Origin: Prorocentrum cordatum
Taxonomy: Eukaryota
Direction of reading: 5' to 3'
DNA: 64,000 bases
Assembly (NCBI GenBank): GCA_963575745.1
Contig: CAUYUJ010000114.1
Span: 248,001 to 312,000 of the forward strand
The notes under the pieces were generated by a model. The model was given only the letters and a program-made list of their open reading frames with translations, was not told the origin of the DNA and did not search any database. How positions within the stretch are numbered: position 1 is the first letter of the stretch; each line of letters opens with the position of its first letter. The position numbers and the translations under genes are program-made. Shown piece after piece: positions 1-64,000 of this stretch.

Positions 1-1
1 C

Positions 2-2498
2 GAAGTCAATGAAATCGTTAGTACTGTCACCGCGGGATGTAGAGTCGACACAAACCAACAAAGGGTCGGAAGCCAACAAAGGAAAAATCTGTTGGTTGTG
101 TGATGGGCATCCGAAGATGTTTCGCCTTTGGTGTCCCGGGGCCCAACCACTAGTACGAACGGGACTCTCGTTCGCCTCAAGATCCTCACGCCAGGGGTCA
201 TCACCGCTGCGGTTTCCCGCTGCGTACCGATGGCTACCTGTGTCGGTGAGGCTAGCGATGGCAATGGGGCGAGACAAGTGGCCCCCAGATCCGCACGGCG
301 GGTCCAAACGACAACTGCCCCCTCCTATGTACTGGACATGGTGTTTAGGCGAAGCCGTTCTCATGTCACTGTTGAGGTCTCGAGCGGGGATGTCGATGAA
401 CGAGTTGTAGCTGTTTTCCACGAACGAGCCAACCGAACCTGCGCAGTCGCTCTTGTGTGGAAGAGCTTTTCCGTGTGTCAATCCAGAAGAGGGCCGCTGG
501 ACACCAAAATTATGTCCGTGGTTGGGCGTGTCAAGGCTGTCTAGACCTAATGGGCGATGCTCCTTTTTGTACATGTTATATGTGTCGTCAAGAGAAGAGC
601 TCACCCATCCACCAATGGCGGTGGATCCAACTGTAGGCCATGCACCTTGGAGTCCTTTCCACAAGGACGTGGCGGCGTGTGAGAGGCACTCAAGAGATGG
701 CATCAACGGTGGCTCGCTGCGGTCTCCCGCTGCTATGCTGCGGTCTCCCGCTGCACGGCCGAGAGCCTCGGTGCGAAGCCAGTTGAAGTGTTGAACGATG
801 CTCTCCAATTGGTCACTCATATCCTGGTCGAGGCAAGCCTTGGCTACATACGAATGCAGAACAGCAAAGAATGAAACCCAAGGGAGTGTCGTCTCCTGCA
901 ACAAATTTTGCATCGAAATCTCAACATCCATCTCGACGGCGTTACGAAGGTCTTTGCGTGAGCATTCAAAGAAGCAAACGCCAGAGCCCTCTGGTGCCTG
1001 AGTAAAAGCTATCGGGAACTTATTAGGGCCTGCCCACGGTAGCTGAGTATCGAACGCAGCTCCAACAGTGGGTCGAATGATTGGTCCGTCTGGAGGAAGA
1101 GTGCAGGCTGGGCGCTGGATCATCGGAAAGGCACGATTGAAACGTAGTGTCCCTACCGTGATGTCAACCATGTCAACGTCCTGGTCATCGCCGCCCTCTA
1201 GCGGGGGTTGCCCTCCGCGTGGAGCGATAGGGTTACCCCCTGAGCTCGATGCGGTGCCCCGCTGCATGCTGCTGGGGGGGGAACGAGACCGATCCTGCAA
1301 CTGTGTGTTTGAGCCGCCTACCGCGCCGGGGCCGGGCGGGGCGGCCGGAGTTTCCTCCGCTTGGGAAGAAACGCTGCGGTTATGCATAACATCTCGTATG
1401 ACAAGAGTGCGTAATGGTGAAGAAGAGGATGGATCAGGGGAAAACGATGTCGAAAAACGGTGACCTGTATCAACCTTACGCCTAGGTCGGGTCGGGCTCT
1501 TAGCCCGGGTCGGTCCCGGGTCTATCTTGGCCCGGGTCGGACTCTTCTGAGGAGACTTGCGGCGTTGTCGCGGGGACTTGGTCCGTGCCGAACGCGAAGC
1601 GTTGGACCCGGCTGTGATGCTGTGATGATGTCCACATGAGTGTAAACCCTCGTGATTAGGGCAACTAACACATCTCTTACCACATGCTGATCCAACGTCG
1701 CCCCAGGGGTCCTTGGAAGTGAGAGCAACTTCACAGAAGCCCGAACATCCTGGAGGTTTTGGGGGGTCGGCGGAGCGCGGTAGACCGTTGGGTGTAGTCC
1801 CCTCGTCCTCCGTCATAATATGTTGACGCATGCCCTTATTCAATGATGGCGAAGGACGAATGAGCGCAAGCTCGAGAAGTGTTTCCCAAACATTACTCTT
1901 TTTGGAGTCGAAATGTTTTGTCATCATGTCCGCAACTTGTTCCTTAGTACCTACGTGTGACAAATGTATTTGTTCATGTTGACAGACTTCCACGATCCAA
2001 TCCAGGTTGATTCTATGCGTGCGATGGAGGTGCCGCAATGCGGCCGTCCTACCTTTCTTTACTATTTTGATAACAGCCTCATTGTCCTCGGCTATGATAA
2101 GCTGTACCTGCGGAGGGCTCTTATCAGAATGAACTTTGCGATGGTCATGTAGAGGATGTTCGCCGAATGTTGTTAGGGTGGATCGAGGAGAGTCGTAAGT
2201 GCCAGGGGCTGGGGTTTCCCCCTGCTTCTTATACGTTGGTGGCTTACGCTGTTTGCGAGAGGCGGCGGCAACTTTGTCGCGGGCCTTGTGCGTGCGTACA
2301 ACGTGTTCCCAAAAGGTAAGCAGGGGGAGGCCTTCAACCCGGAGCGCCGTGTCCAACGCGACGATTTCGGATTCCGTAGAGGAATGCGAAACCACGGTTT
2401 GTTTCTTACACACGGCGTTGATCGGGAAGAAAGTGTTGGGGCCCACAATGGCGGCAAAGATGCCTGTCGTGGACTTCGACGTAGAAACGCAATCTGCA
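2..2498 (-). CDS. RNase H plus long C-terminal extension of copia-1 Pol; open to the window edge and absent from the ORF track
   Basis: Manual translation gives SKSTTGIFAAIVGPNTFFPINAVCKKQTVVSHSSTESEIVAL...AEDNEAVIKIV...RHLHRTHRINLDW...EQVADMMTK, the typical copia RNase H motifs. No stop codon follows down to position 2. Confidence 0.88.
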
Positions 2499-5400
2499 TG
2501 GAAAGTTTATCGGCGGAATCGCCGATGAAACCCTGCAAGCTATGCGTCTTGGTGTGCTTGATGTAGCATACAAGACGATGCAGACGTTTGTCGCAAGCTC
2601 GATTCCATTTGGTAATCTCGCGTGCCAACATGCAGACTGGGTGTAATAAATCAAAGCGACAGCATCTTGCAAGATATAAAATTTTCATTAGAATGCTAGC
2701 CGACTCTGGGCCGAGGACGCCTTTGTCGTCAAAATCAGCTTCTGTGAAGGCGGAGTCCTCGATCCCAGGGGTTTCGGAGACGGGTAGGTCTCGGAACTTC
2801 ATTTTCGGATTGTCTGGAATGGTAGCAGCAACCTCAAGGTAGCGATCGATACATTGATCAATATACCCGCTCATATTATATCGAACGCCACGGACATCTT
2901 TGGCAGTTTTGTAGGCTGCGGTGTCCCGCTGCGCTTGAGGCAGTAAAGGACGAATGGTCTCCATACGTTTGTTGAACTCGATGTCTGATACTGTATATGG
3001 AGCCTGTCCGCAACCGAGATATTGATCAAGTTTGGTGGGCGGATCGATCTTGATGCCACTGTCCCGGATGAGGTTCCATCCAGCTTCTAGGTTGTCTTTT
3101 GGGCCGGCCAGCTTGAAGTCGTCGACGTATACAGAAAGCACCAATCCAAGTTTAGGGTGGGTCCAAATGCATTCCCATCCTTGCATAGGAACGAATCCTT
3201 TGCTCTCAAGGCATGTCTTGCAGTGTCTCTCCCAAAAGACGCCAGCAAGAGGATGACCATAGAGAGCCAAACGGAGTCGGCACACTGGGTCTTTGTATTT
3301 AGCCCATGATGCTGGTCGACGTGCCGGTGGGAGGCTGATCCATGTATCGACTGGGTCAATTCTGCCATCACCGTACAACAGCGCCTGCGTGTATGCTGAT
3401 GGTGCATCACTCTGGCCACCATTGTAACCGGGCATGTGTGCGACAGCATCAACGAGCTTTGACGCCTCAATATGTGATGCGCTGGATGCGGCATCAGCGA
3501 AAACCGCTGCCAGGCCTGTTTGATCTTTCATAGTATTTCCCTGGCAGACAACGCGACCTTTGTATTTGCGCTGTTCAGGTGGGAGTTCGGAATGCTTCAC
3601 AGTTCCGAGTTCGAGTAAATGCGCAAAATGAATGTCCTTGCCCTCCTTAATGGCCTGCGCTTTGACATCGGCGCGTTCAGCGACGGTGTCTTCCATCCAT
3701 GTGGTCTGTGCGCGAAGGCGATCATATTCTCCACGGAGAGCGGCCTGAGCGCGTGGTTCTGCTGCTATTTGCTTTTTATTGAGGCTCTGGGTTACCAGTG
3801 CATATGAGGTAGTGTCATGACGCTCACGATGTGGCTGATCAGGCGTGTCTTTGGGAAGGACGGCCATGATAGGAGCATCAACAAAACCAGAAACCTTTCT
3901 CTGCCGGACAAACTGCGCGAAGGTCGGTTTCAGTGTGAGACAAAGTGGATTCAAAGCACCGAATGATGGACCATCGTGTTCAATGTTTGTCGGTGATGCG
4001 ATCGCCACTGCAGCTCTAGCCGGCGATGATGACGATGCACTGGTTTCCCGGTGCTCATTATCGGGTAAATAATACAGCACCGTAGTAATGTCTCGGGGAC
4101 CACCAGGGACAGGGGCGTACAAAATAGTTTTGTCTGTGACGCCCTTGACTTGTTCATCTCGGATCGTGTCTCCGGTGTGCGTGTCAAGAGTGATTCGACG
4201 CTCGACACGGTCCCATTTCGGTCCATCCGAGCGTGTTGTTCTAAGTGTTTTGGCGTTGTTATCCTGACGAGACCAGGTCTTCAGAGTTGCCTCATGTCGG
4301 CGAGCACGAGCTTCGGAAACCAGCTTACCGAATGCACGTTCGCGATCGCGCTGGCGACCAGAAAGACACTTCCAGTACTCCACGAGACAGTGATCGGGCC
4401 TAGTAGTTTTCTGTATTTTGGTATCACGTCCCATTGATTTAATTTTGCCATCGGAAGTGTATTCTGGAGCATAGTAAAATCGCACGGTGCCTGTCCAGGG
4501 TTCTCCCAGGGCTCGATGATCGCTCTCACTGACTCCATCCCATGTGTCTCTGAACTTGTCCTGTCCCTGGAATGTCGATGTAGTTTCAAATTCACGAATT
4601 ACATCGAACTTTTCCAATGGTACCGGTAGCCCTTCTGGGGCGTCCGTAGGGATAAACAACTGCAAACGTGGGGTACATATGTGACGAAGAATCGTAGCAT
4701 CACGTACTTCCCAATAGTCTGGAGTTGCCGCAGGGGCGGTTGGTAATTCTGCCTCTGCGACGGCTGAGGTTTCCCCCTGCATCGGCGCATGAGCAGGGTC
4801 GTCCCAGTCCACAGGGTAGTTGCTGAGTCGTGGGGCATCGTTGCGCATGGGGTCCAAGCAGTCGCCGAGAGGTATTTTGGCCTCATCTGCAATGGACTCG
4901 TGCATGGGCGGGTTATGATGAGTAAGAACGCCGTCAGCGACTGGGAACTCAAGTTTAGCTGGTACGACGATATCTTTGACACGATGAACGTGACAATGGG
5001 TGCTGTCTGGGTATTTGGCATATGTGGCGGTGTCGACGACTAGGTAATCTCCAGACCATCGTCCGCCAGCATGCATATGATAACCCATGAACAATCCCTC
5101 GCGTGTCGTCTTCGTGAATTTCTTGCCATCACTATCTGTGTTGAGTTCCGGGTACAGGCATTTCCAATATACTTTGGAGCCAAAGGGTACTGTACGTCCA
5201 TTGAATGACTCTCCGAAGCGAATCTCATATGGCGTAAGTTCCGCCTTATTTGGATCGGAAGATGCGGTACCGGTAGTAGACAGAGAGAAGTTGGTGGCAT
5301 TACAGAAACATTGCATAGCCTCGCACCACCATTCATGTCCCAGACCAGAAGCCATAAGGACAGCCTTTGTGCCTTTGACCACGCGCTGCACAGCACGCTC

Positions 5401-8400
5401 TACAGTCCCGTTAGTCTGAGGTCGGTGTGGCGTGCTGGTATCATGGCGCCAGCCAAGTGTGGCACATGCTTTGATGAGTTCTTTGGAATTGTCGGTATAA
5501 ATATGTTTAACCTCATCATTGGGGGCGACAAATTTCGTCAGACTAAGTTTGGTGGTTTCGGCATCCTTGTGCAATGCTGGATAGGCCATCATGGTGCCCG
5601 TGTGCTTGTCTAGGACAACAAGAGCACACCTTTCCTTCAGCCTGCCAGTGGCCTCATCATCTCCAATAATGATATGATCTGCTGTCAAGGAATCTCCAAA
5701 TTTCTTCGGTACGAACGCCTCATAAGTAGAATCATCTTCGTTTTTCTCGAGATCTGAACGTATCTTATGTTTTCTTTTGCAAGGCTTGTTGCGAATCAAA
5801 GCTCGAGCGCATATCTCACAATCTGGGTGTTTGGGAGAATGAGTCAAGTAATGACTGGGGTCAATGCTCGGTCTCTCGACGACAGGGAGAGCGCACTCAG
5901 GGCCCTGCTGCGGGTCACCGCTGCACGAGGGTTTATTTAGAACCTCGAGGGTGTAACACCAGCATGGGCCTTTAGTGGGGGTCTCCTCTGCGGGGTCGAT
6001 GGGAAAGGTCTGAAAGCGACCACGACCACAGTCCCTGTGAGACATGCTTTTCCACTGTGGCAGGATCACTCCGCAGCATGATGTCCTGACGCGTCGGCGT
6101 GGGCATTCCTTCGTGTGTCGCCTCGCGGAATACAAGGGGGTCGGTGGAGGTGGCGGAGCATCATGCATGTGGTCGATATTGATCTGTGGAATAAAGTTAT
6201 GTACCACAGCCTGTTTAGGCTGGCCATGTGGGGGTGTTAGTACGCATCCAATTCTTCTGTTCCAATGTATATCCCAATCATCTTCCTCGACAAGACGACC
6301 CATGGACCAAACGGACGGGCAATTATCCATGACCAGGGTGTCTTTCTCGATGCCGAGTGCTGGGATTTTGACACGTACATGTTGGTTGACGATTCTCTCG
6401 CCATTGGCGGTTTCCAAAATGTGTTCTCGTCCAATGCGAATGCCCTTTTTCTCGGATTCTGTCATGTCGGCTTTATCTGAAATGTGTAATGCCGAACCGC
6501 TATCAAGGACGAAAGAACGCGATATTGCTACCGTGTCCTTTGTTGGAGGGGCGCTGGCTGCAGTTTCCTGCCGCGACGAAGCTGCAGTTTCCTGCTGCTC
6601 TGGTGCTGCAGTTGCCTGCTGCGCCGTGGCATATGTGTGGAGCAGCACGTCCTCCTGTGGAATTGCGACGTAGCAATAATCGAAGTGGATGTCCTCGTCG
6701 TCGTCCAGCCTCCGTATGAGGGCGAATGCATTCTCCTGGGCGCGTGTCAGATGAGCCTGAGAACGGATCCACCACCAATCGGGTATTGGATCTGGAACGT
6801 GGACAGCACCGCCTTTGTTTGGTGACTCCCGATACGGTCTCATCTTACGTCGAACCGTGAAAAAGTCGATATCGGTAGCAGCAAGGTTCCAGCGAACCTT
6901 TAGTTTTGGTGTCGATGTCGTCGCAGGCGGTTTGGTCTTGAGAATCTGGGCCTTTGAGATACCATGTGTAGGTGAAACTGCGAGGATCTTCTCGCGTATC
7001 ACGTACACTCGGTTGGTGTTCCGAGCGGGAGAGCGCTGTCGTTGACTGGACTGCGATGTCCGACTGGAACGGGAGCCAGATCGTGAATCTCTCTGAGACC
7101 ATCTTGTACCGCCTGGACTACGTGATCGGCCTTGCCGCTGAGACGAACGAGACGGCGATCGCGAGTCCTTCTGGGACCAGCGAGTGCCACCTGGGCTCTT
7201 GGAGGGCTGTCGAGTGTTCGTTGAGAAACGACGGTTGCCCCCCGGACTCCTGGAGTAAGCCCTGCCCCCCGGACTCCTGGTGAAAGATCGTGATCTCTGC
7301 GACCAGCGTCTACCACCTGGGCTTCGGGAGGGGAACCTCTGTTCGCTTCTGGGCCTGCTGGGGCTGCGAGGCGGCGTCTTGAAGCCATTTTTATAGTGGG
7401 CAAATTTGCAGGTATCCCCGTTGGTGCAATTGCCCTTCTGATAGAAGACGCAAGGATGCACGTGGTGCCGGTTGCAACCAGTGCGCTGACACATATTACC
7501 CTTTGCGAAATCGTAGCAAAAATACCTGGCAGCTGGAGGCCTCGAAGTAGCCGCGCCAGAGGCGCTGCCTCGAGCGTCTCTACGATGTTGAGATGATTGG
7601 CGATTCCTGGGAGGATCACGAGACGACGGGTGGCGTCTGGGCGGCGGTTTCTTTTCAGCAGTGTGCAAAAACTTACATGTATCTGGACGGGGACACCCTT
7701 TGCCCTTGAAGAAAGGGACGCAATGTGAGTTGCGGCTTGATTGTTTGGTCTTAGTCTTGGCAGGGGCAACGGTGTCCCGCGATTCTTTTTGCATGCTGTA
7801 TTGATTCTTCTGTAGCTTGTGTAAATCAAGAACGTCGTAAACTCTTTGATGGAGCCAATTGTATGTCTTGATCTCCTCTCCGTTCTCATCTTTGGCTCCA
7901 GCCCTGGCTTTGTTGTATTTGCTCATGTCTTCTTTCATCCAAGGATGTCTCTGAACCTGAGTACGAAAGAGGGATTCCATGATGTACATCTCGGGTAGTT
8001 TGTTAAGAGCCAATAGTAATCGATCCCATTCGACGATGAAACGCTGGAGATCGTCTCCGTGCATGCGTAGATTCTTAATGCGATCAAAGTCGTGAAGGTG
8101 ATCCTCGGCAACGGTGACGTCAAATGAACGGATAATCTTCTGATATACCTGACGTCCTTTAAGCATGCGCTTGGCTTTGTGTTCAACGTCCTCTAACAGC
8201 TTCATTTGCAATCTTAACTCATGTGGGAGGATCTCGAGAAGAGCGTCAGCTAACTTACAGTCGAGGCTCTCGAAGTCGCCGCTGTCGGCGAGATCCTCAA
8301 AAGTCATCTCAGGGTTCTCCGCTACCATGATGAAGGCGTACGCCTGAGCTGGGCGTCCAGAGGCGTTTCTGAAACCCTTGCGGACTCCGTTCATCCAATC

Positions 8401-10533
8401 GGCGACTCCTGTGATCTTAGGGAAGCCTGGGACCCGAACACGGTCACTTTCTTTGACTGTGGCAGGAAGTAGTGACCCGCCAGCATTATACGGGGATTGC
8501 GCAACGTTGGAGCCGAGTGTACCTATATTAATGGGAGAGTGTGTTCGAAAGCTAGCATTGTCTGCAGCTGTCTCAGGGGCAGAAGGCTGGGCTGCGGTTC
8601 CCCGCTGCTCGTCAGCACCAGTTCCTGCCTGAGGAAGTGTCGGCTTGGAAGCGGCCCCAGTAGAACCCCCCGCATCGCGAGCAGCGGCGTCAGGGGAGGG
8701 GCGGCGATAGCCGGTATCAGGTGTATGTTTGGCTGCGTCCGCGATGTGATCTTGTATTGTTTGCTCAAGCGTGGTGTTGTCTGCTTGCAGTTTTGCGACA
8801 CAATCAGACAATACTTCCCATTCAGCGTGTTGATGTTTCTGAGTGTCTGTGAGGAATCGAACGTCATCCTTATTGTGGGTAGTAAGATTGACAATTAGAG
8901 TACGCAGGTCAACATTCTCGTTAGCAAGACGAGCCATCTCAGCGTTCATTTGATCCAGGCGCGCATTCGCGCGTGCTGACTCGGCATCCCTCTCGGCCAC
9001 AGAATCCTGCAGCTGCCTTTGCAAGTGGGCCACCTCCGCTCGGACGGTCTGTAGAACAGCTGCCGTCACGTCGGGGTTGGTCACCGTAGCAGTGGGACTC
9101 ACCTGCGCAGTATGAGCCCGTGCGACCTGCAGCTCAGCTACGGTCTGCTCGGGAGTGTGGACTCTGGATAGAAGCTGTGGTACATGTTGAACCTGACAGG
9201 AAGAGAGTTGAGCTTGGAAAGCGTTCTCGGCCTCACATAACTTGCCATACAAATCTTGCTGAACGGAGCGTGTATAATCGTGCAGCTCACGTGCTGCAGC
9301 TTCCGTTTCACCACGGATCGTGGCAATATGACCTTGTAGTGCGGTGGAAGGCGCTCCGAAGGCACCTGAAGCTGTGCCCGCGACTTCTCGCAGCTCTTCG
9401 CGAAGAATGCGTGCACGTTCATCGTTGTGTTGACGAATCTGAATGACGCTAGCTTCAAGTCGATCGAAGTCGGACTTGACGGCCACAAGTTCGTTAGTCT
9501 CGCGATCTCGTTGTGTATCGAGACGCTGCATCAGCTGTTGCATGATCCGACGGTCCTCTTGGACGGCAGCGTCCAGGATCGAAAGACCCTGTTGGAGGTC
9601 ACTCCGGAGGACGGCGGTATCAGAGGCCACAGCCTTGTGGACGAGGCTAGTTTGATATTCAACGTATGTGTGCACGTGATCTCGTAGCTCAGCCATGTCT
9701 TGCATTGGCAGAGCCTCCCTATGTCGGTTTGCGGCTGGGGAACTATGGGGCCTAATACGAACCCCCCGGACAGATGGACTCCTACTGCCGCGATCGTCTC
9801 GAATAATGTACTGTTCGGGGCCACGCCTGGGAGCTTGGCTCTTAGAATGAGCACGGCGACTAGGGCCATGGTCAGAAGTACGGTTTTCGAATTCACGGAC
9901 TCGCTCATAAACCTGTCCCTGTTCAATCCCTGTTTGTTCGGGCGTCCCATGGCCCCACCTTCGTGTGCCTGTGCCTCTCTCTCTCGGAGGGGAGGAAGGT
10001 GTAGGCATGTGTGGAGCTGCGGTATCCCGCTGCACTGTCTGGGACGGTGCTGCGGTGGCCCGCTGCGCTGTTTGTGGCGGGGCTGCGGTTTCCCGCCGCG
10101 CTGACTGGTGCAGTGCTGCGGGAGGGACGTCAGATGTGGTATGAAGGGTGGGGAATTGAGGCGTGAGCCCTGGAGCGGCGTGTAAGAATCGCTGCTGTAG
10201 GGGGGTCTGATCTCCAATAGGAAGTGGGGGTGCGGAAACGCTATGAGCATGCAAGGCACGAAGCTGTTGCAACTCAGCTTGCATAGCGTGGAGCTGAAGT
10301 GCCGCCTGGGTGGGCAACGCTGGCATTGCTGCGGTTTCCCGCTGCATTGACTGCGCTGCACTGGGTGGGGGCATAGCTTCGTCCAATCCGTCGGTTCCTG
10401 GAGAGATGGCCATGCGGGCCGCAAAATTGGGGGAAGCTCCTAGAATATCGGACATATCAGCATCCAAGTTGCGCGCGACTGACGGCGACGACTCATCATG
10501 CGGGAGGACGGACGACTGGTGTCGTGCCGTCAT
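2499..10533 (-). CDS. Gag-Pol polyprotein: coiled-coil/Gag, 3 CCCH fingers, RS-rich region, aspartic protease, integrase, reverse transcriptase; frameshifts near 2498
   Basis: ORF 2173..10533 contains protease FVLDSGSALH (~6500), integrase HYLTH...CEIC with TADH / YTDNSKEL / NGTVERAV, and RT motifs KYKGRVVCQGN, SDAPSAYTQA, ALYGHPLAG and SVYVDDF (~3120). The last ~110 aa of the listed ORF are out of frame. Confidence 0.93.
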
Positions 10534-10602
10534 CTCGCATAACTAGTCCGATGTCGTCAGGTCGGGGCGCAGGTTGGACGCGATGTCGGATATAAAAGAG
10601 AA

Positions 10603-10613
10603 GGCTGATAACC
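10603..10613 (-). promoter_or_regulatory. Putative primer-binding site GGTTATCAGCC (half-tRNA anticodon-arm type)
   Basis: It follows the CA LTR end immediately and differs by one base from the Ty5/copia-type GGTTATGAGCC PBS, which pairs with the tRNA-iMet anticodon arm. Confidence 0.55.
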
Positions 10614-10788
10614 TGTGTGAGGGTGAGGAGGACCAATGGACCGACCCCACCCCCGAGTGTCCGTCGGTAGACGATGAGGGACGATGGTTTTACCCAACGT
10701 ACCTCCAAGTATCGAGTACCTGTCATCCGAGCCAAGAGGGGCGATGGATATGAGCAAGATAGGAGGAAAGTAGGGGGATTCACACACA
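10614..10788 (-). repeat. Candidate 5' LTR of copia-1 (~175 bp)
   Basis: The minus strand starts TGTGTGTGAATCC at the junction with host repeat and ends CTCACACA directly before the PBS-like motif. The partner LTR is not in the window. Confidence 0.6.
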
Positions 10789-11340
10789 AGAAGGCCCAAG
10801 AGGCCTCCCACGAGGCCCAAGAGGCCTCCCAGGAGGACCCCCGGGAGCCCCAAGAGGCCTCTCAGGAGGCCCGAGAGGCCTCTGAGGAGGCCCCAGAGGC
10901 GTCTCAGGAGGCCCAAGAGGCCTCGCAGGAAGCCCAAGGCGCTTCCCAGAAGGCCCAAGGAGGCCTCAGGAAGCCAAAGAGGCCTCCCAGGAGGCCCAAT
11001 AGGCCTCCCAGGAAGCCTAATAGGCCCCCCAGGAAGCCCCAAAGGCCTCCCAGAAGGCCCAAGAGGTCTCTCAGGAGGCCCAAGAGGCCTCTCGAGAGGC
11101 CCATGAGGCCTCTCAGGAGGCCCAAGGAGCCTCCCAGGATACCCAAGAGGCCTCTCAGGATACCCAAAAAGCCTCTCAGGAAACCTAAGACGGCTTCCCA
11201 GGAGGCCCCGCACGCTCCGCGCGCCTCGCGCGCCCGCGCGCCCCCCCGCGCCCCCGCGCGCCCCCCCGCGCCCCCGCGCCCCCCCGCGCCCCCCCGCCCG
11301 CGCCCCCCCCCCACGCCGCCCCGGCCACCATCCCCCGGTT
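10789..11340. repeat. GC-rich degenerate minisatellite (AGGCCCAAGAGGCCTC-like, then CCCCGCGC)
   Basis: Visible short-period repeats. The same family recurs at 51570-52760, 54430-55700 and 56800-57330. Confidence 0.85.
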
Positions 11341-11343
11341 AGC

Positions 11344-11344
11344 C

Positions 11345-11398
<54 letters not shown>

Positions 11399-11592
11399 TT
11401 ACTATTACTACTACTACTGCTACTACTGCTACTACTACTACTACTACCTCCACTAAAACTACTACTACTACGATCACTACTACTACTTGCATTACTATAC
11501 GACTACTTTTGATACTACTACTAGTAATAGTAATACGACGACGATGCCTATGACGACTACTACTACTACTACTACTGCTGTTGCGACTACTG

Positions 11593-11644
<52 letters not shown>

Positions 11645-11660
11645 GACCACTACTACTACT
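11344..11660. repeat. (CTA)n microsatellite tract
   Basis: Directly visible. Confidence 0.95.
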
Positions 11661-11789
11661 GGCGGTCTCGTGCACCACATCACCACGGCCCATCCACCTT
11701 GGGGAGAGCGTCCTTGCGGCTGCCTCATTGCCAGCATGTAGCGGGCACCTCTTCCGGGTGAAAGGGCGGGTCTGACGCGCATGCAGCGC

Positions 11790-12200
11790 CGAGCGCTGGT
11801 CCGAGGGAAGCTGGCCCCCACGGCCCAAAGCGAGGCGCCAGCAGCGGTGCAGCAGCACACGGGGCGACCCCAGTACCGCCATCCAGGCCAACTAGCGCGA
11901 GAAGACGCGAGAAGAGGCCAGGATGGCAAGCCAAGGGCGGGGCAGGCGCTCGACCGAGGGCGGCTGGTCCCCACGGCCCAAGATGAAGCGCCAGCGGCGG
12001 TGCAGCAGCACGCGGGGCGACCCCAGTACCGCCATCGAGGCCAACTAGCGCGGGAGGGCGCGAGAGGGGGCCAGGATGGCAAGCCAAAATGGCAAGGCGC
12101 CCAACGGCGTCGCGGCAGCACACGGGGCGGCCCCAGCACCGCCAGCGAGGCTCACGAGCGCAAGTGAGCGTGAGAGGAGGCCAAGATGGCAAGCTAGTTG
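11790..12200. repeat. ~153-bp tandem repeat, about 2.5 copies
   Basis: GCCAGC.GCGGTGCAGCAGCAC.CGGGGCGACCCCAGTACCGCCATC recurs at ~11837 and ~11990, with a partial third copy at ~12116. Confidence 0.8.
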
Positions 12201-12382
12201 GCGGGCCAGAGTAGCTCGGCGCACGGATGACCGCACGCAGAGCAGAGGCTAAAGCCACTGGTGTTGCCACGCGAGGGGGGCGCCACTGTAGGCACGCCGC
12301 ACTACTGAAAGTGGCAGGCAAGAAATCTTGGCATGGACTCACGCGGCCTGTCGCGGCCATGGAACCTGCTGGGCTTCATTAT

Positions 12383-15172
12383 TCAGGCCGGCTGGCCTGC
12401 TCCCTGCGCAACGGCTGCGAAGACCTGCGACGGCAGCGCCTGCACCTCCCCTCCGAGGTCGCCACTGCCGCCTGCCTGCTCTGAGGGCCCAAAGATCTGG
12501 CGCTCGAGATCTTCGCCGAGGGCCGCGTTCAGGGCTGCAACATTTGGGATCTGCTGCGGGAGCGGGTCCGTCGGCGGCGGCGGGTCCGTCGGTGGTGGCG
12601 GCGCCCCAGGGGGCGCCGTCAGCGGCGGCGGCGGCGGGGCCATGATGGCCGCTGGCGGGGCCCCGAATGGCGGCGGTGGCGGGTCCTGGCTGCCGGGGGC
12701 CCACCCGCGGGGGTGCGCTGGCGGCGCGGGCGGGGGCGGCACGCGGGGCGACCCCTGCGCCACCCCCGCCGCCCGTGAGGCTGCCCTCACGCAGGTTGTG
12801 GCGGCGCTCGTAGAGCGCCAGCTCCCTGCGCGCCATCTCCAGGCGCTCCCTCTTGGCCTTGTTCCGCGCCTTCTTGCTGTAGCCCGCCCACTCTGGGTCG
12901 TTCAGTCCCCAGGCGACCTGCGCGTAGAGGTCGGTCCACTTGAACTCGGTCAGGCTCTCCCAGGAGAGCCCCTCCATCAGCGCATAGTGGCCCTCCCACT
13001 GTGGCTGGTGTGGAGCGTGGCGCTTGAAGACGGCGCCCACCGCCAGCGGCTCGACCTTGGGCAGGTACTTCAGGAGGTCCACCGCGCTGAACACTGGCAT
13101 CTCCTCCCTCTTGAGCTTGTCGTAGCGCAACAGGGCCTTCAAGTCACGGATGTCCTCCGCGGGGTGCTCCGCGCGCATGCAGTACGCACGTGGCGGGTTC
13201 AACTCTTCCTCTATGAACTCGATGCAGACGCCGCAGGAGGTCGAGTAGCGCGCACCGCAGTGGCAGTACCAGCGCCGGCCCGTCTCCCCCGCCGCCTGCT
13301 GCGCGCAGGAGAGCAGCTGTGACCAGCGACCCGATCGGATCACCGAGCAGCATCCCCTGGGATTGTCCCAGGTCTTGTTGGCCGAGCACTTGTAGTACAT
13401 GTTGAACGTGAAGCCCTTGCCACGGTAGAACTGGTCCGCGTAGTCGCCCATGCGGCGGTAGGCCCCCTGCGCCGCGGCGTTGCCCTGGCACCCCTCCTTC
13501 CAAGCACGCTTGTGTCCCAGGTGTGCGTCCGCAATCCCCGAGGCTTCCAGGAGGCCCTTCTTCGGCCTTCACACGTCCTCCTCGGCCTCCTCATTCAGCG
13601 CGTCGAGCCACGTCTGGACCCCGCCCTGCGCCTCTGCGCCCCTCACCACGTCCTCCTTCTTCTCCAGGATGGGCCCCAGGCCCCCCAGCATGCGGGTGCG
13701 CATGGCCTCGAATACGAGGACGCCATAGGCCCGCGCCATACGCTTCAGCGATTTCTTGGAGAGGCCGAGCCGCAGCAGGGGCTCGATGTCCGTGACCTCT
13801 TCCACGGTCTTGACGTCAGTCAGCTGGTGCTCCCGGTCCTCAGCATCGACGTCGGGCTGGGGGTCGCTCTCTTCGTCACGGGGAGGTTCTTCCTCGAGGG
13901 GCGGGGGTGGCGCACGGGGCGGCCCCGGCACCGCCCCCGCCTCCATCGCCATCGGGCGACCAACCTCCTCCGCCACCGCTTCCGTGGCTGGGGGGGGCGC
14001 CCGTGCTCTCGGGGTCGATGCCCACCCCCACGCCCCCCGTTGACCTCCGCGGGGCAAGCAAGCCTCCCTCGGAGAGCGCGAATCCCACCAGCACGTCCAT
14101 GCCCTCCTTGATGTAGTCGAAGATCGAACGGAACTTCGCCACTCGCTTGGCGGCGTGGTCGATGGAGCCTGGGCCCTTGTTCGAGCGCGCTGCGCGCGTC
14201 GCGGCCTCGTGCTCGGCGATGTTCTGCGTCGCCGCCACGCAGCGCGAGCACGTGCACAGCTTGTACTGCCCCTCTTTGCCCTTCCTCAGCTCGGGGCATT
14301 GCTGATTGCATTCTTTGGCCTCCGCATGACGGCGCATCTCCCCACAACTGAGCTCGTCCACGTACTCCACCGCCATGATCTTCCAGTCGTCCAGCTCCGT
14401 GCACCTCCGACACCAGCCCAGGCGCTGCGGCGGGACCCAGTACGCACCCGCGCAGTGGACGTAGCCCGCCTCGGCGTAGTCCTCCTCCGCAATCATCTCG
14501 GCGTCTTCGAGCGCGGCTGGTGTGCCGCCGCTCGGCTGGGGGGCCTGGCCGTAGACGGCCTTGTTGCTGCGTCGGCGGCGGCGGTCGCCTCCATGACCGC
14601 CGAGGGCACCCGTGGTCGCAGCACTCGGGGCCTCGCTGGCGGCCCCGTCGTCCACGGAGCGACCGCCGTCGGCGTCGCTGCGCGCACCTCGGCCACCGAC
14701 CCACAGCCTGCCCCCTCAGCTGGAGGCCGTGGAGCGCAAGGGTGGTCGCGTCCAACCCACGGCGCTGCTCCGTGGTGAAGTTGGCGCAAGTGGCTGCCGC
14801 TGCCAGGGCGGCCGTCGTCACTGGCACCACCGCCGACGTGGGCATCGCTCAGGCCTCAGCGGGCGCCTCAGCCGTCGCCGTGGGGCCTCCCTCCGAGGCG
14901 CCATCGGAGGCGGCGGCACTGGGGGCGGCCCCCGCACCGCCGCCTCCTTCGGCGTCCTCGGCGGGCGTCACTGATCCCGTGGGCAGTGTCGGCGCCGTCC
15001 GAAAGGTCGCCGCCTCGGACATCATGTCGAACTCCTCGTCGTCGCTCTCCGACACGCTCACCTGCTGGCCAGGGCGCTGCGTCGGCCTTGCTTTGGAAGT
15101 GGGTGCGTCGGCCGCGGAAGCACCGCTGGCCTTCGCACGCGCCTCATCCTTCGCCTTAGCTTTCGCCGCCAA
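12383..15172 (-). pseudogene. Disrupted gene for an unknown Cys-rich protein
   Basis: Coding-like pieces lie in successive frames: 14849..15172, 13876..14655 (WCRRC, LCTCSRC), 13569..14057, 12339..13451 (YYKC...CCSVI...RWYCHCGARY) and 12383..12790. An in-frame TGA at 13569-13571 is followed by the same frame reading into AYRRMGDYADQF. Confidence 0.6.
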
Positions 15173-15247
15173 AGCCTCGCGAAGAGGCGCCGCATCGTGA
15201 CTAGGCGAGTCGGCGTGCGTCTTGGCAGGCCAGGGCGTCGGCGCGGG

Positions 15248-15253
15248 CTACTA

Positions 15254-15336
<83 letters not shown>

Positions 15337-15406
15337 GCTACTACTGCTACTGCTACTGCTACTGCTACTACTACTGCTACTGCTACTGCTACTGATACTG
15401 CTACTG

Positions 15407-15458
<52 letters not shown>

Positions 15459-15483
15459 GACTACTACTACGACTACTACTACG

Positions 15484-15525
<42 letters not shown>

Positions 15526-15561
15526 GCTAATAGTACTACTACTACTACTACCACCACCACC

Positions 15562-15592
<31 letters not shown>

Positions 15593-15594
15593 CC
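15248..15594. repeat. (CTA/CTG)n then (CCA)n microsatellite tract
   Basis: Directly visible. Copia-2 ends against it. Confidence 0.95.
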
Positions 15595-15700
15595 TGTGGC
15601 AGACGGAGACAGACTAGGTGTTTTACCCTTGAGCCACATTGGTCACGGACAGAAACTCCTGACGCTGAACCTATCAGTGAAAATCTGCCTCACTGCAACA
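15595..15700 (-). repeat. Candidate 3' LTR of copia-2 (~106 bp)
   Basis: Reads TGTTGCAGTG...TCTGCCACA. It is preceded by purine-rich AGAAGAAAG and followed by host microsatellite. Confidence 0.55.
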
Positions 15701-15866
15701 CTGGTCAAACTTTCTTCTAGGTTCAGCTCTCCCCATGTCAGGAGAACTGTGACCACCCATTCGCGGAAAAGCGCAGTACGCGGTGGCGGCTTTCTATGGA
15801 AGCCTCCGTCCCCCAGGACGGCCGCATTCAAGAAAACAAGGTGAGAATGAGAGCAACAATGGAAAA

Positions 15867-18540
15867 CTATTGAAATGATGGTGGAGGTAGGCCGGGAGGA
15901 CCGTCCGGCCGAGGGGGAGAGGAAAGGGGGGAGATAGGACCACCACCACCACCACCACCTACCTGGTAGAGCTCCTGGTCCAGGAACTCCTGCCACGACA
16001 GCATGTTCTGACTCCGGGCCAACTGCCTTCTAGACGCCAGCTGGGAGCGATCCTTGAGCTCTGGCGCCGCTCGGCGGCGATCCAGCTCGGAGCTCTCGTC
16101 CACCAGGATGAGCCGGCCTCGAGTCATGAGGTCGGCCAGGGCGGCATTGCTCTTGGTGATGTCATCCTTTGTCAGTGGATCTACCGGCATCCTGCCGTGT
16201 GGGATCCATCGCACGCTTCCGCGCGCTCGTTCTAGTGCTTCGCAAATGATTGCGAGGTCCAGTGCAGTGCGCCTGTCCTTGGCGCTGGCGTTCCCCTCCT
16301 TCAACATCGTGTCGTAGATGGACTTTGCATCTACGACGTGCACCTGGTTCTCCCGGGACCCCAGCTTGCAATCCCTACGAAGCACGGTGGTGAAGGGCCC
16401 TGAGGCCCTCCTGCACTCAGGGACGTCCACGTCCTGGAACATCACGTCCCTGTAGAGCACTTGAAGGTACTCCACCTCCGCCACGGCGGCGGACAATGCC
16501 TGGGTTTCCCCGGCCAGGGTGGACGGGACCTTACGTCGTAGCTTACTACTCCTCCAGCCCAGGAATGACGCCTTGACCGAGCTGTTCAACAGCACAGACT
16601 TGTCAGTGGCCAGCACCAGCCAAGCCCCCTGGGTTGGGTCGGCCGGGAGCCCCCAGTCATCATTCATCTTGATGTCAGCTCCTACTCCCCCGGCGTCTGA
16701 AAACGACACAAACGCCATACGGTCCGGGTCCAGGCTCCAAATCGTCAGGCCTCGAGAGGCCGTCGTCCGAAGATGTTTGACCAACTTGTTGGCACAGGAA
16801 ACATCGTAAATCGTCGCGCTCTTCAAACGGCTGGCCAGGATCGAAGCGATGCCTGCGGCCTCCGGCCTGGATTCCCTGCCGACCCAATTAAACTTATATA
16901 CCAGGGACCTGAGTGCTCGAAATTCGTCTGGCTCGAGTGGGGAGTCACTACGGGACATCCTCCCCCTGGCTAAGCTCAGGGGCCGAATCTCCTCGAGGAT
17001 GTATTTTTCTTGATCAACGGTTATCTTCTGCTCCCCAAGCGTGATCCGCCGTCCGGCGAAGTCCACTGGACTCGCGTGGCAGTCCCTGCACTTACCGAAC
17101 TTGAACCTGGCCTCCAGCAACTGCCGGACCCAGGCTCTCGAGGTCGAGTCGCAGCTGCCGATCATGAAGTCATCTACTTCTAGCAACATCATGTTGAGGA
17201 TCTGGCCCTGGGACCCGTAGCGCATCCACCAGCACGGTTCCAACAGGCTTCGGACGAAGCCATTCTGCTCTAGATAGCTAACAACCGTGCGCCTCCACGC
17301 CACTGGGGCGTCGTCCAGCCCATACACATTCACCAGAAGCTCGATGAGGGCCCCCGGCTCCAAGTCTATCCCCTCGCAGGGCTCAACGAAGATCTGGCCT
17401 GCAGCACGCTGCATGGGATTGGACTGACAGAAGGCGTTCTTAACGTCGGCTATGTCCAGAAACTGATGCAGGTTGGCTGAGACCTGCAGAAACATCATGA
17501 TCGACGAGGTCTGGGGAGTTGGCGCGTACACTGCCAGCGAGCCCGAGTCTGGGTCACGATGGCCGTGCACGCACCACCTCGATTTTGCCTCCGGCTCGGC
17601 AAACGTTCCTTCCACCGGCTTCCACCTGCGAACCATCCGGCTGGAGATAATCCTGTCCGGAAGCTCACGTCGGATGACTTTCGCCCTAGCCGGAGGAACG
17701 ACTCGAACGGCCCCGGTCCCCATCATAGCCGCCCATTCCTTCTGGTCCGAGGCACTGAACTTAGCCCGCTCGGCCGGAGAAAGCTTTTTCAGAGAAACTT
17801 CGGCCCCTCGACCCGTGGCGAAAGTGCCGCCGTCCTCGCAGACCCCGGTCCAGCTCGACTGCACGGGGAAAACCCTAACGCCCCCCCGCTCGGCCGCCAG
17901 CCGAAAATCCTCAGTGGCCCCCTCAAACCCGGTGCCGCTAGGGGATCTCGATCGACCACGTCCCTCAATCGCTCTCACACGGTCACGAACAGAGGCGGCT
18001 GGCTCACTTCCCGAGATCATAGGAGGACGCTCCTGGGAGGGTCCTGGCCCTGGACTGTCACCGCCACCACCGACCTCGGGCGAGGGAGGAAGCAGAGAGG
18101 TCCCCTCCGGGCTCGGTACCTCGGGCGGGGCGGGCGCCGAGGAGTCGGAGCCTCCCTCCGTCTTGGCCCGCTTCATCTCGGGCGGGCAGCTCTCGGCCCG
18201 GGCTCGCGCAATGCACGGGGGCACGTCGGATGGCTGCCTCAGCCTCGTTCGACTCTGTCTCCCCTCGGCCGGGGTGGGAGCGGGAGGCAAGGAGACAGGA
18301 GCGGGAGGAGGTGGGATAGCCGAGTCCCCGTTCCCGCTCGTCGCCTCTCCAGGCGGTCCGTGGGCGTCCGTCGGACTCTTGGACTCTCCCGGACCATCCT
18401 CATCCCTCTCATCCCGGCGAGGAGAAGGAGGAGCGGTAGGAGGGGTGATCGACCTGGCCATCTCGGACGGCTCTCGAGTCTCCGGAATTGAGGGCAGTCT
18501 CGAGCCCGGCTGAGCCACCACGGATCCGGCTCGAGATCCC
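15867..18540 (-). CDS. copia-2 Pol, RT + RNase H portion
   Basis: AKSRWCVHGHRDPD, YAPTP, IADVKNAFCQS, NVYGLDDAPVAW, LLEVDDF; RNase H FSDAG, STLAGETQ, VVDAKSIYD, MPVDPLTK. It joins the upstream ORF by a frameshift, probably at the G homopolymer near 18540. Confidence 0.9.
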
Positions 18541-20443
18541 CCCCCCTCGAGCGAGGTGGCCTCGGAAGGCCCATGGGCCCGACCCGAGAAGGATTGGGCC
18601 GAGAGCTCCTTTCCTCGGGCCCGATCTCCTCCCGGGGAACCGCCGCCGGCCCCGGGATCCTCGGTCCCGGGTCGGGGTCCATGATCGCGGGTTCGTCGAG
18701 CGAGTCGTCGGGAGGGGGGCCTTCTCTCTGCACATCGACAGCCGAAACTCGCTTAGTGCGCGAGGCAAGGAGAAGCTCCTGCCACTGGGGGTCTTGGGCT
18801 AACTGAAGTCCGTACTCCTCCTCGGGACTGGCCAGTCGCAGCTGCTCCTGACTACACTTCCACAAACGAGCCCTAACGGCCACCCACACGGCCCCCCCTT
18901 CACTAAGAACGACCACCCCCGGACCGCACCACCCGTCTCTCCGACGGCCGAGGGCGTCGGCTCTGGAGGACGTGCGGGAAAAGTGTCGCCACGCGAACGC
19001 CCACTGCCCCGGAGTGTACCTCTGAACGACTGGCGGCTTCGCCCTCGAGGCGCGGCTGATCTTCTCGCGAGATGTCGTCTCCATCGCCAACCGTCGAGCC
19101 TCGGCCCGAATCTGCTGCGCTCTCGCAAACTCGGCCCCGGCCTCGTCCTGCTCGGCCGAAGGGCGAATGAGATCCTGCCAGCCAGGAAGCCCCCGGTGGT
19201 CGTCGGAGAAGATGTCATGGGGGAGGCGGGGGTTTTCTCCGAAAACGAGTTGGAGGGGGGAGAACCCTCCGCGGTGCCAGAAGCGGTTCTTATGAGCAAC
19301 CAGCTCGGTGATGAGGTCATCGAGCTCTTCGATCGTCTCCGGCACGAAAGACCCCGCCTCCAGCTCCGAGCGCACTCGCTCCTTGACCCACCCCCCATGG
19401 CGTTCAACCCTTCCGTTTTGCCAGGGGGAGTCTGCGTCGCAGACGTGATGGCACACCCCCCACTGCTCAAGACCGCGGGCGAAACGCGCTCCAAATTCCG
19501 AACCCCCGTCCGAGATCAGGAACTGGGGGGCTCCCAGAGGTCTAATCCACGCTCGAAGGAACTCCGACCACACCTCTGAGGCCGTCGCTGAGGAGACTCG
19601 AACCATCACTTGAAGGTTGGACCCGTGGTCCACAATGTTGAGATATGGCCTCGTCACCCCTTGGAACTCCAAGTATATGAGGTCCACTCCCACAATGTGG
19701 TTGAACCTAAACGTGCGTGGGAGCGCCACCCTTCGATGAAGGCCCGATCGGGCCCTTTCCGCACACTCGGAGCAGTGAAACTTGGTACTGGCCCAGCGCA
19801 CGAGTCGGCGCTTCGCTCCTCCAGCCCTGAGCACCCTCGCAAACTTTCTGACCTCGGGATGCCCCATGTTCACGTGGAGCTTGTATATTAATCTCTTCTC
19901 GTCCTCACTAGGTTCGATCTCTTCGAAAGTGGTCTTGCCTCCTTTCGATGTCGGTCGAGTCTCAGGCTCGTCCTCGCTCTCGCTCGAGACGACCTCGCTC
20001 TCCCCCTCGGCTGGCCCGACCTCCCCTTCCGGGTAGTCATGCTCAACGAGGTCTGCCCAAGCCGCCTTACTCCGAACGGGGGCCCCCGCCCAGTACTCCG
20101 CCACGGCTCTGGCCACGGTTCGGGAAAACTGGAGAGGATAGCGACTCGCCTTGGTGGTGATCGAGCCCCCTTCAAGGACCGCATGCGGATGTCCCCCGGT
20201 GCAGAGGTGCCCCTCCAGACGCTGGAGGAGAAGCGGGTGGTTGGACAGTAGTCCTGTAGGCTTCTTATTCAGTCCTCGACTGTCCACCTGCATCCCGAAA
20301 CTGCACATGTCGACTCGGGTCCGCCTAACCCCCGGGAGCGACGAGACACAGCGAACGACGAACGAGCCCCAAGACGACGCGTAGAGTGGATGCTCGAACG
20401 CGAAGTATCTGCCTTGGTTGACTTGGTGCTCCGCGATCTCCAT
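18541..20443 (-). CDS. copia-2 Pol, C-terminal half of a C5 cytosine-methyltransferase-like domain followed by integrase
   Basis: DNMT-like motifs FAFEHP, VDMCSFG, KKPTGLLSN and ASRYPLQFSRTVA. Integrase motifs LHVNMGH...CSEC, VGVDL, ISDGGSEF and SPWQNGRVERHGG. Confidence 0.85.
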
Positions 20444-20550
20444 CCCAGAGGATCGGCGATTGCTAGGCTAGGCCGGGTGAAGTTCAAGTGTTGCCACAGC
20501 GCTCAATTCTTCGCGCAGGACTTGGAGTGCTAGCCTAATACTTAAGTGCA
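20444..20550 (+). repeat. Left TIR and subterminal repeats
   Basis: TIR at 20444-20466; subterminal GTTCAAGTGTTGC, ACTTGGAGTGCTAGC and ACTTAAGTGCAC. Confidence 0.8.
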
Positions 20551-20679
20551 CTTTCCACATCTATTTAGCGGTGTTTGTGGTTTGCGGCTTGTGGCGCGCT
20601 TGTGCGTTAGCAAGTTCGCGTTCTTGTTTGTCGGGTTTATGTCGCGCGGTCTGTTACTGACGCGAACTGTGCGCACAAA

Positions 20680-20719
20680 ACATCATAAACATCATCACCA
20701 TCATCAACATCATCCACAT

Positions 20720-20753
<34 letters not shown>

Positions 20754-21772
20754 ATCATCATCATCGACATCGGCATCATCATCATATGTTCACCATCGTC
20801 AACTTCCGACTGCCCTTACGGGAGAGGGAGATGATAATATATAAGATGGATGAGGATGATGGTGGCGATGAGGCGGAGGAGGAGGAAGATGAGGAGGAGG
20901 AGGAAGGGGGAGGAGGAGGAGGAGGAGGAGGAGGAGGAGGAGGAGAAGGAGGAGGAGGAGGAGGGGGAGGAGGAGAAGGAGGAGGAGAAGGATGAGGGAG
21001 AGGAACGGGACCATAATGATGCTGATGATGATGAGGAAGAGGACGAAGATGATGATGCTGGGGAATATGAGGATGATGATGAGGGCGAGGACGGGGGGGG
21101 GAGAATGCGAAGGAGGAGGATGATGAGGAGGAGCAGGATGAATAGGAATATAGGATAATCCATATGAGAGGGATGAGGAGGGTGGATGGGGATGAGGAGG
21201 AGGACGAGGGGAGGATGATGACGTCGACGCGAAGGATGAGGCGCAGGAGGAAGAGGAGGAGGAGGATGAGGAGGAGGATGGGGACGACGATGATGATGAG
21301 AAGAACCAGGGAGGCGGATGATGAGGAGGAGGAGGAGGGGGGATGAGGAGGAGGAGGGGGATGAGGGGCATGTGGAATGGGGGGATGATCTGTATGAGCG
21401 GTAGCAGGCGGCGCATGGCGAACATTATGAGCAGGAATTTGGTGTGGATGATGTTCAGTGCGATAGTGCCGATGACTATTCTGACGATGTTGATGATATT
21501 GATGATGGTCATGGTGTCGATGATGATGATGTTGGCGATGACGGTCATGATGATGATGGTGGTGATGGTGATGGTGATGATGTTGATGACGATGCTGATG
21601 ATGACGATGACGATGATGATGATGCTGATGATGATGACGATGACGATGACGATGATGATGATGATGATGATGGTGATGATGCTGATGATGATGATACTGC
21701 TGCTGAAGCTGATGATGGTGATGATGATGATGCTGATGATGATAATGCTGATGCTGATGCTGATGCTGATGC

Positions 21773-21816
<44 letters not shown>

Positions 21817-22680
21817 GTGGTGCACATCGTCCGTCCATCGGATGCGTCGCGTCGCTCGCTGCCCGCAGCGCCATGCCAGCATTCAAGCTGGAGGTGTCCC
21901 CCCTCAGCCAGCAGCAGAAAGCAGCTTGGATTGGCAGAGGCTGGGCGCGGGACGCCATGGCGGAGCGGGGCGGCGGCGACAGGGGTGGCGGCACGGCGCC
22001 AGCCGACACGATGGTCGAGTCCCCGTCCTCGATGATGGAGCTCGGGCACATCGAGTCGACCAGCCGCCACCCCGACAACGCTGGCCTGCCGATGCGCCCG
22101 TGCCACTACTGCGCCATCCCGCCGAGCGTTGCAGCAGGCGCGCTCGGCGACACGGAGGGGTGAGTGAGGACGGAGGAGGACGGAGGGATAATATGGACGG
22201 GGATGCGGAATAAGAGGACGGAAGAGGAGAAGGAGGAGGAGGAATACGGAAGGACGGACGGACGTAAGGAGGAGGCGGAGGACGGAGGGACGCGAGGAGG
22301 AGGACGGATGAGGAGACGTACAGGGGGATGACGGAGACGGAGGCGTGCGCGTATCTAGGCACATGCGAACGCGCGCACGCGCACGAACACACACACACAC
22401 ATACACACACACGCACACATACTCCACAACTTACCACGGCATACGCCACACGTACATACACTTGCACACGCACCCCGCATGCGCACGCACACGAGCGCGC
22501 GCTCGCACACATTTACACACACCCACACACACACACACGCACACACACATGTTCACACGCTCACACACACACACACACACTTACACACACACACACACGA
22601 GTGCACACACACACACACGCACGCACGCACGCACGCACGCACGCCGACACGCACGCGCACGTACGTACGCGCGCACACGC
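20680..22680. repeat. Microsatellite block: (CAT)n, (GAG)n, (GAT)n, then (CA)n/(CGCA)n, with a short unique island at ~21820-22160
   Basis: Directly visible. Confidence 0.9.
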
Positions 22681-22951
22681 ACGTTCGGACATGAGCGAAG
22701 CGCGCGTGTGCGGACACACTCGGTCCGTCCAGGGTTCGAGCGGTTCGGCGGCTCGGCCCGTTCACCCTCGGAACTCGCTGGCCCTGGACCCCTTCGGGCC
22801 CAGGCAGATACGTTGTAGTTGGCTCCGTCTCGAAACGATCGCCGCATCGAAATGGTTCGGGCCACGTGGCAGTCGCCGCGCCGTCGACCGCGACGATGTC
22901 GAAACCAGTTCGTAGCTGTTTTTTGTGGCTCGAGGCCATTCGGTCGAGCGG

Positions 22952-25900
22952 ATGGCTTCAGGCCAACGCTCGCGCGGCCTCGATGCGGACCAGATCTACG
23001 AGGCGATCGAGCCGCATGCGGTGAACATCGGTTGGCTCGAGTACGGATCGTCGCCTGGCAAGGACAAGTTCGACGAGAAGTGCCAGGACACTCTGATGGT
23101 GCACGCCGAGGCGCGCATCCGTGTAAATATGTCCACGTCCGTCCACGCCCACCTCAACTCGCCTCCCCCCGAATCGTGCGCCTCGTCGCTGTGCGCGTCG
23201 TTCCCCCGCTTCCCTACTCCCAGTGTTCCTCCACGCAGCCGGCCTCGTCGCCCTCCTCCCTCGACCGTGGCGCGGAGGAGGAGGAGGAGGAGAAGGAGGA
23301 GGAGGGCGACGACGACGAGGAGGAGGATGAGAAGGGACGAGGAATTGCAGGACGAGGATGAGGAGGAGGAGGAGGAGGAGGAGGAGGAGGTGGAGAAGGA
23401 ATGATGAGTAGGACGAGGAGGAGGAGGAGGAAGAGGAACGACGAGGAGGTACGAGGCGTCTAGGAGGAAGGAGGGATGAGGATTTGCAATCTAGCTGCCC
23501 GCAGGCCCTCGCGGCGCTGGAGCGCGCCGTGCCCAACATGGCCCTGGGCCCCGAGGCGTCGCGCATGGCGATGCTCCGCATCGCCAAGGACCGCGCTGCC
23601 GAGTGGGGCTTGACCAGCGCGGCGCAGGAGGAGTGGGCTGACAAGACGGCCAGGAAGTTCTCGGGGCAATAAAATCCATCGGTGATCCATCGGTGAGTTA
23701 TCGGTGAGTTATCGGTGAGCCATCGGTGAGCCATCGGTGAGCCATCGGTGAGCCGCCGATGTCTTACTGCATCCCAGGCCAGCCCAGGTCCGGGCTACCC
23801 CCCTGCCCCAACCAACCGAAAATCGAGCGGGGGCGACGGTGACGAATGCGACGAGGCGCGATGAGGAAACCGACGATGACGAGAGTGGAGGTGGTGAGGG
23901 TGGCGACGACGATCGAATAACAACGGCGACGCCGAATCACGACAAGGAAGATGATGACGATGAAACCGACGACGATAGTAGAGAATATGAGCGATGACGA
24001 CGAGGATGAGGAGGCGGAGGAAGATGAGGGAGGAAGGATGAGGGATGAGGGAGGAAGGATGAGGGAGGAGGGAGGATTGATGATGATGGTGATGATGATG
24101 ATGATGATGATGATGAGGAGGAGGAGGAGGAGGAGGAGGAGAAGGATGAGGAGGAGGAGGAGGAGGAGGAGGAGGAGGATGGAAAAGGGACGAGGGAGGA
24201 TGACCCGAAGCCCGAGCGCATCACCACCTTCACGCCGCTGAGGGGCCCCCGTCGCTTTGCATAGGAGGAGGATAAAGGAGGAGGAGGAGGAGGAGGAGGA
24301 GGATAAGAAGGATGATGATGATGGCGAAGATGAGGACTATGATGATGTCGATGATGGTGATGAGGAGGGGGATGCGGAAGATAAAGAGGGGGGGTGATGA
24401 GGAGGAGCAAGTGGAGGAGGGGCGGATGATGAGGAGGAGGAGGAGGAGTAGCATGGGAATGATGAGGATGACGATGATGACGAGAATGAACATGATGAAG
24501 ATTATGCTGATGATGAGGAGGAGGAAGAGGATGCGTGAGGAGGAGGAGGATATAGGATATGCCGATGAGGAGGATGAGGATGAGGATGACGATGAGGAAG
24601 ACGGGTCTGGGGAGGAAGTGGAGGCGGGGGGTGAAGGGGGAGGCGGATGAGAATAAGGATGAGGATGATGAGGCGGGGGATGAGGAGGCGGAGGCGGTGG
24701 AGGAGGAGGATGGGGGTAGTGGAGGGGGTGGATAAATAGGAGGGGGAGCAGGAGGCGGATGATGAGAATGAGGAGGATGATGAATATGAGAATGATGATG
24801 ATGATGATGATGATGACGATGATGAGGGCGAGGACGAGCGCGATGAGGATGACGAGGAGAAGGAGGGTGATGAGGGGGACAATCGCTGAGGAGGTTGGTG
24901 ACGAGCAGGGTATGGTGAGGCCAATCAAAAACATCAAGAATACTGTGATAACGAAGTTGGTGCTGATATCGTTGATGACGACGACGATGACACGGGTAAG
25001 TATGCTGGTGATGAAGATGACTATGCTGACGGTGGTGGTGAGGATGAGGGCGATTGCGATGATGAGGGTGATGACAATTAGGAGGCCAATGATAATAAAG
25101 ATGATGATGAGGAGGATGACAAGGAGGATGATGACGACGACGAGGAGGAGGAGGACGGCTGAGGATGAGGAATAGGAGGAGGAGGAGGAGGAGGAGGAGG
25201 AGGCGGAGGCGGAGGCGGAGGAGGAGGAGGAGGAGTGGGAGAGAGGGGGGAGGCTGTATAAGTATGATGAGGAGGATGCTGGTGAGGAAGGAGGAAGCGG
25301 AGGGGCGATGTGGACGATCGAGCGAGGGAGTGCCCCCCCCCGCTGCCCAGGCTCAGATCCATCGGGCGGCACATGTACGACGCGCTGAGGAAAGAACGTT
25401 CGGGTGACGAGACCCCGCGCTGGCTGACGCAGCTCAGACAGAAGCGGGCCTCGCTCGGCGTCACCGTCAACCGCGACCAGGTGCGCATTTGCGTGAAGCG
25501 CCGTCCTGCGCGAGCGGGTGCAGAGGAGGCAGAGGAGGCAGAGGAGGCAGAGGAAGCCGAGGAGGCAGAGGAGGCAGAGGAGGCCAATAAAGCAGCTGCT
25601 GAGGAGAGTACCCCACGAACTCGGAAGTCGAGGAAGTGGAGCGCGCCTGCTGCTGCTGCTGTGTGCCAGTACGACCCGAAAGAGGAGGTGGCGTGGCGGG
25701 CGGTCCCTGGCTCAAAAGTTCCAGAAACAACGGACACGATTTATGCGAAGCCAGGGGCCGCCCCGACGGACATGATGATGGCGAAGTTCGCAGACGGCAC
25801 GGAGCTCCCGTTGCCGACGCTCACGGTGGCGGCGTGGGCAAGCAGCAAGCAGGCGCGGCCAGCGAGCTCGAGCCGAGGTGGTGGTGTCCACGTGAAGCAG

Positions 25901-26746
25901 GTGCGGGACGACGGTGCTGTGTTCAAAGTAGAGGATAAATTATTGAATAATGGGAACCCTGGAGTGGTTCTCAAGATCGACGGAAGTCAAAAGATCCAGC
26001 TAGCGTACAAGCACCGCGGCAGGGAGACGGCAATTGCATTGGCAAAGAAGTGGTGTGAACAGATATACAAAGGCCGCCGCACCGTCGAGGACTGCAAAGC
26101 AGAAAAACAAGTCGTGGAGAAGAACCTGGGCGTGGGCAAGAGGGTGATCAGGAAGCCGACGGCCGACGACAGCATGGGCAGTGGCGCGATCATGAAGAGA
26201 GGCAAACCAGCTGGACATCAATCAGGTGGTGCTGCTGATGATCCACACGATGATGATGACGAGGGCCCTGAAGATGGCCACGCCGAGGATAAGGGCGGCG
26301 GCGGAGGCGAGGGCGGCCAAGAGGACGATGATGGAGAGAAGGGCGCGGAGGATGAAGATGAGGAGGAGGCGAACGCGGAGGAAGAAGACGAGGAGGAGGA
26401 GGACAAGGCAGAGGGCGGCGAGGAGGAGGGAGAAGAAGAATCTGCACATGAACAAGATGAGGAGGTTGAGGAGGATGAGGAGGAGGAGGAGGAGGAGGAG
26501 GAGGGCAACGAGGACTCATGCAACGAGGAGGGCGAGGCGCACGTGCGCAGGCGGCCCTCGATGCGGCTGTCGTCTGGCGTCGGCACCGCCACGAGCAAGC
26601 GCCCAGCTGGCGCCAAGAAGCACAAGCGCCACAAAACGACGCAGAGCATCCCCCAGCTCCCAGGTCCGACCTTCGGCACGCTGATGCAGCATCGGTTTCG
26701 CAGTTTGTCCTCCAGCCCGAGCGCGAACCCGGCCATTACCGACTGA
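22952..26746 (+). CDS. Transposon gene A, unknown function, 3 exons (22952-23110, 23505-23653, 25351-26746; ~567 aa) with an acidic C-terminal tract
   Basis: The exons join in phase through GAG|GC...CAG|G and CAG|GA...CAG|G junctions, giving MASGQRSRGLDADQIYEAIEP...HAE/ALAALERAVPN...EEWADKTAR/LRSIGRHMYDAL... The total of 1704 nt is divisible by 3. Confidence 0.7.
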
Positions 26747-27240
26747 GCGGGGGTAGAGCGCTGCCTTACGAGAGATCGGGGGGAGGATGATGAGAACGAG
26801 GAGGATGAGGATGAGGACGGGGCGGAGCGACCGAACCAATAAATGCTTGGCATCGGGCCACACTTGTTTTCGATAGGGCCAGCGCTGGCGCGCGTCGTAG
26901 CAGAGGCCCCGCGATGTCTGCGCATCGGCCTCGATGTAGGCCAGCTGTGCGCCACGACAGGCGCTGCTTTTGTGGCCACGTGCTCGATTGATCTGGCACG
27001 AAGCGCAGGCCCGTCTCGGTGTGCACGAACTCTGGCACGCTGCACGGAGTACGCACGAGGGATCGTTCGGCGACGGGCGAGCGGTGTCGATACCGAACGG
27101 CATGATGTGAGTAGTGGGGCGGTGGGGAGGGTGGACACGGCGAGGGGCGAATGCGACAGCGACGCAGCGTACGACGATGAGCGCGTTCTGACTCTGACGT
27201 CGAGGCGGATCCAGCCGATGCGGCGTGAGCCCCCCCGACG

Positions 27241-29235
27241 ATGGCGAGCGCTGCCCCCCCCCCCCCTTCTGCGGTCCTCGAAGAGGGTCGGGTCGAGCCA
27301 GCACCTCGGCGGCCAGGTCGAGAGAGGGATGCGTGTAGGGGGTGGCGGAGGGCAAGGATGAGCGGACAGAGTTCCTCCTCGACCTTCCTCCTCCGCGTGT
27401 TATTCCGTCTCCCCCTCCCCCTCTGCATCCTCCCCCCCTCAGTCTCACTCTCATCCTCCTCCCCCGCGTCCTCCTCCTCGTTCGCCCCCTCCTCCGACCG
27501 CTCTTCCTCGTCGTCGGCTTCCTCCTCCTCCTCCTCCTCCTCCTACTCCTACTCCTCCTCCTCCTCCTCCTCCTCCTCCTCCTCATTCTATTCCTCCTCC
27601 TCCTCCTCCTCATCCTCCTCCTCATCCGCCTCATCCTCCTCCTACTCCTTATCCTCCTCCATGTTCGTCGTCGGCGTCGTCGGCATCGTCATCCTGATCC
27701 TCCCTCTCTCTGTTTCGCTTGCCAGGCCACGGCGCCAGCGTCGCGGAGCTCCACGCGCTGGAGCAGAAGGCGCTGGAGCACGAGGCCGACCTCCAGAAGA
27801 TACAGGAGTTCGAGGCGAGCGAGACATTGCAGCGGCAGCTAGCCGACGAGGAGCGGCACCAGGAGAGCGGGCGCTGGGAGGAGAGAGAGCGCGACAATGC
27901 TGTGGTGGCCGTCAGCAGCAGCGATGATGCCCCACTGAGCGGCGGCAAGGGCAAGTCGATCGCCGCCGAGCTCGGCCTGAGCGCGGGCATCGGCAAGCGC
28001 GGCGTCGACAAGGGCGGCGCCGGCAAGGGCGGCAAGGGTGGCATGATGGCGCTGCCAGGGCTGACGATCGCCAAGGGCAGCGACGCCGCGGGCAGCGCCG
28101 CGGTCGACCGCCGAGGTGGCGGCGGCGGCGGCAGCGAGGGCACGGACGGCGTCGGCGCCGAGGTGGCGGCGACGCGCGCCGAGGGCACGGACGGCATCGA
28201 CGTCGCCGCGGACGTCGGCGCGGCCAGCGCCGAGGACATGGCGCCACCCCGTGCACCGCTAGGGGCGCAACCAGCGTGCCCCCTGCCGATGCCTGAACGC
28301 TCTCGCTCCCCTCATCGTCAGAGTCGACCCCTCAAAGCCCTCCTCGCACTGCCCCCCCCGCCCCCCGAAAGCCCACTCGCCCTGCCCCCTCGCCCTGCAT
28401 CATGGACGCCCCCCCCCCCGCCCTGGCACCCCCCCGCAGACGACCCCCCACCGGCAACCCCCTCACGAGCCCCTCGATGCGACTTTGACGGTGGGGGCGG
28501 GGCGGGAGCGTCGGGGGCATCGGCGCGGGGCAAGTTGATTTCGCCTCGAAGGCACCGCGTGCCGAGGGCGAGAAGCGCAAGAAGCGCAAGAAGAAGAGGC
28601 GGCGCGCGGCCGACGATGACGGCTGGCTCGCAGACGGTGGCTACGACACCCCGCCTGCGACGTGCAGGGGCGTCATCAGCACGGCGCCGTCCGAGGCGAT
28701 CCCCTCGGAGCAAAAGGAGATGGCCGAGGAGAGCGAGCACTGGGACGAGCACGCCGTAGAGGAGATCCAGCACGCCCAGCTGCGGAAGCTCAAGAGCGGC
28801 TCGAACACGCTCCCGCCCAGCGCCGAGCAGAGGGACTGCATCGCCGCGACGCCTGGAGTTCGTGGGACAGCCTGGGCCATGCAAAGCCCTTCCCCGTCCT
28901 CATCGCGTTCCCCATTGTCATCCTCCCCCTCCTCGCTACGCACCTCATCCTCACCCCCCCTCGTCATCATCTTCCCTCATTCCTCCCCAGCAGTCCCCTC
29001 CTCCTCATCCTCATCATCCTCAACATCACCTTCCTCCTCCTCCTCCTCCTCTTCCTCCTCCTCCTCCTCCACCTCCTCCTCCTCCTCCTCCTCCTCCCCC
29101 TCCTCCTCCTCCTCCTCCTCCTCCTCCTCCTCCTCATCCTCCTCCTGCTCCTCCTCCTCCCCCCCTCATGCACCCCGTCCTCCGTTATGCCCCCGTCGTC
29201 GTCCCCCCTCCTCGGTTTCCTCATAGCCCTCCTCC

Positions 29236-29271
<36 letters not shown>

Positions 29272-29272
29272 G

Positions 29273-29311
<39 letters not shown>

Positions 29312-32300
29312 AGTCGTGCTCCTCATCCTCCGCCTCCTTCTCCTCATCCTCCACCTCCTTCGCATCCGCATCACCCCCTCCTCATCTTCCTCCGTCTCCG
29401 CAGCATGCTCCTCATCGTGTTCCTCATCCTCCTCATCCGCCGCACCGTTCCCCATCCCCATCATCACCATCCTCCTCGTCATCATCATATCCATCATCAC
29501 CATGCCAATCCTCCTCGTCATCGCCATCATCAAGTACACCCCCACACATCCCCGTTCACCAACATCATCATCACCAACACCAGTATCATCACCCGTCATC
29601 ATCATCAGCATCACCTCATCATCCCCATTGTAGACATCGCCACCATCATCATCGTGCTCATCATCGCCAGCCTAATCATCACCACAAACCGCATTACCAT
29701 CACAACCGCCATCGTCATCAACATCATCACCGCCAACACACTACCCGTCGTCGTTGTCGTCGGTGGTCATCGGTGAGCCATCGGTGACACATCGGTGGCC
29801 ATCGGTGAGCTATCGGTGACACATCGGTGAGCCATCGGTGAGCTATCGGTGCACCCCACACCTGCCACGTCGATTGCCCGATCCCACAGGACACAGTCAT
29901 ATGACGACGCGGCCACCCCCGAGAAGGTCCTCAAGGACGCCATCGCGAAGCTGGAGGGCAAGATCCAGAAGAGCCGATACGTTGAGCACGACAACAAATT
30001 CAACAAGCTCAACCCGCAGATCAGAAAGCCAGGAGGTGCCACTGATGCTGCCGCTGACGCGGGCGAGAAAGGGAAACGCCATGCGACAGGACTCGAGGAG
30101 TTGAGGAAGACAGTTGAGGACGGAGACGGCAGCTTTACGATTCGGAGTGCGCTGGGACGACAGTTCGACAGAGAGAAAGCGGGCTCCGCCAAAATGCAGA
30201 AGGAGTGGGACTTGTGCCTCGACCGCGAGCAGTACAAGCGCGAGTGGGCGAAGACCAAGTACGAGGGCAGGATCCTGAGCAAGCGCATCCACTCCACGAC
30301 GGTCAAGGAGAATTGGACGGAGACGGGCAAATTATGCACGTTTCTGCGGCTCCTCTACGAGGAGGGCGGGCCTCGCGGCCAGTGGGACCCCGACTGCATC
30401 AGGCAGTGCGCGGCGTACGCCGCCAAGTGCGTCGACCTGGGCTACCCCTACGCCCAGGTCGACGACTGGTCCGACGGCGTGGTGAAGTACATGTGGTTCG
30501 AGCAGAAGTGGACCAACGAGTTCGAGCGGCTCTGGTCGGAGGTGCAGACCCAAGACAAGGAGAAGGAGGACGACGCGCCCGCGGCCAGTGCACCAGCAGC
30601 GCCACCAGCGACCCCGCGGCCCAAGCCCAAGCCGAAGCCAGACGACGGCGGCGTGGCCAAGGCGATCAAGGAGGCAAAGGCCACGGTCGGCGAGGCGAAG
30701 AACGTCCTCGCGAGCGCCACCAGCGTGCGCGCGATGATCGACGACGCCTCCGAGTCGGACGAGTGGGCGTGGGCCAAGACGCCGCGGGTGCACGGGCAGA
30801 TGAAGAAGGAGATCGGCATCCTCACCAACTCGTTGCGGCAGAGCACGCTGGCCCACCTCATCATGACTGGCGTCAACGAGGCCACGAAGGCGCCATGGGG
30901 TAGCAACGCGGGCCCTCCCCTGTCCTCCTCCTCCTCCTCATCCTCCTCCTACTCCTCCTCCTCCTCCTCCTCCTCCTCCTCCTCACTCCTCCTCCTCCTC
31001 ACTCCTCCTCATCCTCCTCCTCCTCCTCGTCTTCCTTCCACTCCACCTCCTCCTCCTCCTCCTCCTCATCCTCCGCCTCCCCCTCCTCCTCCTCCTCCTC
31101 CTCCCCCTCCTTCAAGCAATCGTCGCCGACATCTAAGCCCCACAGCACGGCTCCTCCTCCTCTTTCTCCTCCTCCTCCTCCTCCTCCCTCCTCCTCCTCC
31201 TCCTCCTCCTCCTCCTCTTCACCCCCCCCATCCCCATCCCCTCCTCCTCCACCTCCTCCTCCTCCTCCTCCTCCCCCTCCTCCTCCTCATCATCCTCCCC
31301 CGTCCCCCGTCACCGTCCGTCCTCCCTCCTCCTCCTACTCCTCCTCCTCCTCCTCCTCCTCCTCCTCCTCCTCCTCTTCCTCCTCCTCCTCCTCTTTACC
31401 AACGCCATCGCCATCGTCACCATCACCATCATCGCCACCAGCATCGTCCGAATCATTACCATCAGTATCACCATCACCATCATCATCACCATCACCATCA
31501 CCATCACCATCATCAACACCATTATCATCACCATCATCGTCACCATCATCACCACCATGATCACCACCATCATCACCATCATTATCACCATCGTCGCCGT
31601 TGTCGTCATCACCACCAGTATCGTCATAATCACCACCACCAGCATCGGCATCATCATTGCTGATGCTATATGATCGCTGCTGTCGTCGGCATCTTCATCG
31701 TCATCATCACCGTCGTCATCGCTGTTGCGTGCACCCGCCCTTGCCCAGATCAAGAAGCGCCTGTCCAACACGCAGATCGTGAAGGGGAACATCGATATGC
31801 AGCCCGTGAAGGACTGGCTGGGGGCGCGCGGCGGGGGGGGCGGTGGACGGGGTGGAGGACGGATGGATCCTCCCATCCTCCTCCTCCTCCCCCCTCGTCC
31901 TCCTCCGCCTCCTCCTCCTCCTCATCCTCCTCCTCCTCCTCCTCCTCCTCATCCTCCCCTCCCCCCACTTCGTCCCCCTCCTCCTCCTCCTCCTCCTCGT
32001 CCTCCTCCTCAGTTTTTGTGGGAAAATGTTTCCGAATTCCACGCTCGACTGCGTGGTTCCTCCTGCTCCTCCCTCCTCATCCCCCTCCTCCCTCCCCTCT
32101 CCCTCCTCGTCATCGTCCTCCCCCGCCTCACTTCATCCACGCGTGTATCTGCCCACGTCGCGCGCTCGCAGGACGCCATCGAGGCGCTGCAGAGAACCCT
32201 GGGCAACGCTCTGGCCGCCAACGACAACATGCAGCAGGTGCAGAGGGGCAAGCACGACACGAAGGCCAGGCCCGAGCCGCCGCGGGACGACGACGCGGAT

Positions 32301-32342
32301 GAGCAGAAGCCCAGGCGGCTGAAAAAACGTAGGCTCCGCTGA
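27241..32342 (+). CDS. Transposon gene B, unknown function, ~5 exons (27241-27316, 27726-~28830, ~29890-30889, 31749-31811, 32172-32342); one frameshift within exon 2
   Basis: Coding islands between microsatellites have compatible AG acceptors and GT/GC/GA donors. The core reads ...YKREWAKTKYEG...GKLCTFLRLLYEEGG...AAYAAKCVDLGYPYAQVDDWSDGVVKYMWFE... There are basic NLS-like runs (KRKKRKKKRRR, RRLKKRRLR). The exon 2/3 junction is unresolved, and the frameshift is probably in the poly-C runs at 28350-28450. Confidence 0.6.
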
Positions 32343-33491
32343 GCGCTGGTAGGCGCTGGCAGGCGGCTGGCGCACGCCGACGCTTCGTGATTGGGTGCGT
32401 GGCGCATGGGAGGTGTGCGAGCCAGTTGCACAATTTCAGTTGTGATGCACGCGACACGCCGTGCTGCAATAAATATCCCTGGGCCGTGGCTGAGCTGAAA
32501 CGAAAATTGACGGAAACATGCCCCCGAACACCTAAAAATACAGCAAAATTACCCCAAAACTACCGGTGAGGTACCGGTGAGCCTCCGGTGAGCCTCCATC
32601 GGTGAGCCATCGGTGAGTTTATCGAAACCGCTCGATACATGGTCGAAAAACGGAGGTGAGCCATAGGTGAGCCATCGGTGAGCCATCGGTGAGCCATCGG
32701 TGAGCCATCGGTGAGCCATCGGTGAGCCTCGAAATAAACAGAAAAACACATCAGAAATTGTGAGCCAGCCACGCTCGGGAGTGCACGTGTCGAGGTCAGC
32801 TGTGCGTCGAGGAGATATCGCGCGCTCCGCGCGCAGACGCCCCCAGCGCTCGCGGACGAGCGCGTGCATGGGGCGACGATTGGGGAGAAAAAAACACACA
32901 ATCAGATAGTGATGCCACCGCCTGTCGATCATGACCGTCCCTGTGTCCAGTGATCCCGTCCTCGAGGTAACGAGGATGCGCACGTTTATGATGTCTTGTG
33001 TGTGCATGCGGAGAGGGATGGCCATATCGAGGAGAGGGTATGTATAATTGGGGGCTAGGCGTTGTAATAGAACGTGAGTCACGCAACTCGGGATGGTGAT
33101 TAACCCTAATAGTGGTGATGATAACGATTATGAATAGGGGTGATGAGTTGCAGTATCGAGGATGGCGCAATCCAGCATGTGGTTGACCCCATCTACTCCA
33201 CAATTGGGGCCCTGAGTATGTACATCACCTCGTCCTCCTCCGCATCGACACCCTCCCCCTCGTAAGTCAGCGTGCCCCCCCTCCCGCCACCGCCCAACAT
33301 ATCACACATGCCCGATCTCACCCATCAGGTGCCGCACCCTCCTCCTCCTCATCCTCATCATCCTTATCCTCCCCCTCCTCCTCCTCCTCATCCTTCTCAG
33401 CTCCTCCGATCACGTGCTCCCTCTCATTACTTGGCACGAGTGTGCGTGTGCAGTCGTGCATAGCCGCGCAGATCTCGAGATTAGTTTGGTC

Positions 33492-36400
33492 ATGCCCCCT
33501 TCCGACAAGCGGAAGCGGAGTATCCCCGCGCCAGTTGCGCCCGAGGTGTTGGCCCGCACTCGGGCCGCTGCAGGTGCCGAGTTTGTGCATAACCTCCTGC
33601 ACCTCTACGGCACAGGCGTCCTGTCTGCTAAAGCTTTTTGTGAGCTTGCACATTCTGCATGTCAAGCTGGCGCTGAAGGTGAGTGCGGTGCATGGGGGCT
33701 GGAGCCGAGCGCGACGGGGAGTACGGGCAGATACCAAAAACACATAGAGCGGGTACTCGACAGCAAAGGGTTACGCAAAGTTATCCCCATTCCTTTTCGG
33801 ATCCCAATACAGTCTAGGGTAAAGGCGAAACGAACATATCATGACATGCTTGTACGACCGTTGCACGAGCTCCTCCACCAGGAAATCATGGGTCGCCCAC
33901 TTGCTCTCGCAGAAATGAAACATGCAATGGGGTCACGCGCGTGGCCTAAAGTATTCACCGAGCACCCAGTCTATCTCGAGTCAGACCCTGACGACCTGGT
34001 GGTGCCGATTGCTGTCTTCGTCGATTCGGCGCAATACGGTGGATCAGCTGGGGCGGGGAGGACAAAATCAATCCTCACGATATCATTAATAAATCTGGCC
34101 TCTGGGGTGAGACACATTGGTTTAGAATTTCGTAAACACTTGGCATGTAAATGTGGTTGCAGGGGTTTCTGTAGTTACCAGCGACTTTTTACTATGCTCC
34201 ACTGGTCTCTCGACAGCCTGGCGTTGGGGAAGTTCCCATTGGAGCCTTGGGATAACGGTGATTGGCCCCTCGGATCCGAGGGGTGCGCTACCAACGCTGG
34301 GAACGACTTGGGATTTAGAGCAGCTCTATGTTATCTTATGTGTGATTGGGAAGGCCTCACGCAATTTTATTGTGTACCACAATGGGGCCACAAATACCAC
34401 CCATGTCCATTGTGTTCGGCATCCCTCCAGACCATGTTCTCGTTCAGGCTATGCAGTTGCATGTGCATGTACACACAGGGGGGCGCTTATAGACACTTAT
34501 CTATGTATGTATGTATGTATGTATGTATGTATGCATGCATGCATGCATGCATGCATGTATGTATGTATGTATGTATGTATGTATGTATGTATGTATGTAT
34601 GTATGTATATATCGGGGGGTTACACACGCTGCGTGGGATGTCCGTGGGTCTGATAAGGGGCTTAGACGTGCGGTGTAACGTAGACGGATGATGATGACTG
34701 ACGCATGTGATGATATTACGGGTGATATTGCGAGATGGTAATATGAATGGTGGTGGGAAAATGTGGGCCCGATGATCAGGGGGACTTCCGTGCGAGAGAG
34801 CTCGGCGCGCGGGGCTGAGCGCGGTGGGCCTCCATACTGGCTCGGTCTGCGGCGTGGTGGCCGCGAGCCTCGGCACGCGAGGTGCGTTGAGGGGGGGGAG
34901 GAGGAGGAGCTCGAGGAGGGTGATGAGGCGGATAAGGATGATCATGATGATGATGCTGCTGTTGATGATGACGATGATGAGGATGAGGCGGAGCTCGAGG
35001 AGGAGGGGCATGCGGAGGGGGACGGGGATTAGGATGATGAGGGGCAGGACGAGGAGGAGGAGGATGAGGATGATGAGGATGATAAGGAGTGAGAGGATAA
35101 GGAGGATGAGGAGGATGATGCGGATGATGAGAAGGATGATGACGATGAGGATGAGGGGGAGGACGATGATGAGGAGGATGCGGAGGCGGATGCGGACGAT
35201 GATGCGACGGCGGATGGGGATGATGGTGATGATGAAGAGGAGGAAGATGATGAGGAGGAGGACGGGGATGGGCGGGAGGGAGTGACGAGGAATACGAGGA
35301 TGATGATGATGAGGAGGATGTTTACGAGGGGGGCGGGGGGGCGGGAGCGGATGAGGAGGAGACGGAAGAACACGATGATGATGATGATGCTGATGAGGAT
35401 GATGGTGGGGGAGATGATGATGAGGACGGGGAGGAGAAGGGGGATGACGATGAGGACGATTAGGAAGAATGAGAAGAAGGGCGAACGGGATGAGGACGAT
35501 GAGGATGAGGTGGATGAGGAAGAAACGTAATGTGATGGTGATGATGATGATGCTGATGGTGATACTGCTGCTGATGATGATGATTACCCGTTTAAGTAAG
35601 ACGATGACCACGGTAGCCACGACCATGGCGGGACTAAGTTGGGTGATAATATGATTGGACGGTAATGATCATGCACATCCTCACTGTCGCCTGCACTCGT
35701 CTCATCCTCCTCATCCGCCTCATCATTCCCATCCTCCTCCCACTCCTCATCATCCTCCTCATCCTCCTCATCATCTCACTCATCAGCATCACCGTCCCCC
35801 TCGTCCTCCTCGCGTTCCCCGTCACCATTATCATACGCATGTGCATTATCGTCATTCTACGCTTACCCCGTCCCGTCTCCATATACACGCCCCATTCCCG
35901 CGATCATCATCATTATGCCCCCCCACACTGGCTATCCGCACTCTTCTTCCACATCCACAATATCACCCTACTCATCGTCCACAACATCGCCACATCTCCA
36001 CACACACACACACACACGCCGTCATCAGCGTCGGTGCTCAATCGGTGAGCCATCGGTGAGTTATCGGTTCCTAGTACAGTGCACTACTTCATTTCATGCG
36101 GCCACTGGCACCCCCCCATGGGCGCACCTATGCGTTGTGTGCAAGCGCATGTGCTTACATGTGCAGGCTCATTGGTGCTATGGATCCTATATGGGTGGAC
36201 CACGGCCCTGATTCACACGAGCTCGCCACGCGCAGTGCTGAGATAAAGGTGGTCATTCGCACAGCCGAGGAGCGTGCCAAGCTGATTGCTGATTCACAGC
36301 TGGTGTTCGATACCAGACCGAAGACTGGACGGGGCCTCACGGTGACACGCGACACAGCCAGTCTGAATGCGGACAGCAACCCACTTGCCAAAGGAGATGA

Positions 36401-39203
36401 ACTCCATCCTCAGCCCGCACTGCCTGATGTCTTCATGTATGCGGTTGTGCCAGTACCGTGTGTGCTCAAGTTTTGGCGCCCGTCGTTAGCATCATTGACA
36501 AACCATCGGAATCAGATATTCTCTGGGTCTGGTGGCACCAACATTGCAGAGCATTACGCAGTTGACTACATGCACACAGTGGCGTTGGGTGTGGCTGCAG
36601 AGGCCACGGTTTCAATAGTTTGGGGTGTACTGGCAACGTTGGGGGCATCTTTTTCTACCCAAGCAGTGCAGCACCAGTTCGGTATATCGCGGCTTCAAAC
36701 ACTCTTGACGTCTTTCTATGAGAAGAAGCGACGCGATGGTCACCCAGTTAGCGAGATCTCCCAGCTTGCAGTATCTATGTTCGGGTCCCCAGCTAAGCCC
36801 AAGCTAAAGGCGAAGGCAGCCGAGACGCTTGGACTCTTTGACTTCTGCGTGGAGGCGGTCCTCCCCGTGTGCGCGCACGTGATAGAGCGTGGGCCCGCCA
36901 TCGAGGCGTGTGCGAACGCACTTCGCGATTGGATTGTGTTGTTGAAGGCCGCCCCCGATGTGCCGTCAGACGAGGAGTGCTCCGCGCTGAACATGCACTG
37001 CGCGCGCCACCTCACGTTGCTCGAGACCGCTGGTATACAGCTGAAGCCGAAGCACCACTTGTTTTGGCATTTGTCATCAAGGACAGCCGCTGGGACACAC
37101 CAAATTAGCATCAGCATTGACGATGCATATGATGGTGTTGATGGTGATGGTGATGATGCTGCTGATGATGCTGATGATGATACTACTGATGATACTGATG
37201 ATGATGCGGCTGATGATGATGATGATGGTGATAGTGATGCTGAGGATGCTGATGCTGATGCTGATGATGATGACGATGACGATGGTGATGATGGTGATGA
37301 TGATGATGATGGTGATGATGATGAGTCGGAGGTGTGAGGAGGATGACGAGGAAGCTCGATGATGGCGAGGGCAACGATTGACCCACCCACCCACACCAAA
37401 AGTACGTGTGCCCTGGTGCATAATCTAAACATGGGCGATGAGCGTGTGCCCTGGGGTGCATCTTCTGTGGGTATCCGTTGAATGGGGGCTCCCACTGGCG
37501 GATGATCACGACACCCCCCCCCGTCGCCCATCGGTGGCCTGGCTGGCTACCCGCGGGCATGGAGGGTGACAATGTGTTGTGACTGTCCGTCCCAACCCCC
37601 CGTTCGCGGATACCGTCTAGCCTTCGGCCGTTACTTTCCCGCCCGACCCCACGAGCTGCGTGAGGGGTGCGTCGGAGTGGGCGAGGCTTGGGCCCTCCAG
37701 GGGGCTGGGTGCCCCATGCCTCGGAGTCTTCTGGAGTCGTCGGCCTCTCAGGGCCCAGGCCCCCCCCTGTGTGCCCATAGCCTCGCATGACCCAGGGTCT
37801 CCAAGGCGTTTGAGGTGTCTTGGGGATCTTGGGTGTCTGAAGTGTTTAAAATTTGGCGTGTTCCTCGCCATGTGCGGGATCCGTGGATGGGGTCACGCAA
37901 AGGGGGCGAGCGGTTGTGGTTGTCCGTCCCAACACCTGCTTCGCGGCTCGATCTGCGAGTATCCGTTGAATGGGGGCTCCCACGGGCGGATGATCACGAC
38001 CCCCCTCCACCCCGCGCCCTGGCTGGCTAGCCGCGGGCAGGGATGGGGAAGGGGTTGTGATTGTCCGTCCCAACCCTCCGTTCGCGGATACTGTATAGCC
38101 TGCGGCTGTTCCCCGCCAGACCCCGTGATCCGCTTGAGGGGTGCGTCGGAGTGGGCGAGGCTTGGGCCCTCCAGGGGCCTGGGCGCCCCATGCCTCGGGG
38201 TCTTCTGGGGTCCTCGGCCTCTCAGGGCCAAGGGGTCTCATGTGTGTCCATAGCCTCGCATGACCCAGGTTCTCCAAGGCGTTTGGGGTGTCTTGGTGAT
38301 CTTGGGTGTCTGGGGTGTTTCAGTTTTGGCGTGAACCCCCCCCCCCCTATGCGGGATCCGTGGATGGGGCCATCAAAGGGGGCGAGCGGCTGTGGTTGCC
38401 CGTCCCAGCACATCCGTCGCGGCTCGATATGCGAATATCCGTTGAATGGGGGCTCCCACGGGCGGGTGATCACGACCCCCACCCCTCCCCTCCGTGCTCT
38501 GGCTGGCTAGCCGCTGGCAGGGGTGGGTGGGAAGGGGTTGTGTCTGTCAGTCCCAACCCTCCGTTCGCTGATACTGTCTAGCCTTCGGCTGTTCCCCGCC
38601 AGACCCCGCGATCCGCTTGAGGGGTGTGTCGGAGGGGGCGAGGTTTGCCCCCCCCCCCCCCCCCCCCCCCCCCTCCTCCCCTCCCCCAGGTGCCTGGGCG
38701 CCCCATGCCTCGGGGTCGTCTGGGGCCCTCGGCCTCACATGGCCCAGGGGCTGCAGGGTCTAGCACGGGTCTCCTGTGGGTCCATGGCCTCGCATGGCCC
38801 AGGGTCTCCAATGCGTGTGGGGCGTCTGTAGGATCTTGGGGATCTTGGGTTCCCGCTCTCCCCTCCGCGCATGCGCACACGCACTTGCGCGCCGCGTCAC
38901 CACCCTCACGCGTCCCCGACCTGACCTCACCATATATGTCTCTCGCTCGCTCTCTCTACCCCTCTCTCTCACTCCATATGTATCTGCCTCCGCTCACACA
39001 ATCCTAGCGCCGCGGATCTCTCGTATAGGATCCAGTGGCTGGGGCACCCGCGCCTATACGCCACATGGCGTGACGAGTCGTTGAACTCCCTGCTGTCCAA
39101 TTTAGCCGAGTCTGTTCACCCCTCTAATTTTGAGAGCGGCCTGTTTGTCAGATTGGACGTCCAAGCTGAACTAGGGGTTGGGGCTCATCGATCTCTTGTA
39201 TGA
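33492..39203 (+). CDS. CMC/CACTA-type DDE transposase, 3 exons (33492-34447, 36167-37081, 39029-39203; ~681 aa), apparently intact
   Basis: PIAVFVD (D1), LCYLMCDW (D2), HPCPLC, DYMHTVALGV, KPKHHLFWH and GHPRLYATWRDESLN (E) match the CMC signature C(2)C, (M/L)H, H(3-4)H. Introns are GC-AG (34448-36166) and GA-AG (37082-39028), both phase 2 with AG|G. The 2046 nt end in TGA. Confidence 0.82.
37440..38850. repeat. ~480-bp tandem repeat, about 3 diverged copies, in transposase intron 2
   Basis: ATCCGTTGAATGGGGGCTCCCAC recurs at ~37473, ~37961 and ~38437. Confidence 0.85.
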
Positions 39204-39599
39204 CGTGGTCGTGTACTGTGACATGTGCCAGCGAGCAGCGCATGCACATCACATACACAGGCGCGGCGTCGAATCGTGCGGCAGTGGCCCACGCCACCTC
39301 TACATGCCAGTTGAACGGCACCACCCCTCGCATGAAACCAGCAAACGAATCTCGACAGATACCGTTGCCCAATACTTAAACACATTGATGTCTATTCGAT
39401 TGCATGGGGCGTGTTGCTTTGCTAGCGTCGTGTCGCCCCGATAAGGCGTGACGTCGACGACTGCAAGGCCGTGGTCGACGGCATGAGGATGTGACTTGCG
39501 CCAGTTCGGCGACACGACAGGCCATCACGCATTTTGCGCAGCGGTCTGACACTGTTGTTTCACTTGTCCTCTCGTTCACTCAACCACCTTCGCACTTAC

Positions 39600-41079
39600 G
39601 CATGCACTCGCTCACCCACCCACCCCACCCATTCATTCAACCAGCCAATCATTCCGTTACCAACTCACTCATTCACTCATTCTTTCGCTCACCACCCACC
39701 CACCCACCCGTCCAACCACCCACTCACTCACTCATCAAACCACCCGCACACACACACCAACTCACTCACTCACTCACTCACTCGCCCACGCTCTCACCAA
39801 CCCGCACACTCACCCACCAACCCACCCACATTCCCAATCGTTCACTCACTCAATCGCACCTTGCCCCACTCATCTTCACCCGCTGCGCCTCTTCACCCCC
39901 ATAGTCCTCCTCATCCTCATCATCATCATCATCATCATCCTCATCCGCATGTTCATCTCCCATCATCACCATCATTATCATCCTCCTCATCATCCTCCTC
40001 ATATTCCGCATCGTCCTCATCCTCATTATCTGCATCGTCGCCATCCGCATCATCATCAGCACTGTCCGTTCCATTATCATCACCCTCTGATCCTCCTACA
40101 CCTCATCATCCACATACTCAGTCACATCGTCCGATTCCTCCTCCTCATCCCCTCCCCCATCCCCCTTATCATCCTCCCTCCTCCATCTTCCCAATCCCCC
40201 CAACCCCCCCTCCTCGCCCCCCCCCATCATCTTCAACATCCCCATCCTCCTCCTCCTCCTCCTCATCACCCTCGTCATCACCCCCTCCCCTCATCCTCAA
40301 CACCATCCCCATCATCTTCACCAGCATCAGCCTCATTCTCAGTATCCGTTCCATCTCCATCAACCTCCTCATCGTCATCCTCCTCCCCACCCTCATCCTC
40401 CTCACCAGCGCCCCCTCATCCTCATCGTCTTCTCCCTCCTCATCATCACCATGCTCATCCTCGTCCTCATCATCCTCGTCCTCATCATCAGTCGCACCCC
40501 CCTCCCCGTCACAATCGACCATCGATACTCAATCATCCTCATCGCCCACATCCTCCTCACCCTCATCACTCTGCATCGTCGCCCATCGTCATCATCGTCG
40601 TCCTCACAACCCCCTTGCCCCCATGCCCCTCCGTCCCATCCGCTCACCCCGCCCCATTCATCATCCTCGCATACACACCCCCCACATCACCCCTTTCCCT
40701 CTCCGTATGCACATGCGCTGCAGCATCGGCGCGCGGCGCCTGGATGAAGACCTCCGCCGCTGTACGTGCCCAGTCACCGACCGCTGGCTGCTTGAGGCAG
40801 CGTCGGGCGCGGGCACGGAGGGCGGTGATTGTTATGTAATTCGATGATGGATGGGAGGGTATGGCGTGGACGATGGGGCGATGCGGGTGCGACAGCGGAT
40901 GGCGATGGCGGGGCAATGTTTGAGGCTGATGGTGATGAAGGTGAAGAGGAGGACAACGATGAGGATCATGACGGGTAGGATGATGATGTTATTGGCGAGT
41001 GTGATGATGGTAATGATGAGGACGATGATGAGGCCGCGGACGAGGATGATGATGGTGGCGGTGCCGATGATCACGGTAC

Positions 41080-41118
<39 letters not shown>

Positions 41119-41127
41119 CGATGACGC

Positions 41128-41165
<38 letters not shown>

Positions 41166-41772
41166 GTGCGGATGATGCTGATGCCGATGCTCATGATGCT
41201 GAATCTGATGTCAGATATGATTAGGAATGGTGCGAAGGGTTAATTGCGTTGTTGCGGATGGTCAGGGTGATGTGTACGACGATGGCGAGCGCGATCCGAC
41301 AATGTGGGTAATGTGGGTGATTGGGAATATAGTTGGGCGTGCAACAAGGCGATAATTAATGTGAGGGGCGGGGTGCGTTGGATGCCGCGGATGGTAATAG
41401 CATGCGGATGCGGGTGAGGATGATTGCGCCGCGGAGTATCATGATGCGGATGATGAGGGTGTGAATTGCGAAGGGGACGATGAAGGTGATGACCACGGTG
41501 ATGGGGAGGATGATACTGATGGTGGCCAGGGCGAGGATGTGAGTGGCGATGGCGACGATGATGCTGATGTGGAAGATGCGGATGGGGTGGGGTGGGTTTG
41601 GTGGGTGGGGGTTGGGTGGTGGTAATGGTGAGGACGAGGGGGGTGTTGGTGGGGTTGATGATGGTGACACACGTGGGTTGCGGAGGGGGTGTGGATTTGG
41701 GTGATGACGGAGGTGGCGCGGTGAATGATAACGACGAGGCGCGGTTGGGGATGATGATGATGATGCTGCTGC

Positions 41773-41812
<40 letters not shown>

Positions 41813-42320
41813 AATGCGGAAGTGGGATGGTGTTGGGATGGTGATGATGATGATGCTGATGATGATGCTGATCCTGGGGGTGATGTGGCTGATGACGAAA
41901 CTGAGGACGATGAGGAGGATGCGGATGGTGCTGATGACGGGGCGGATTATGATGCTGGTGAGGAGGACGGTCACGATCATGCGGATTATGATGCTGCTGG
42001 TGACGATGTAATTATGATGAGGACGACGATGCGGCAGATGATAAAGATGATGATGTGGATTCGCATGAGTAGCAGTGGGACGATGATGATGCTGCGGGCG
42101 AGGACGAGGCGTATGATGCGGATGCGGATGCGGATGCGGATGCTGCTGATGATGATGATGCTGATGATGATGATGATGATGAGGAGGGGGACGAGTCGCA
42201 TGCGGATGAGGATGATGAGGAGAATGAGTAGGATGAGTAGGATGAGAACGCGGATGAGTAGGATGAATCTGATGCGGATGCTGATGATGAGGATGCTGAG
42301 GACGATGATGATGCCGACGG

Positions 42321-42364
<44 letters not shown>

Positions 42365-42713
42365 GCGATGCTGAGGAGGCGGGGGTGTGACGAGGATGAT
42401 GATGATGGTGAGGACGGGGAGTATGTGGATGATGATGATGAGGAGGAATACGATGATGATGACGACGATGATGAGGACGAGGGTGCTGTTGATGAGGAGG
42501 AGCCGTACGAATATGAGGACGATGAGTATCATGTTGGGGAACATGATGAAGCGTATGACGATGATGAGCAGGATGATGAATGACGAGGAGGAGGAGGAGG
42601 AGGATGAGGATGATGAGGACGAGGGGGGATGGGGATGCAGACGTGGAATATGATGATGATGATGATGATGACGATGATGATGATGATGATGATGATGCTG
42701 ATGATGATGATGC

Positions 42714-42744
<31 letters not shown>

Positions 42745-42770
42745 GATGATGTGGAATGATGGTGATGTGG
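39600..42770. repeat. Low-complexity block: (CACT/CACC)n, (CAT/CCT)n, (GAT)n
   Basis: Directly visible. Confidence 0.9.
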
Positions 42771-43105
42771 GGGGGTCCCCAGTCTCCGCGCACGCCTCAC
42801 CCGCATCCCCCTGCTCGTCGCCTTCACCCCTTCCAGAAGCTGTCGGGCTCGACCCCGCGGCACGGGCCCCTGGGGGAGGGGGGTGAATCGTTCGAGCTCA
42901 GACTCTGACACCGACATGGAGGCGACAAGTCCGTCGGAATCAGTCGTGAATGACACCGATCACCTTTATGACCCGAGGGCGCAATTTCAAAAAACCAACC
43001 TGCCCCCCCCCGCCCCCTCCCCCCAGTCCAACGCTGTCCTTGCACAGTTTTTGCGCCCCTTCATTCTGGTTGGGAGGGGTGGTGCACACGGAAGACATTG
43101 GGGTG

Positions 43106-43195
43106 AATTCGGTGGAACGACCTGCCCCCCACGGAGCGGACGGCATCGCATGTTGGCCGTGTCGCTTCATGGGGGGCAGGTCGTTCCACCGAATT
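43106..43195. repeat. Perfect 26-bp inverted repeat forming a 90-nt hairpin
   Basis: AATTCGGTGGAACGACCTGCCCCCCA (43106-43131) and its exact reverse complement (43170-43195). Confidence 0.9.
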
Positions 43196-44780
43196 GCAGA
43201 GGTCGGTTCTTCCCGCGCACGCCCCTCCGGGCTCCCAGGACGCAGTTCTAGCCGAGGCGCGATCGTTCCGCCACCTCCCGAACACGTGCAAGGCCATGTC
43301 AACATCGGTGGCCGACACGGTCATGCTCAGTCTGTTTCGCAAGGCTCCAGATGGAACCCAATTTCCCGCGTCCGCGAACGAGAGACAAGAAACGACCTAA
43401 CAAGGGGTTGGTCTGGAGGATTGGGGGATGGAAGGAGGGCTATGCATTATAATAAGGACTACGGTGTACGTGGTGCACGGGTAAACGTGAAGACAAAAAC
43501 GACACACGCACACACAACACCAACGACAACACCAACGACAACAACAACAACAACAACACCACAACAACAACAACAACAACAGCAACAGCAATAACAGCAA
43601 CAACACCACCACCACCAACAACAACAATATACACGCGTGTGTTTGCGGACGCGCGGGAATTGGTTTCAATCTACTAGGGATGGGCACAACATGGTCGGTT
43701 TATGCCTACCCGTGAGTCTGTGCCTAGGAGCGGTAGTCTCACCGTGGGATGGCTCCGTCGGATCGGGTACCATGTGTTCCCGCAGCTAGATGCCAGTCTG
43801 TATGCATACTATCACGACACGTTTTTCGCTGCGGCCGCCCCCTCCGACCACGAGAGGGTTGTCCCAGAGTTCACGGACGCAGAGCTGCTCGCCATGATTG
43901 GGTGACGTTTGCGGAAGTAGTAACACGACAAGTGAAAAAGGGATGGGGAGAGACCGACAAACACAATTCGTTGAGTCAGGTGTCTTAAGGATGTTTCAGT
44001 TTTTCGCATGGTCGGCGTCGCGCCCCAAACGGCCCAACATGCCCCCAAGACCGCGACAAGACAGCCCACTTGCAAGATTGATCCCCCGTTCCGCCCCCCT
44101 TCAACAGAAGCGACCCAAAAACTCCCCGCGACTGCCCAAACAACGCGCCCACACGAGTGTCGAAGCATGCCAGAGGGCAACCACAAGGCATGCAAACCAT
44201 TGGCCGAGCCTTCCTCTCAACGATGCGCCCTCCCCAGGCTCCCGAGATGCCCCAATATGCACCCAAACGCTTGAACGAAGTTCCAACAGAATACGACCAC
44301 GCCCTCCCAGAAACATCAAGATATTCCAGGAGGCCCCAGCGATCGATGCTTCCCACGACATCCAAACTAATCCCAATGAGGGGCCGTACGCAAATTGCAA
44401 AATGGCACGTGCCCCCCATCGTTCCTACTCCCCTGATCTTGTAATTATGAGTGCAGCCGCCACCGCCGCACGCAAATCGACGATCCTTTCCTCGTCGCCG
44501 CTCCCTCGGTAGGTCGCGGCCCATCGGCGCACGTCGTCTTGGTCGACATAGATAAACGTTCCTCAGGCCCGTTTGTACACGCACACACACACACACACTC
44601 GCGCACCAGTAAATAATTCCCACGAACATAACTAACGATGTGCGTAACCATGAATATCCGATCTGATCGGCAACCCGTTCGACTTATGACAGCCCCCTGT
44701 GGACGATACACGCACACCGCAATGTAAAATGAGTAGATTTGCGTGTATATCGTATACTGCACATACATTATTATTCTTAT

Positions 44781-44864
44781 GATAGCACTCCAATCCCTAT
44801 GCTAGCACTTCAAGTCTTACATGTAAATCACACGCCTTGCGCTAGCAATCAGGGATCCTCTGGG
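44781..44864 (-). repeat. Right TIR and subterminal repeats
   Basis: CTAGCAATCAGGGATCCTCTGGG ends at 44864; subterminal GATAGCACTCCAAT and GCTAGCACTTCAAGT. Confidence 0.8.
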
Positions 44865-47800
44865 CAGCCTGCCTCTCTGTCCGATCCAGACCCATCCGTG
44901 GCGATCCACCAGCCCTCCGGCGGTGCCGGGTGGGGGCCGTACTGAACATGCATCCAGCGCTCTTCCGTGGTCTGCAGAGCACGCTGGAATTCCAGACGCG
45001 CCGGACAGCGGGGTTTATGATACTGTAGCCGGGTTCCCAGGTATTGCTTACAGTCGAGGCAATAATGCGCCCAAGTGGTCACCAACCCCGGGTCCCGTAT
45101 GGCGTGATGCTCGTCGTAATGAAACCGCAACTGGTTCCCTGCATTGAAGCGCTTCTCGCAGCCCGGTACTGGGCACACGTACCTTCCATCGGCCGCTCCT
45201 GCTGCAGCAGCGCCAACACCCCCTCCCGGAGGAGGGGGAGGGGGAGGAACTGGGGGAGGGGGAGGGGGAGGAAACGGGGGGACGCCCGGAGGGTCATCCG
45301 CAACCAATTCCGGATCGTCGCTGGGCAGGGGCGCTCCAGGGCGCGATTGGTTCACTAGTGCCCGATACTCATTCGTCACTTCGATGGCCGGAAACGCCCG
45401 GTTGACGGCGCGCCTCCAAGCCTGCCGGCTGGTGGCCTTTCTGAACCAGTCGTGTTCGTGGATTCCCATGCGCTGAATCCCACGACCCAACCAAAGGTAC
45501 TGCCAAGAGCACCGGTTGTACTCGTCACATCTACGACCGGCGACCCAACCGAACAACACTTGTTTCGGCACCCTGCAGACAGGCATTCGGGCAACGTGAC
45601 CAAGCCATTGCATGGCTAGGCGAGCGATCTGGTCCTCGATAGTCCTCCAGCGGGAGGCACGATACATTGCGGCGTCAGCAATCGAATGCTCCTCCATGGC
45701 CCACACATCCATCCCGAACGCTCTCCTGACCCCGTAATCGGCCACTCGTTGCAACCTGAGCAGATCCGCCTTGCTCCAGGAGCGTGACCGACAGCCCGAG
45801 AGCAGGGATGTAATGGCACACTGCTGGACCACTGAAAGCCGCGTAGAAATATCGACGCCACTCGTCCTTCTTCGGCCGTGGGCCGTGCCCTGTGACCATC
45901 CTTTGGCGATAGTGCGGATCAACCCTTTGGTGGCAATAACCCGGCGAGCCGTGTCGGCCGTTTGGAGGCCGACTTCATGATGGATCCTTCCAAGGTGCCT
46001 TAGTTGTGAAACCTCATGTTCGCGACGCACATCATATGGTGACCGCTGGTGGCCGCTGATATACAACCGTTCCGTTTTGCCAGCGTTTACCTTTTCCTCC
46101 CAGTCTGACATAGTCGTCCCCAGCAGGGGTTCCGACGTACGCATCTCTGTGGCAAAACCCGCTATCATTGTGTCGTCGGCGAAAGCGACGTCTCCGAGTA
46201 CCATAGCGCGTTGGGAGCTCGATTTCCCTTTCTCCGTGATCTCCTGGTGCCGTTTCCGGGCTTTCTTTTGTAGGTGCCCGTCAATCTCGTACTCCCATGG
46301 AACCCCAGGGGTCAGACCTGACGCTGCCGCCAAGCGCTTGCGTCGGCCCCTGAAGTCTTTCAGCACCGCGTCGTGGAACACGTTGAATAAAGGTGGGCTC
46401 GACGGGCACCCCTCCCGGAGGCCGCGTTTGGGGTACCATCCTTCCGACGTACCGCCCAACACACGCACCTTGCATCCAGTGTGCTCGTGCAGTGCTATGC
46501 ATACTCCTAGCATCCCCGGCGGACATCTTCTCAACTCTAGTAGCCGCCACAAAGCTGGACGGCACACCCGAGGGTATGATTTTTCAATGTCCAGAAAGGA
46601 CAACACTATTGGCGTCCCGTGTCATGGAAGACGCTTCAGACGCTTCCTCGATCAGTCTGCGCGTCACCTGCGAGGCGTCGTCGGTCCCACGTCCTCTCCG
46701 AAAGCCCGATTGCTCCTCGCCCAGGAACTCCTCGGACCACTGGGACACCCGCGAGGCGATAACTCTCGCTAGTAACTTGGACCCAGCGGAGAGAAGCGTT
46801 ATGCCTCTCCAAGTGTTCTTGTCCTTGCGGTTGCCTTTTTTCTTCCACAGCGGCACTACGAGTCCCGTGCGCCATTCTGCCGGCCACCCGGCGGCTTCCT
46901 CCTCCTCCTCCCCTTCTGCGGCCAACGTCCACATTCGTTTCACAGTGGCAAACACGTGCTGCCGGATTTCGTTGCCACCAAACCGGAGGGCTTCAGCGAC
47001 GAAGCCGTCCTCACTCGGTTGTTTGCCCGTTTTCATCTTGGTAACACAACGATCTAGTTCCAGATCCGTTGGGACTGCGTCAAGCCAACTCGCTGTCAAC
47101 GGCGATTTTGGCACTGACTCCCATACCCGGTCAGCCACTCGGCCGACATCGCCGGATATTCTTTCGAAGTGCCGTCGCCATTCGGCTCGTTCCTTGTCAG
47201 TGTCCGCTACGCTGACGCGCCCAAGGGGGCGCCAGCGTCGGCCCGAGCGGAGTTCGTTGAACAGCCTGTAAAGTGACGCTTGGTCCCCTCGGTGAGCGGC
47301 TTCGGACGCCCGCTTCCCGATGTCTTCCCAGCATGTCCGTTCCCAGTTTCTGAGCGTGCGACGGCGGACGCGGGCAGCTTCCCGCTTCGCTTGGAGCGCC
47401 GCGGCTGACGTGGAGGCATCTGACAAAGACCACAAGCCACGAGCCTCCTCCACTTTGGCGTCCAATCTGCGCTTCTCCTGCGCATGCCCCCTCCGCCAGG
47501 GGATCTGGTGCCGAACAGGTCGGGCACCTAACACATCCATCCCTGCAGTTTAGGCCACCTCACAGATCGCCCGCCACGTCGGCGGGCTAGCGCTGGCATC
47601 CCCGAGCAACTCCGTGACCCGGGAAGCAAAACGTTCCCGAAGTTGGTTCGCCGATTCACTAGACCCGACCATGCTCGGGTAGTTCGGCGCATTGCCCGCC
47701 GAGCCAGACCTCGGATTCTGGGCTCCGCGTTTCCACCATGCTCCCCCGAGACGGATGCCGATCTCTGCGGGGTCGTGGTCTGTATATGCCGCCCAGGCGA

Positions 47801-49082
47801 TTGCACCGTCGTCTTTGGTCCGGGGTCCGGCTCTACGCTGCCGCCTCCGCGCCCGCCGGGACACGCCCAGTTCAGGCCCCGACGCAAAATGTAGCGTCCG
47901 ACACGCGTGGGTGTGCCATCGATCCCGAGTACGAGTAAAGAGGTGATCCAATTGGTGGCCCGTCCGAAGACGGGGGTGCCACCACGTGCACGCTTCCCTC
48001 TGTGGGAACGCTGTACTCAGGGCAAAGAGTCCCTTCTCCTTACAATATTCCAGTAATTCCCTCCCGCTGTCAGTGCGGCGAGGCGCCCCATGGGATCCTA
48101 GCACAGCCGTGTCCTCGGGGTCCCTGCAGGGGCCGAGCTCGGCGTTGAAGTCTCCGCCCATGACCCACACGTTGTCGGCGCCTCTGCTGCGCTCTTCTAC
48201 ATGGGAGATCTCCTCATAGAATCGATCGCGAGCACGAGCGTAGCGAGGGCCTGAGCAGGGCGCGTAGCAGGCCACTAGCGTGAGGCCTCTTTGCGCACCC
48301 TGTCTGGGAAACATGGTAGACACACACCTCTTCCCCTTCCGTTCCTCCCCCCCTTTCACCACTACCTGCCCCCCTCCTTTCCTCCATTCTTCCGTGAGTC
48401 GTGGACTCAACGCAATTCCTACCGTTCCTCTGATGACAACCGTCCAAGCTACGCCCTCGTAGTCAAATTCTCTCACTCCGTTGTCAGGGAAACTGAGATC
48501 CGATAGCAGGCAAAAGTCCCAATGTCTGGCAGTCATGAGCGCGAGCAAGCACTCTGTCTTCATGAGTTGTTGCGCTCCGCCTGTGGCCCCCCAGCACCTG
48601 GCGTTCCAGGTGCCGCCTCGGAGGTACGTACACTCCCCCCTGCTCACGGCGCGACGGCGCCGGGAGGCTCTACGGAGCAGGGACAGTCTGCGCATAGCCA
48701 TCGCCCGTCTGTGTTTCCTCCTACGTGCTTTCTTGGCTTTCCTGTGCGCTCTCCTGCGAGCGTTCCTCCGCTGGTTTCTCGTCACATCATCACACGACTG
48801 CATAGGGTCCGTGTTGATGGGCACAGCACCAGAAAACCCACTGGACGAACCAACTCCAACTGCCGGGTCGCCTGGACCATGGGCACCCCCGGCCTGCCCC
48901 CCAGATGGGGCCGAGAGGGACAGAGCCGGAGTTCCAACCGCCCTCTCAGGCATGTTACCCGGGGAGGTTTGAGCAATCCCGCCCCCCAGCCAACCCGATA
49001 GGACCCGTGAGGAGGAGCTCCCGGAGGACCGAACCGAAGACGCAAGCCGAGAGACACCGAGCCCCCCCCGTCCGTCTCCCAA
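44865..49082 (-). pseudogene. LINE ORF (APE-RT-C2H2-RNase H start) with an in-frame TAA at 47550-47552 and a frameshift near 46610
   Basis: ORFs 47550..49082 and 46584..47540 share a frame across a single stop. ORF 44849..46606 continues in a shifted frame and reads into the TIR. Confidence 0.85.
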
Positions 49083-49105
49083 TAGGGGGCGCCCTCTTGT
49101 AGAGG

Positions 49106-49322
49106 GCGTGGGTTAGCCGTGTCCATTGGCTCCACCCTCCAACAGAGCAGAAAAAGGATTCCTATAAGGAGCCAGTTTGGCACGTTGCCCCTGCTGCGGC
49201 CGTTCTGCATGTGTACCTTGGAGGAGGAGGAGGAGGAGGAGGGGGAGGAGGAGGAAGAAGACGAAGACAAGCCACACGATGAAGTTGCAGAACTGCGTGG
49301 AGGCCTATGCTCGAGCAGCAGC
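49106..49322 (-). ncRNA. Candidate degenerate HDV-like ribozyme at the LINE 5' end
   Basis: GGGCAA-[P4: CGTG/CACG, CCA/TGG, TGGCTCC/GGAGCCA]-GCTAA, plus upstream CTGCTGC/GCAGCAG pairing and GCC-TCCACGC. P2 is imperfect and L3 is interrupted by an insertion. Confidence 0.4.
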
Positions 49323-49867
49323 TTGGGGCCCTCTTGGTCGGGGGCGCGAGCATTGCGTCATTTACAATGGTTTGTTGCCTCGGGGGGCCCAAACATTGTG
49401 TAATTTACACAGGTGTGTGGCTTCGGGGGCGCGAGTATCGTGTAATCAATCTACAAGGAAATATGGCCTAGGGGGGCGCGAACCCCACGTATTTTTATAT
49501 GTTCCACGCCCCCCCCCGGAAGTCAGACGACGCGATCCGGGCGTGGTAACCGGGTGGTTCGGGGATCCCCCCCTCGCGCGGACTTTAATAATTTACAGTA
49601 GGAAGCAGAAAGCAGGACTGTAACAGTGGAGACTTGAAACTGCAACTAGTGCAGGGAGCATCACACTTCGGCGTACAGCCTGGTGGCCACACAGGAGGGC
49701 CAGCGGATTCTTCAGTAATGAGAGTTCGACAACAACACCGGCAACAACAGCAGCAACCACAATCACGCCAACAACCACAACCCACCACGATCCGTTCCGC
49801 GGAGCCCACTTCAGCCACGCACCCAGGGACAGCGAATGACCGTTCGGCCTCCTCACTCAGATTTTAT

Positions 49868-50270
49868 ACTTGTCTCACCTTCGCGACCATGCTGCCCGCT
49901 GTGCGATCTTGCGTGCGTTGTGTACTCCGGATTCCATAATAAAGTCGGGGGGGGGTCACATTTGGGGGGAGGTCTGATTTGAGTTGTCTTGAAAGGTTCG
50001 GGGGGGTCTGGGCAAAGGGCCGCCCTTTCATGGATGCTCTGGGAGGGTCTAAAACTTCTCGTCTGGGAGGGTTGAGACCCCCTCCCTTTTATTACGAAAT
50101 CTGGAGTACTTGTCTTGCCTTCGCCACGCCCGCTGTGCGATCTTGCGTGCGTTGTGCACTTGTCTTGCCTTCGCCACCATGCTGCCCGCTGTGCGATCTT
50201 GCGTGCGTTGTGTGCTGGTCTTGCCTTCGCCAGCATGCTGCCCCGCGTGCGATCTTGCGTGCGTTGTGCC
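49868..50270. repeat. ~55-bp repeat family (CCTTCGCC...GCTGTGCGATCTTGCGTGCGTTGTG), about 4 copies
   Basis: One copy at ~49870 and tandem copies at ~50110-50270. Confidence 0.8.
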
Positions 50271-52796
50271 CCACGCGGGCATCCTGTGCCCCGCGCGGGC
50301 ATCCATCGGAGACAGGCTGGAAACTCGGACAACTGGGAAATTCACGCCCCAAAGAAGTCGGGGGTGGACAGAACCCCCAACAGGGACACGTCGATTAGTG
50401 AATTGTCCGTTTTCTGTTCTCGAGAGGGCGCCGTGGCCGCTACTTTCCAGGCTTGCGCCCGCCAAGTTTGGGCCTCAGGCCGTTTTCACTAAACCACGTT
50501 TTACTAAAGGGGGGTCTGTCCATCCCCGAAGAAGCTTCAAGAGAGCCTGACGATGCCCCCAGGCAGGCCAGATCGCATGGGCAGCCCTGCGATAGGTGCG
50601 CTTTCTCGCAGGGCACGTTTGATTATCTTCAGTGCCCTGGCCTCCGTCAGGGGTATCGCCTCGAACCGATGAGGCGGCACATGCTGCTGTTCACGATGCT
50701 TTTTCGAATGTAGTCCATGTGTCTGTTCCGTGCCCCCCTCCACGCTCGCGCTGCTCTGAGCCTTGGCGCGCTCCTACTTAGGGCCTCCTCTTCAATTTGG
50801 TTTTAGCTTACCCCCTCTTCAAACATTCGATGCTCTGTCAGTCCTCCTTCTCTTCCTCGTGTATGACATCCTCGGTGGCTATGCTCCCGCCGCAGTCGCC
50901 GCTGTGAGCATTGTAGCCTTCACGCTCTCTCGATGTCTCGGGTCTCTGGCAGATGTTGCGTCTGAGCCGGTGTTCGTTCTGTTTGCATTCGCGGCTCCAG
51001 AGCCCTCTCATTGGGGAGCACGGCCAGTGCTCGTGCAGTTCCCCTTCCTTGACGTTGCCGACGCGGGCACATCCGCAGCACACACGCTCGGTTCGGTTGC
51101 GCGGTGTGTCGAGCTCTTCGGCTGGTGGTGCACCGCTCGTCGGCTGCATGTTAAGCTGCTGGCGCTGTGCAGCGCGCTGCCTCCGCGCGGGGAGCACGGA
51201 CACCACGCTCGCAGCCGCCAGCCTGCCTCGGGGCCCGTATTGCGAGCACTGGTACAGCTCTTGGCTGCATGCGATTGGGGGTCTGGGAGGCTTCAACGTC
51301 AGCTTACCCTATATCATCGAGAGTGACCTTTAATTGCTAATTACCGCGCCCCCCAATGGGAGTCACGAGCAGCAGCTTCCCTGAGCCTCTCGCATGCTGC
51401 CCTGCTGGCACCGAGGGCACGCCCAACCGCCAGCACCCTCTCATTTTGCCAGGTGCGTCCTCGTCTAGGAAGCGATGGTGCCCCAGGCTTGCCATCATCG
51501 GGTCGCCTTATGGAGAAACATCCTGCCAAAGCTCTACGGAATGTCAATCATTTTGGCTTCTTCGTGCCTTCCTAGAGGACCTCTTGGAGGCCTCTTGGGC
51601 AGTCTTGGAGGCCTCTTGGAGGCCTCTTGAGCCGTCTGCCGTCATCTTGAGGCCGTATTGGAGCGAACTTGGAGCAGGCCACCTGCCACGGCCACGGCGG
51701 CTTCCGAGCAGGCTGTCCACGTGCGCTCCGGCCAAAAGCCATGGAGCATGCGGCAAGTCCAAAGGACGCCTACCGAATTTACACCTTTCTCTCTAGGCAT
51801 CTTGGACTCTCTTGGGCCGTCTTCGAGACTATCTTGGACCATCCTGGGCGAACTTTGAGGCCATCTTGGCCGTATTGGAGGGCATCTTGAGCATTTTAGG
51901 ATTTTTTTCTGACGTTGTGCTTGTTTCCGGTCCCTACCGGTTGGCCTGTGGGACGGGCCGAAGCCCCAGGTAATAGTTCTTTGGAGAAAGAACCAACATC
52001 TAACCAGTAGATTTAGCACGCTGGGCACTTCTGTGGCAAGACCACAGGGGGCGGCGGATCTGGTGGCCTTCGGCTCATCCCGCCATCGTGCCTGGATTGT
52101 GCGCCAGAGTTCTCAGGGATGCTTCTTCAGGACGCTCTCGGTGGCCACTTAGGAGCAGCTTTGGAGCCTCCTGGGAGCCTCCTGGGGGCCCTTGGGAGGC
52201 CTCTCGGGAGCATCTCGGGGCCTTTTGGAGGCCTCTTGTGGGGCCTCCCGGGTGCCCTCGGGGCCGAGGGCTTGAGATGTCTGATCGGGTTCCCAATCAC
52301 GGCCTCCCCTTGGGGCCGTCGTTGGGCTCTCTTGGGCCGTGTTTGGCGCCTGTTGGGCCGTCTTGGAGCCCTCTTGGGCGGCCGTCTTGGGGGCATCGCG
52401 GGCCGTTGTGGAGCGTCGGGTCGCCGAAAAGGCGAGAAGGCCAGCACCCTTCGAACACCTAAGTTAAAATCAATAATTTGTGCCTCTCGGGGCCCTCCTG
52501 AGACGCCTCTTGGAAGGCTCTTGGGGCGTCTTGGGGCATCCGGGGCCGCTTTGAGGCCATCCTGGGCGTACTGGGGGCACACTCGGACCTTCTCGGAGGC
52601 ATCTGCGGCCCTCTTGTGGGCTCTTTGGGGCCCAGGTGTGGCCAGCTGCGCCACCAGGGGACGCGTGCGCCACGCCTGGGCCACACGCCTGGGCCGGCCT
52701 GGGAATCCCATAGGGATCCTGGGCAATCCCCGGAAGTCCCGGGGAATTCTGGGGTCGGGAGCCTTGAGACGGGGGCGGAAAAGAGGGGGGTGATGA

Positions 52797-53230
52797 CTAG
52801 GGGGGGGGGGGATATCATGGCGTGGGCCATGATATCTCCCCAGATTTCGTGGCGCCTCTTCTTATTTTATTACGTCCCTGGCCTCCCCGCTGGGCTGCGC
52901 ACATGCCGCCGGTCATGATTTGCACCCCCCCCTCTTGGACACCCCCCTCTTGGCCGCTCCCGATTGAGACGGGGGTCAATGCAAGCGGGGGTCAGCCACG
53001 GCACCGGATCCTGCAGGATCCTGCGGAGACCCCCTCTGGCTGACCCGGGTGAGCGAGCCGCTCGTGGCCGCGAGGCGGCCGCTCATATTGGCTGACCCAG
53101 GTGTGCGAAGACCTGCGTTGCAGTTTTTTTTGTCCTGCACTGCAGTTGTTGGTTTCCTGCTGACCCGGGCCTGGATTGACCCGGGCCAGAAGATCCCCGA
53201 TGGGGAATCCCCAGGAAATCCTTGCACTAC
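52797..53230 (+). repeat. Dispersed repeat (G-run GATATCATGGCG...CAGGATCCTGC), with a second copy at ~57621-58010
   Basis: Both loci share CCCAGATTTC.TGGCGCC, GCGCACATGCCGCC and GGGGGTCAATGCAA in the same order. Confidence 0.8.
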
Positions 53231-54007
53231 AGTCGGGGCGCTGAAGAAGGAACCCTTTTCGTTGGGGAGGGGCTCCGTGTTCCTTAATTGTTTGACAGCT
53301 TGCCTCAGGTTTTCTCTGCGTTTTCGATGGGAAATCGAAGTTCAACTTTTCGAGAATCGGGGCCTAGTTCCTTATTTATCGCTCCTCCTCCCCCTCCTCC
53401 TCCCCCTCCTCCTCCTCCCCCACCCTCCTCCCCCTCCTCCTCCTCCTCCCCCTCCTCCTCCTCCTCCTCCTCCTCCTCCTCCTCCCTCCTCCCTCCTCCC
53501 TCCTCCCTCCTCCTCCAGGAAATCCTTGCACTGTATGCAGCGGTGGGTTTCTCAGGACTGCCGGCGCTCCACTCCGCGCGCGGCGGGCGCGGGAGGCGGA
53601 GCGCCGCAGCCCGCGGCTCCGCAGCAGCCGCCTCCGAGGCCCAGGCGGCGCACCGGGGCCCCGACCCGGACGGGCCCCTTGGTGGGCTCGTTTTCCGCCG
53701 CCACCACCACCAGAAGGTGGACGGGGGAAGGATGTGGAGGAGGAAGAGGAGGAGGAGGAGGAGGAGGAGGAGGAGGAGGAGGGGAGGAGAAGGAGGAGGA
53801 GGAGGAGGAGGAGGTCGAAGAGGAGGAGGAGGAGGAGGAGCAAGAGGAGGAGGAGGGAGGAGGAGGAGGAGGAGGAGGAGGAGGAGGAGGAGGAGGTCGA
53901 AGAGGAGGAGGAGGAGGAGGAGGACACCCTCTCCCTCCCAACTTATGGGGGTGGTGGTGGTGGGAAACGGGCCCATCACCTCTTCCGCGCGCGCGGCCGC
54001 GCGCGCG

Positions 54008-54112
54008 ATGGCGCGGCCCGCCCGCGGGGCCGCGGCGCGGGCCTGCCTCGGGCTCGCCGCGTGCCTGCTGAGCGCGGGGGCGGCCAATGAAGCGGGCGCC
54101 GCCTCCAAGAAG
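54008..54112 (+). CDS. Probable exon 1 (signal peptide) of the coiled-coil gene at 62935
   Basis: MARPARGAAARACLGLAACLLSAGAANEAGAASKK looks like a signal peptide. It ends AAG|GC in phase 0, matching CAG|GCC at 62934/62935. Confidence 0.5.
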
Positions 54113-54429
54113 GCCCGGGCCGGGTGGCCAAAGAGCGGCTCGGGAGCCTTGGAACGGTGGCGGCAAAGAGGGGGGTTGTCGGGCGACGAAATCTATACAT
54201 ATCCACTGCTCCCTGACCATGCCCATCTTGAACCCAGGAGCTGTGTATGCGCCCTCCTGGCCAAGCCAGGAGGGCGTGGCGTATACACCGCTGCGGAGTT
54301 GAGGATGGGCCTGGTCAGGGAGCAGTATACATATATCGGCGCACCGGGTCCGGGGGCCCGGGGCCGGGACCTCGACCACAAATGTGCGCCCCGGGGGGCC
54401 CGGAGGCTCGTCGGGGCTTGCCGGAGGCC

Positions 54430-55705
54430 TCCCCAGTCAGACAAGACGGCCCAAGAAGCGCCCAAGACGGCCCAAGAAACTTCCAAGAGGCCTCCAAGAG
54501 GGCTCCGAGATGCTGAAGATGGCCTCCAGACGTCCAAGGACGCCCCCAAGAGGCCCCAAGAAGCCTCCAACATGCGTCCCAAGAGGGCCCCTAGACGCAA
54601 AAATTTGCCCATTCCCTTCGTAAAACGTACATGTTCAACAAAGTTGTCTTTTGGGCTTTCCGACGTTACAGGACGGCCCAAGAGGCGCCCAAGACCGCCC
54701 CAAGACGGCCCAAGAAGCTTCCAAGAGGGCCCCAGGACAGCCCAAGAGGGCCCCAAGACGGCCCAAGAGGCGCCCAAGATGGCCCAAGAGGGCCCCAAGA
54801 CGGGCCCAAGAGGGGGCCCAGAGGGGGACCACGAACCGCAAGCTCGAGCCTTCCGCCCCAAGAGGCCGCCAGGAGGCCCCCAGGAGGCCCCTCAAGAGGC
54901 CCCAGGAGACCCCAGACGTCCAAGGACGCCCCCAAGAGGCCCCAAGAAGCCTCCAACATGCGTCCCAAGAGGGCCCCTAGACGCAAAAATTGGCCCATTC
55001 CCTTCGTAAAACGTACATTTTCAACAAAGTCGCCTTTTGGGCTTTCCGACGTTACAGGACGGCCCAAGAGGCGCCCAAGACCGCCCCAAGACGGCCCAAG
55101 AAGCTTCCCAGAGGGCCCCAGGACAGCCCAAGAGGGCCCCAAGACGGCCCAAGAGGCGCCCAAGATGGCCCAAGAGGGCCCCAAGACGGGCCCAAGAGGG
55201 GGCCCAGAGGGGGACCACGAACCGCAAGCTCGAGCCTTCCGCCCCAAGAGGCCGCCAGGAGGCCCCCAGGAGGCCCCTCAAGAGGCCCCAGGAGACCCCA
55301 GACGTCCAAGGACGCCCCCAAGAGGCCCCAAGAAGCCTCCAACATGCGTCCCAAGAGGGCCCCTAGACGCAAAATTGGCCCATTCCCTTCGTAAAACGTA
55401 CATTTTCAACAAAGTTGTCTTTTGGGCTTTCCGACGTTACAGGACGGCCCAAGAGGCGCCCAAGACCGCCCCAAGACGGCCCAAGAAGCTTCCAAGAGGG
55501 CCCCAGGACAGCCCAAGAGGGCCCCAAGACGGCCCAAGAGGCGCCCAAGATGGCCCAAGAGGGCCCCAAGACGGGCCCAAGAGGGGGCCCAGAGGGGGAC
55601 CACGAACCGCAAGCTCGAGCCTTCCGCCCCAAGAGGCCGCCAGGAGGCCCCCAGGAGGCCCCTCAAGAGGCCCCAGGAGACCCCAGACGTCCAAGGACGC
55701 CCCCA
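54430..55705. repeat. ~386-bp near-identical tandem repeat, about 3 copies
   Basis: TTGGGCTTTCCGACGTTACAGG recurs at 54651, 55037 and 55422, giving near-identical ORF translations. Confidence 0.92.
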
Positions 55706-55977
55706 CGACGCTTCGCGTCACCAATTTCTTCTCACAACGATTCCTGGGTCTGTGACTCGACAGAACCTAAGCGCGCGCGAAGCGCGCGCGTGGTTCTAGT
55801 GGATATGTATAGATTTCGTCGCCCTAGGGTTGTGGATGCTGTGACAATGGGCGCTCTACGAGTCCTATCATTGATTGAAAGAAGTGTTTTAAACAGAGTA
55901 AATCCTGTTCTACACATGTTTCAAACATGCTTTTACAAATTTAAAACATGTTCGAAACATGTTTAGACATCTGTATT

Positions 55978-57549
55978 GTAGTGGCCTTCGGCCAGTGCCG
56001 CCGATCCGGGTCGCTCGGGGTTATTCTCCAGACGCAGAAATTATGGGCGCACACTCAAACGCACACACACAGTCACACCACTTAACCTGCGCCGCAGACA
56101 TGCGCACACAGCATCACCCACACACACATACTAGTTGGGAAACGCACCTGTAGTACTAGTAGTAGTATAGTAGTTAGTAGTAGTAGTAGTAGTAGTAGTA
56201 GCAGTAGTAGTAGTAGTAGTAGTGGTAGTAGTAGTAGTAGTAGTGGTTGTGGTAGTAGTGGTAGTAGTAGTAGAGGCCTCGTTCCGCGGCTTCTCTCGAC
56301 TTCCCGCGGTCTCTCTCAAGTTTCGAGCACGCGGTGAGTTTCACGATATATGTGTGTGTATGTACGCGTGCATGCATGTATGCATGCATTGATCATGTGT
56401 GCCTGTGTGTAGGTACGTATGTATGTATGTATGCTTGTGCGCGTATGTATGTATTTAGTTTGTATGTATGTTTGTATGTGTGTATGATAATATGTGTGTA
56501 TGTGTGTGAATGTAAGTATGTATGTCTGGAAGATTGTTTTTCTATGTATGCAAATGTGTTTAAATGTAGGTATGTATGCATGTGTGTATGGATGTGCGTT
56601 TGAAGAGCGAGGATGTTTCAAAGAAGAGGCACTCGGTGACGCGATCGTTGAGGGATAGGAGTGAGGTCGCAGAGGAGGAGGAGGAGAATGAGGAAGAGGC
56701 GATAACTTGAAGGAAAACGATGAGACGGAGGACATCCTGCCGGTGGCGCCCTGGGCGGTGCCGCGGAAGAAACCGGGGGCCTGCCGGAGGCAGTCTGGAG
56801 GCCTCTGGGGAGCTGTTTTGGGGCCTCTTGGAACCTCTTTTGGGCCTCTTGTGGGCTTCTTGGGGCCCCTTGGGGGTCTCTTGGGGCCTCCTGGGGGCCT
56901 CTTGGGGCGGAAAGCTCGGTTCTTTCGGTTCGTGGTCCCCCTCTTGGGCCCCTCTTGGGGCTCTCTTGGGGCCTTCTTGGGCTGTCCAGAGGCCCTCTTG
57001 GGCCGTCTTGGGGCCCTCTTGGGCCGTCTTGGGGCTCTCTTGGGCCGTGTTGGAAGCATCGTGGGCCGTCTTGGGACGGACTTGGGGGCCTCTTGGGCCG
57101 TCTTCGAGCGTCGGACGCCCGAAAAGGCAAGAACGCTAAAAACCCTGAAAAAACCAATGAAAATCAACGATTCTGGCCTCTTGGGGCCCTCTTGGGAGGC
57201 CTCTTGGAAGCTTCTTGGGGCGTCTTGGAGACACCTTGGGCCGTCTGGAGGCCATCTCGGGCGTCTTGGAGCGATTTTTCGGCGACTCGGGGCCCTCTTG
57301 GAACCCCTTGGGGGTCTCTTGGGCCCCCCCCCTCCTCCAAAGCGCCGGAAAAAGCGGAGCATGGCGCCCCCCCCCCCCCTATCTTCCACTCCCCCGGAGC
57401 GGCCCCGGGGTTCGCCGGAAACTCGCACCCCCCCCCCCCCCCCCACCCCCCCTTCCCCGGCAGAGCCACCCCGGCGACCCCCCCAGAGGCTGAAGCTCAG
57501 CCTCGAGGCTGTAGCTGAGACTCCTTGAAACTCACACGCCGGATCGGCG
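55978..57549. mobile_element. 1.57-kb non-coding insertion with an 11-bp inverted repeat and terminal stem-loop, flanked by a 38-bp direct repeat
   Basis: TTTAAAACATGTTCGAAACATGTTTAGACATCTGTATT is identical at 55940-55977 and 57550-57587. CGCCGATCCGG (55999-56009) pairs with CCGGATCGGCG (57539-57549). TGGCCTTCGGCCA lies at 55982-55994. Confidence 0.6.
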
Positions 57550-58714
57550 TTTAAAACATGTTCGAAACATGTTTAGACATCTGTATTTGGCAGCCTGCTT
57601 CCTCTCCATTGATCATCCTCTGGGGGGGGGGATATCATGGCGGAGGCCGTGATGTCTCCCCAGATTTCATGGCGCCCTTTCTTCTTTCAATGCGTTCCTG
57701 GCCCCCCCGCTGGGCCGCGCACATGCCGCCGATCGTGATTTGCACCCCCCCTCTAGGACGCCCCCCTCTTGGCCGCCCCCGAGCCTTGGGACGGGGGTCA
57801 ATGCAAACGGGGGTCGGCCAGAGCGCCGGATCTTGCAGGATCCTGCAGGGGCCATGGGTCGCACTGACCCGGGTTTGGGCGCAGGATCCTGCAGGATTTT
57901 GCAGGATCCTTCGCGCTGACCCTGGTTTAGACGCAGGATCTTGCAGGATCTTGCAGGATTCTGCAAAGTTTGACTGGCCTGGGTCTACATTGACCCGGGT
58001 CAGAAAATCCCCGAGCGGCGCTGTCTCTCCTTGGAGCAGGCTGGGGGTCTGAGAGGTGGCCCAGCACTGGTTCCGGGCAGCAGGAGGGGGAGGGGTGCGA
58101 GGCTCGAGGTCCTGGGTTCGAGAGGCTTGGTGGTCTTTTGCAGCCTTCGGGGGCCCTCCTCGCACCGCGGAACCGTCAAGAACGGGTCCAGGGTGAAACA
58201 TTTCACCAGCTGGACCCCGCTGGGAGGGGTCCGGGACAGATTTTGAGCGGATTGCCCTCATCCCCCCTCTTGAAAGTGTTCCTCTAGGCTCATCCAGTTC
58301 AGATCCTCCCGCCGCCTCCAACTCTCTTCCCAGGTCTCTGGTGCTATTTCAAACTGCGAATCGTTTGCCCGGAGAGGGCTCGGGCCAGGCTTGTCGTTGC
58401 GTGCGGCGTAAGCATGCCTCGTGCCTCGGCTGGAGGGCGCCAGCATATCGTTTCTTCTAGTATAACGAGGTCGAAGGGGACTGGCGGATTGATGTTTCAG
58501 GATACCTCTTGCGAAACAACTGTGCTTGGCTTTATGCTCGATACATAATTAGGCAATACCGGAATTTGCATGTGTTAAGTATGTCTCAAACGACACGCTT
58601 ATTTTGCAGAATTTGATCAGGATGACGCGAGCGAATCACTTGCTCCTCAAGCAGTGTTTCCAAGTATGGTTGGTTTCTCGGTAGATGTCTTAAGTAATTA
58701 GTTGGGTATGGTTG

Positions 58715-59160
58715 GTTTTCGCCACGTTGCCGCCCGTGGCTCCTCGTGGGCCCCTCGTAGGCGCCCCGTGCTTGTGTGGTATGTTGGGTTTGCGCCACGT
58801 TGCCGCCTCGTGACCGCCTCGTGGGCGCCATGCCTTTTGGGGTACGTTGGGTTTTCGCCGCGTTGCCGCCAGTGCCGCCTCGTGGACGCCTCTTGTTTTG
58901 AGCTTACAATTCTTCGATCACATAGTTTACACCACGTAGCTTGCACCACGTAGCTCACACCGCATAGCCTACACAACATAGTTTACACCACATAGCTTAC
59001 ACCCCATAGCTTCCACCTCCAGTTTACAGCGCATAGCTTACACGACACAGCTTGCACTACATAGCTTACACAATATGTTGTCCCAATCACAGCTCAGGCC
59101 ACATAGCTTACACGACATAGCTTTCACCACATAGCTTTCACGGCATAGCTTTCACCTCCA
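58715..59160. repeat. Short degenerate repeats (GCCACGTTGCCGCC; CATAGCTTACAC)
   Basis: Directly visible. Confidence 0.75.
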
Positions 59161-60029
59161 CAGTGCAATAACGCCTTCATTGGGGCCCACGATGGCTAAC
59201 ATTATGTCACTTGTGACGGACCTTGGCGCCCCAGAGTGCCCTAGCAGTCCCTGGGAGCACGCAGCGTAAGTTCACAAGGGGTCGTGGATCTGGAAGCGCG
59301 AACGCAGCGTAATTCACGAGGGGTTCTGGCCCTGGGAGCGCGGACGTAGAGTAGTTTATGATCGATCCTGGGCGCACGAGCGGATGCAGCGTAACTTTCT
59401 CGGGAACGTGGCCCTCGGAGCGCAGGCGCCGTGTAACTCGAGAGAATCCTAGCGCAATTCCCGTGGATCGTGGCCCTGGTAGCTCGAGCCCGACACATTT
59501 CACACGGGCACCGTGGCCCTGAGAGCCCGGGCGCAGCGTCCTTCCGGAGGGATCGTAGCCTTCTGTAGCGCGAGCGCAACGGGCGGGGGTCGTAACGAGG
59601 TCGAAGGGGGCTGGCAGAATGTTTCCCCAGGATGTCTGCAGCGTCGATGTGATACCAGTTTTTACAGGATTGGGGCCTTCTCACATTTTCGTTTTTCCGA
59701 CGCTCCAAGACGGCTCAAGAAGCCCCCAAGACCACCCCAAGACAGCCCAAAAAGTCTACAAGAGGGCCACAAGACGGCCCAAGAGGCGCTCAAGACGGCC
59801 CAAGAGGGCCCCAAGAGGGCGGGGGTCGCATGGAGGTCGAAGGAGGATGTCGGATTGTTTCCCCAGGACGTCTGCAGCGAAGCGTTTTGGGGGATGGTGC
59901 TTGTTCTTTTCAGGCCCCCGGGGGTAGCACGGGTTACCCCCCCCTCTCAGACTCTCCCCCCCGCAATGATAACGCTTGGAAGCCGGCCACAAGTGTGAAT
60001 CCTCGCGGCTTCCATCGGACATTCTGTAA

Positions 60030-62918
60030 GGAGCACACAGGCGCTCCGGCGCACGTAGGCATCGACGTGCATGCAGGGCCAGTGCACTTTGGTGTTCGCG
60101 GGCGCTATGGTGCACGCAGGCACTGGGGCGTACGCGTGCGTTGCGGTGCACGTGGTCGCTGTGGTGTGGACAGGCATCGCGGTGTTCACAGGCGTTGTGA
60201 TGCACGTAGGCATTGTGGTGTACACAGGCGTTGTGGTGCACACGGCTGCTGTGGTGTACAGACGTCGTTGTGTACGCAAGCGTTGCGGTGCAGCAGAAGG
60301 ATATCAGAGGAGGAGGGGCAGAACGGTGAGGGGGAGGCGGAGGGAGTAGGAGGAGGGAAGGGGGAGGGAGCAAGATAAACGCATATGGGCTCTTGTTGTT
60401 GTTCGTTGTTGCCTCTGGCTGAAGACAGTTCGCTGGCACAGAAAAGGAGCGGCGGCGACCCCAGCGCGGGCGTTCAAGGTTGCGACGCGCCCCTGGGGAG
60501 GGAGCTTTCGCGCCCCAGGATTCTCAGAAACGAACCCGCAATGCGAAATCATGGTTCAAGAATGGGCCGATCCACGCGGTGCCAGAAACCATTGTTCAAG
60601 GCGGCACGACACGGACCTACCGCAAAGCCGACGCCTTGCGTTTTCCTACCTTCCTTGCTTCCCCTCCCACCTGCTTCCTGCTCCCCTTCCGCCTTGTCCC
60701 ACCTCTTCCCACGTGGTGCTCGCAAGCAACTACTGTGCCCGCTGGCACGTTTAGCGTTGTGGTGTGCACACAGGCGTTGTGGTGCACGGAGGCATTGGTG
60801 TGCACAGGCGCTGTACACAAGCATTTTTGGGCAGGCAGGCACTGTGGTGTACACATGCGCTGTTGCGCACGTGGCTGCTGCAGTGTACAAAGGCACTGTG
60901 GTGTACACAGGCGTTGTGATGCACGTAGGCACTGTGGTGTGCACAGGCGTTGTGGTGCACACGGCTGCTGTGGTGTACACAGACGTCGTTGTGTACGCAA
61001 GCGTTGCGGTGCAGCAGGATATCAGAGGAGGAGGGGCAGGACGATGAGGGGGAGGCGGAGGGAGTAGGAGGAGGGAAGGGGGAGGGAGCAAGATAACAGC
61101 ATATTCACAGCCTGGTAGCCCCACTTTCGGGGGGGGGCTGCTGGCTCTTGTTGTTGTTCGTTGTTGCCTCTGGCTGCAGACAGCTCGCTGGCGCAGAGAA
61201 GGCGCGGCGGTGACCCCAGCGCGGGCGTTCAAGGTTGCGACGCGCCCCTGGGGAGGGAGCTTTCGCGCCCCAGGATTCTCAGAAACGAGCCCGCAGTGAT
61301 GGTTCAAGACTGGGCCCAGAGCTTCTGCTTGCGAAGAGTGTTCAAGATTGAACCACCCTACGTTTTCCTACTTTCCCCAGTTCCCGCCTCCCCTGCTTCC
61401 CCTCCCACTTGCTCCTTGCTCCCCTTCCGCCTTGTCCCACCTCTTCCCACGCGGTGCTCGCAAGCAACTGCTGTGCCCGCTGGCACGTTTGTCGTTGTGG
61501 TGTGCACACAGGCGTTGTGGTGCACGGAGGCATTGGTGTGCACAGGCGCTGTACACAAGCATTTTGGGGCAGGCAGGCACTGTGGTGTACACATGCGCTG
61601 TTGCGCACGTGGCTGCTGGAGTGTACACAGGCACTGTGGTGTACACAGGCGTTGTGATGCACGTAGGCACTGTGGTGTACACAGGCGTTGTGGTGCGCAC
61701 GGCTGTTGTGGTGTACACAGGCGCCGTGGTGTACGCAAGCGTTGCGGTGCAGGACGACGAGGGGGAGGCGGAGGGAGTAGGAGGAGGGAAGGGGGAGGGA
61801 GCAAGATAGCAGCATATTCACAGCCTGGTGGCCCACTGTGGGGGGGGGGGGGCTGCGGGCTCTTGTTGTTGTTCGTTGTTGCCTCTGGCTGCAGACAGTT
61901 CGCTGGCGCAGAGTAGGCGCGGCGGTGACCCCAGCGCGGGCGTTCAAGGTTGCGACGCGCCCCTGGGGAGGGAGCTTTCGCGCCCCAGGATTCTCAGAAA
62001 CGAACCCGCAGTGATGGTTCAAGACTGGGCCCAGAGCTTCTGCTTGCGCAGACTGTTCAAGATTGAACCACCCTACGTTTTCCTACTTTCCACAGTTCCC
62101 GCCTCCCCTGCTTCCCCTCCCACTTGCTCCCTGCTCCCCTTCCGCCTTGTCTCACCTCTTCCCACGCGGTGCTCGCAAGCAACTGCTGTGCCCGCTGGCA
62201 CGTTTGGCGTTGTGGTGTGCACACAGGCGTTGTGGTGCACGAAGGCATTGGTGTGCACAGGCGCTGTACACAAGCATTTTGGGGCAGGCAGGCAGTGTGG
62301 TGTACACATGCGCTGTTGCGCACGTGGCTGCTAGAGCGTACACAGGCACTGTGGTGTACACAGGCGTTGTGATGCACGTAGGCACTGTGGTGTACACAGG
62401 CGTTGTGGTGCACACGGCTGTTGTGGTGTACACAGGCGCCGTGGTGTACGCAAGCGTTGCGGTGCAGGACGACGAGGGGGAGGCGGAGGGAGTAGGAGGA
62501 GGGAAGGGGGAGGGAGCAAGATAACAACATATTCACAACTTGGTGGCCCATTGTGGGGGGGGGGCTGCGGGCTCTTGTTGTTGTTGGTTGTTGCCTCTGG
62601 CTGCAGACAGTTCGCTGGCGCAGAGTAGGCGCGGCGGTGACCCCAGCGCGGGCGTTCAAGGTTGCGACGCGCCCCTGGGGAGGGAGCTTTCGCGCCCCAG
62701 GATTCTCAGAAACGAACCCGCAGTGATGGTTCAAGACTGGGCCCAGAGCTTCTGCTTGCGCAGACTGTTCAAGATTGAACCACCCTACGTTTTCCTACTT
62801 TCCCCAGTTCCCGCCTCCCCTGCTTCCCCTCCCACTTGCTCCTTGCTCCCCTTCCGCCTTGTCCCACCTCTTCCCACGCGGTGCTCGCAAGCAACTGCTG
62901 TGCCCGCTGGCACGTTTT
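60030..62918. repeat. ~715-bp tandem repeat, about 4 copies, with internal 18-bp subrepeats (GTGGTGTACACAGGC...)
   Basis: GGCTCTTGTTGTTGTT recurs at ~60388, 61143, 61858 and 62570. Confidence 0.92.
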
Positions 62919-62934
62919 GCCGTCCACGCGGCAG

Positions 62935-63861
62935 GCCAGTCCGACCGAGAAGGTGGTGGGTTTGCTCGACGACCTACGGGAGAAGGTGCTCAAGGAGGGC
63001 ACGTTCGAGGCTGGGACGTACAACGACTTCAGCTGCTTCTGCAAGGACACCATGACGGAGAAGTCGGAGGCCATCACCACAGGCGAAGACACGAAGGACG
63101 CGCTGGAAGCAGACATCCAGGCGGCGATGATACGGCGGAACGACGCTGACAAAGGCCTCCAGAAAGCCACAGGCTCCATATCCGATTTGCAGGCGGAGAT
63201 CCAGACCATGACAGCGGAGCACCACGAGGAGGCCCTCAGGAGCGAGAAGGACGAGCTCGACCTCACGAACGCCGTTCACGCGCTGGAGGCTGCCATCCGC
63301 GAACTGCAGGCGGCGAAGGTGGCCACCAGTTTCATCTCCGTTGCGCCGCTGGCCAAACGGATAGGACACGCAGTTGCGCTGGCCCAGGTGCTGGGATTCC
63401 CGCACGTCCAGGGCAAGCCAGCCGCTGCGTTGCTGCAGGCACTCACGGACCCGCTGGACATTCCGGACTCGGTCTACGAGTTCCACTCGGCCGACATCAT
63501 CACCACGCTGGAGGGTTTGATGACGGACTTCAAGAGCAAGAGGGTGGAGGTCCAGGAGGCGGCGGTGGAGGCCAAGAAGGTTTACCTGGCCCTGCTGCAG
63601 GAGAAGGAGGACGCCCTCGGAGTGCACGAGAGCGCCATCAGCGCCAGCAAGACCACGCAGGCCACGGAGACGAAGGCGATCTCGACGGCCTCGGCGGACC
63701 TGTCGGCCGTCTCGGCCAAGCTACTGGACGACCAGAACTACCTGGCCGACCTCTCCGCGCAGTGCCACGAGAAGGCCGTCATCTGGAACCAGCGGACCGA
63801 CATGCGGGCCAGAGAGCTCCAGGCGATCGTCTCGGCCACCGAGATGATAAAGTCGCTGCAG
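62935..63861 (+). CDS. Large exon of a probable secreted long coiled-coil protein of a dinoflagellate-type family; the gene probably continues beyond the window
   Basis: ASPTEKVVGLLDDLREKV...EAGTYNDFSCFCKDT, heptad-rich helices, YEFHSADIITTLEGL and DDQNYLADLSAQCHEKA, with strong GC3 bias and a CAG|G acceptor. The exon end is uncertain (CAG|GA at 63861). Confidence 0.75.
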
Positions 63862-64000
63862 GATCGACCAGACGGCACCGGAGGGGCAACAAACGTGGCG
63901 GGGCCGAGGGTGGAGGAGGAGGAGGAGGAGGTGGAGGAGAGAAGAGGAGGAGGAGGATGAGGAGGAGGATGAGGAGGAGGATGAGGAGGAAAGGAGGAGG

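Follow-up and report, generated by a model that had tools for sequence, protein, structure and literature searches.

A probable large DNA transposon of an unnamed lineage, with a RAG1-like predicted transposase fold, in DNA of Prorocentrum cordatum

Does the interval 20444–44864 of the 64-kb stretch of Prorocentrum cordatum DNA analysed here (the window) form a single mobile element and, if so, to which lineage does its transposase belong? Most probably it is a single copy of a large DNA transposon of the cut-and-paste type. The two ends, at 20444 and 44864, carry a 23-nt terminal inverted repeat (TIR) that is identical at 20 of 23 positions and includes 11 exact bases: the left TIR (20444–20466, + strand; CCCAGAGGATC...GATTGCTAG) reads CCCAGAGGATCGGCGATTGCTAG, and the right TIR (44842–44864, − strand), read from 44864 to 44842, is CCCAGAGGATCCCTGATTGCTAG. 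The similarity begins exactly at CCCAG, and there is none outside it. The exact 11-mer of the TIR is found at these two places and nowhere else in the window, in inverted orientation, where 0.09 occurrences are expected, and two were reached in 0 of 100 shuffles. An exact 11-mer followed by at least 9 of 12 matches arises by chance at a rate of 0.2 per window (30 Markov shuffles), and the TIR by itself is weak evidence for the ends of an element. Further in from the ends lies a subterminal 13-mer (TTGRAGTGCTAKC), which has three copies in the 64 kb, all of them at most 91 nt from the two ends and mutually inverted (0.18 expected; three reached in 0 of 100 shuffles). One copy is located 79 nt inward of the left end (20522–20534, + strand; TTGGAGTGCTAGC), and the other two (44781–44793 and 44801–44813, − strand) are located 52 and 72 nt inward of the right end. 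The initial annotation had described matching inverted termini with common subterminal motifs, and both were recovered, the 13-mer being confined to the two ends.

The DNA on either side of these ends is made up of retroelements. On the left, the ORF of a copia-like retroelement, with its integrase core (18242–20443, − strand), is cut at the TIR, its RVT_2 domain lying further left (15870–18752); on the right, a LINE ORF with RVT_1 (44865–46621, − strand) is cut at the TIR just past an RNase H-like TDGS motif, and the endonuclease of the LINE is found further right (47553–49112). The reading frames of both retroelements end 12–24 nt inside the TIRs. It is the subterminal motif, together with these ORF breaks in both flanks, that makes the element ends convincing. 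They also bear on whether the inverted termini might be a chance match, the three genes between them representing a stationary cluster of transposon genes, domesticated or in decay, that is set in repeat-rich DNA. Such a reading can draw on the chance rate of a TIR-grade inverted match (~0.2 per window), on the lack of a target-site duplication (TSD) and on the lack of a second copy in view, but it is very improbable given a subterminal motif common to the two ends only, a similarity that starts exactly at the ends, retroelement ORFs that break at the exact end points on both sides, and a transposase whose catalytic and near-invariant residues are all intact.

A TSD of 2–3 bp, as had been proposed, was not borne out at this copy. 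The junctions read ...CTCCAT–element–CAGCCT..., with no direct repeat of 2–5 bp; the trinucleotide directly outside the element is CAT on the left versus CAG on the right, and the flanks belong to different retroelements. When left and right flanks are joined, one gene is not rebuilt, although deletion of 2 or 5 bp brings the two frames into register. There is no LTR or other repeat that links the two flanks, and the 5′ part and LTRs of the copia element and the 3′ part of the LINE are found nowhere in the window. With a different retroelement on each side, this copy is either rearranged, a hybrid or mis-joined, and since the flanks are not contiguous DNA, the original TSD may have been lost. 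In the preferred reading, the copy no longer has its original flanks on at least one side. There is accordingly a lesser, though appreciable, chance that the family is real but that the 24.4-kb unit is something other than one simple insertion, whether a recombinant of two same-orientation copies (one in the copia element, one in the LINE), the product of an aberrant one-ended transposition that deleted neighbouring DNA, or an assembly join across a repeated element. The exact truncation of two different retroelements at the TIRs, the missing TSD and the absent retroelement parts all point that way, whereas the absence of any additional TIR or subterminal motif inside 20444–44864 and the coherent internal gene order argue for the preferred reading of one transposon copy. 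One copy is visible in the 64-kb window, the element termini were not found in 50 distantly related metagenome loci, and literature searches brought up no account of a comparable dinoflagellate or protist element. In all likelihood this is a genuine mobile element whose lineage has no name, rather than a new type of system.

Three co-oriented genes are carried on the + strand of the element, namely gene A (25286–26743), gene B (29831–31660) and the transposase gene (33492–39203). The initial annotation had them all spliced; the co-orientation stands, and homology supports splicing for the transposase (two introns) but not for A and B, the conserved part of each lying in one ORF. The three exons of the transposase encode 679–681 aa with no internal stop, and the ORF is unbroken in both splice models. 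Exon 1 (33492–34447, + strand), which begins at the ATG at 33492, encodes D1 (FVDSAQY), a CxCGCxGxC cluster, D2 (MCDWEG) and the C(2)C motif, and its donor is either GC at 34448 or GT at 34442. Exon 2 (36167–37088, + strand) encodes DYMH ([M/L]H) and KPKHHLFWH (H(3)H) and is followed by a GC donor after 37088, whilst exon 3 (39036–39203, + strand; stop codon 39201–39203) encodes GHPRLYATWRDESLN with the catalytic E; this last exon, with its DESLN motif, was located through full-length transposase relatives. Relatives P0001–P0004 align over exons 1 and 2 (best E 2.8e-62, 40% identity, 91% coverage). Of the 33 near-invariant family residues, among them those of D-D-E, C(2)C, [L/M]H and H(3)H, none has been lost, and judged by its sequence the transposase looks intact. 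PCPLC lies 19 residues past D2, and DYMH and KHHLFWH lie ahead of DESLN, in agreement with the earlier claim of a CMC signature (C(2)C, MH and H(3–4)H) between D2 and E.

The family to which this transposase belongs has no Pfam model but is very large: a threshold of E ≤ 1e-3 gives 8031 representatives, and one of E ≤ 1e-30 gives 1795. A set of 121 sequences (43 relatives, 3 window pieces and 75 further relatives) was scanned against Pfam with the gathering score as criterion, and the cut-offs of Transposase_21 and DUF4218 were reached by none of the 121; one sub-threshold match was seen to each, at E 0.18 for Transposase_21 (P0001) and E 0.022 for DUF4218 (one member). The exon 1–2 pieces alone gave nothing against Pfam at E ≤ 10. 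Sequence searches of the PDB returned no matches at E ≤ 10 for the window transposase ORF and a best, non-significant E of 0.16 for the family profile, and the viral contigs that were scanned contained no relatives of either the transposase or gene B.

In the AlphaFold model of the homologue P0010 (pLDDT 89.1, pTM 0.86), strand 1 carries D1, D2 is placed just past strand 4, and E is found on a late helix. The best structural match of this model is the RAG1 core (Foldseek E 1.6e-5, probability 1.00; VIA Z 14.7, rmsd 6.0, 453 residues aligned), followed in VIA by BbRAGL (Z 13.6), the P element transposase (Z 10.0) and HzTransib (Z 8.7), with further fold matches to Tn5 transposase and to integrases. 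An RNase H-like DDE fold is thus supported by the matches of the model to RAG1, RAGL, the P element transposase and Transib. The model shows that the transposase is predicted to have a RAG1-core-like architecture, a common architecture that does not of itself establish membership in Transib/RAG1.

The CMC-Transib (CMCT) clade takes in EnSpm/CACTA, Mirage, Chapaev, Transib and RAG1. In the accessible portion of the source, the C(2)C and H(3–4)H motifs are given as the definition of this clade, and its termini are described as being in most cases 5′-CA..TG-3′ (PMC12730594). The transposase studied here has both the D-D-E triad on an RNase H-like fold and the zinc-type motifs of the clade, but the element has no 2–5 bp TSD, and its ends are 5′-CCCAG..CTGGG-3′, with CA at positions 3–4. 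With Transib, RAG1 and ProtoRAG (BbRAGL) the likeness is chiefly structural, these being the best matches over ~450 catalytic-core residues (Z 14.7 and 13.6), and with Transib/RAG1 it extends to a D-D-E site with a C(2)C...H(3–4)H arrangement, as set out in that same portion (PMC12730594). Sequence identity to them, however, is 8–12%, and here there is neither a 5-bp TSD (TCCAT versus CAGCC outside the ends) nor a CAC-type terminus (CCCAG). The transposase fits the wider CMCT clade, as a member of a large family that has no name and is not reached by the Pfam CACTA models, and it is assigned to this clade rather than to CACTA proper because Transposase_21 and DUF4218 were not reached. The CMC lineage first proposed holds as regards motifs and fold, but not as regards CACTA/EnSpm sequence membership.

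Upstream of the transposase lies gene B (ORF 29831–31660, + strand), whose conserved part (29834–30895) has relatives P0005 (E 7e-46) and P0006 (E 5e-41); past 30895 the ORF runs into TCC/CAT-type microsatellites, and its start has no in-frame ATG. In two independent metagenome loci, L014 (BLASTP E 5e-6; hhalign 97.5%, E 5e-12) and L044/L046 (hmmsearch E 7e-5), a B-like ORF likewise lies upstream of the transposase and is co-oriented with it; these loci come from different hosts, as their G+C contents differ (0.54 and 0.44, respectively). In locus L005, the 4.8 kb upstream of the transposase ORF contain no B, and the ORFs found there have no match in the window or in other loci. Of the suggested recurrence of an A–B–transposase layout, it is therefore the pairing of B with the transposase that was found again (L014 and L044/L046), whilst the full layout was not found in the metagenome loci. 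Neither A nor B has a Pfam family, which is in keeping with the initial view of both as accessory proteins that could not be assigned to any family.

The predicted model of the gene B product is helical and of low confidence (pLDDT 55.8). Its best Foldseek match is not significant (E 0.66), several winged-helix proteins being among the weak rows, and its best VIA match (Z 6.4) is to generic helical hairpins. Because the model is of low confidence and there is no significant fold match, the role of gene B can only be inferred. A complex prediction for a non-cognate pair, P0010 residues 84–727 with residues 85–350 of the window B, returned ‘no answer’ with a score of 0.00, which speaks neither for nor against an interaction. 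In residues 132–222 of the model, the order of helices and strands hints at a winged helix.

A bolder proposal, which we regard as tentative, is that the transposase and gene B together represent an unclassified CMCT lineage, with the rank of a superfamily, that occurs widely among marine protists. It would be an obligate two-component system in which a DDE enzyme of RAG1 architecture is always accompanied by a dedicated helical, possibly winged-helix, partner, and which arose independently, in parallel to TnpD/TnpA and RAG1/RAG2. RAG2 is a beta-propeller; gene B, in contrast, is predicted to be helical, and it is co-oriented with the transposase rather than convergent.

Gene A is represented by an ORF of 486 codons from stop to stop (25286–26743, + strand) with an acidic, low-complexity C-terminal half. 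The single relative found is P0008, from the transcriptome of the green alga Pyramimonas (E 1e-40), to which it is 37–43% identical along almost its entire length. The conserved N-terminal residues are not preceded by an in-frame ATG, and the two N-terminal Cys of P0008 are replaced by Pro and Gly; upstream exons of A and B are possible, since in-frame ATGs ahead of the conserved residues are lacking. The A-like ORF in L014 is weakly similar (E 0.01–0.09; hhalign probability 4%), and no A-like ORF was detectable in L044. The L044 ORF at 3916–4899 was considered as a gene A homologue and rejected (E at least 1), as was a domain shared between the N-terminus of the left-flank ORF and a methyltransferase-like gene downstream of the L044 transposase (BLASTP E 15).

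It is conceivable, if rather unlikely, that gene A, of host or foreign origin, is a passenger that was captured by the element or merely lies inside it, outside the transposition machinery. The finding of one relative only, the non-significant linkage to the transposase elsewhere, and the absence from this copy of a start codon and of the two Cys would be consistent with this. Gene A is, on the other hand, co-oriented with B and the transposase within the TIRs, and in L014 the corresponding position is taken by the first ORF, whose weak similarity is colinear (E 0.01 over 127 residues). It is also preceded, as are B and the transposase, by a tandem array of the 11-mer GGTGAGCCATC: the first array (23676–23754, + strand) lies 1.5 kb upstream of the gene A ORF, the second (29760–29851, + strand) overlaps the start of the gene B ORF and the third (32601–32728, + strand) lies 0.77 kb upstream of the transposase ATG. 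Gene A is probably a second element gene, with less certainty than B.

In the mechanism that we propose, the transposase would bind the 23-nt TIRs, and possibly also the nearby TGCTAG-containing subterminal motifs. It would then pair both ends and cut and rejoin the DNA through its RNase H-like D-D-E site, to which a C(2)C...H(3)H zinc site may give support, as it does in RAG1. The dedicated companion of this transposase lineage is probably gene B, a putative DNA-binding or regulatory helper comparable to TnpA.

En/Spm, a plant element of the CMC superfamily, encodes the accessory protein TnpA beside TnpD. The present element resembles En/Spm (CACTA) in being a large TIR element with subterminal repeated motifs and a separate accessory protein. 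It differs in that its transposase family falls below the Pfam CACTA model cut-offs (0/121), in that its termini are CCCAG rather than CACTA and are without a 3-bp TSD, in that its accessory proteins A and B are without a Pfam family, and in that spacers with stop codons lie between the three ORFs of the relative L014. Other divergent EnSpm-like lineages, namely Lanisha in the moss Ceratodon and Plavaka and ESTA in fungi, likewise have both zinc-type motifs and, in some cases, extra genes, according to the accessible portions of the sources (PMC12730594; PMC8245031). Compared by those partial descriptions only, they differ in their termini, which are CA..TG, TGT..ACA and CATCA..TGATG, as against CCCAG..CTGGG here.

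If confirmed, these findings would name a very large transposase family that is unannotated in current domain libraries and would describe its anatomy, from the ends and the three-exon transposase to the companion gene, which would improve the annotation of repeats in the genomes of protists and algae. The comparison set for the evolution of two-component recombinases (RAG1/RAG2 and TnpD/TnpA) would also gain a deep-branching lineage that is structurally RAG1-like and has a partner protein of its own. In other respects this is an ordinary mobile element, seen in a single copy with damaged flanks. Its length of ~24 kb is mainly due to the expansion of microsatellites and tandem repeats in spacers and introns: tandem repeats occupy 36% of the element, with none (0%) in the exons of the transposase, and a 483-bp tandem repeat in 2.4 copies (37472–38647, + strand) lies within intron 2 of the transposase gene.

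The candidate DNA transposon (window 20444-44864, ~24.4 kb) is bounded by terminal inverted repeats (TIRs) at 20444-20466 (+ strand) and 44864-44842 (- strand) that are identical at 20 of 23 positions. The 11 exact bases common to both TIRs, CCCAGAGGATC, have their sole window sites at these two ends (0.09 expected), and end-to-end similarity begins exactly at CCCAG and is absent from the 20 nt outside. A subterminal 13-mer, TTGRAGTGCTAKC, is found in three copies in the 64 kb (0.18 expected; at least three copies in 0 of 100 shuffles): one lies 79 nt in from the left end and two lie 52 and 72 nt in from the right end, in mirrored orientation. The matching inverted termini with shared subterminal motifs described in the initial annotation are therefore confirmed. 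Both flanking retroelement open frames stop 12-24 nt inside the TIRs. As a lone inverted match of TIR grade arises by chance at ~0.2 per window (30 Markov shuffles), the case for the ends rests jointly on the TIRs, the subterminal motif and the ends of the flanking ORFs.

The left flank carries a copia-like retroelement on the - strand, comprising an ORF with an integrase core (18242-20467) and an RVT_2 match (15870-18752), whilst the right flank carries a LINE, with an RVT_1-containing ORF (44852-46621), a second RVT_1 segment (46587-47549) and an endonuclease (47553-49112). The copia-like ORF is truncated upstream of its integrase and the LINE ORF just past its RNase H-like TDGS motif. The expectation of a 2-3 bp target-site duplication (TSD) fails at this copy: the outer 3 nt are CAT on one side and CAG on the other, without a 2-5 bp direct repeat. 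The flank frames can be joined by removal of 2 or 5 bp, the product not being one recognisable protein, and neither an LTR pair nor the missing halves of the flanking retroelements were found in the window. Because a different retroelement lies on each side and there is no TSD, the flanks of the window copy are not original on at least one side; this could have come about through recombination of two copies, through deletion of DNA beside the transposon, or through the assembly having been joined over a repeat. A second copia-like retroelement, with an uninterrupted 2789-codon ORF, is located at 2176-10542 (- strand); its Pfam matches, to a CCCH zinc finger, integrase core and RVT_2, are all sub-threshold, and it shares no similarity with the copia-like element of the left flank (15870-20467).

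Within the termini there are, as had been claimed, three co-oriented genes, A, B and the transposase, all on the + strand. Two ORF pieces of the transposase, exon 1 (33492-34447, + strand) and exon 2 (36167-37088, + strand), align end to end with the relatives P0001-P0004 (best E 2.8e-62, 40% identity, 91% coverage). An exon 3 piece, GHPRLYATWRDESLN (39036-39203, + strand), matches the C-terminal ending of full-length relatives (...GNPxxYSTFxDESLN). Intron 1 has either a GT donor (34442) or a GC donor (34448) and ends, in frame, at an acceptor before 36167; intron 2, also in frame, pairs a GC donor after 37088 with an acceptor before 39036, a pairing needed to preserve the distance from H(3)H to GNP found in the family. 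The GC-AG intron that this requires is consistent with, though not diagnostic of, dinoflagellates. Both splice models give an uninterrupted ORF from ATG, of 679 or 681 codons, in which all 33 near-invariant family residues are kept, along with D1, D2, E, the C(2)C pair after D2, D-x-[L/M]-H and H(3)H. The gene models of two relatives (P0001 and P0040) break or become unrelated directly past '...RT', where V (a GTN codon) is read; this break point lies no more than one codon from window intron 2, which suggests a common intron position.

The transposase family is very large, a profile search recovering 8031 representatives at E<=1e-3 (1795 at E<=1e-30), and it has no Pfam model. The window exon 1-2 pieces gave no Pfam match at E<=10. 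Among 121 scanned sequences, the Pfam CACTA models Transposase_21 and DUF4218 were each matched once (P0001, E 0.18, and E 0.022, respectively), both far below cut-off. An AlphaFold model was built for a full-length relative, P0010, rather than the window protein, from a 46-row alignment that includes the window pieces (pLDDT 89.1, pTM 0.86). The model places D1 on the opening strand of a three-strand meander, D2 just past the fourth strand and E on a late helix. Foldseek returned 21 matches at E<=0.001, all of those listed being RAG1 chains, and the best match, to RAG1 (E 1.6e-5, probability 1.00), bears out the DDE fold for this relative. In an all-against-representatives structural search, the model matched the RAG1 core (Z 14.7, rmsd 6.0, 453 aligned), amphioxus RAG1-like BbRAGL (Z 13.6), P element transposase (Z 10.0), HzTransib (Z 8.7), ISCth4 transposase (Z 8.6), Tn5 transposase (Z 6.6) and Hermes (Z 5.8). 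The CACTA/CMC-like assignment of the initial annotation can thus be kept in part: by motifs and RAG1-like predicted architecture, the window transposase fits the CMC-Transib (CMCT) clade, but its sequence places it outside CACTA proper. CMC and Transib are treated as related clades in part of a preprint (10.64898/2026.08.26.747230). The CMCT clade is defined in PMC12730594 by its C(2)C and H(3-4)H motifs, and its lineages are described there as having mostly CA..TG termini and TSDs of 2-5 bp, whereas the ends here begin CCCAG. Literature searches directed at dinoflagellates and protists found no description of an element of this kind; the lineage may already bear a Repbase/Dfam name, for example among EnSpm-like or Lanisha-like entries (for Lanisha, passages in PMC8245031 and PMC12730594).

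Gene A (25286-26743, + strand) matches P0008 over almost its full length (E 1.1e-40); this 387-aa protein, the only relative with a name, is labelled as from the transcriptome of a green alga, Pyramimonas sp. The conserved part of gene B (29834-30895, + strand) matches P0005 (E 7e-46) and P0006 (E 5e-41). Neither ORF has an in-frame ATG before its conserved N-terminal residues, possibly reflecting upstream exons or decay of the window copy. The gene B model (pLDDT 55.8) has a helix-strand-helix-helix-hairpin order resembling a winged helix, and its fold search gave no significant match.

Fifty metagenome loci encode transposase relatives, only five of which (L005, L014, L043, L044, L046) extend >2 kb upstream of the transposase; as L044 and L046 are 99.9% identical, these represent four independent cases. 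In L014 (G+C 0.54) a B-like ORF (3092-4819) lies ~1.8 kb upstream of the transposase ORF (6624-8771), in the same orientation, and is related to window B by BLASTP (E 5e-6) and profile-profile comparison (probability 97.5%, E 5e-12). In L044/L046 (G+C 0.44) B-like exons (7079-7570 and 7621-8529) lie upstream of a multi-exon transposase (~9300-11470). No B-like ORF was found in the 4.8 kb preceding the L005 transposase ORF, and a weak tblastn hint of B in L043 (E 0.013) was not supported by profile search. Of the proposed A-B-transposase layout, the B-transposase pair recurs in two of the four independent loci with upstream sequence, from clearly different hosts, but the evidence for gene A linkage elsewhere is slight: at the equivalent position in L014, the first ORF (563-1594) has a weak colinear match to P0008 (E 0.01) and compares with window A at E 0.09 (hhalign probability 4%), and nothing comparable was found in L044.

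Other features of these loci were also observed. Directly downstream of the L044 transposase is a multi-exon gene (11632-13230, + strand) with weak methyltransferase-like hints (Pfam E 0.03), likewise present in L046; a related piece (E 6e-6) lies downstream of the transposase in L029 (2763-2954, + strand), and no counterpart was found in the window. In L014 a ~40-nt motif (GGTGGAATCTTG...GGTGGYATCTTGA) occurs in the spacers around the three ORFs (217-275, 434-492, 1931-1974, 5741-5768, 6520-6560), with hairpins before the first ORF and before the transposase. In L005 two adjoining ORFs of 664 and 554 codons (350-4009, - strand) lie upstream of a complete, intronless transposase and point away from it; neither belongs to a Pfam family or has a match in the other loci or the window.

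The element combines inverted ends bearing common subterminal motifs, a DDE enzyme that looks intact and has a RAG1-like architecture, and a gene B linked to this enzyme across hosts. By comparison with DDE transposases and RAG1/Transib, the transposase would bind and pair the element ends and would cut and rejoin DNA via a D-D-E metal site, its Cys/His pairs probably making up a structural zinc site. On the model of TnpA in En/Spm, the gene B product may aid end recognition, end synapsis or regulation.

Tandem repeats make up 36% of the element, compared with 9% of its left and 25% of its right flank. Within the transposase gene they account for 42% of intron 1 and 73% of intron 2, where they include a 483-bp unit, and for 0% of the exons. 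The 11-mer GGTGAGCCATC has 18 window matches at <=1 mismatch (2.3 expected), 16 of them inside the element and all of these on the + strand. It forms tandem arrays upstream of gene A (23676-23754), at the B ORF start (29760-29851) and 0.77 kb upstream of the transposase ATG (32601-32728), with a single copy in transposase intron 1 (36044-36054), and we conjecture that the arrays may be common regulatory or binding sites. To the right of the element, two long-unit tandem arrays occupy 54468-55711 and 60108-62920, with units of ~386 bp (95-96% identical) and ~720 bp (84-90% identical), respectively.

Follow-up and report, generated by a model that had tools for sequence, protein, structure and literature searches.

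A three-exon gene of Prorocentrum cordatum that probably encodes a DDE-type transposase of a large, unnamed family in aquatic protists

The window analysed here (a 64,000-nt stretch of Prorocentrum cordatum DNA; all coordinates below are positions of this stretch, and all features lie on its + strand) contains a gene whose coding sequence, obtained by joining 33492-34447, 36167-37081 and 39029-39203, comprises 2046 nt (681 codons followed by TGA) with 0 internal stops. Exon 1 (33492..34447, 956 nt, opening with the ATG at 33492) supplies amino acids 1-318 plus 2 nt, and encodes an N-terminal KRKR basic patch, the first two predicted catalytic aspartates (D1 and D2), a CxCxCx3C cluster lying between them and a C(2)C pair. 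Exon 2 (36167..37081, 915 nt) contributes 1 nt, amino acids 320-623 and a further 2 nt, and carries an insertion domain together with D452-x2-H455 and PKHH-x3-H, while exon 3 (39029..39203, 175 nt) adds 1 nt, amino acids 625-681 and the TGA, and encodes IQWLGHPRLYATWRDESLN, including the stretch G629-H-P...W-R-D639-E640-S-L-N643. Given their junction contexts (TTCAG|gctatg...tgtgcag|GCTCAT at junction 1 and TCAAG|gacagc...gtatag|GATCCA at junction 2), the introns are of the GC-AG and GA-AG type, respectively, and each of them splits an AGG (Arg) codon in phase 2. Intron 1 (34448..36166, 1719 nt, GC...AG, with CAG|GCT at each boundary) includes a (TATG)n tract (34498-34612) and GAT/GAG-rich low complexity (34916-35785); intron 2 (37082..39028, 1947 nt, GA...AG, with AG|GA at each boundary) includes an (ATGATG)n tract (37129-37324), a 483-nt tandem repeat in 2.4 copies (37472-38647) and a C-run (38648-38687).

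The 681-aa product aligned to an HMM built from 52 full-length homologues with 537.8 bits (conditional E 2e-165, q22-669 to hmm 40-674), without gaps at either junction, a match to the family profile that is, as judged by this alignment, far beyond chance. Single blastp alignments likewise crossed both junctions (e.g. P0050 over q28-666), exon 1 was found to be 39% identical to P0001 (E 1.7e-62), and the P-to-G spacing of PKHH...G.P (16 aa) equals that of the full-length homologues. On the strength of these homologies the locus is a real, still-open three-exon gene, and the proposal made in the initial annotation, that three exons join in phase into 681 aa with no stop, is borne out by the 2046-nt frame and the gap-free homologue alignment. 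The exact junctions were examined by scoring all in-frame, stop-free GT/GC/GA...AG combinations (227 for junction 1 and 162 for junction 2): 34447/36167 ranked at the top of the 227 alternatives, 5.9 bits over a GT donor at 34442 (538.1 vs 532.2), and 37081/39029 at the top of the 162, by just 0.7 bits over 37088/39036 with GC...AG|T (538.1 vs 537.4). These small margins, together with the poor conservation around junction 1, leave some room for a gene that is real and differs at one or both junctions, i.e. with intron 1 starting at the GT six bases upstream of the proposed GC (making the protein 2 aa shorter) or with intron 2 spanning 37089-39035 (at equal length). We regard such a shift as unlikely, since both proposed donors read AG|G from the exon side and both proposed acceptors are followed by G, junction 2 agrees exactly in position and phase with two relatives (L005 and L045), and CPLC and GRG lie 71 aa apart both in the window (with the proposed junction 1) and in P0001.

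At both introns the exon ends in G before a GC or GA donor, and a G follows the AG acceptor. This is the pattern that typifies dinoflagellate GC-AG and GA-AG introns, in which donors read G|GC or G|GA, acceptors read AG|G and the same word recurs at the two ends of the intron. In the part of the literature available to us, GC|GA-AG introns amount to 25.3%, 51.8% and 74.0% of the introns in three Symbiodiniaceae genomes (PMC7789003, Table 1), and gene finders had to be changed for Symbiodinium in order to accept GA donors (PMC6123633). Intron starts of the GC and GA kind are ordinary for dinoflagellates and routine in Symbiodiniaceae, and the dependence on host non-canonical splicing that had been ascribed to this gene holds in a trivial sense only, because such introns make up 25-74% of the total in those three genomes. 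In comparison with ordinary dinoflagellate introns we found nothing unusual; at 1.7 and 1.9 kb the two introns are long, with simple or tandem repeats as their main content. The window contained 0 matches to the DinoSL word at up to 3 mismatches, and Rfam and tRNA scans returned no matches. Indirect support for a dinoflagellate host comes from the splice-site words and from L045, which has a GA donor at intron 2. Of the two introns of the window gene, intron 1 is missing in the nearest homologue (P0001/P0204), in which the frame continues through the position, and the codon and phase of intron 2 are common to L005 (GT-AG, 110 nt) and L045 (GA-AG, 316 nt). The open frames of P0001/P0204, P0004/P0212 and L013 stop directly after the same Arg, and the holders of this intron position fall into at least three separate clades of a 64-row tree. 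As several predicted database products end right at intron 2, the catalytic Glu is absent from them.

The D-D-E assignment put forward in the initial annotation is backed by the colinearity of the homologues and by invariant alignment columns: the predicted catalytic residues D178 (codon 34023..34025, within AVFVDS) and D285 (codon 34344..34346, within CDWE) are D in 53/53 homologues, and E640 (codon 39075..39077) is E in 52/52 occupied rows, so that the Glu does lie, as had been claimed, in the 175-nt last exon. The invariant columns (D178, D285, C305, C308, D452, H455, K614, H616, H620 and E640) further comprise, between D285 and E640, both cysteines of C305-P-L-C308 (34404..34415), both D and H of D452-Y-M-H455 (36564..36575) and the K614, H616 and H620 of the H616-L-F-W-H620 region (37056..37070), each conserved in 53/53, and the columns of G629, D639, E640 and N643 are each conserved in 51-52/52. 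C305/C308 and H616/H620 correspond to the C(2)C and H(3)H halves of a RAG1-type zinc site; this pair, and with it the tie to the CACTA/Transib/RAG1 group, had been overlooked. The CKCGCRGFC cluster (34146..34172, aa 219-227; C219, C221, C223 and C227) does lie between D1 and D2, flanked by D178 and D285, and may constitute a putative extra zinc site within the catalytic core. Its description as a lineage-specific metal-binding insert finds no support in this form: C219, C221 and C223 are each invariant (C-x-C-G-C in 53/53 family members), the position of the fourth ligand holds C in 47 sequences and D in the remaining 6, and this conservation across the family makes the CxCxCx3C cluster a family hallmark.

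The family to which this protein belongs is very large and so far unnamed, and is found in aquatic protists: searches recovered 8025 cluster representatives (of 50% identity clusters) at E<=1e-3, 4771 at <=1e-10 and 1803 at <=1e-30, relatives are encoded at 49 metagenome loci, database members are named 'hypothetical protein' only, and the nearest protein is just about 40% identical to the window product. No statistically significant sequence match to named transposase families emerged from Pfam, NCBIfam or the PDB profile search. Specifically, the three exon translations had 0 Pfam matches at threshold, none of PF18759, PF02992 and PF13960 reached threshold on these translations or on 56 and 66 family members, NCBIfam gave nothing on 8 proteins, and the PDB profile search (E<=10) listed neither a RAG1 nor a Transib chain among its matches (VP3 alone was matched, and spuriously). 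Below threshold, DUF4218 (which we take to be the CACTA C-terminal domain) matched 1/56 and 1/66 members in two scans, the same protein in both (P0046, residues 624-678, E 0.022, 15.1 bits against a cut-off of 27), and covered exactly the PKHH...DESLN stretch. In the ESM-Atlas, 23 of the best 30 named clusters for exon 1 belonged to the Plavaka set, the top score being 0.91, and both a tnp2 and a RAG1 RNase H/ZnC2 cluster scored 0.87; we treat these scores as leads only.

Taken together, these observations point to a three-exon gene that probably encodes a 681-aa DDE-type cut-and-paste transposase of this large aquatic-protist family, in the form of a copy, still open, of an old element, its own mobility being doubtful. 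On the basis of homology and the published intron patterns, splicing would remove both long introns with their repeat-rich content from the pre-mRNA, one at G|GC...AG|G and the other at G|GA...AG|G; dinoflagellate spliceosomes process such sites as a matter of routine. The predicted protein would possess a basic KRKR N-terminus, a catalytic triad (D178/D285/E640) spread across exons 1 and 3, and a roughly 350-aa insertion between D2 and E, possibly clamped by one zinc site (C305/C308 from exon 1 and H616/H620 from exon 2) in a RAG1-like manner, with a second, family-specific C-x-C-x-C-x3-C/D cluster lying between D1 and D2. Since the triad and the zinc ligands are thus spread, all three exons would be needed for catalytic competence. 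The copy itself is coding-competent, solitary in the window and devoid of recognisable termini.

Whether it is the working transposase of an active autonomous element (expressed, spliced and mobilising itself or non-autonomous relatives) has to be weighed against signs of functionality that, in the sequence, look mixed. The 681-codon frame is open, P0204 has a similar N-terminal KRKR, the splice-site words match the dinoflagellate pattern, and all residues invariant in 53/53 homologues are retained, on which account the protein could well be active; furthermore, 40/44 of the columns conserved in at least 50/53 are kept, within the range of the reference set (38-44). On the other hand, C340 and C343 (each conserved in 46-47/53) are both lost, a double loss found in 0/53 homologues, and 73/96 of the columns conserved at >=80% are kept versus a median of 89, a comparison that is biased by a consensus defined without the window's subfamily. 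The window product is less similar than P0001 to the 52 other family members in 49/52 comparisons, and its end branch in the 64-row tree measures 0.9 (vs 0.6 for its sister P0204 and a median of 0.66). A DNA contig of X1 differs from the window at 5 positions of exon 2, 4 of them nonsynonymous and 1 synonymous, a number too small to tell neutrality and constraint apart (by our own estimate, an omega of 0.2 gives at least 4/5 nonsynonymous about 8% of the time), and the few data on the recent evolution of this copy would fit neutral drift. One gene copy is present in the window, and the X1 word depth over the exons (9.5-20) is close to that of the unique flank (14), so that the gene does not belong to a high-copy family at >=80% likeness. 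Neither CA...TG termini nor 2-5 bp target duplications were recognised around this single copy, a comparison of 29000-33491 with 39204-44000 gave no inverted repeats besides GAT/ATC low complexity pairing, and terminal repeats were shown for none of the family members examined; a location of the gene within a transposon is therefore no more than a possibility. We therefore give little credence to present-day activity of this copy.

The same low copy number in X1 and the lack of recognisable termini, together with an ancient intron 2 that is common to several clades, might also be expected of a transposase-derived host gene that was domesticated as a single copy with old introns and a cellular function, and the homology of the neighbours on both sides of L042 and L047 (41-47% aa identity) might reflect synteny that is conserved in some part of the family. 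We consider domestication improbable, in as much as the gene is absent from X7 and X8 (further organisms that belong to the same study as X1 and show depth over simple repeats only), sits amid copia-like and LINE-like elements, has its nearest protein at only about 40% identity and shows mostly nonsynonymous recent changes, while close copy pairs of relatives decay mostly neutrally (dN/dS 0.89-1.33 in 4/6; 0.35 and 0 in the other two). That the family is not a transposase at all, and is instead some other zinc-binding family in which D, D and E merely mimic a catalytic triad, would accord with the missing matches to curated transposase models or solved structures and with termini being shown for no member, and is nevertheless highly improbable given the invariant acidic triad, two Cys and three His in the order described for CMCT transposases (EnSpm/CACTA, Mirage, Chapaev, Transib, Plavaka and RAG1) with RAG1-like spacing, the best named Atlas neighbours (all Plavaka, tnp2 or RAG1), and the huge diversification of a family whose close copies decay neutrally.

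By itself the locus changes little, as an intron-bearing transposase gene with host-usual splice sites in a transposon-rich stretch is ordinary. What deserves attention is the existence of thousands of diverged clusters that lack a Pfam or NCBIfam model and yet carry the full RAG1/Transib/CACTA residue signature. Naming the family would tidy the annotation of protists and metatranscriptomes, give the CMCT clade a further branch, and assist gene finders, by which short terminal exons that follow a GA donor are missed. We tentatively raise the possibility, which we hold to be rather less than probable, that it represents an undescribed CMCT lineage of superfamily level, hugely diversified in dinoflagellates and other aquatic protists, marked by C-x-C-G-C-x3-C/D and by an ancient phase-2 intron just before the Glu, and with some members, this copy perhaps among them, that may still be active. 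If so, the evolutionary record of the RAG1/Transib fold could gain a deep branch, and active members, being of practical interest for dinoflagellate genetics, could offer a native cut-and-paste tool for these organisms.

KDZ transposases are Cys-rich eukaryotic DDE transposases that are often left unannotated, and CxC clusters have been described beside them. The Pfam KDZ and CxC models had no match (E up to 10) in the three exon translations or in the 56 and 66 family members, and in the available text of PMC12730594 KDZ (Kyakuja-Dileera-Zisupton) forms a group apart from the carriers of C(2)C/H(3-4)H, which speaks against membership in KDZ. By residue signature and spacing, the family looks like the CACTA/Transib/RAG1 (CMCT) group, in which, according to the same text, the transposases and RAG1 have C(2)C and H(3-4)H in common in the interval from D2 to E (the '2C and 3H' of the Figure 4 legend, PMC12730594). 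As in Plavaka and EnSpm/CACTA, D...D...E is invariant, C(2)C comes shortly after D2, H(3)H precedes E by about 20 aa, and CACTA transposase genes are likewise reported to carry introns (PMC4158355, as far as its accessible part goes). The differences from these are the invariant C-x-C-G-C-x3-C/D between D1 and D2, a feature that the available portion of PMC12730594 does not mention for CMCT, and, for CACTA, the lack of a second CACTA-type gene in the window (L005 and L013 alone share an unknown upstream ORF). The likeness to Transib and RAG1 extends to a zinc site whose halves are separated by a large insertion, itself lying between D2 and E. In mouse RAG1 (D600/D708/E962 with C727, C730, H937 and H942, as given in the accessible text of PMC4914335) the distances D1-D2, D2-C and H-E are 108, 19 and 20 aa, compared to 107, 20 and 20 here, E640 standing 20 aa past H620 just as E962 stands 20 aa past H942; the mouse protein has H(4)H where H(3)H is found here, and the insertion of the window product is about 100 aa longer.

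The frame of the putative transposase opens with an ATG at 33492 and its homology to other proteins runs out near 34447 (exon 1); a second open stretch is homologous over 36167-37081, and a third extends from 39029 to a TGA at 39201-39203. Joined, the three exons amount to 2046 nt (681 codons plus the stop) with no internal stops, intron 1 being bounded by the words TTCAG/gctatg...tgtgcag/GCTCAT (slashes marking the boundaries; a GC-AG intron) and intron 2 by TCAAG/gacagc...gtatag/GATCCA (a GA-AG intron), both in phase 2 and both interrupting an AGG codon. The in-phase, 681-amino-acid open frame and the two intron types described in the initial annotation were all re-found in the sequence, together with its last-exon sequence (the exon 3 product contains IQWLGHPRLYATWRDESLN) and its cysteine cluster CKCGCRGFC (amino acids 219-227 of the joined protein). 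Searched alone, exon 1 matched four longer proteins (the best, P0001, with E 1.7e-62 and 39% identity), with which the join of exons 1 and 2 is colinear in alignment; the length from CPLC to GRG, counted on the sequences, is 71 amino acids in P0001 and likewise in the window when junction 1 is placed at 34447/36167. A word-index search of exon 2 against the longer proteins gave no matches among 4751 candidates, and since exon 2 aligns to P0001 at 42% we attribute this null result to the limits of the index. The complete C-terminal motif PKxHxxxH-(8)-GNPxxYxTWxDESLN was present in 52 of the 151 collected sequences, and the join of exons 2 and 3 has its exact PKxHxxxH...DESLN spacing. With an HMM of these 52 sequences we scored all in-frame, stop-free pairs of GT, GC or GA donors and AG acceptors near both junctions. 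The originally proposed pairs ranked first at junction 1 (227 combinations, 538.1 bits; runner-up a GT donor at 34442, 532.2 bits, with a product 2 amino acids shorter) and at junction 2 (37081/39029; 162 combinations, 538.1 bits; runner-up 37088/39036, GC...AG/T, 537.4 bits, of equal length). Homology would hence appear to favour these splice sites, but taken alone would leave junction 2 undecided. Among the DNA contigs matched to the window none carried a joined, intron-less form over the gene, and the contig joints listed fall in GAT/GAG repeats at 34944-35412.

A family profile (derived from the exon 1 homologues), searched against 1.84 billion cluster representatives, matched 8025 proteins at E ≤ 1e-3, 4771 at ≤ 1e-10 and 1803 at ≤ 1e-30. 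The window keeps the following alignment columns, each identical throughout the 53 homologues: P172, D178, C219, C221, C223, D285, C305, C308, G375, W422, D452, H455, G460, K614, H616 and H620; G629, D639, E640 and N643 are also kept, each being conserved in 51-52 of the 52 occupied rows. The assignment of a catalytic D-D-E triad to this protein (D178 as D1, D285 as D2, E640 as E) is borne out by these columns, and on the sequence evidence both the gene model and the triad are probably correct and the copy would be coding-competent. A loss of the ‘DWxE’ Glu in the window was considered and rejected, as the window and P0001 both have DWE, one position earlier. The stretch CKCGCRGFC, lying between D1 and D2, had been taken for a lineage-specific insert; its C-x-C-G-C is invariant in 53/53 homologues, which makes it a hallmark of the whole family and not a peculiarity of this copy or lineage. 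The fourth position of the cluster is occupied by Cys in 47 homologues and by Asp in 6, with no other residue, a pattern that would fit a putative metal ligand. Further downstream, C340 and C343 are each conserved in 46-47 of the 53 homologues, one of them being missing in thirteen and both in none; the window is without both (T340, A343).

The D2-to-E interval contains exactly two invariant cysteines (C-x2-C, 20 amino acids past D2) and three invariant histidines, two of which form H-x3-H, 20 amino acids ahead of E. A common C(2)C and H(3-4)H between D2 and E is given for EnSpm/CACTA, Mirage, Chapaev, Transib, Plavaka, ESTA, Lanisha and RAG1 in the available portion of PMC12730594, where the Figure 4 legend words the signature as ‘2C and 3H’. 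For mouse RAG1, the available portion of PMC4914335 lists the triad D600/D708/E962 and a single zinc site (C727/C730 with H937/H942) inside the D708-E962 insertion; by these residue numbers the spacing from D1 to D2 is 108 amino acids (107 in this protein), from D2 to the first Cys 19 (here 20) and from the last His to the Glu 20 (here also 20). Weaker leads pointing to the CACTA/Mirage/Chapaev/Transib/Plavaka/RAG1 (CMCT) clade came from the ESM Atlas, in which the neighbours of the family were the Plavaka (0.91), tnp2 (0.87) and RAG1 RNase H/ZnC2 (0.87) clusters and, of the 30 top-scoring named clusters for exon 1, 23 belonged to the Plavaka set, and from Pfam. The latter gave no match at threshold for the three exon translations, and for 56 alignment members and 66 family members a single sub-threshold one, on the same protein each time (DUF4218, E 0.022, P0046 residues 624-678), which coincides exactly with the PKHH...DESLN stretch. 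NCBIfam had no matches on 8 proteins, a profile search of PDB sequences (E ≤ 10) returned only a spurious VP3 match, and the 63 relatives from the word-index search carried no precomputed Pfam domain and no name other than ‘hypothetical protein’. The literature search, with subscription journals and Repbase (which may describe the family) outside its scope, found no description of the family and no match to the strings CGCRGW, CGCRGWC and CKCGCRG. We read the family as a putative, unnamed lineage of CMCT-type DDE transposases; as a significant match to sequences or structures was not obtained, we stop short of calling it an established member of the clade.

The window resembles eukaryotic repeat-rich DNA with many mobile-element genes, and the transposase gene is surrounded by a nest of such elements. 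On the reverse strand, 2176-10542 holds an uninterrupted 2789-amino-acid frame (CCCH zinc finger, Torus, integrase core and RVT_2, all Pfam matches being below or near the cut-offs) that resembles a Ty1/copia-like polyprotein, unusually long and seemingly intact; a second copia-like element (15870-20467; RVT_2 9e-15, rve 1e-5, two overlapping frames) and a LINE-like element (44852-49112; RVT_1 and an Exo_endo_phos endonuclease) lie on the same strand. The reverse-strand frames at 32560-32900 read as repeated peptide words (PMAHRWLTDGS...), and hence represent a short tandem DNA repeat about 600 nt ahead of the start codon. Beyond the window, 182 pattern matches in viral contigs yielded no relatives, and two broken family fragments, at loci L050 (1038 nt) and L051 (3501 nt) on short contigs of a Phycisphaerales MAG and a Raphidiopsis brookii draft are probably eukaryotic contamination of prokaryote assemblies.

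The copy stands alone in the window, where we found no further copies of the gene and no terminal inverted repeats flanking it besides low-complexity GAT/ATC pairing. In the contigs of X1 (a DNA sequencing run matching the window) the exon word depth is 9.5-20 as compared to 14 in the unique flank, and the family is therefore not a high-copy one at ≥80% likeness; in two other organisms of the same study only simple repeats match the window. Between the copies at the metagenome loci L007 and L008 the likeness ends about 170 nt before the ORF, and between those at L034 and L038 about 140 nt past the stop; both boundaries fall in TA-rich repeats that show no clear inverted repeat. The former two (L007 4632-7263, L008 68-2683) are 99% identical, with 3 synonymous and 0 nonsynonymous differences, and may be a recent duplicate or one element at two places. 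Pfam had no matches on 42 ORFs neighbouring 8 long relatives. In two relatives of one clade, another ORF of the same orientation precedes the family gene by 2.5-3.5 kb (L005 997-2079 and L013 1193-2917, both on the forward strand); its two versions are 28% identical across 363 amino acids (E 1.6e-28). This ORF has no Pfam match, was not found in the window and may be an additional gene of the element. On 14-kb contigs, two multi-intron relatives (L042 2621-8227, L047 3187-8526) are flanked on both sides by homologous neighbours (41-47% amino-acid identity); the arrangement would reflect either a large composite element or conserved synteny, the latter being a hint of domestication.

Between an X1 contig and the window there are five differences, all in exon 2, four of them nonsynonymous (T368N, A479T, K506R, C554Y) and one synonymous; with 1551 nonsynonymous and 492 synonymous sites this 4:1 ratio is as expected under neutrality, five changes being too few to be firm. 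In the tree the window has an end branch of 0.9 and its sister P0204 one of 0.6, the median being 0.66; the likeness of the window to the other 52 homologues is lower than that of P0001 in 49 of 52 comparisons. It keeps 73 of the 96 columns conserved at ≥80% (median 89), a count biased by a consensus defined without the window's subfamily. Crude dN/dS values for six close copy pairs of relatives were 1.33, 1.01, 0.92, 0.89, 0.35 and 0 (the last from 3 synonymous and 0 nonsynonymous changes). Mostly neutral decay of recent copies together with strong deep conservation, as in these relatives, is the usual picture of transposons and not of host genes. The limited evidence on the putative transposase of the window would favour a lone copy that drifts without constraint.

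The two introns differ in their distribution. Intron 1 is absent from P0001, whose frame continues through the position. The Arg codon split by intron 2 is interrupted in the same phase by a 110-nt GT-AG intron in L005 (eight residues past PKHH) and by a 316-nt GA-AG intron in L045, and the open frames of P0001/P0204, P0004/P0212 and L013 end a few codons past it. As holders of intron 2 are spread over at least three separate clades of the 64-row tree, this intron is old, and for junction 2 these comparative data do better than the homology scores. The predicted proteins P0001/P0204 and P0004/P0212 end 2-4 residues past the Arg at which intron 2 starts; consequently, in public gene calls for the family the exon encoding the catalytic Glu is often missing, as the initial annotation had noted for the ORF track. 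Within intron 2, a 483-nt unit is repeated in tandem (37472-38647; 2.4 copies with 84% matches) and occurs nowhere else in the window; some 40 C residues in a row come directly after it (38648-38687). A DinoSL word had no matches in the window at ≤3 mismatches and no exact ones in the 49 metagenome loci, and Rfam and tRNA scans of the window gave none.

Each intron has a word repeated at its boundaries, CAG/GCT for intron 1 (34442-34453 and 36161-36172) and AG/GA for intron 2 (37078-37085 and 39025-39032). Such words are also seen in relatives (AG/GAGC twice in L014, G/GAC twice in L045), and homology-guided junctions in other relatives, L014 among them, often turn out to lie at a GA or GC donor whose boundary word is repeated, by small margins. 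These repeats fit the identically repeated boundary sequences mentioned for dinoflagellate introns in the available portion of PMC7789003, and could be a trace of intron origin. Gene finders for Symbiodinium have been modified to take GA donors (available portion of PMC6123633), and GC/GA-AG introns make up 25.3% of all introns in F. kawagutii, 51.8% in B. minutum and 74.0% in S. microadriaticum (PMC7789003, Table 1). Given that GC and GA donors are routine in Symbiodiniaceae, a dependence of the gene on non-canonical splicing would be nothing exotic. The splice words of the window and the GA donor of the homologous intron in L045 match this dinoflagellate GC/GA pattern; the host would probably be a dinoflagellate, and the ‘non-canonical’ introns would be of the normal host kind, one of the two being ancient.
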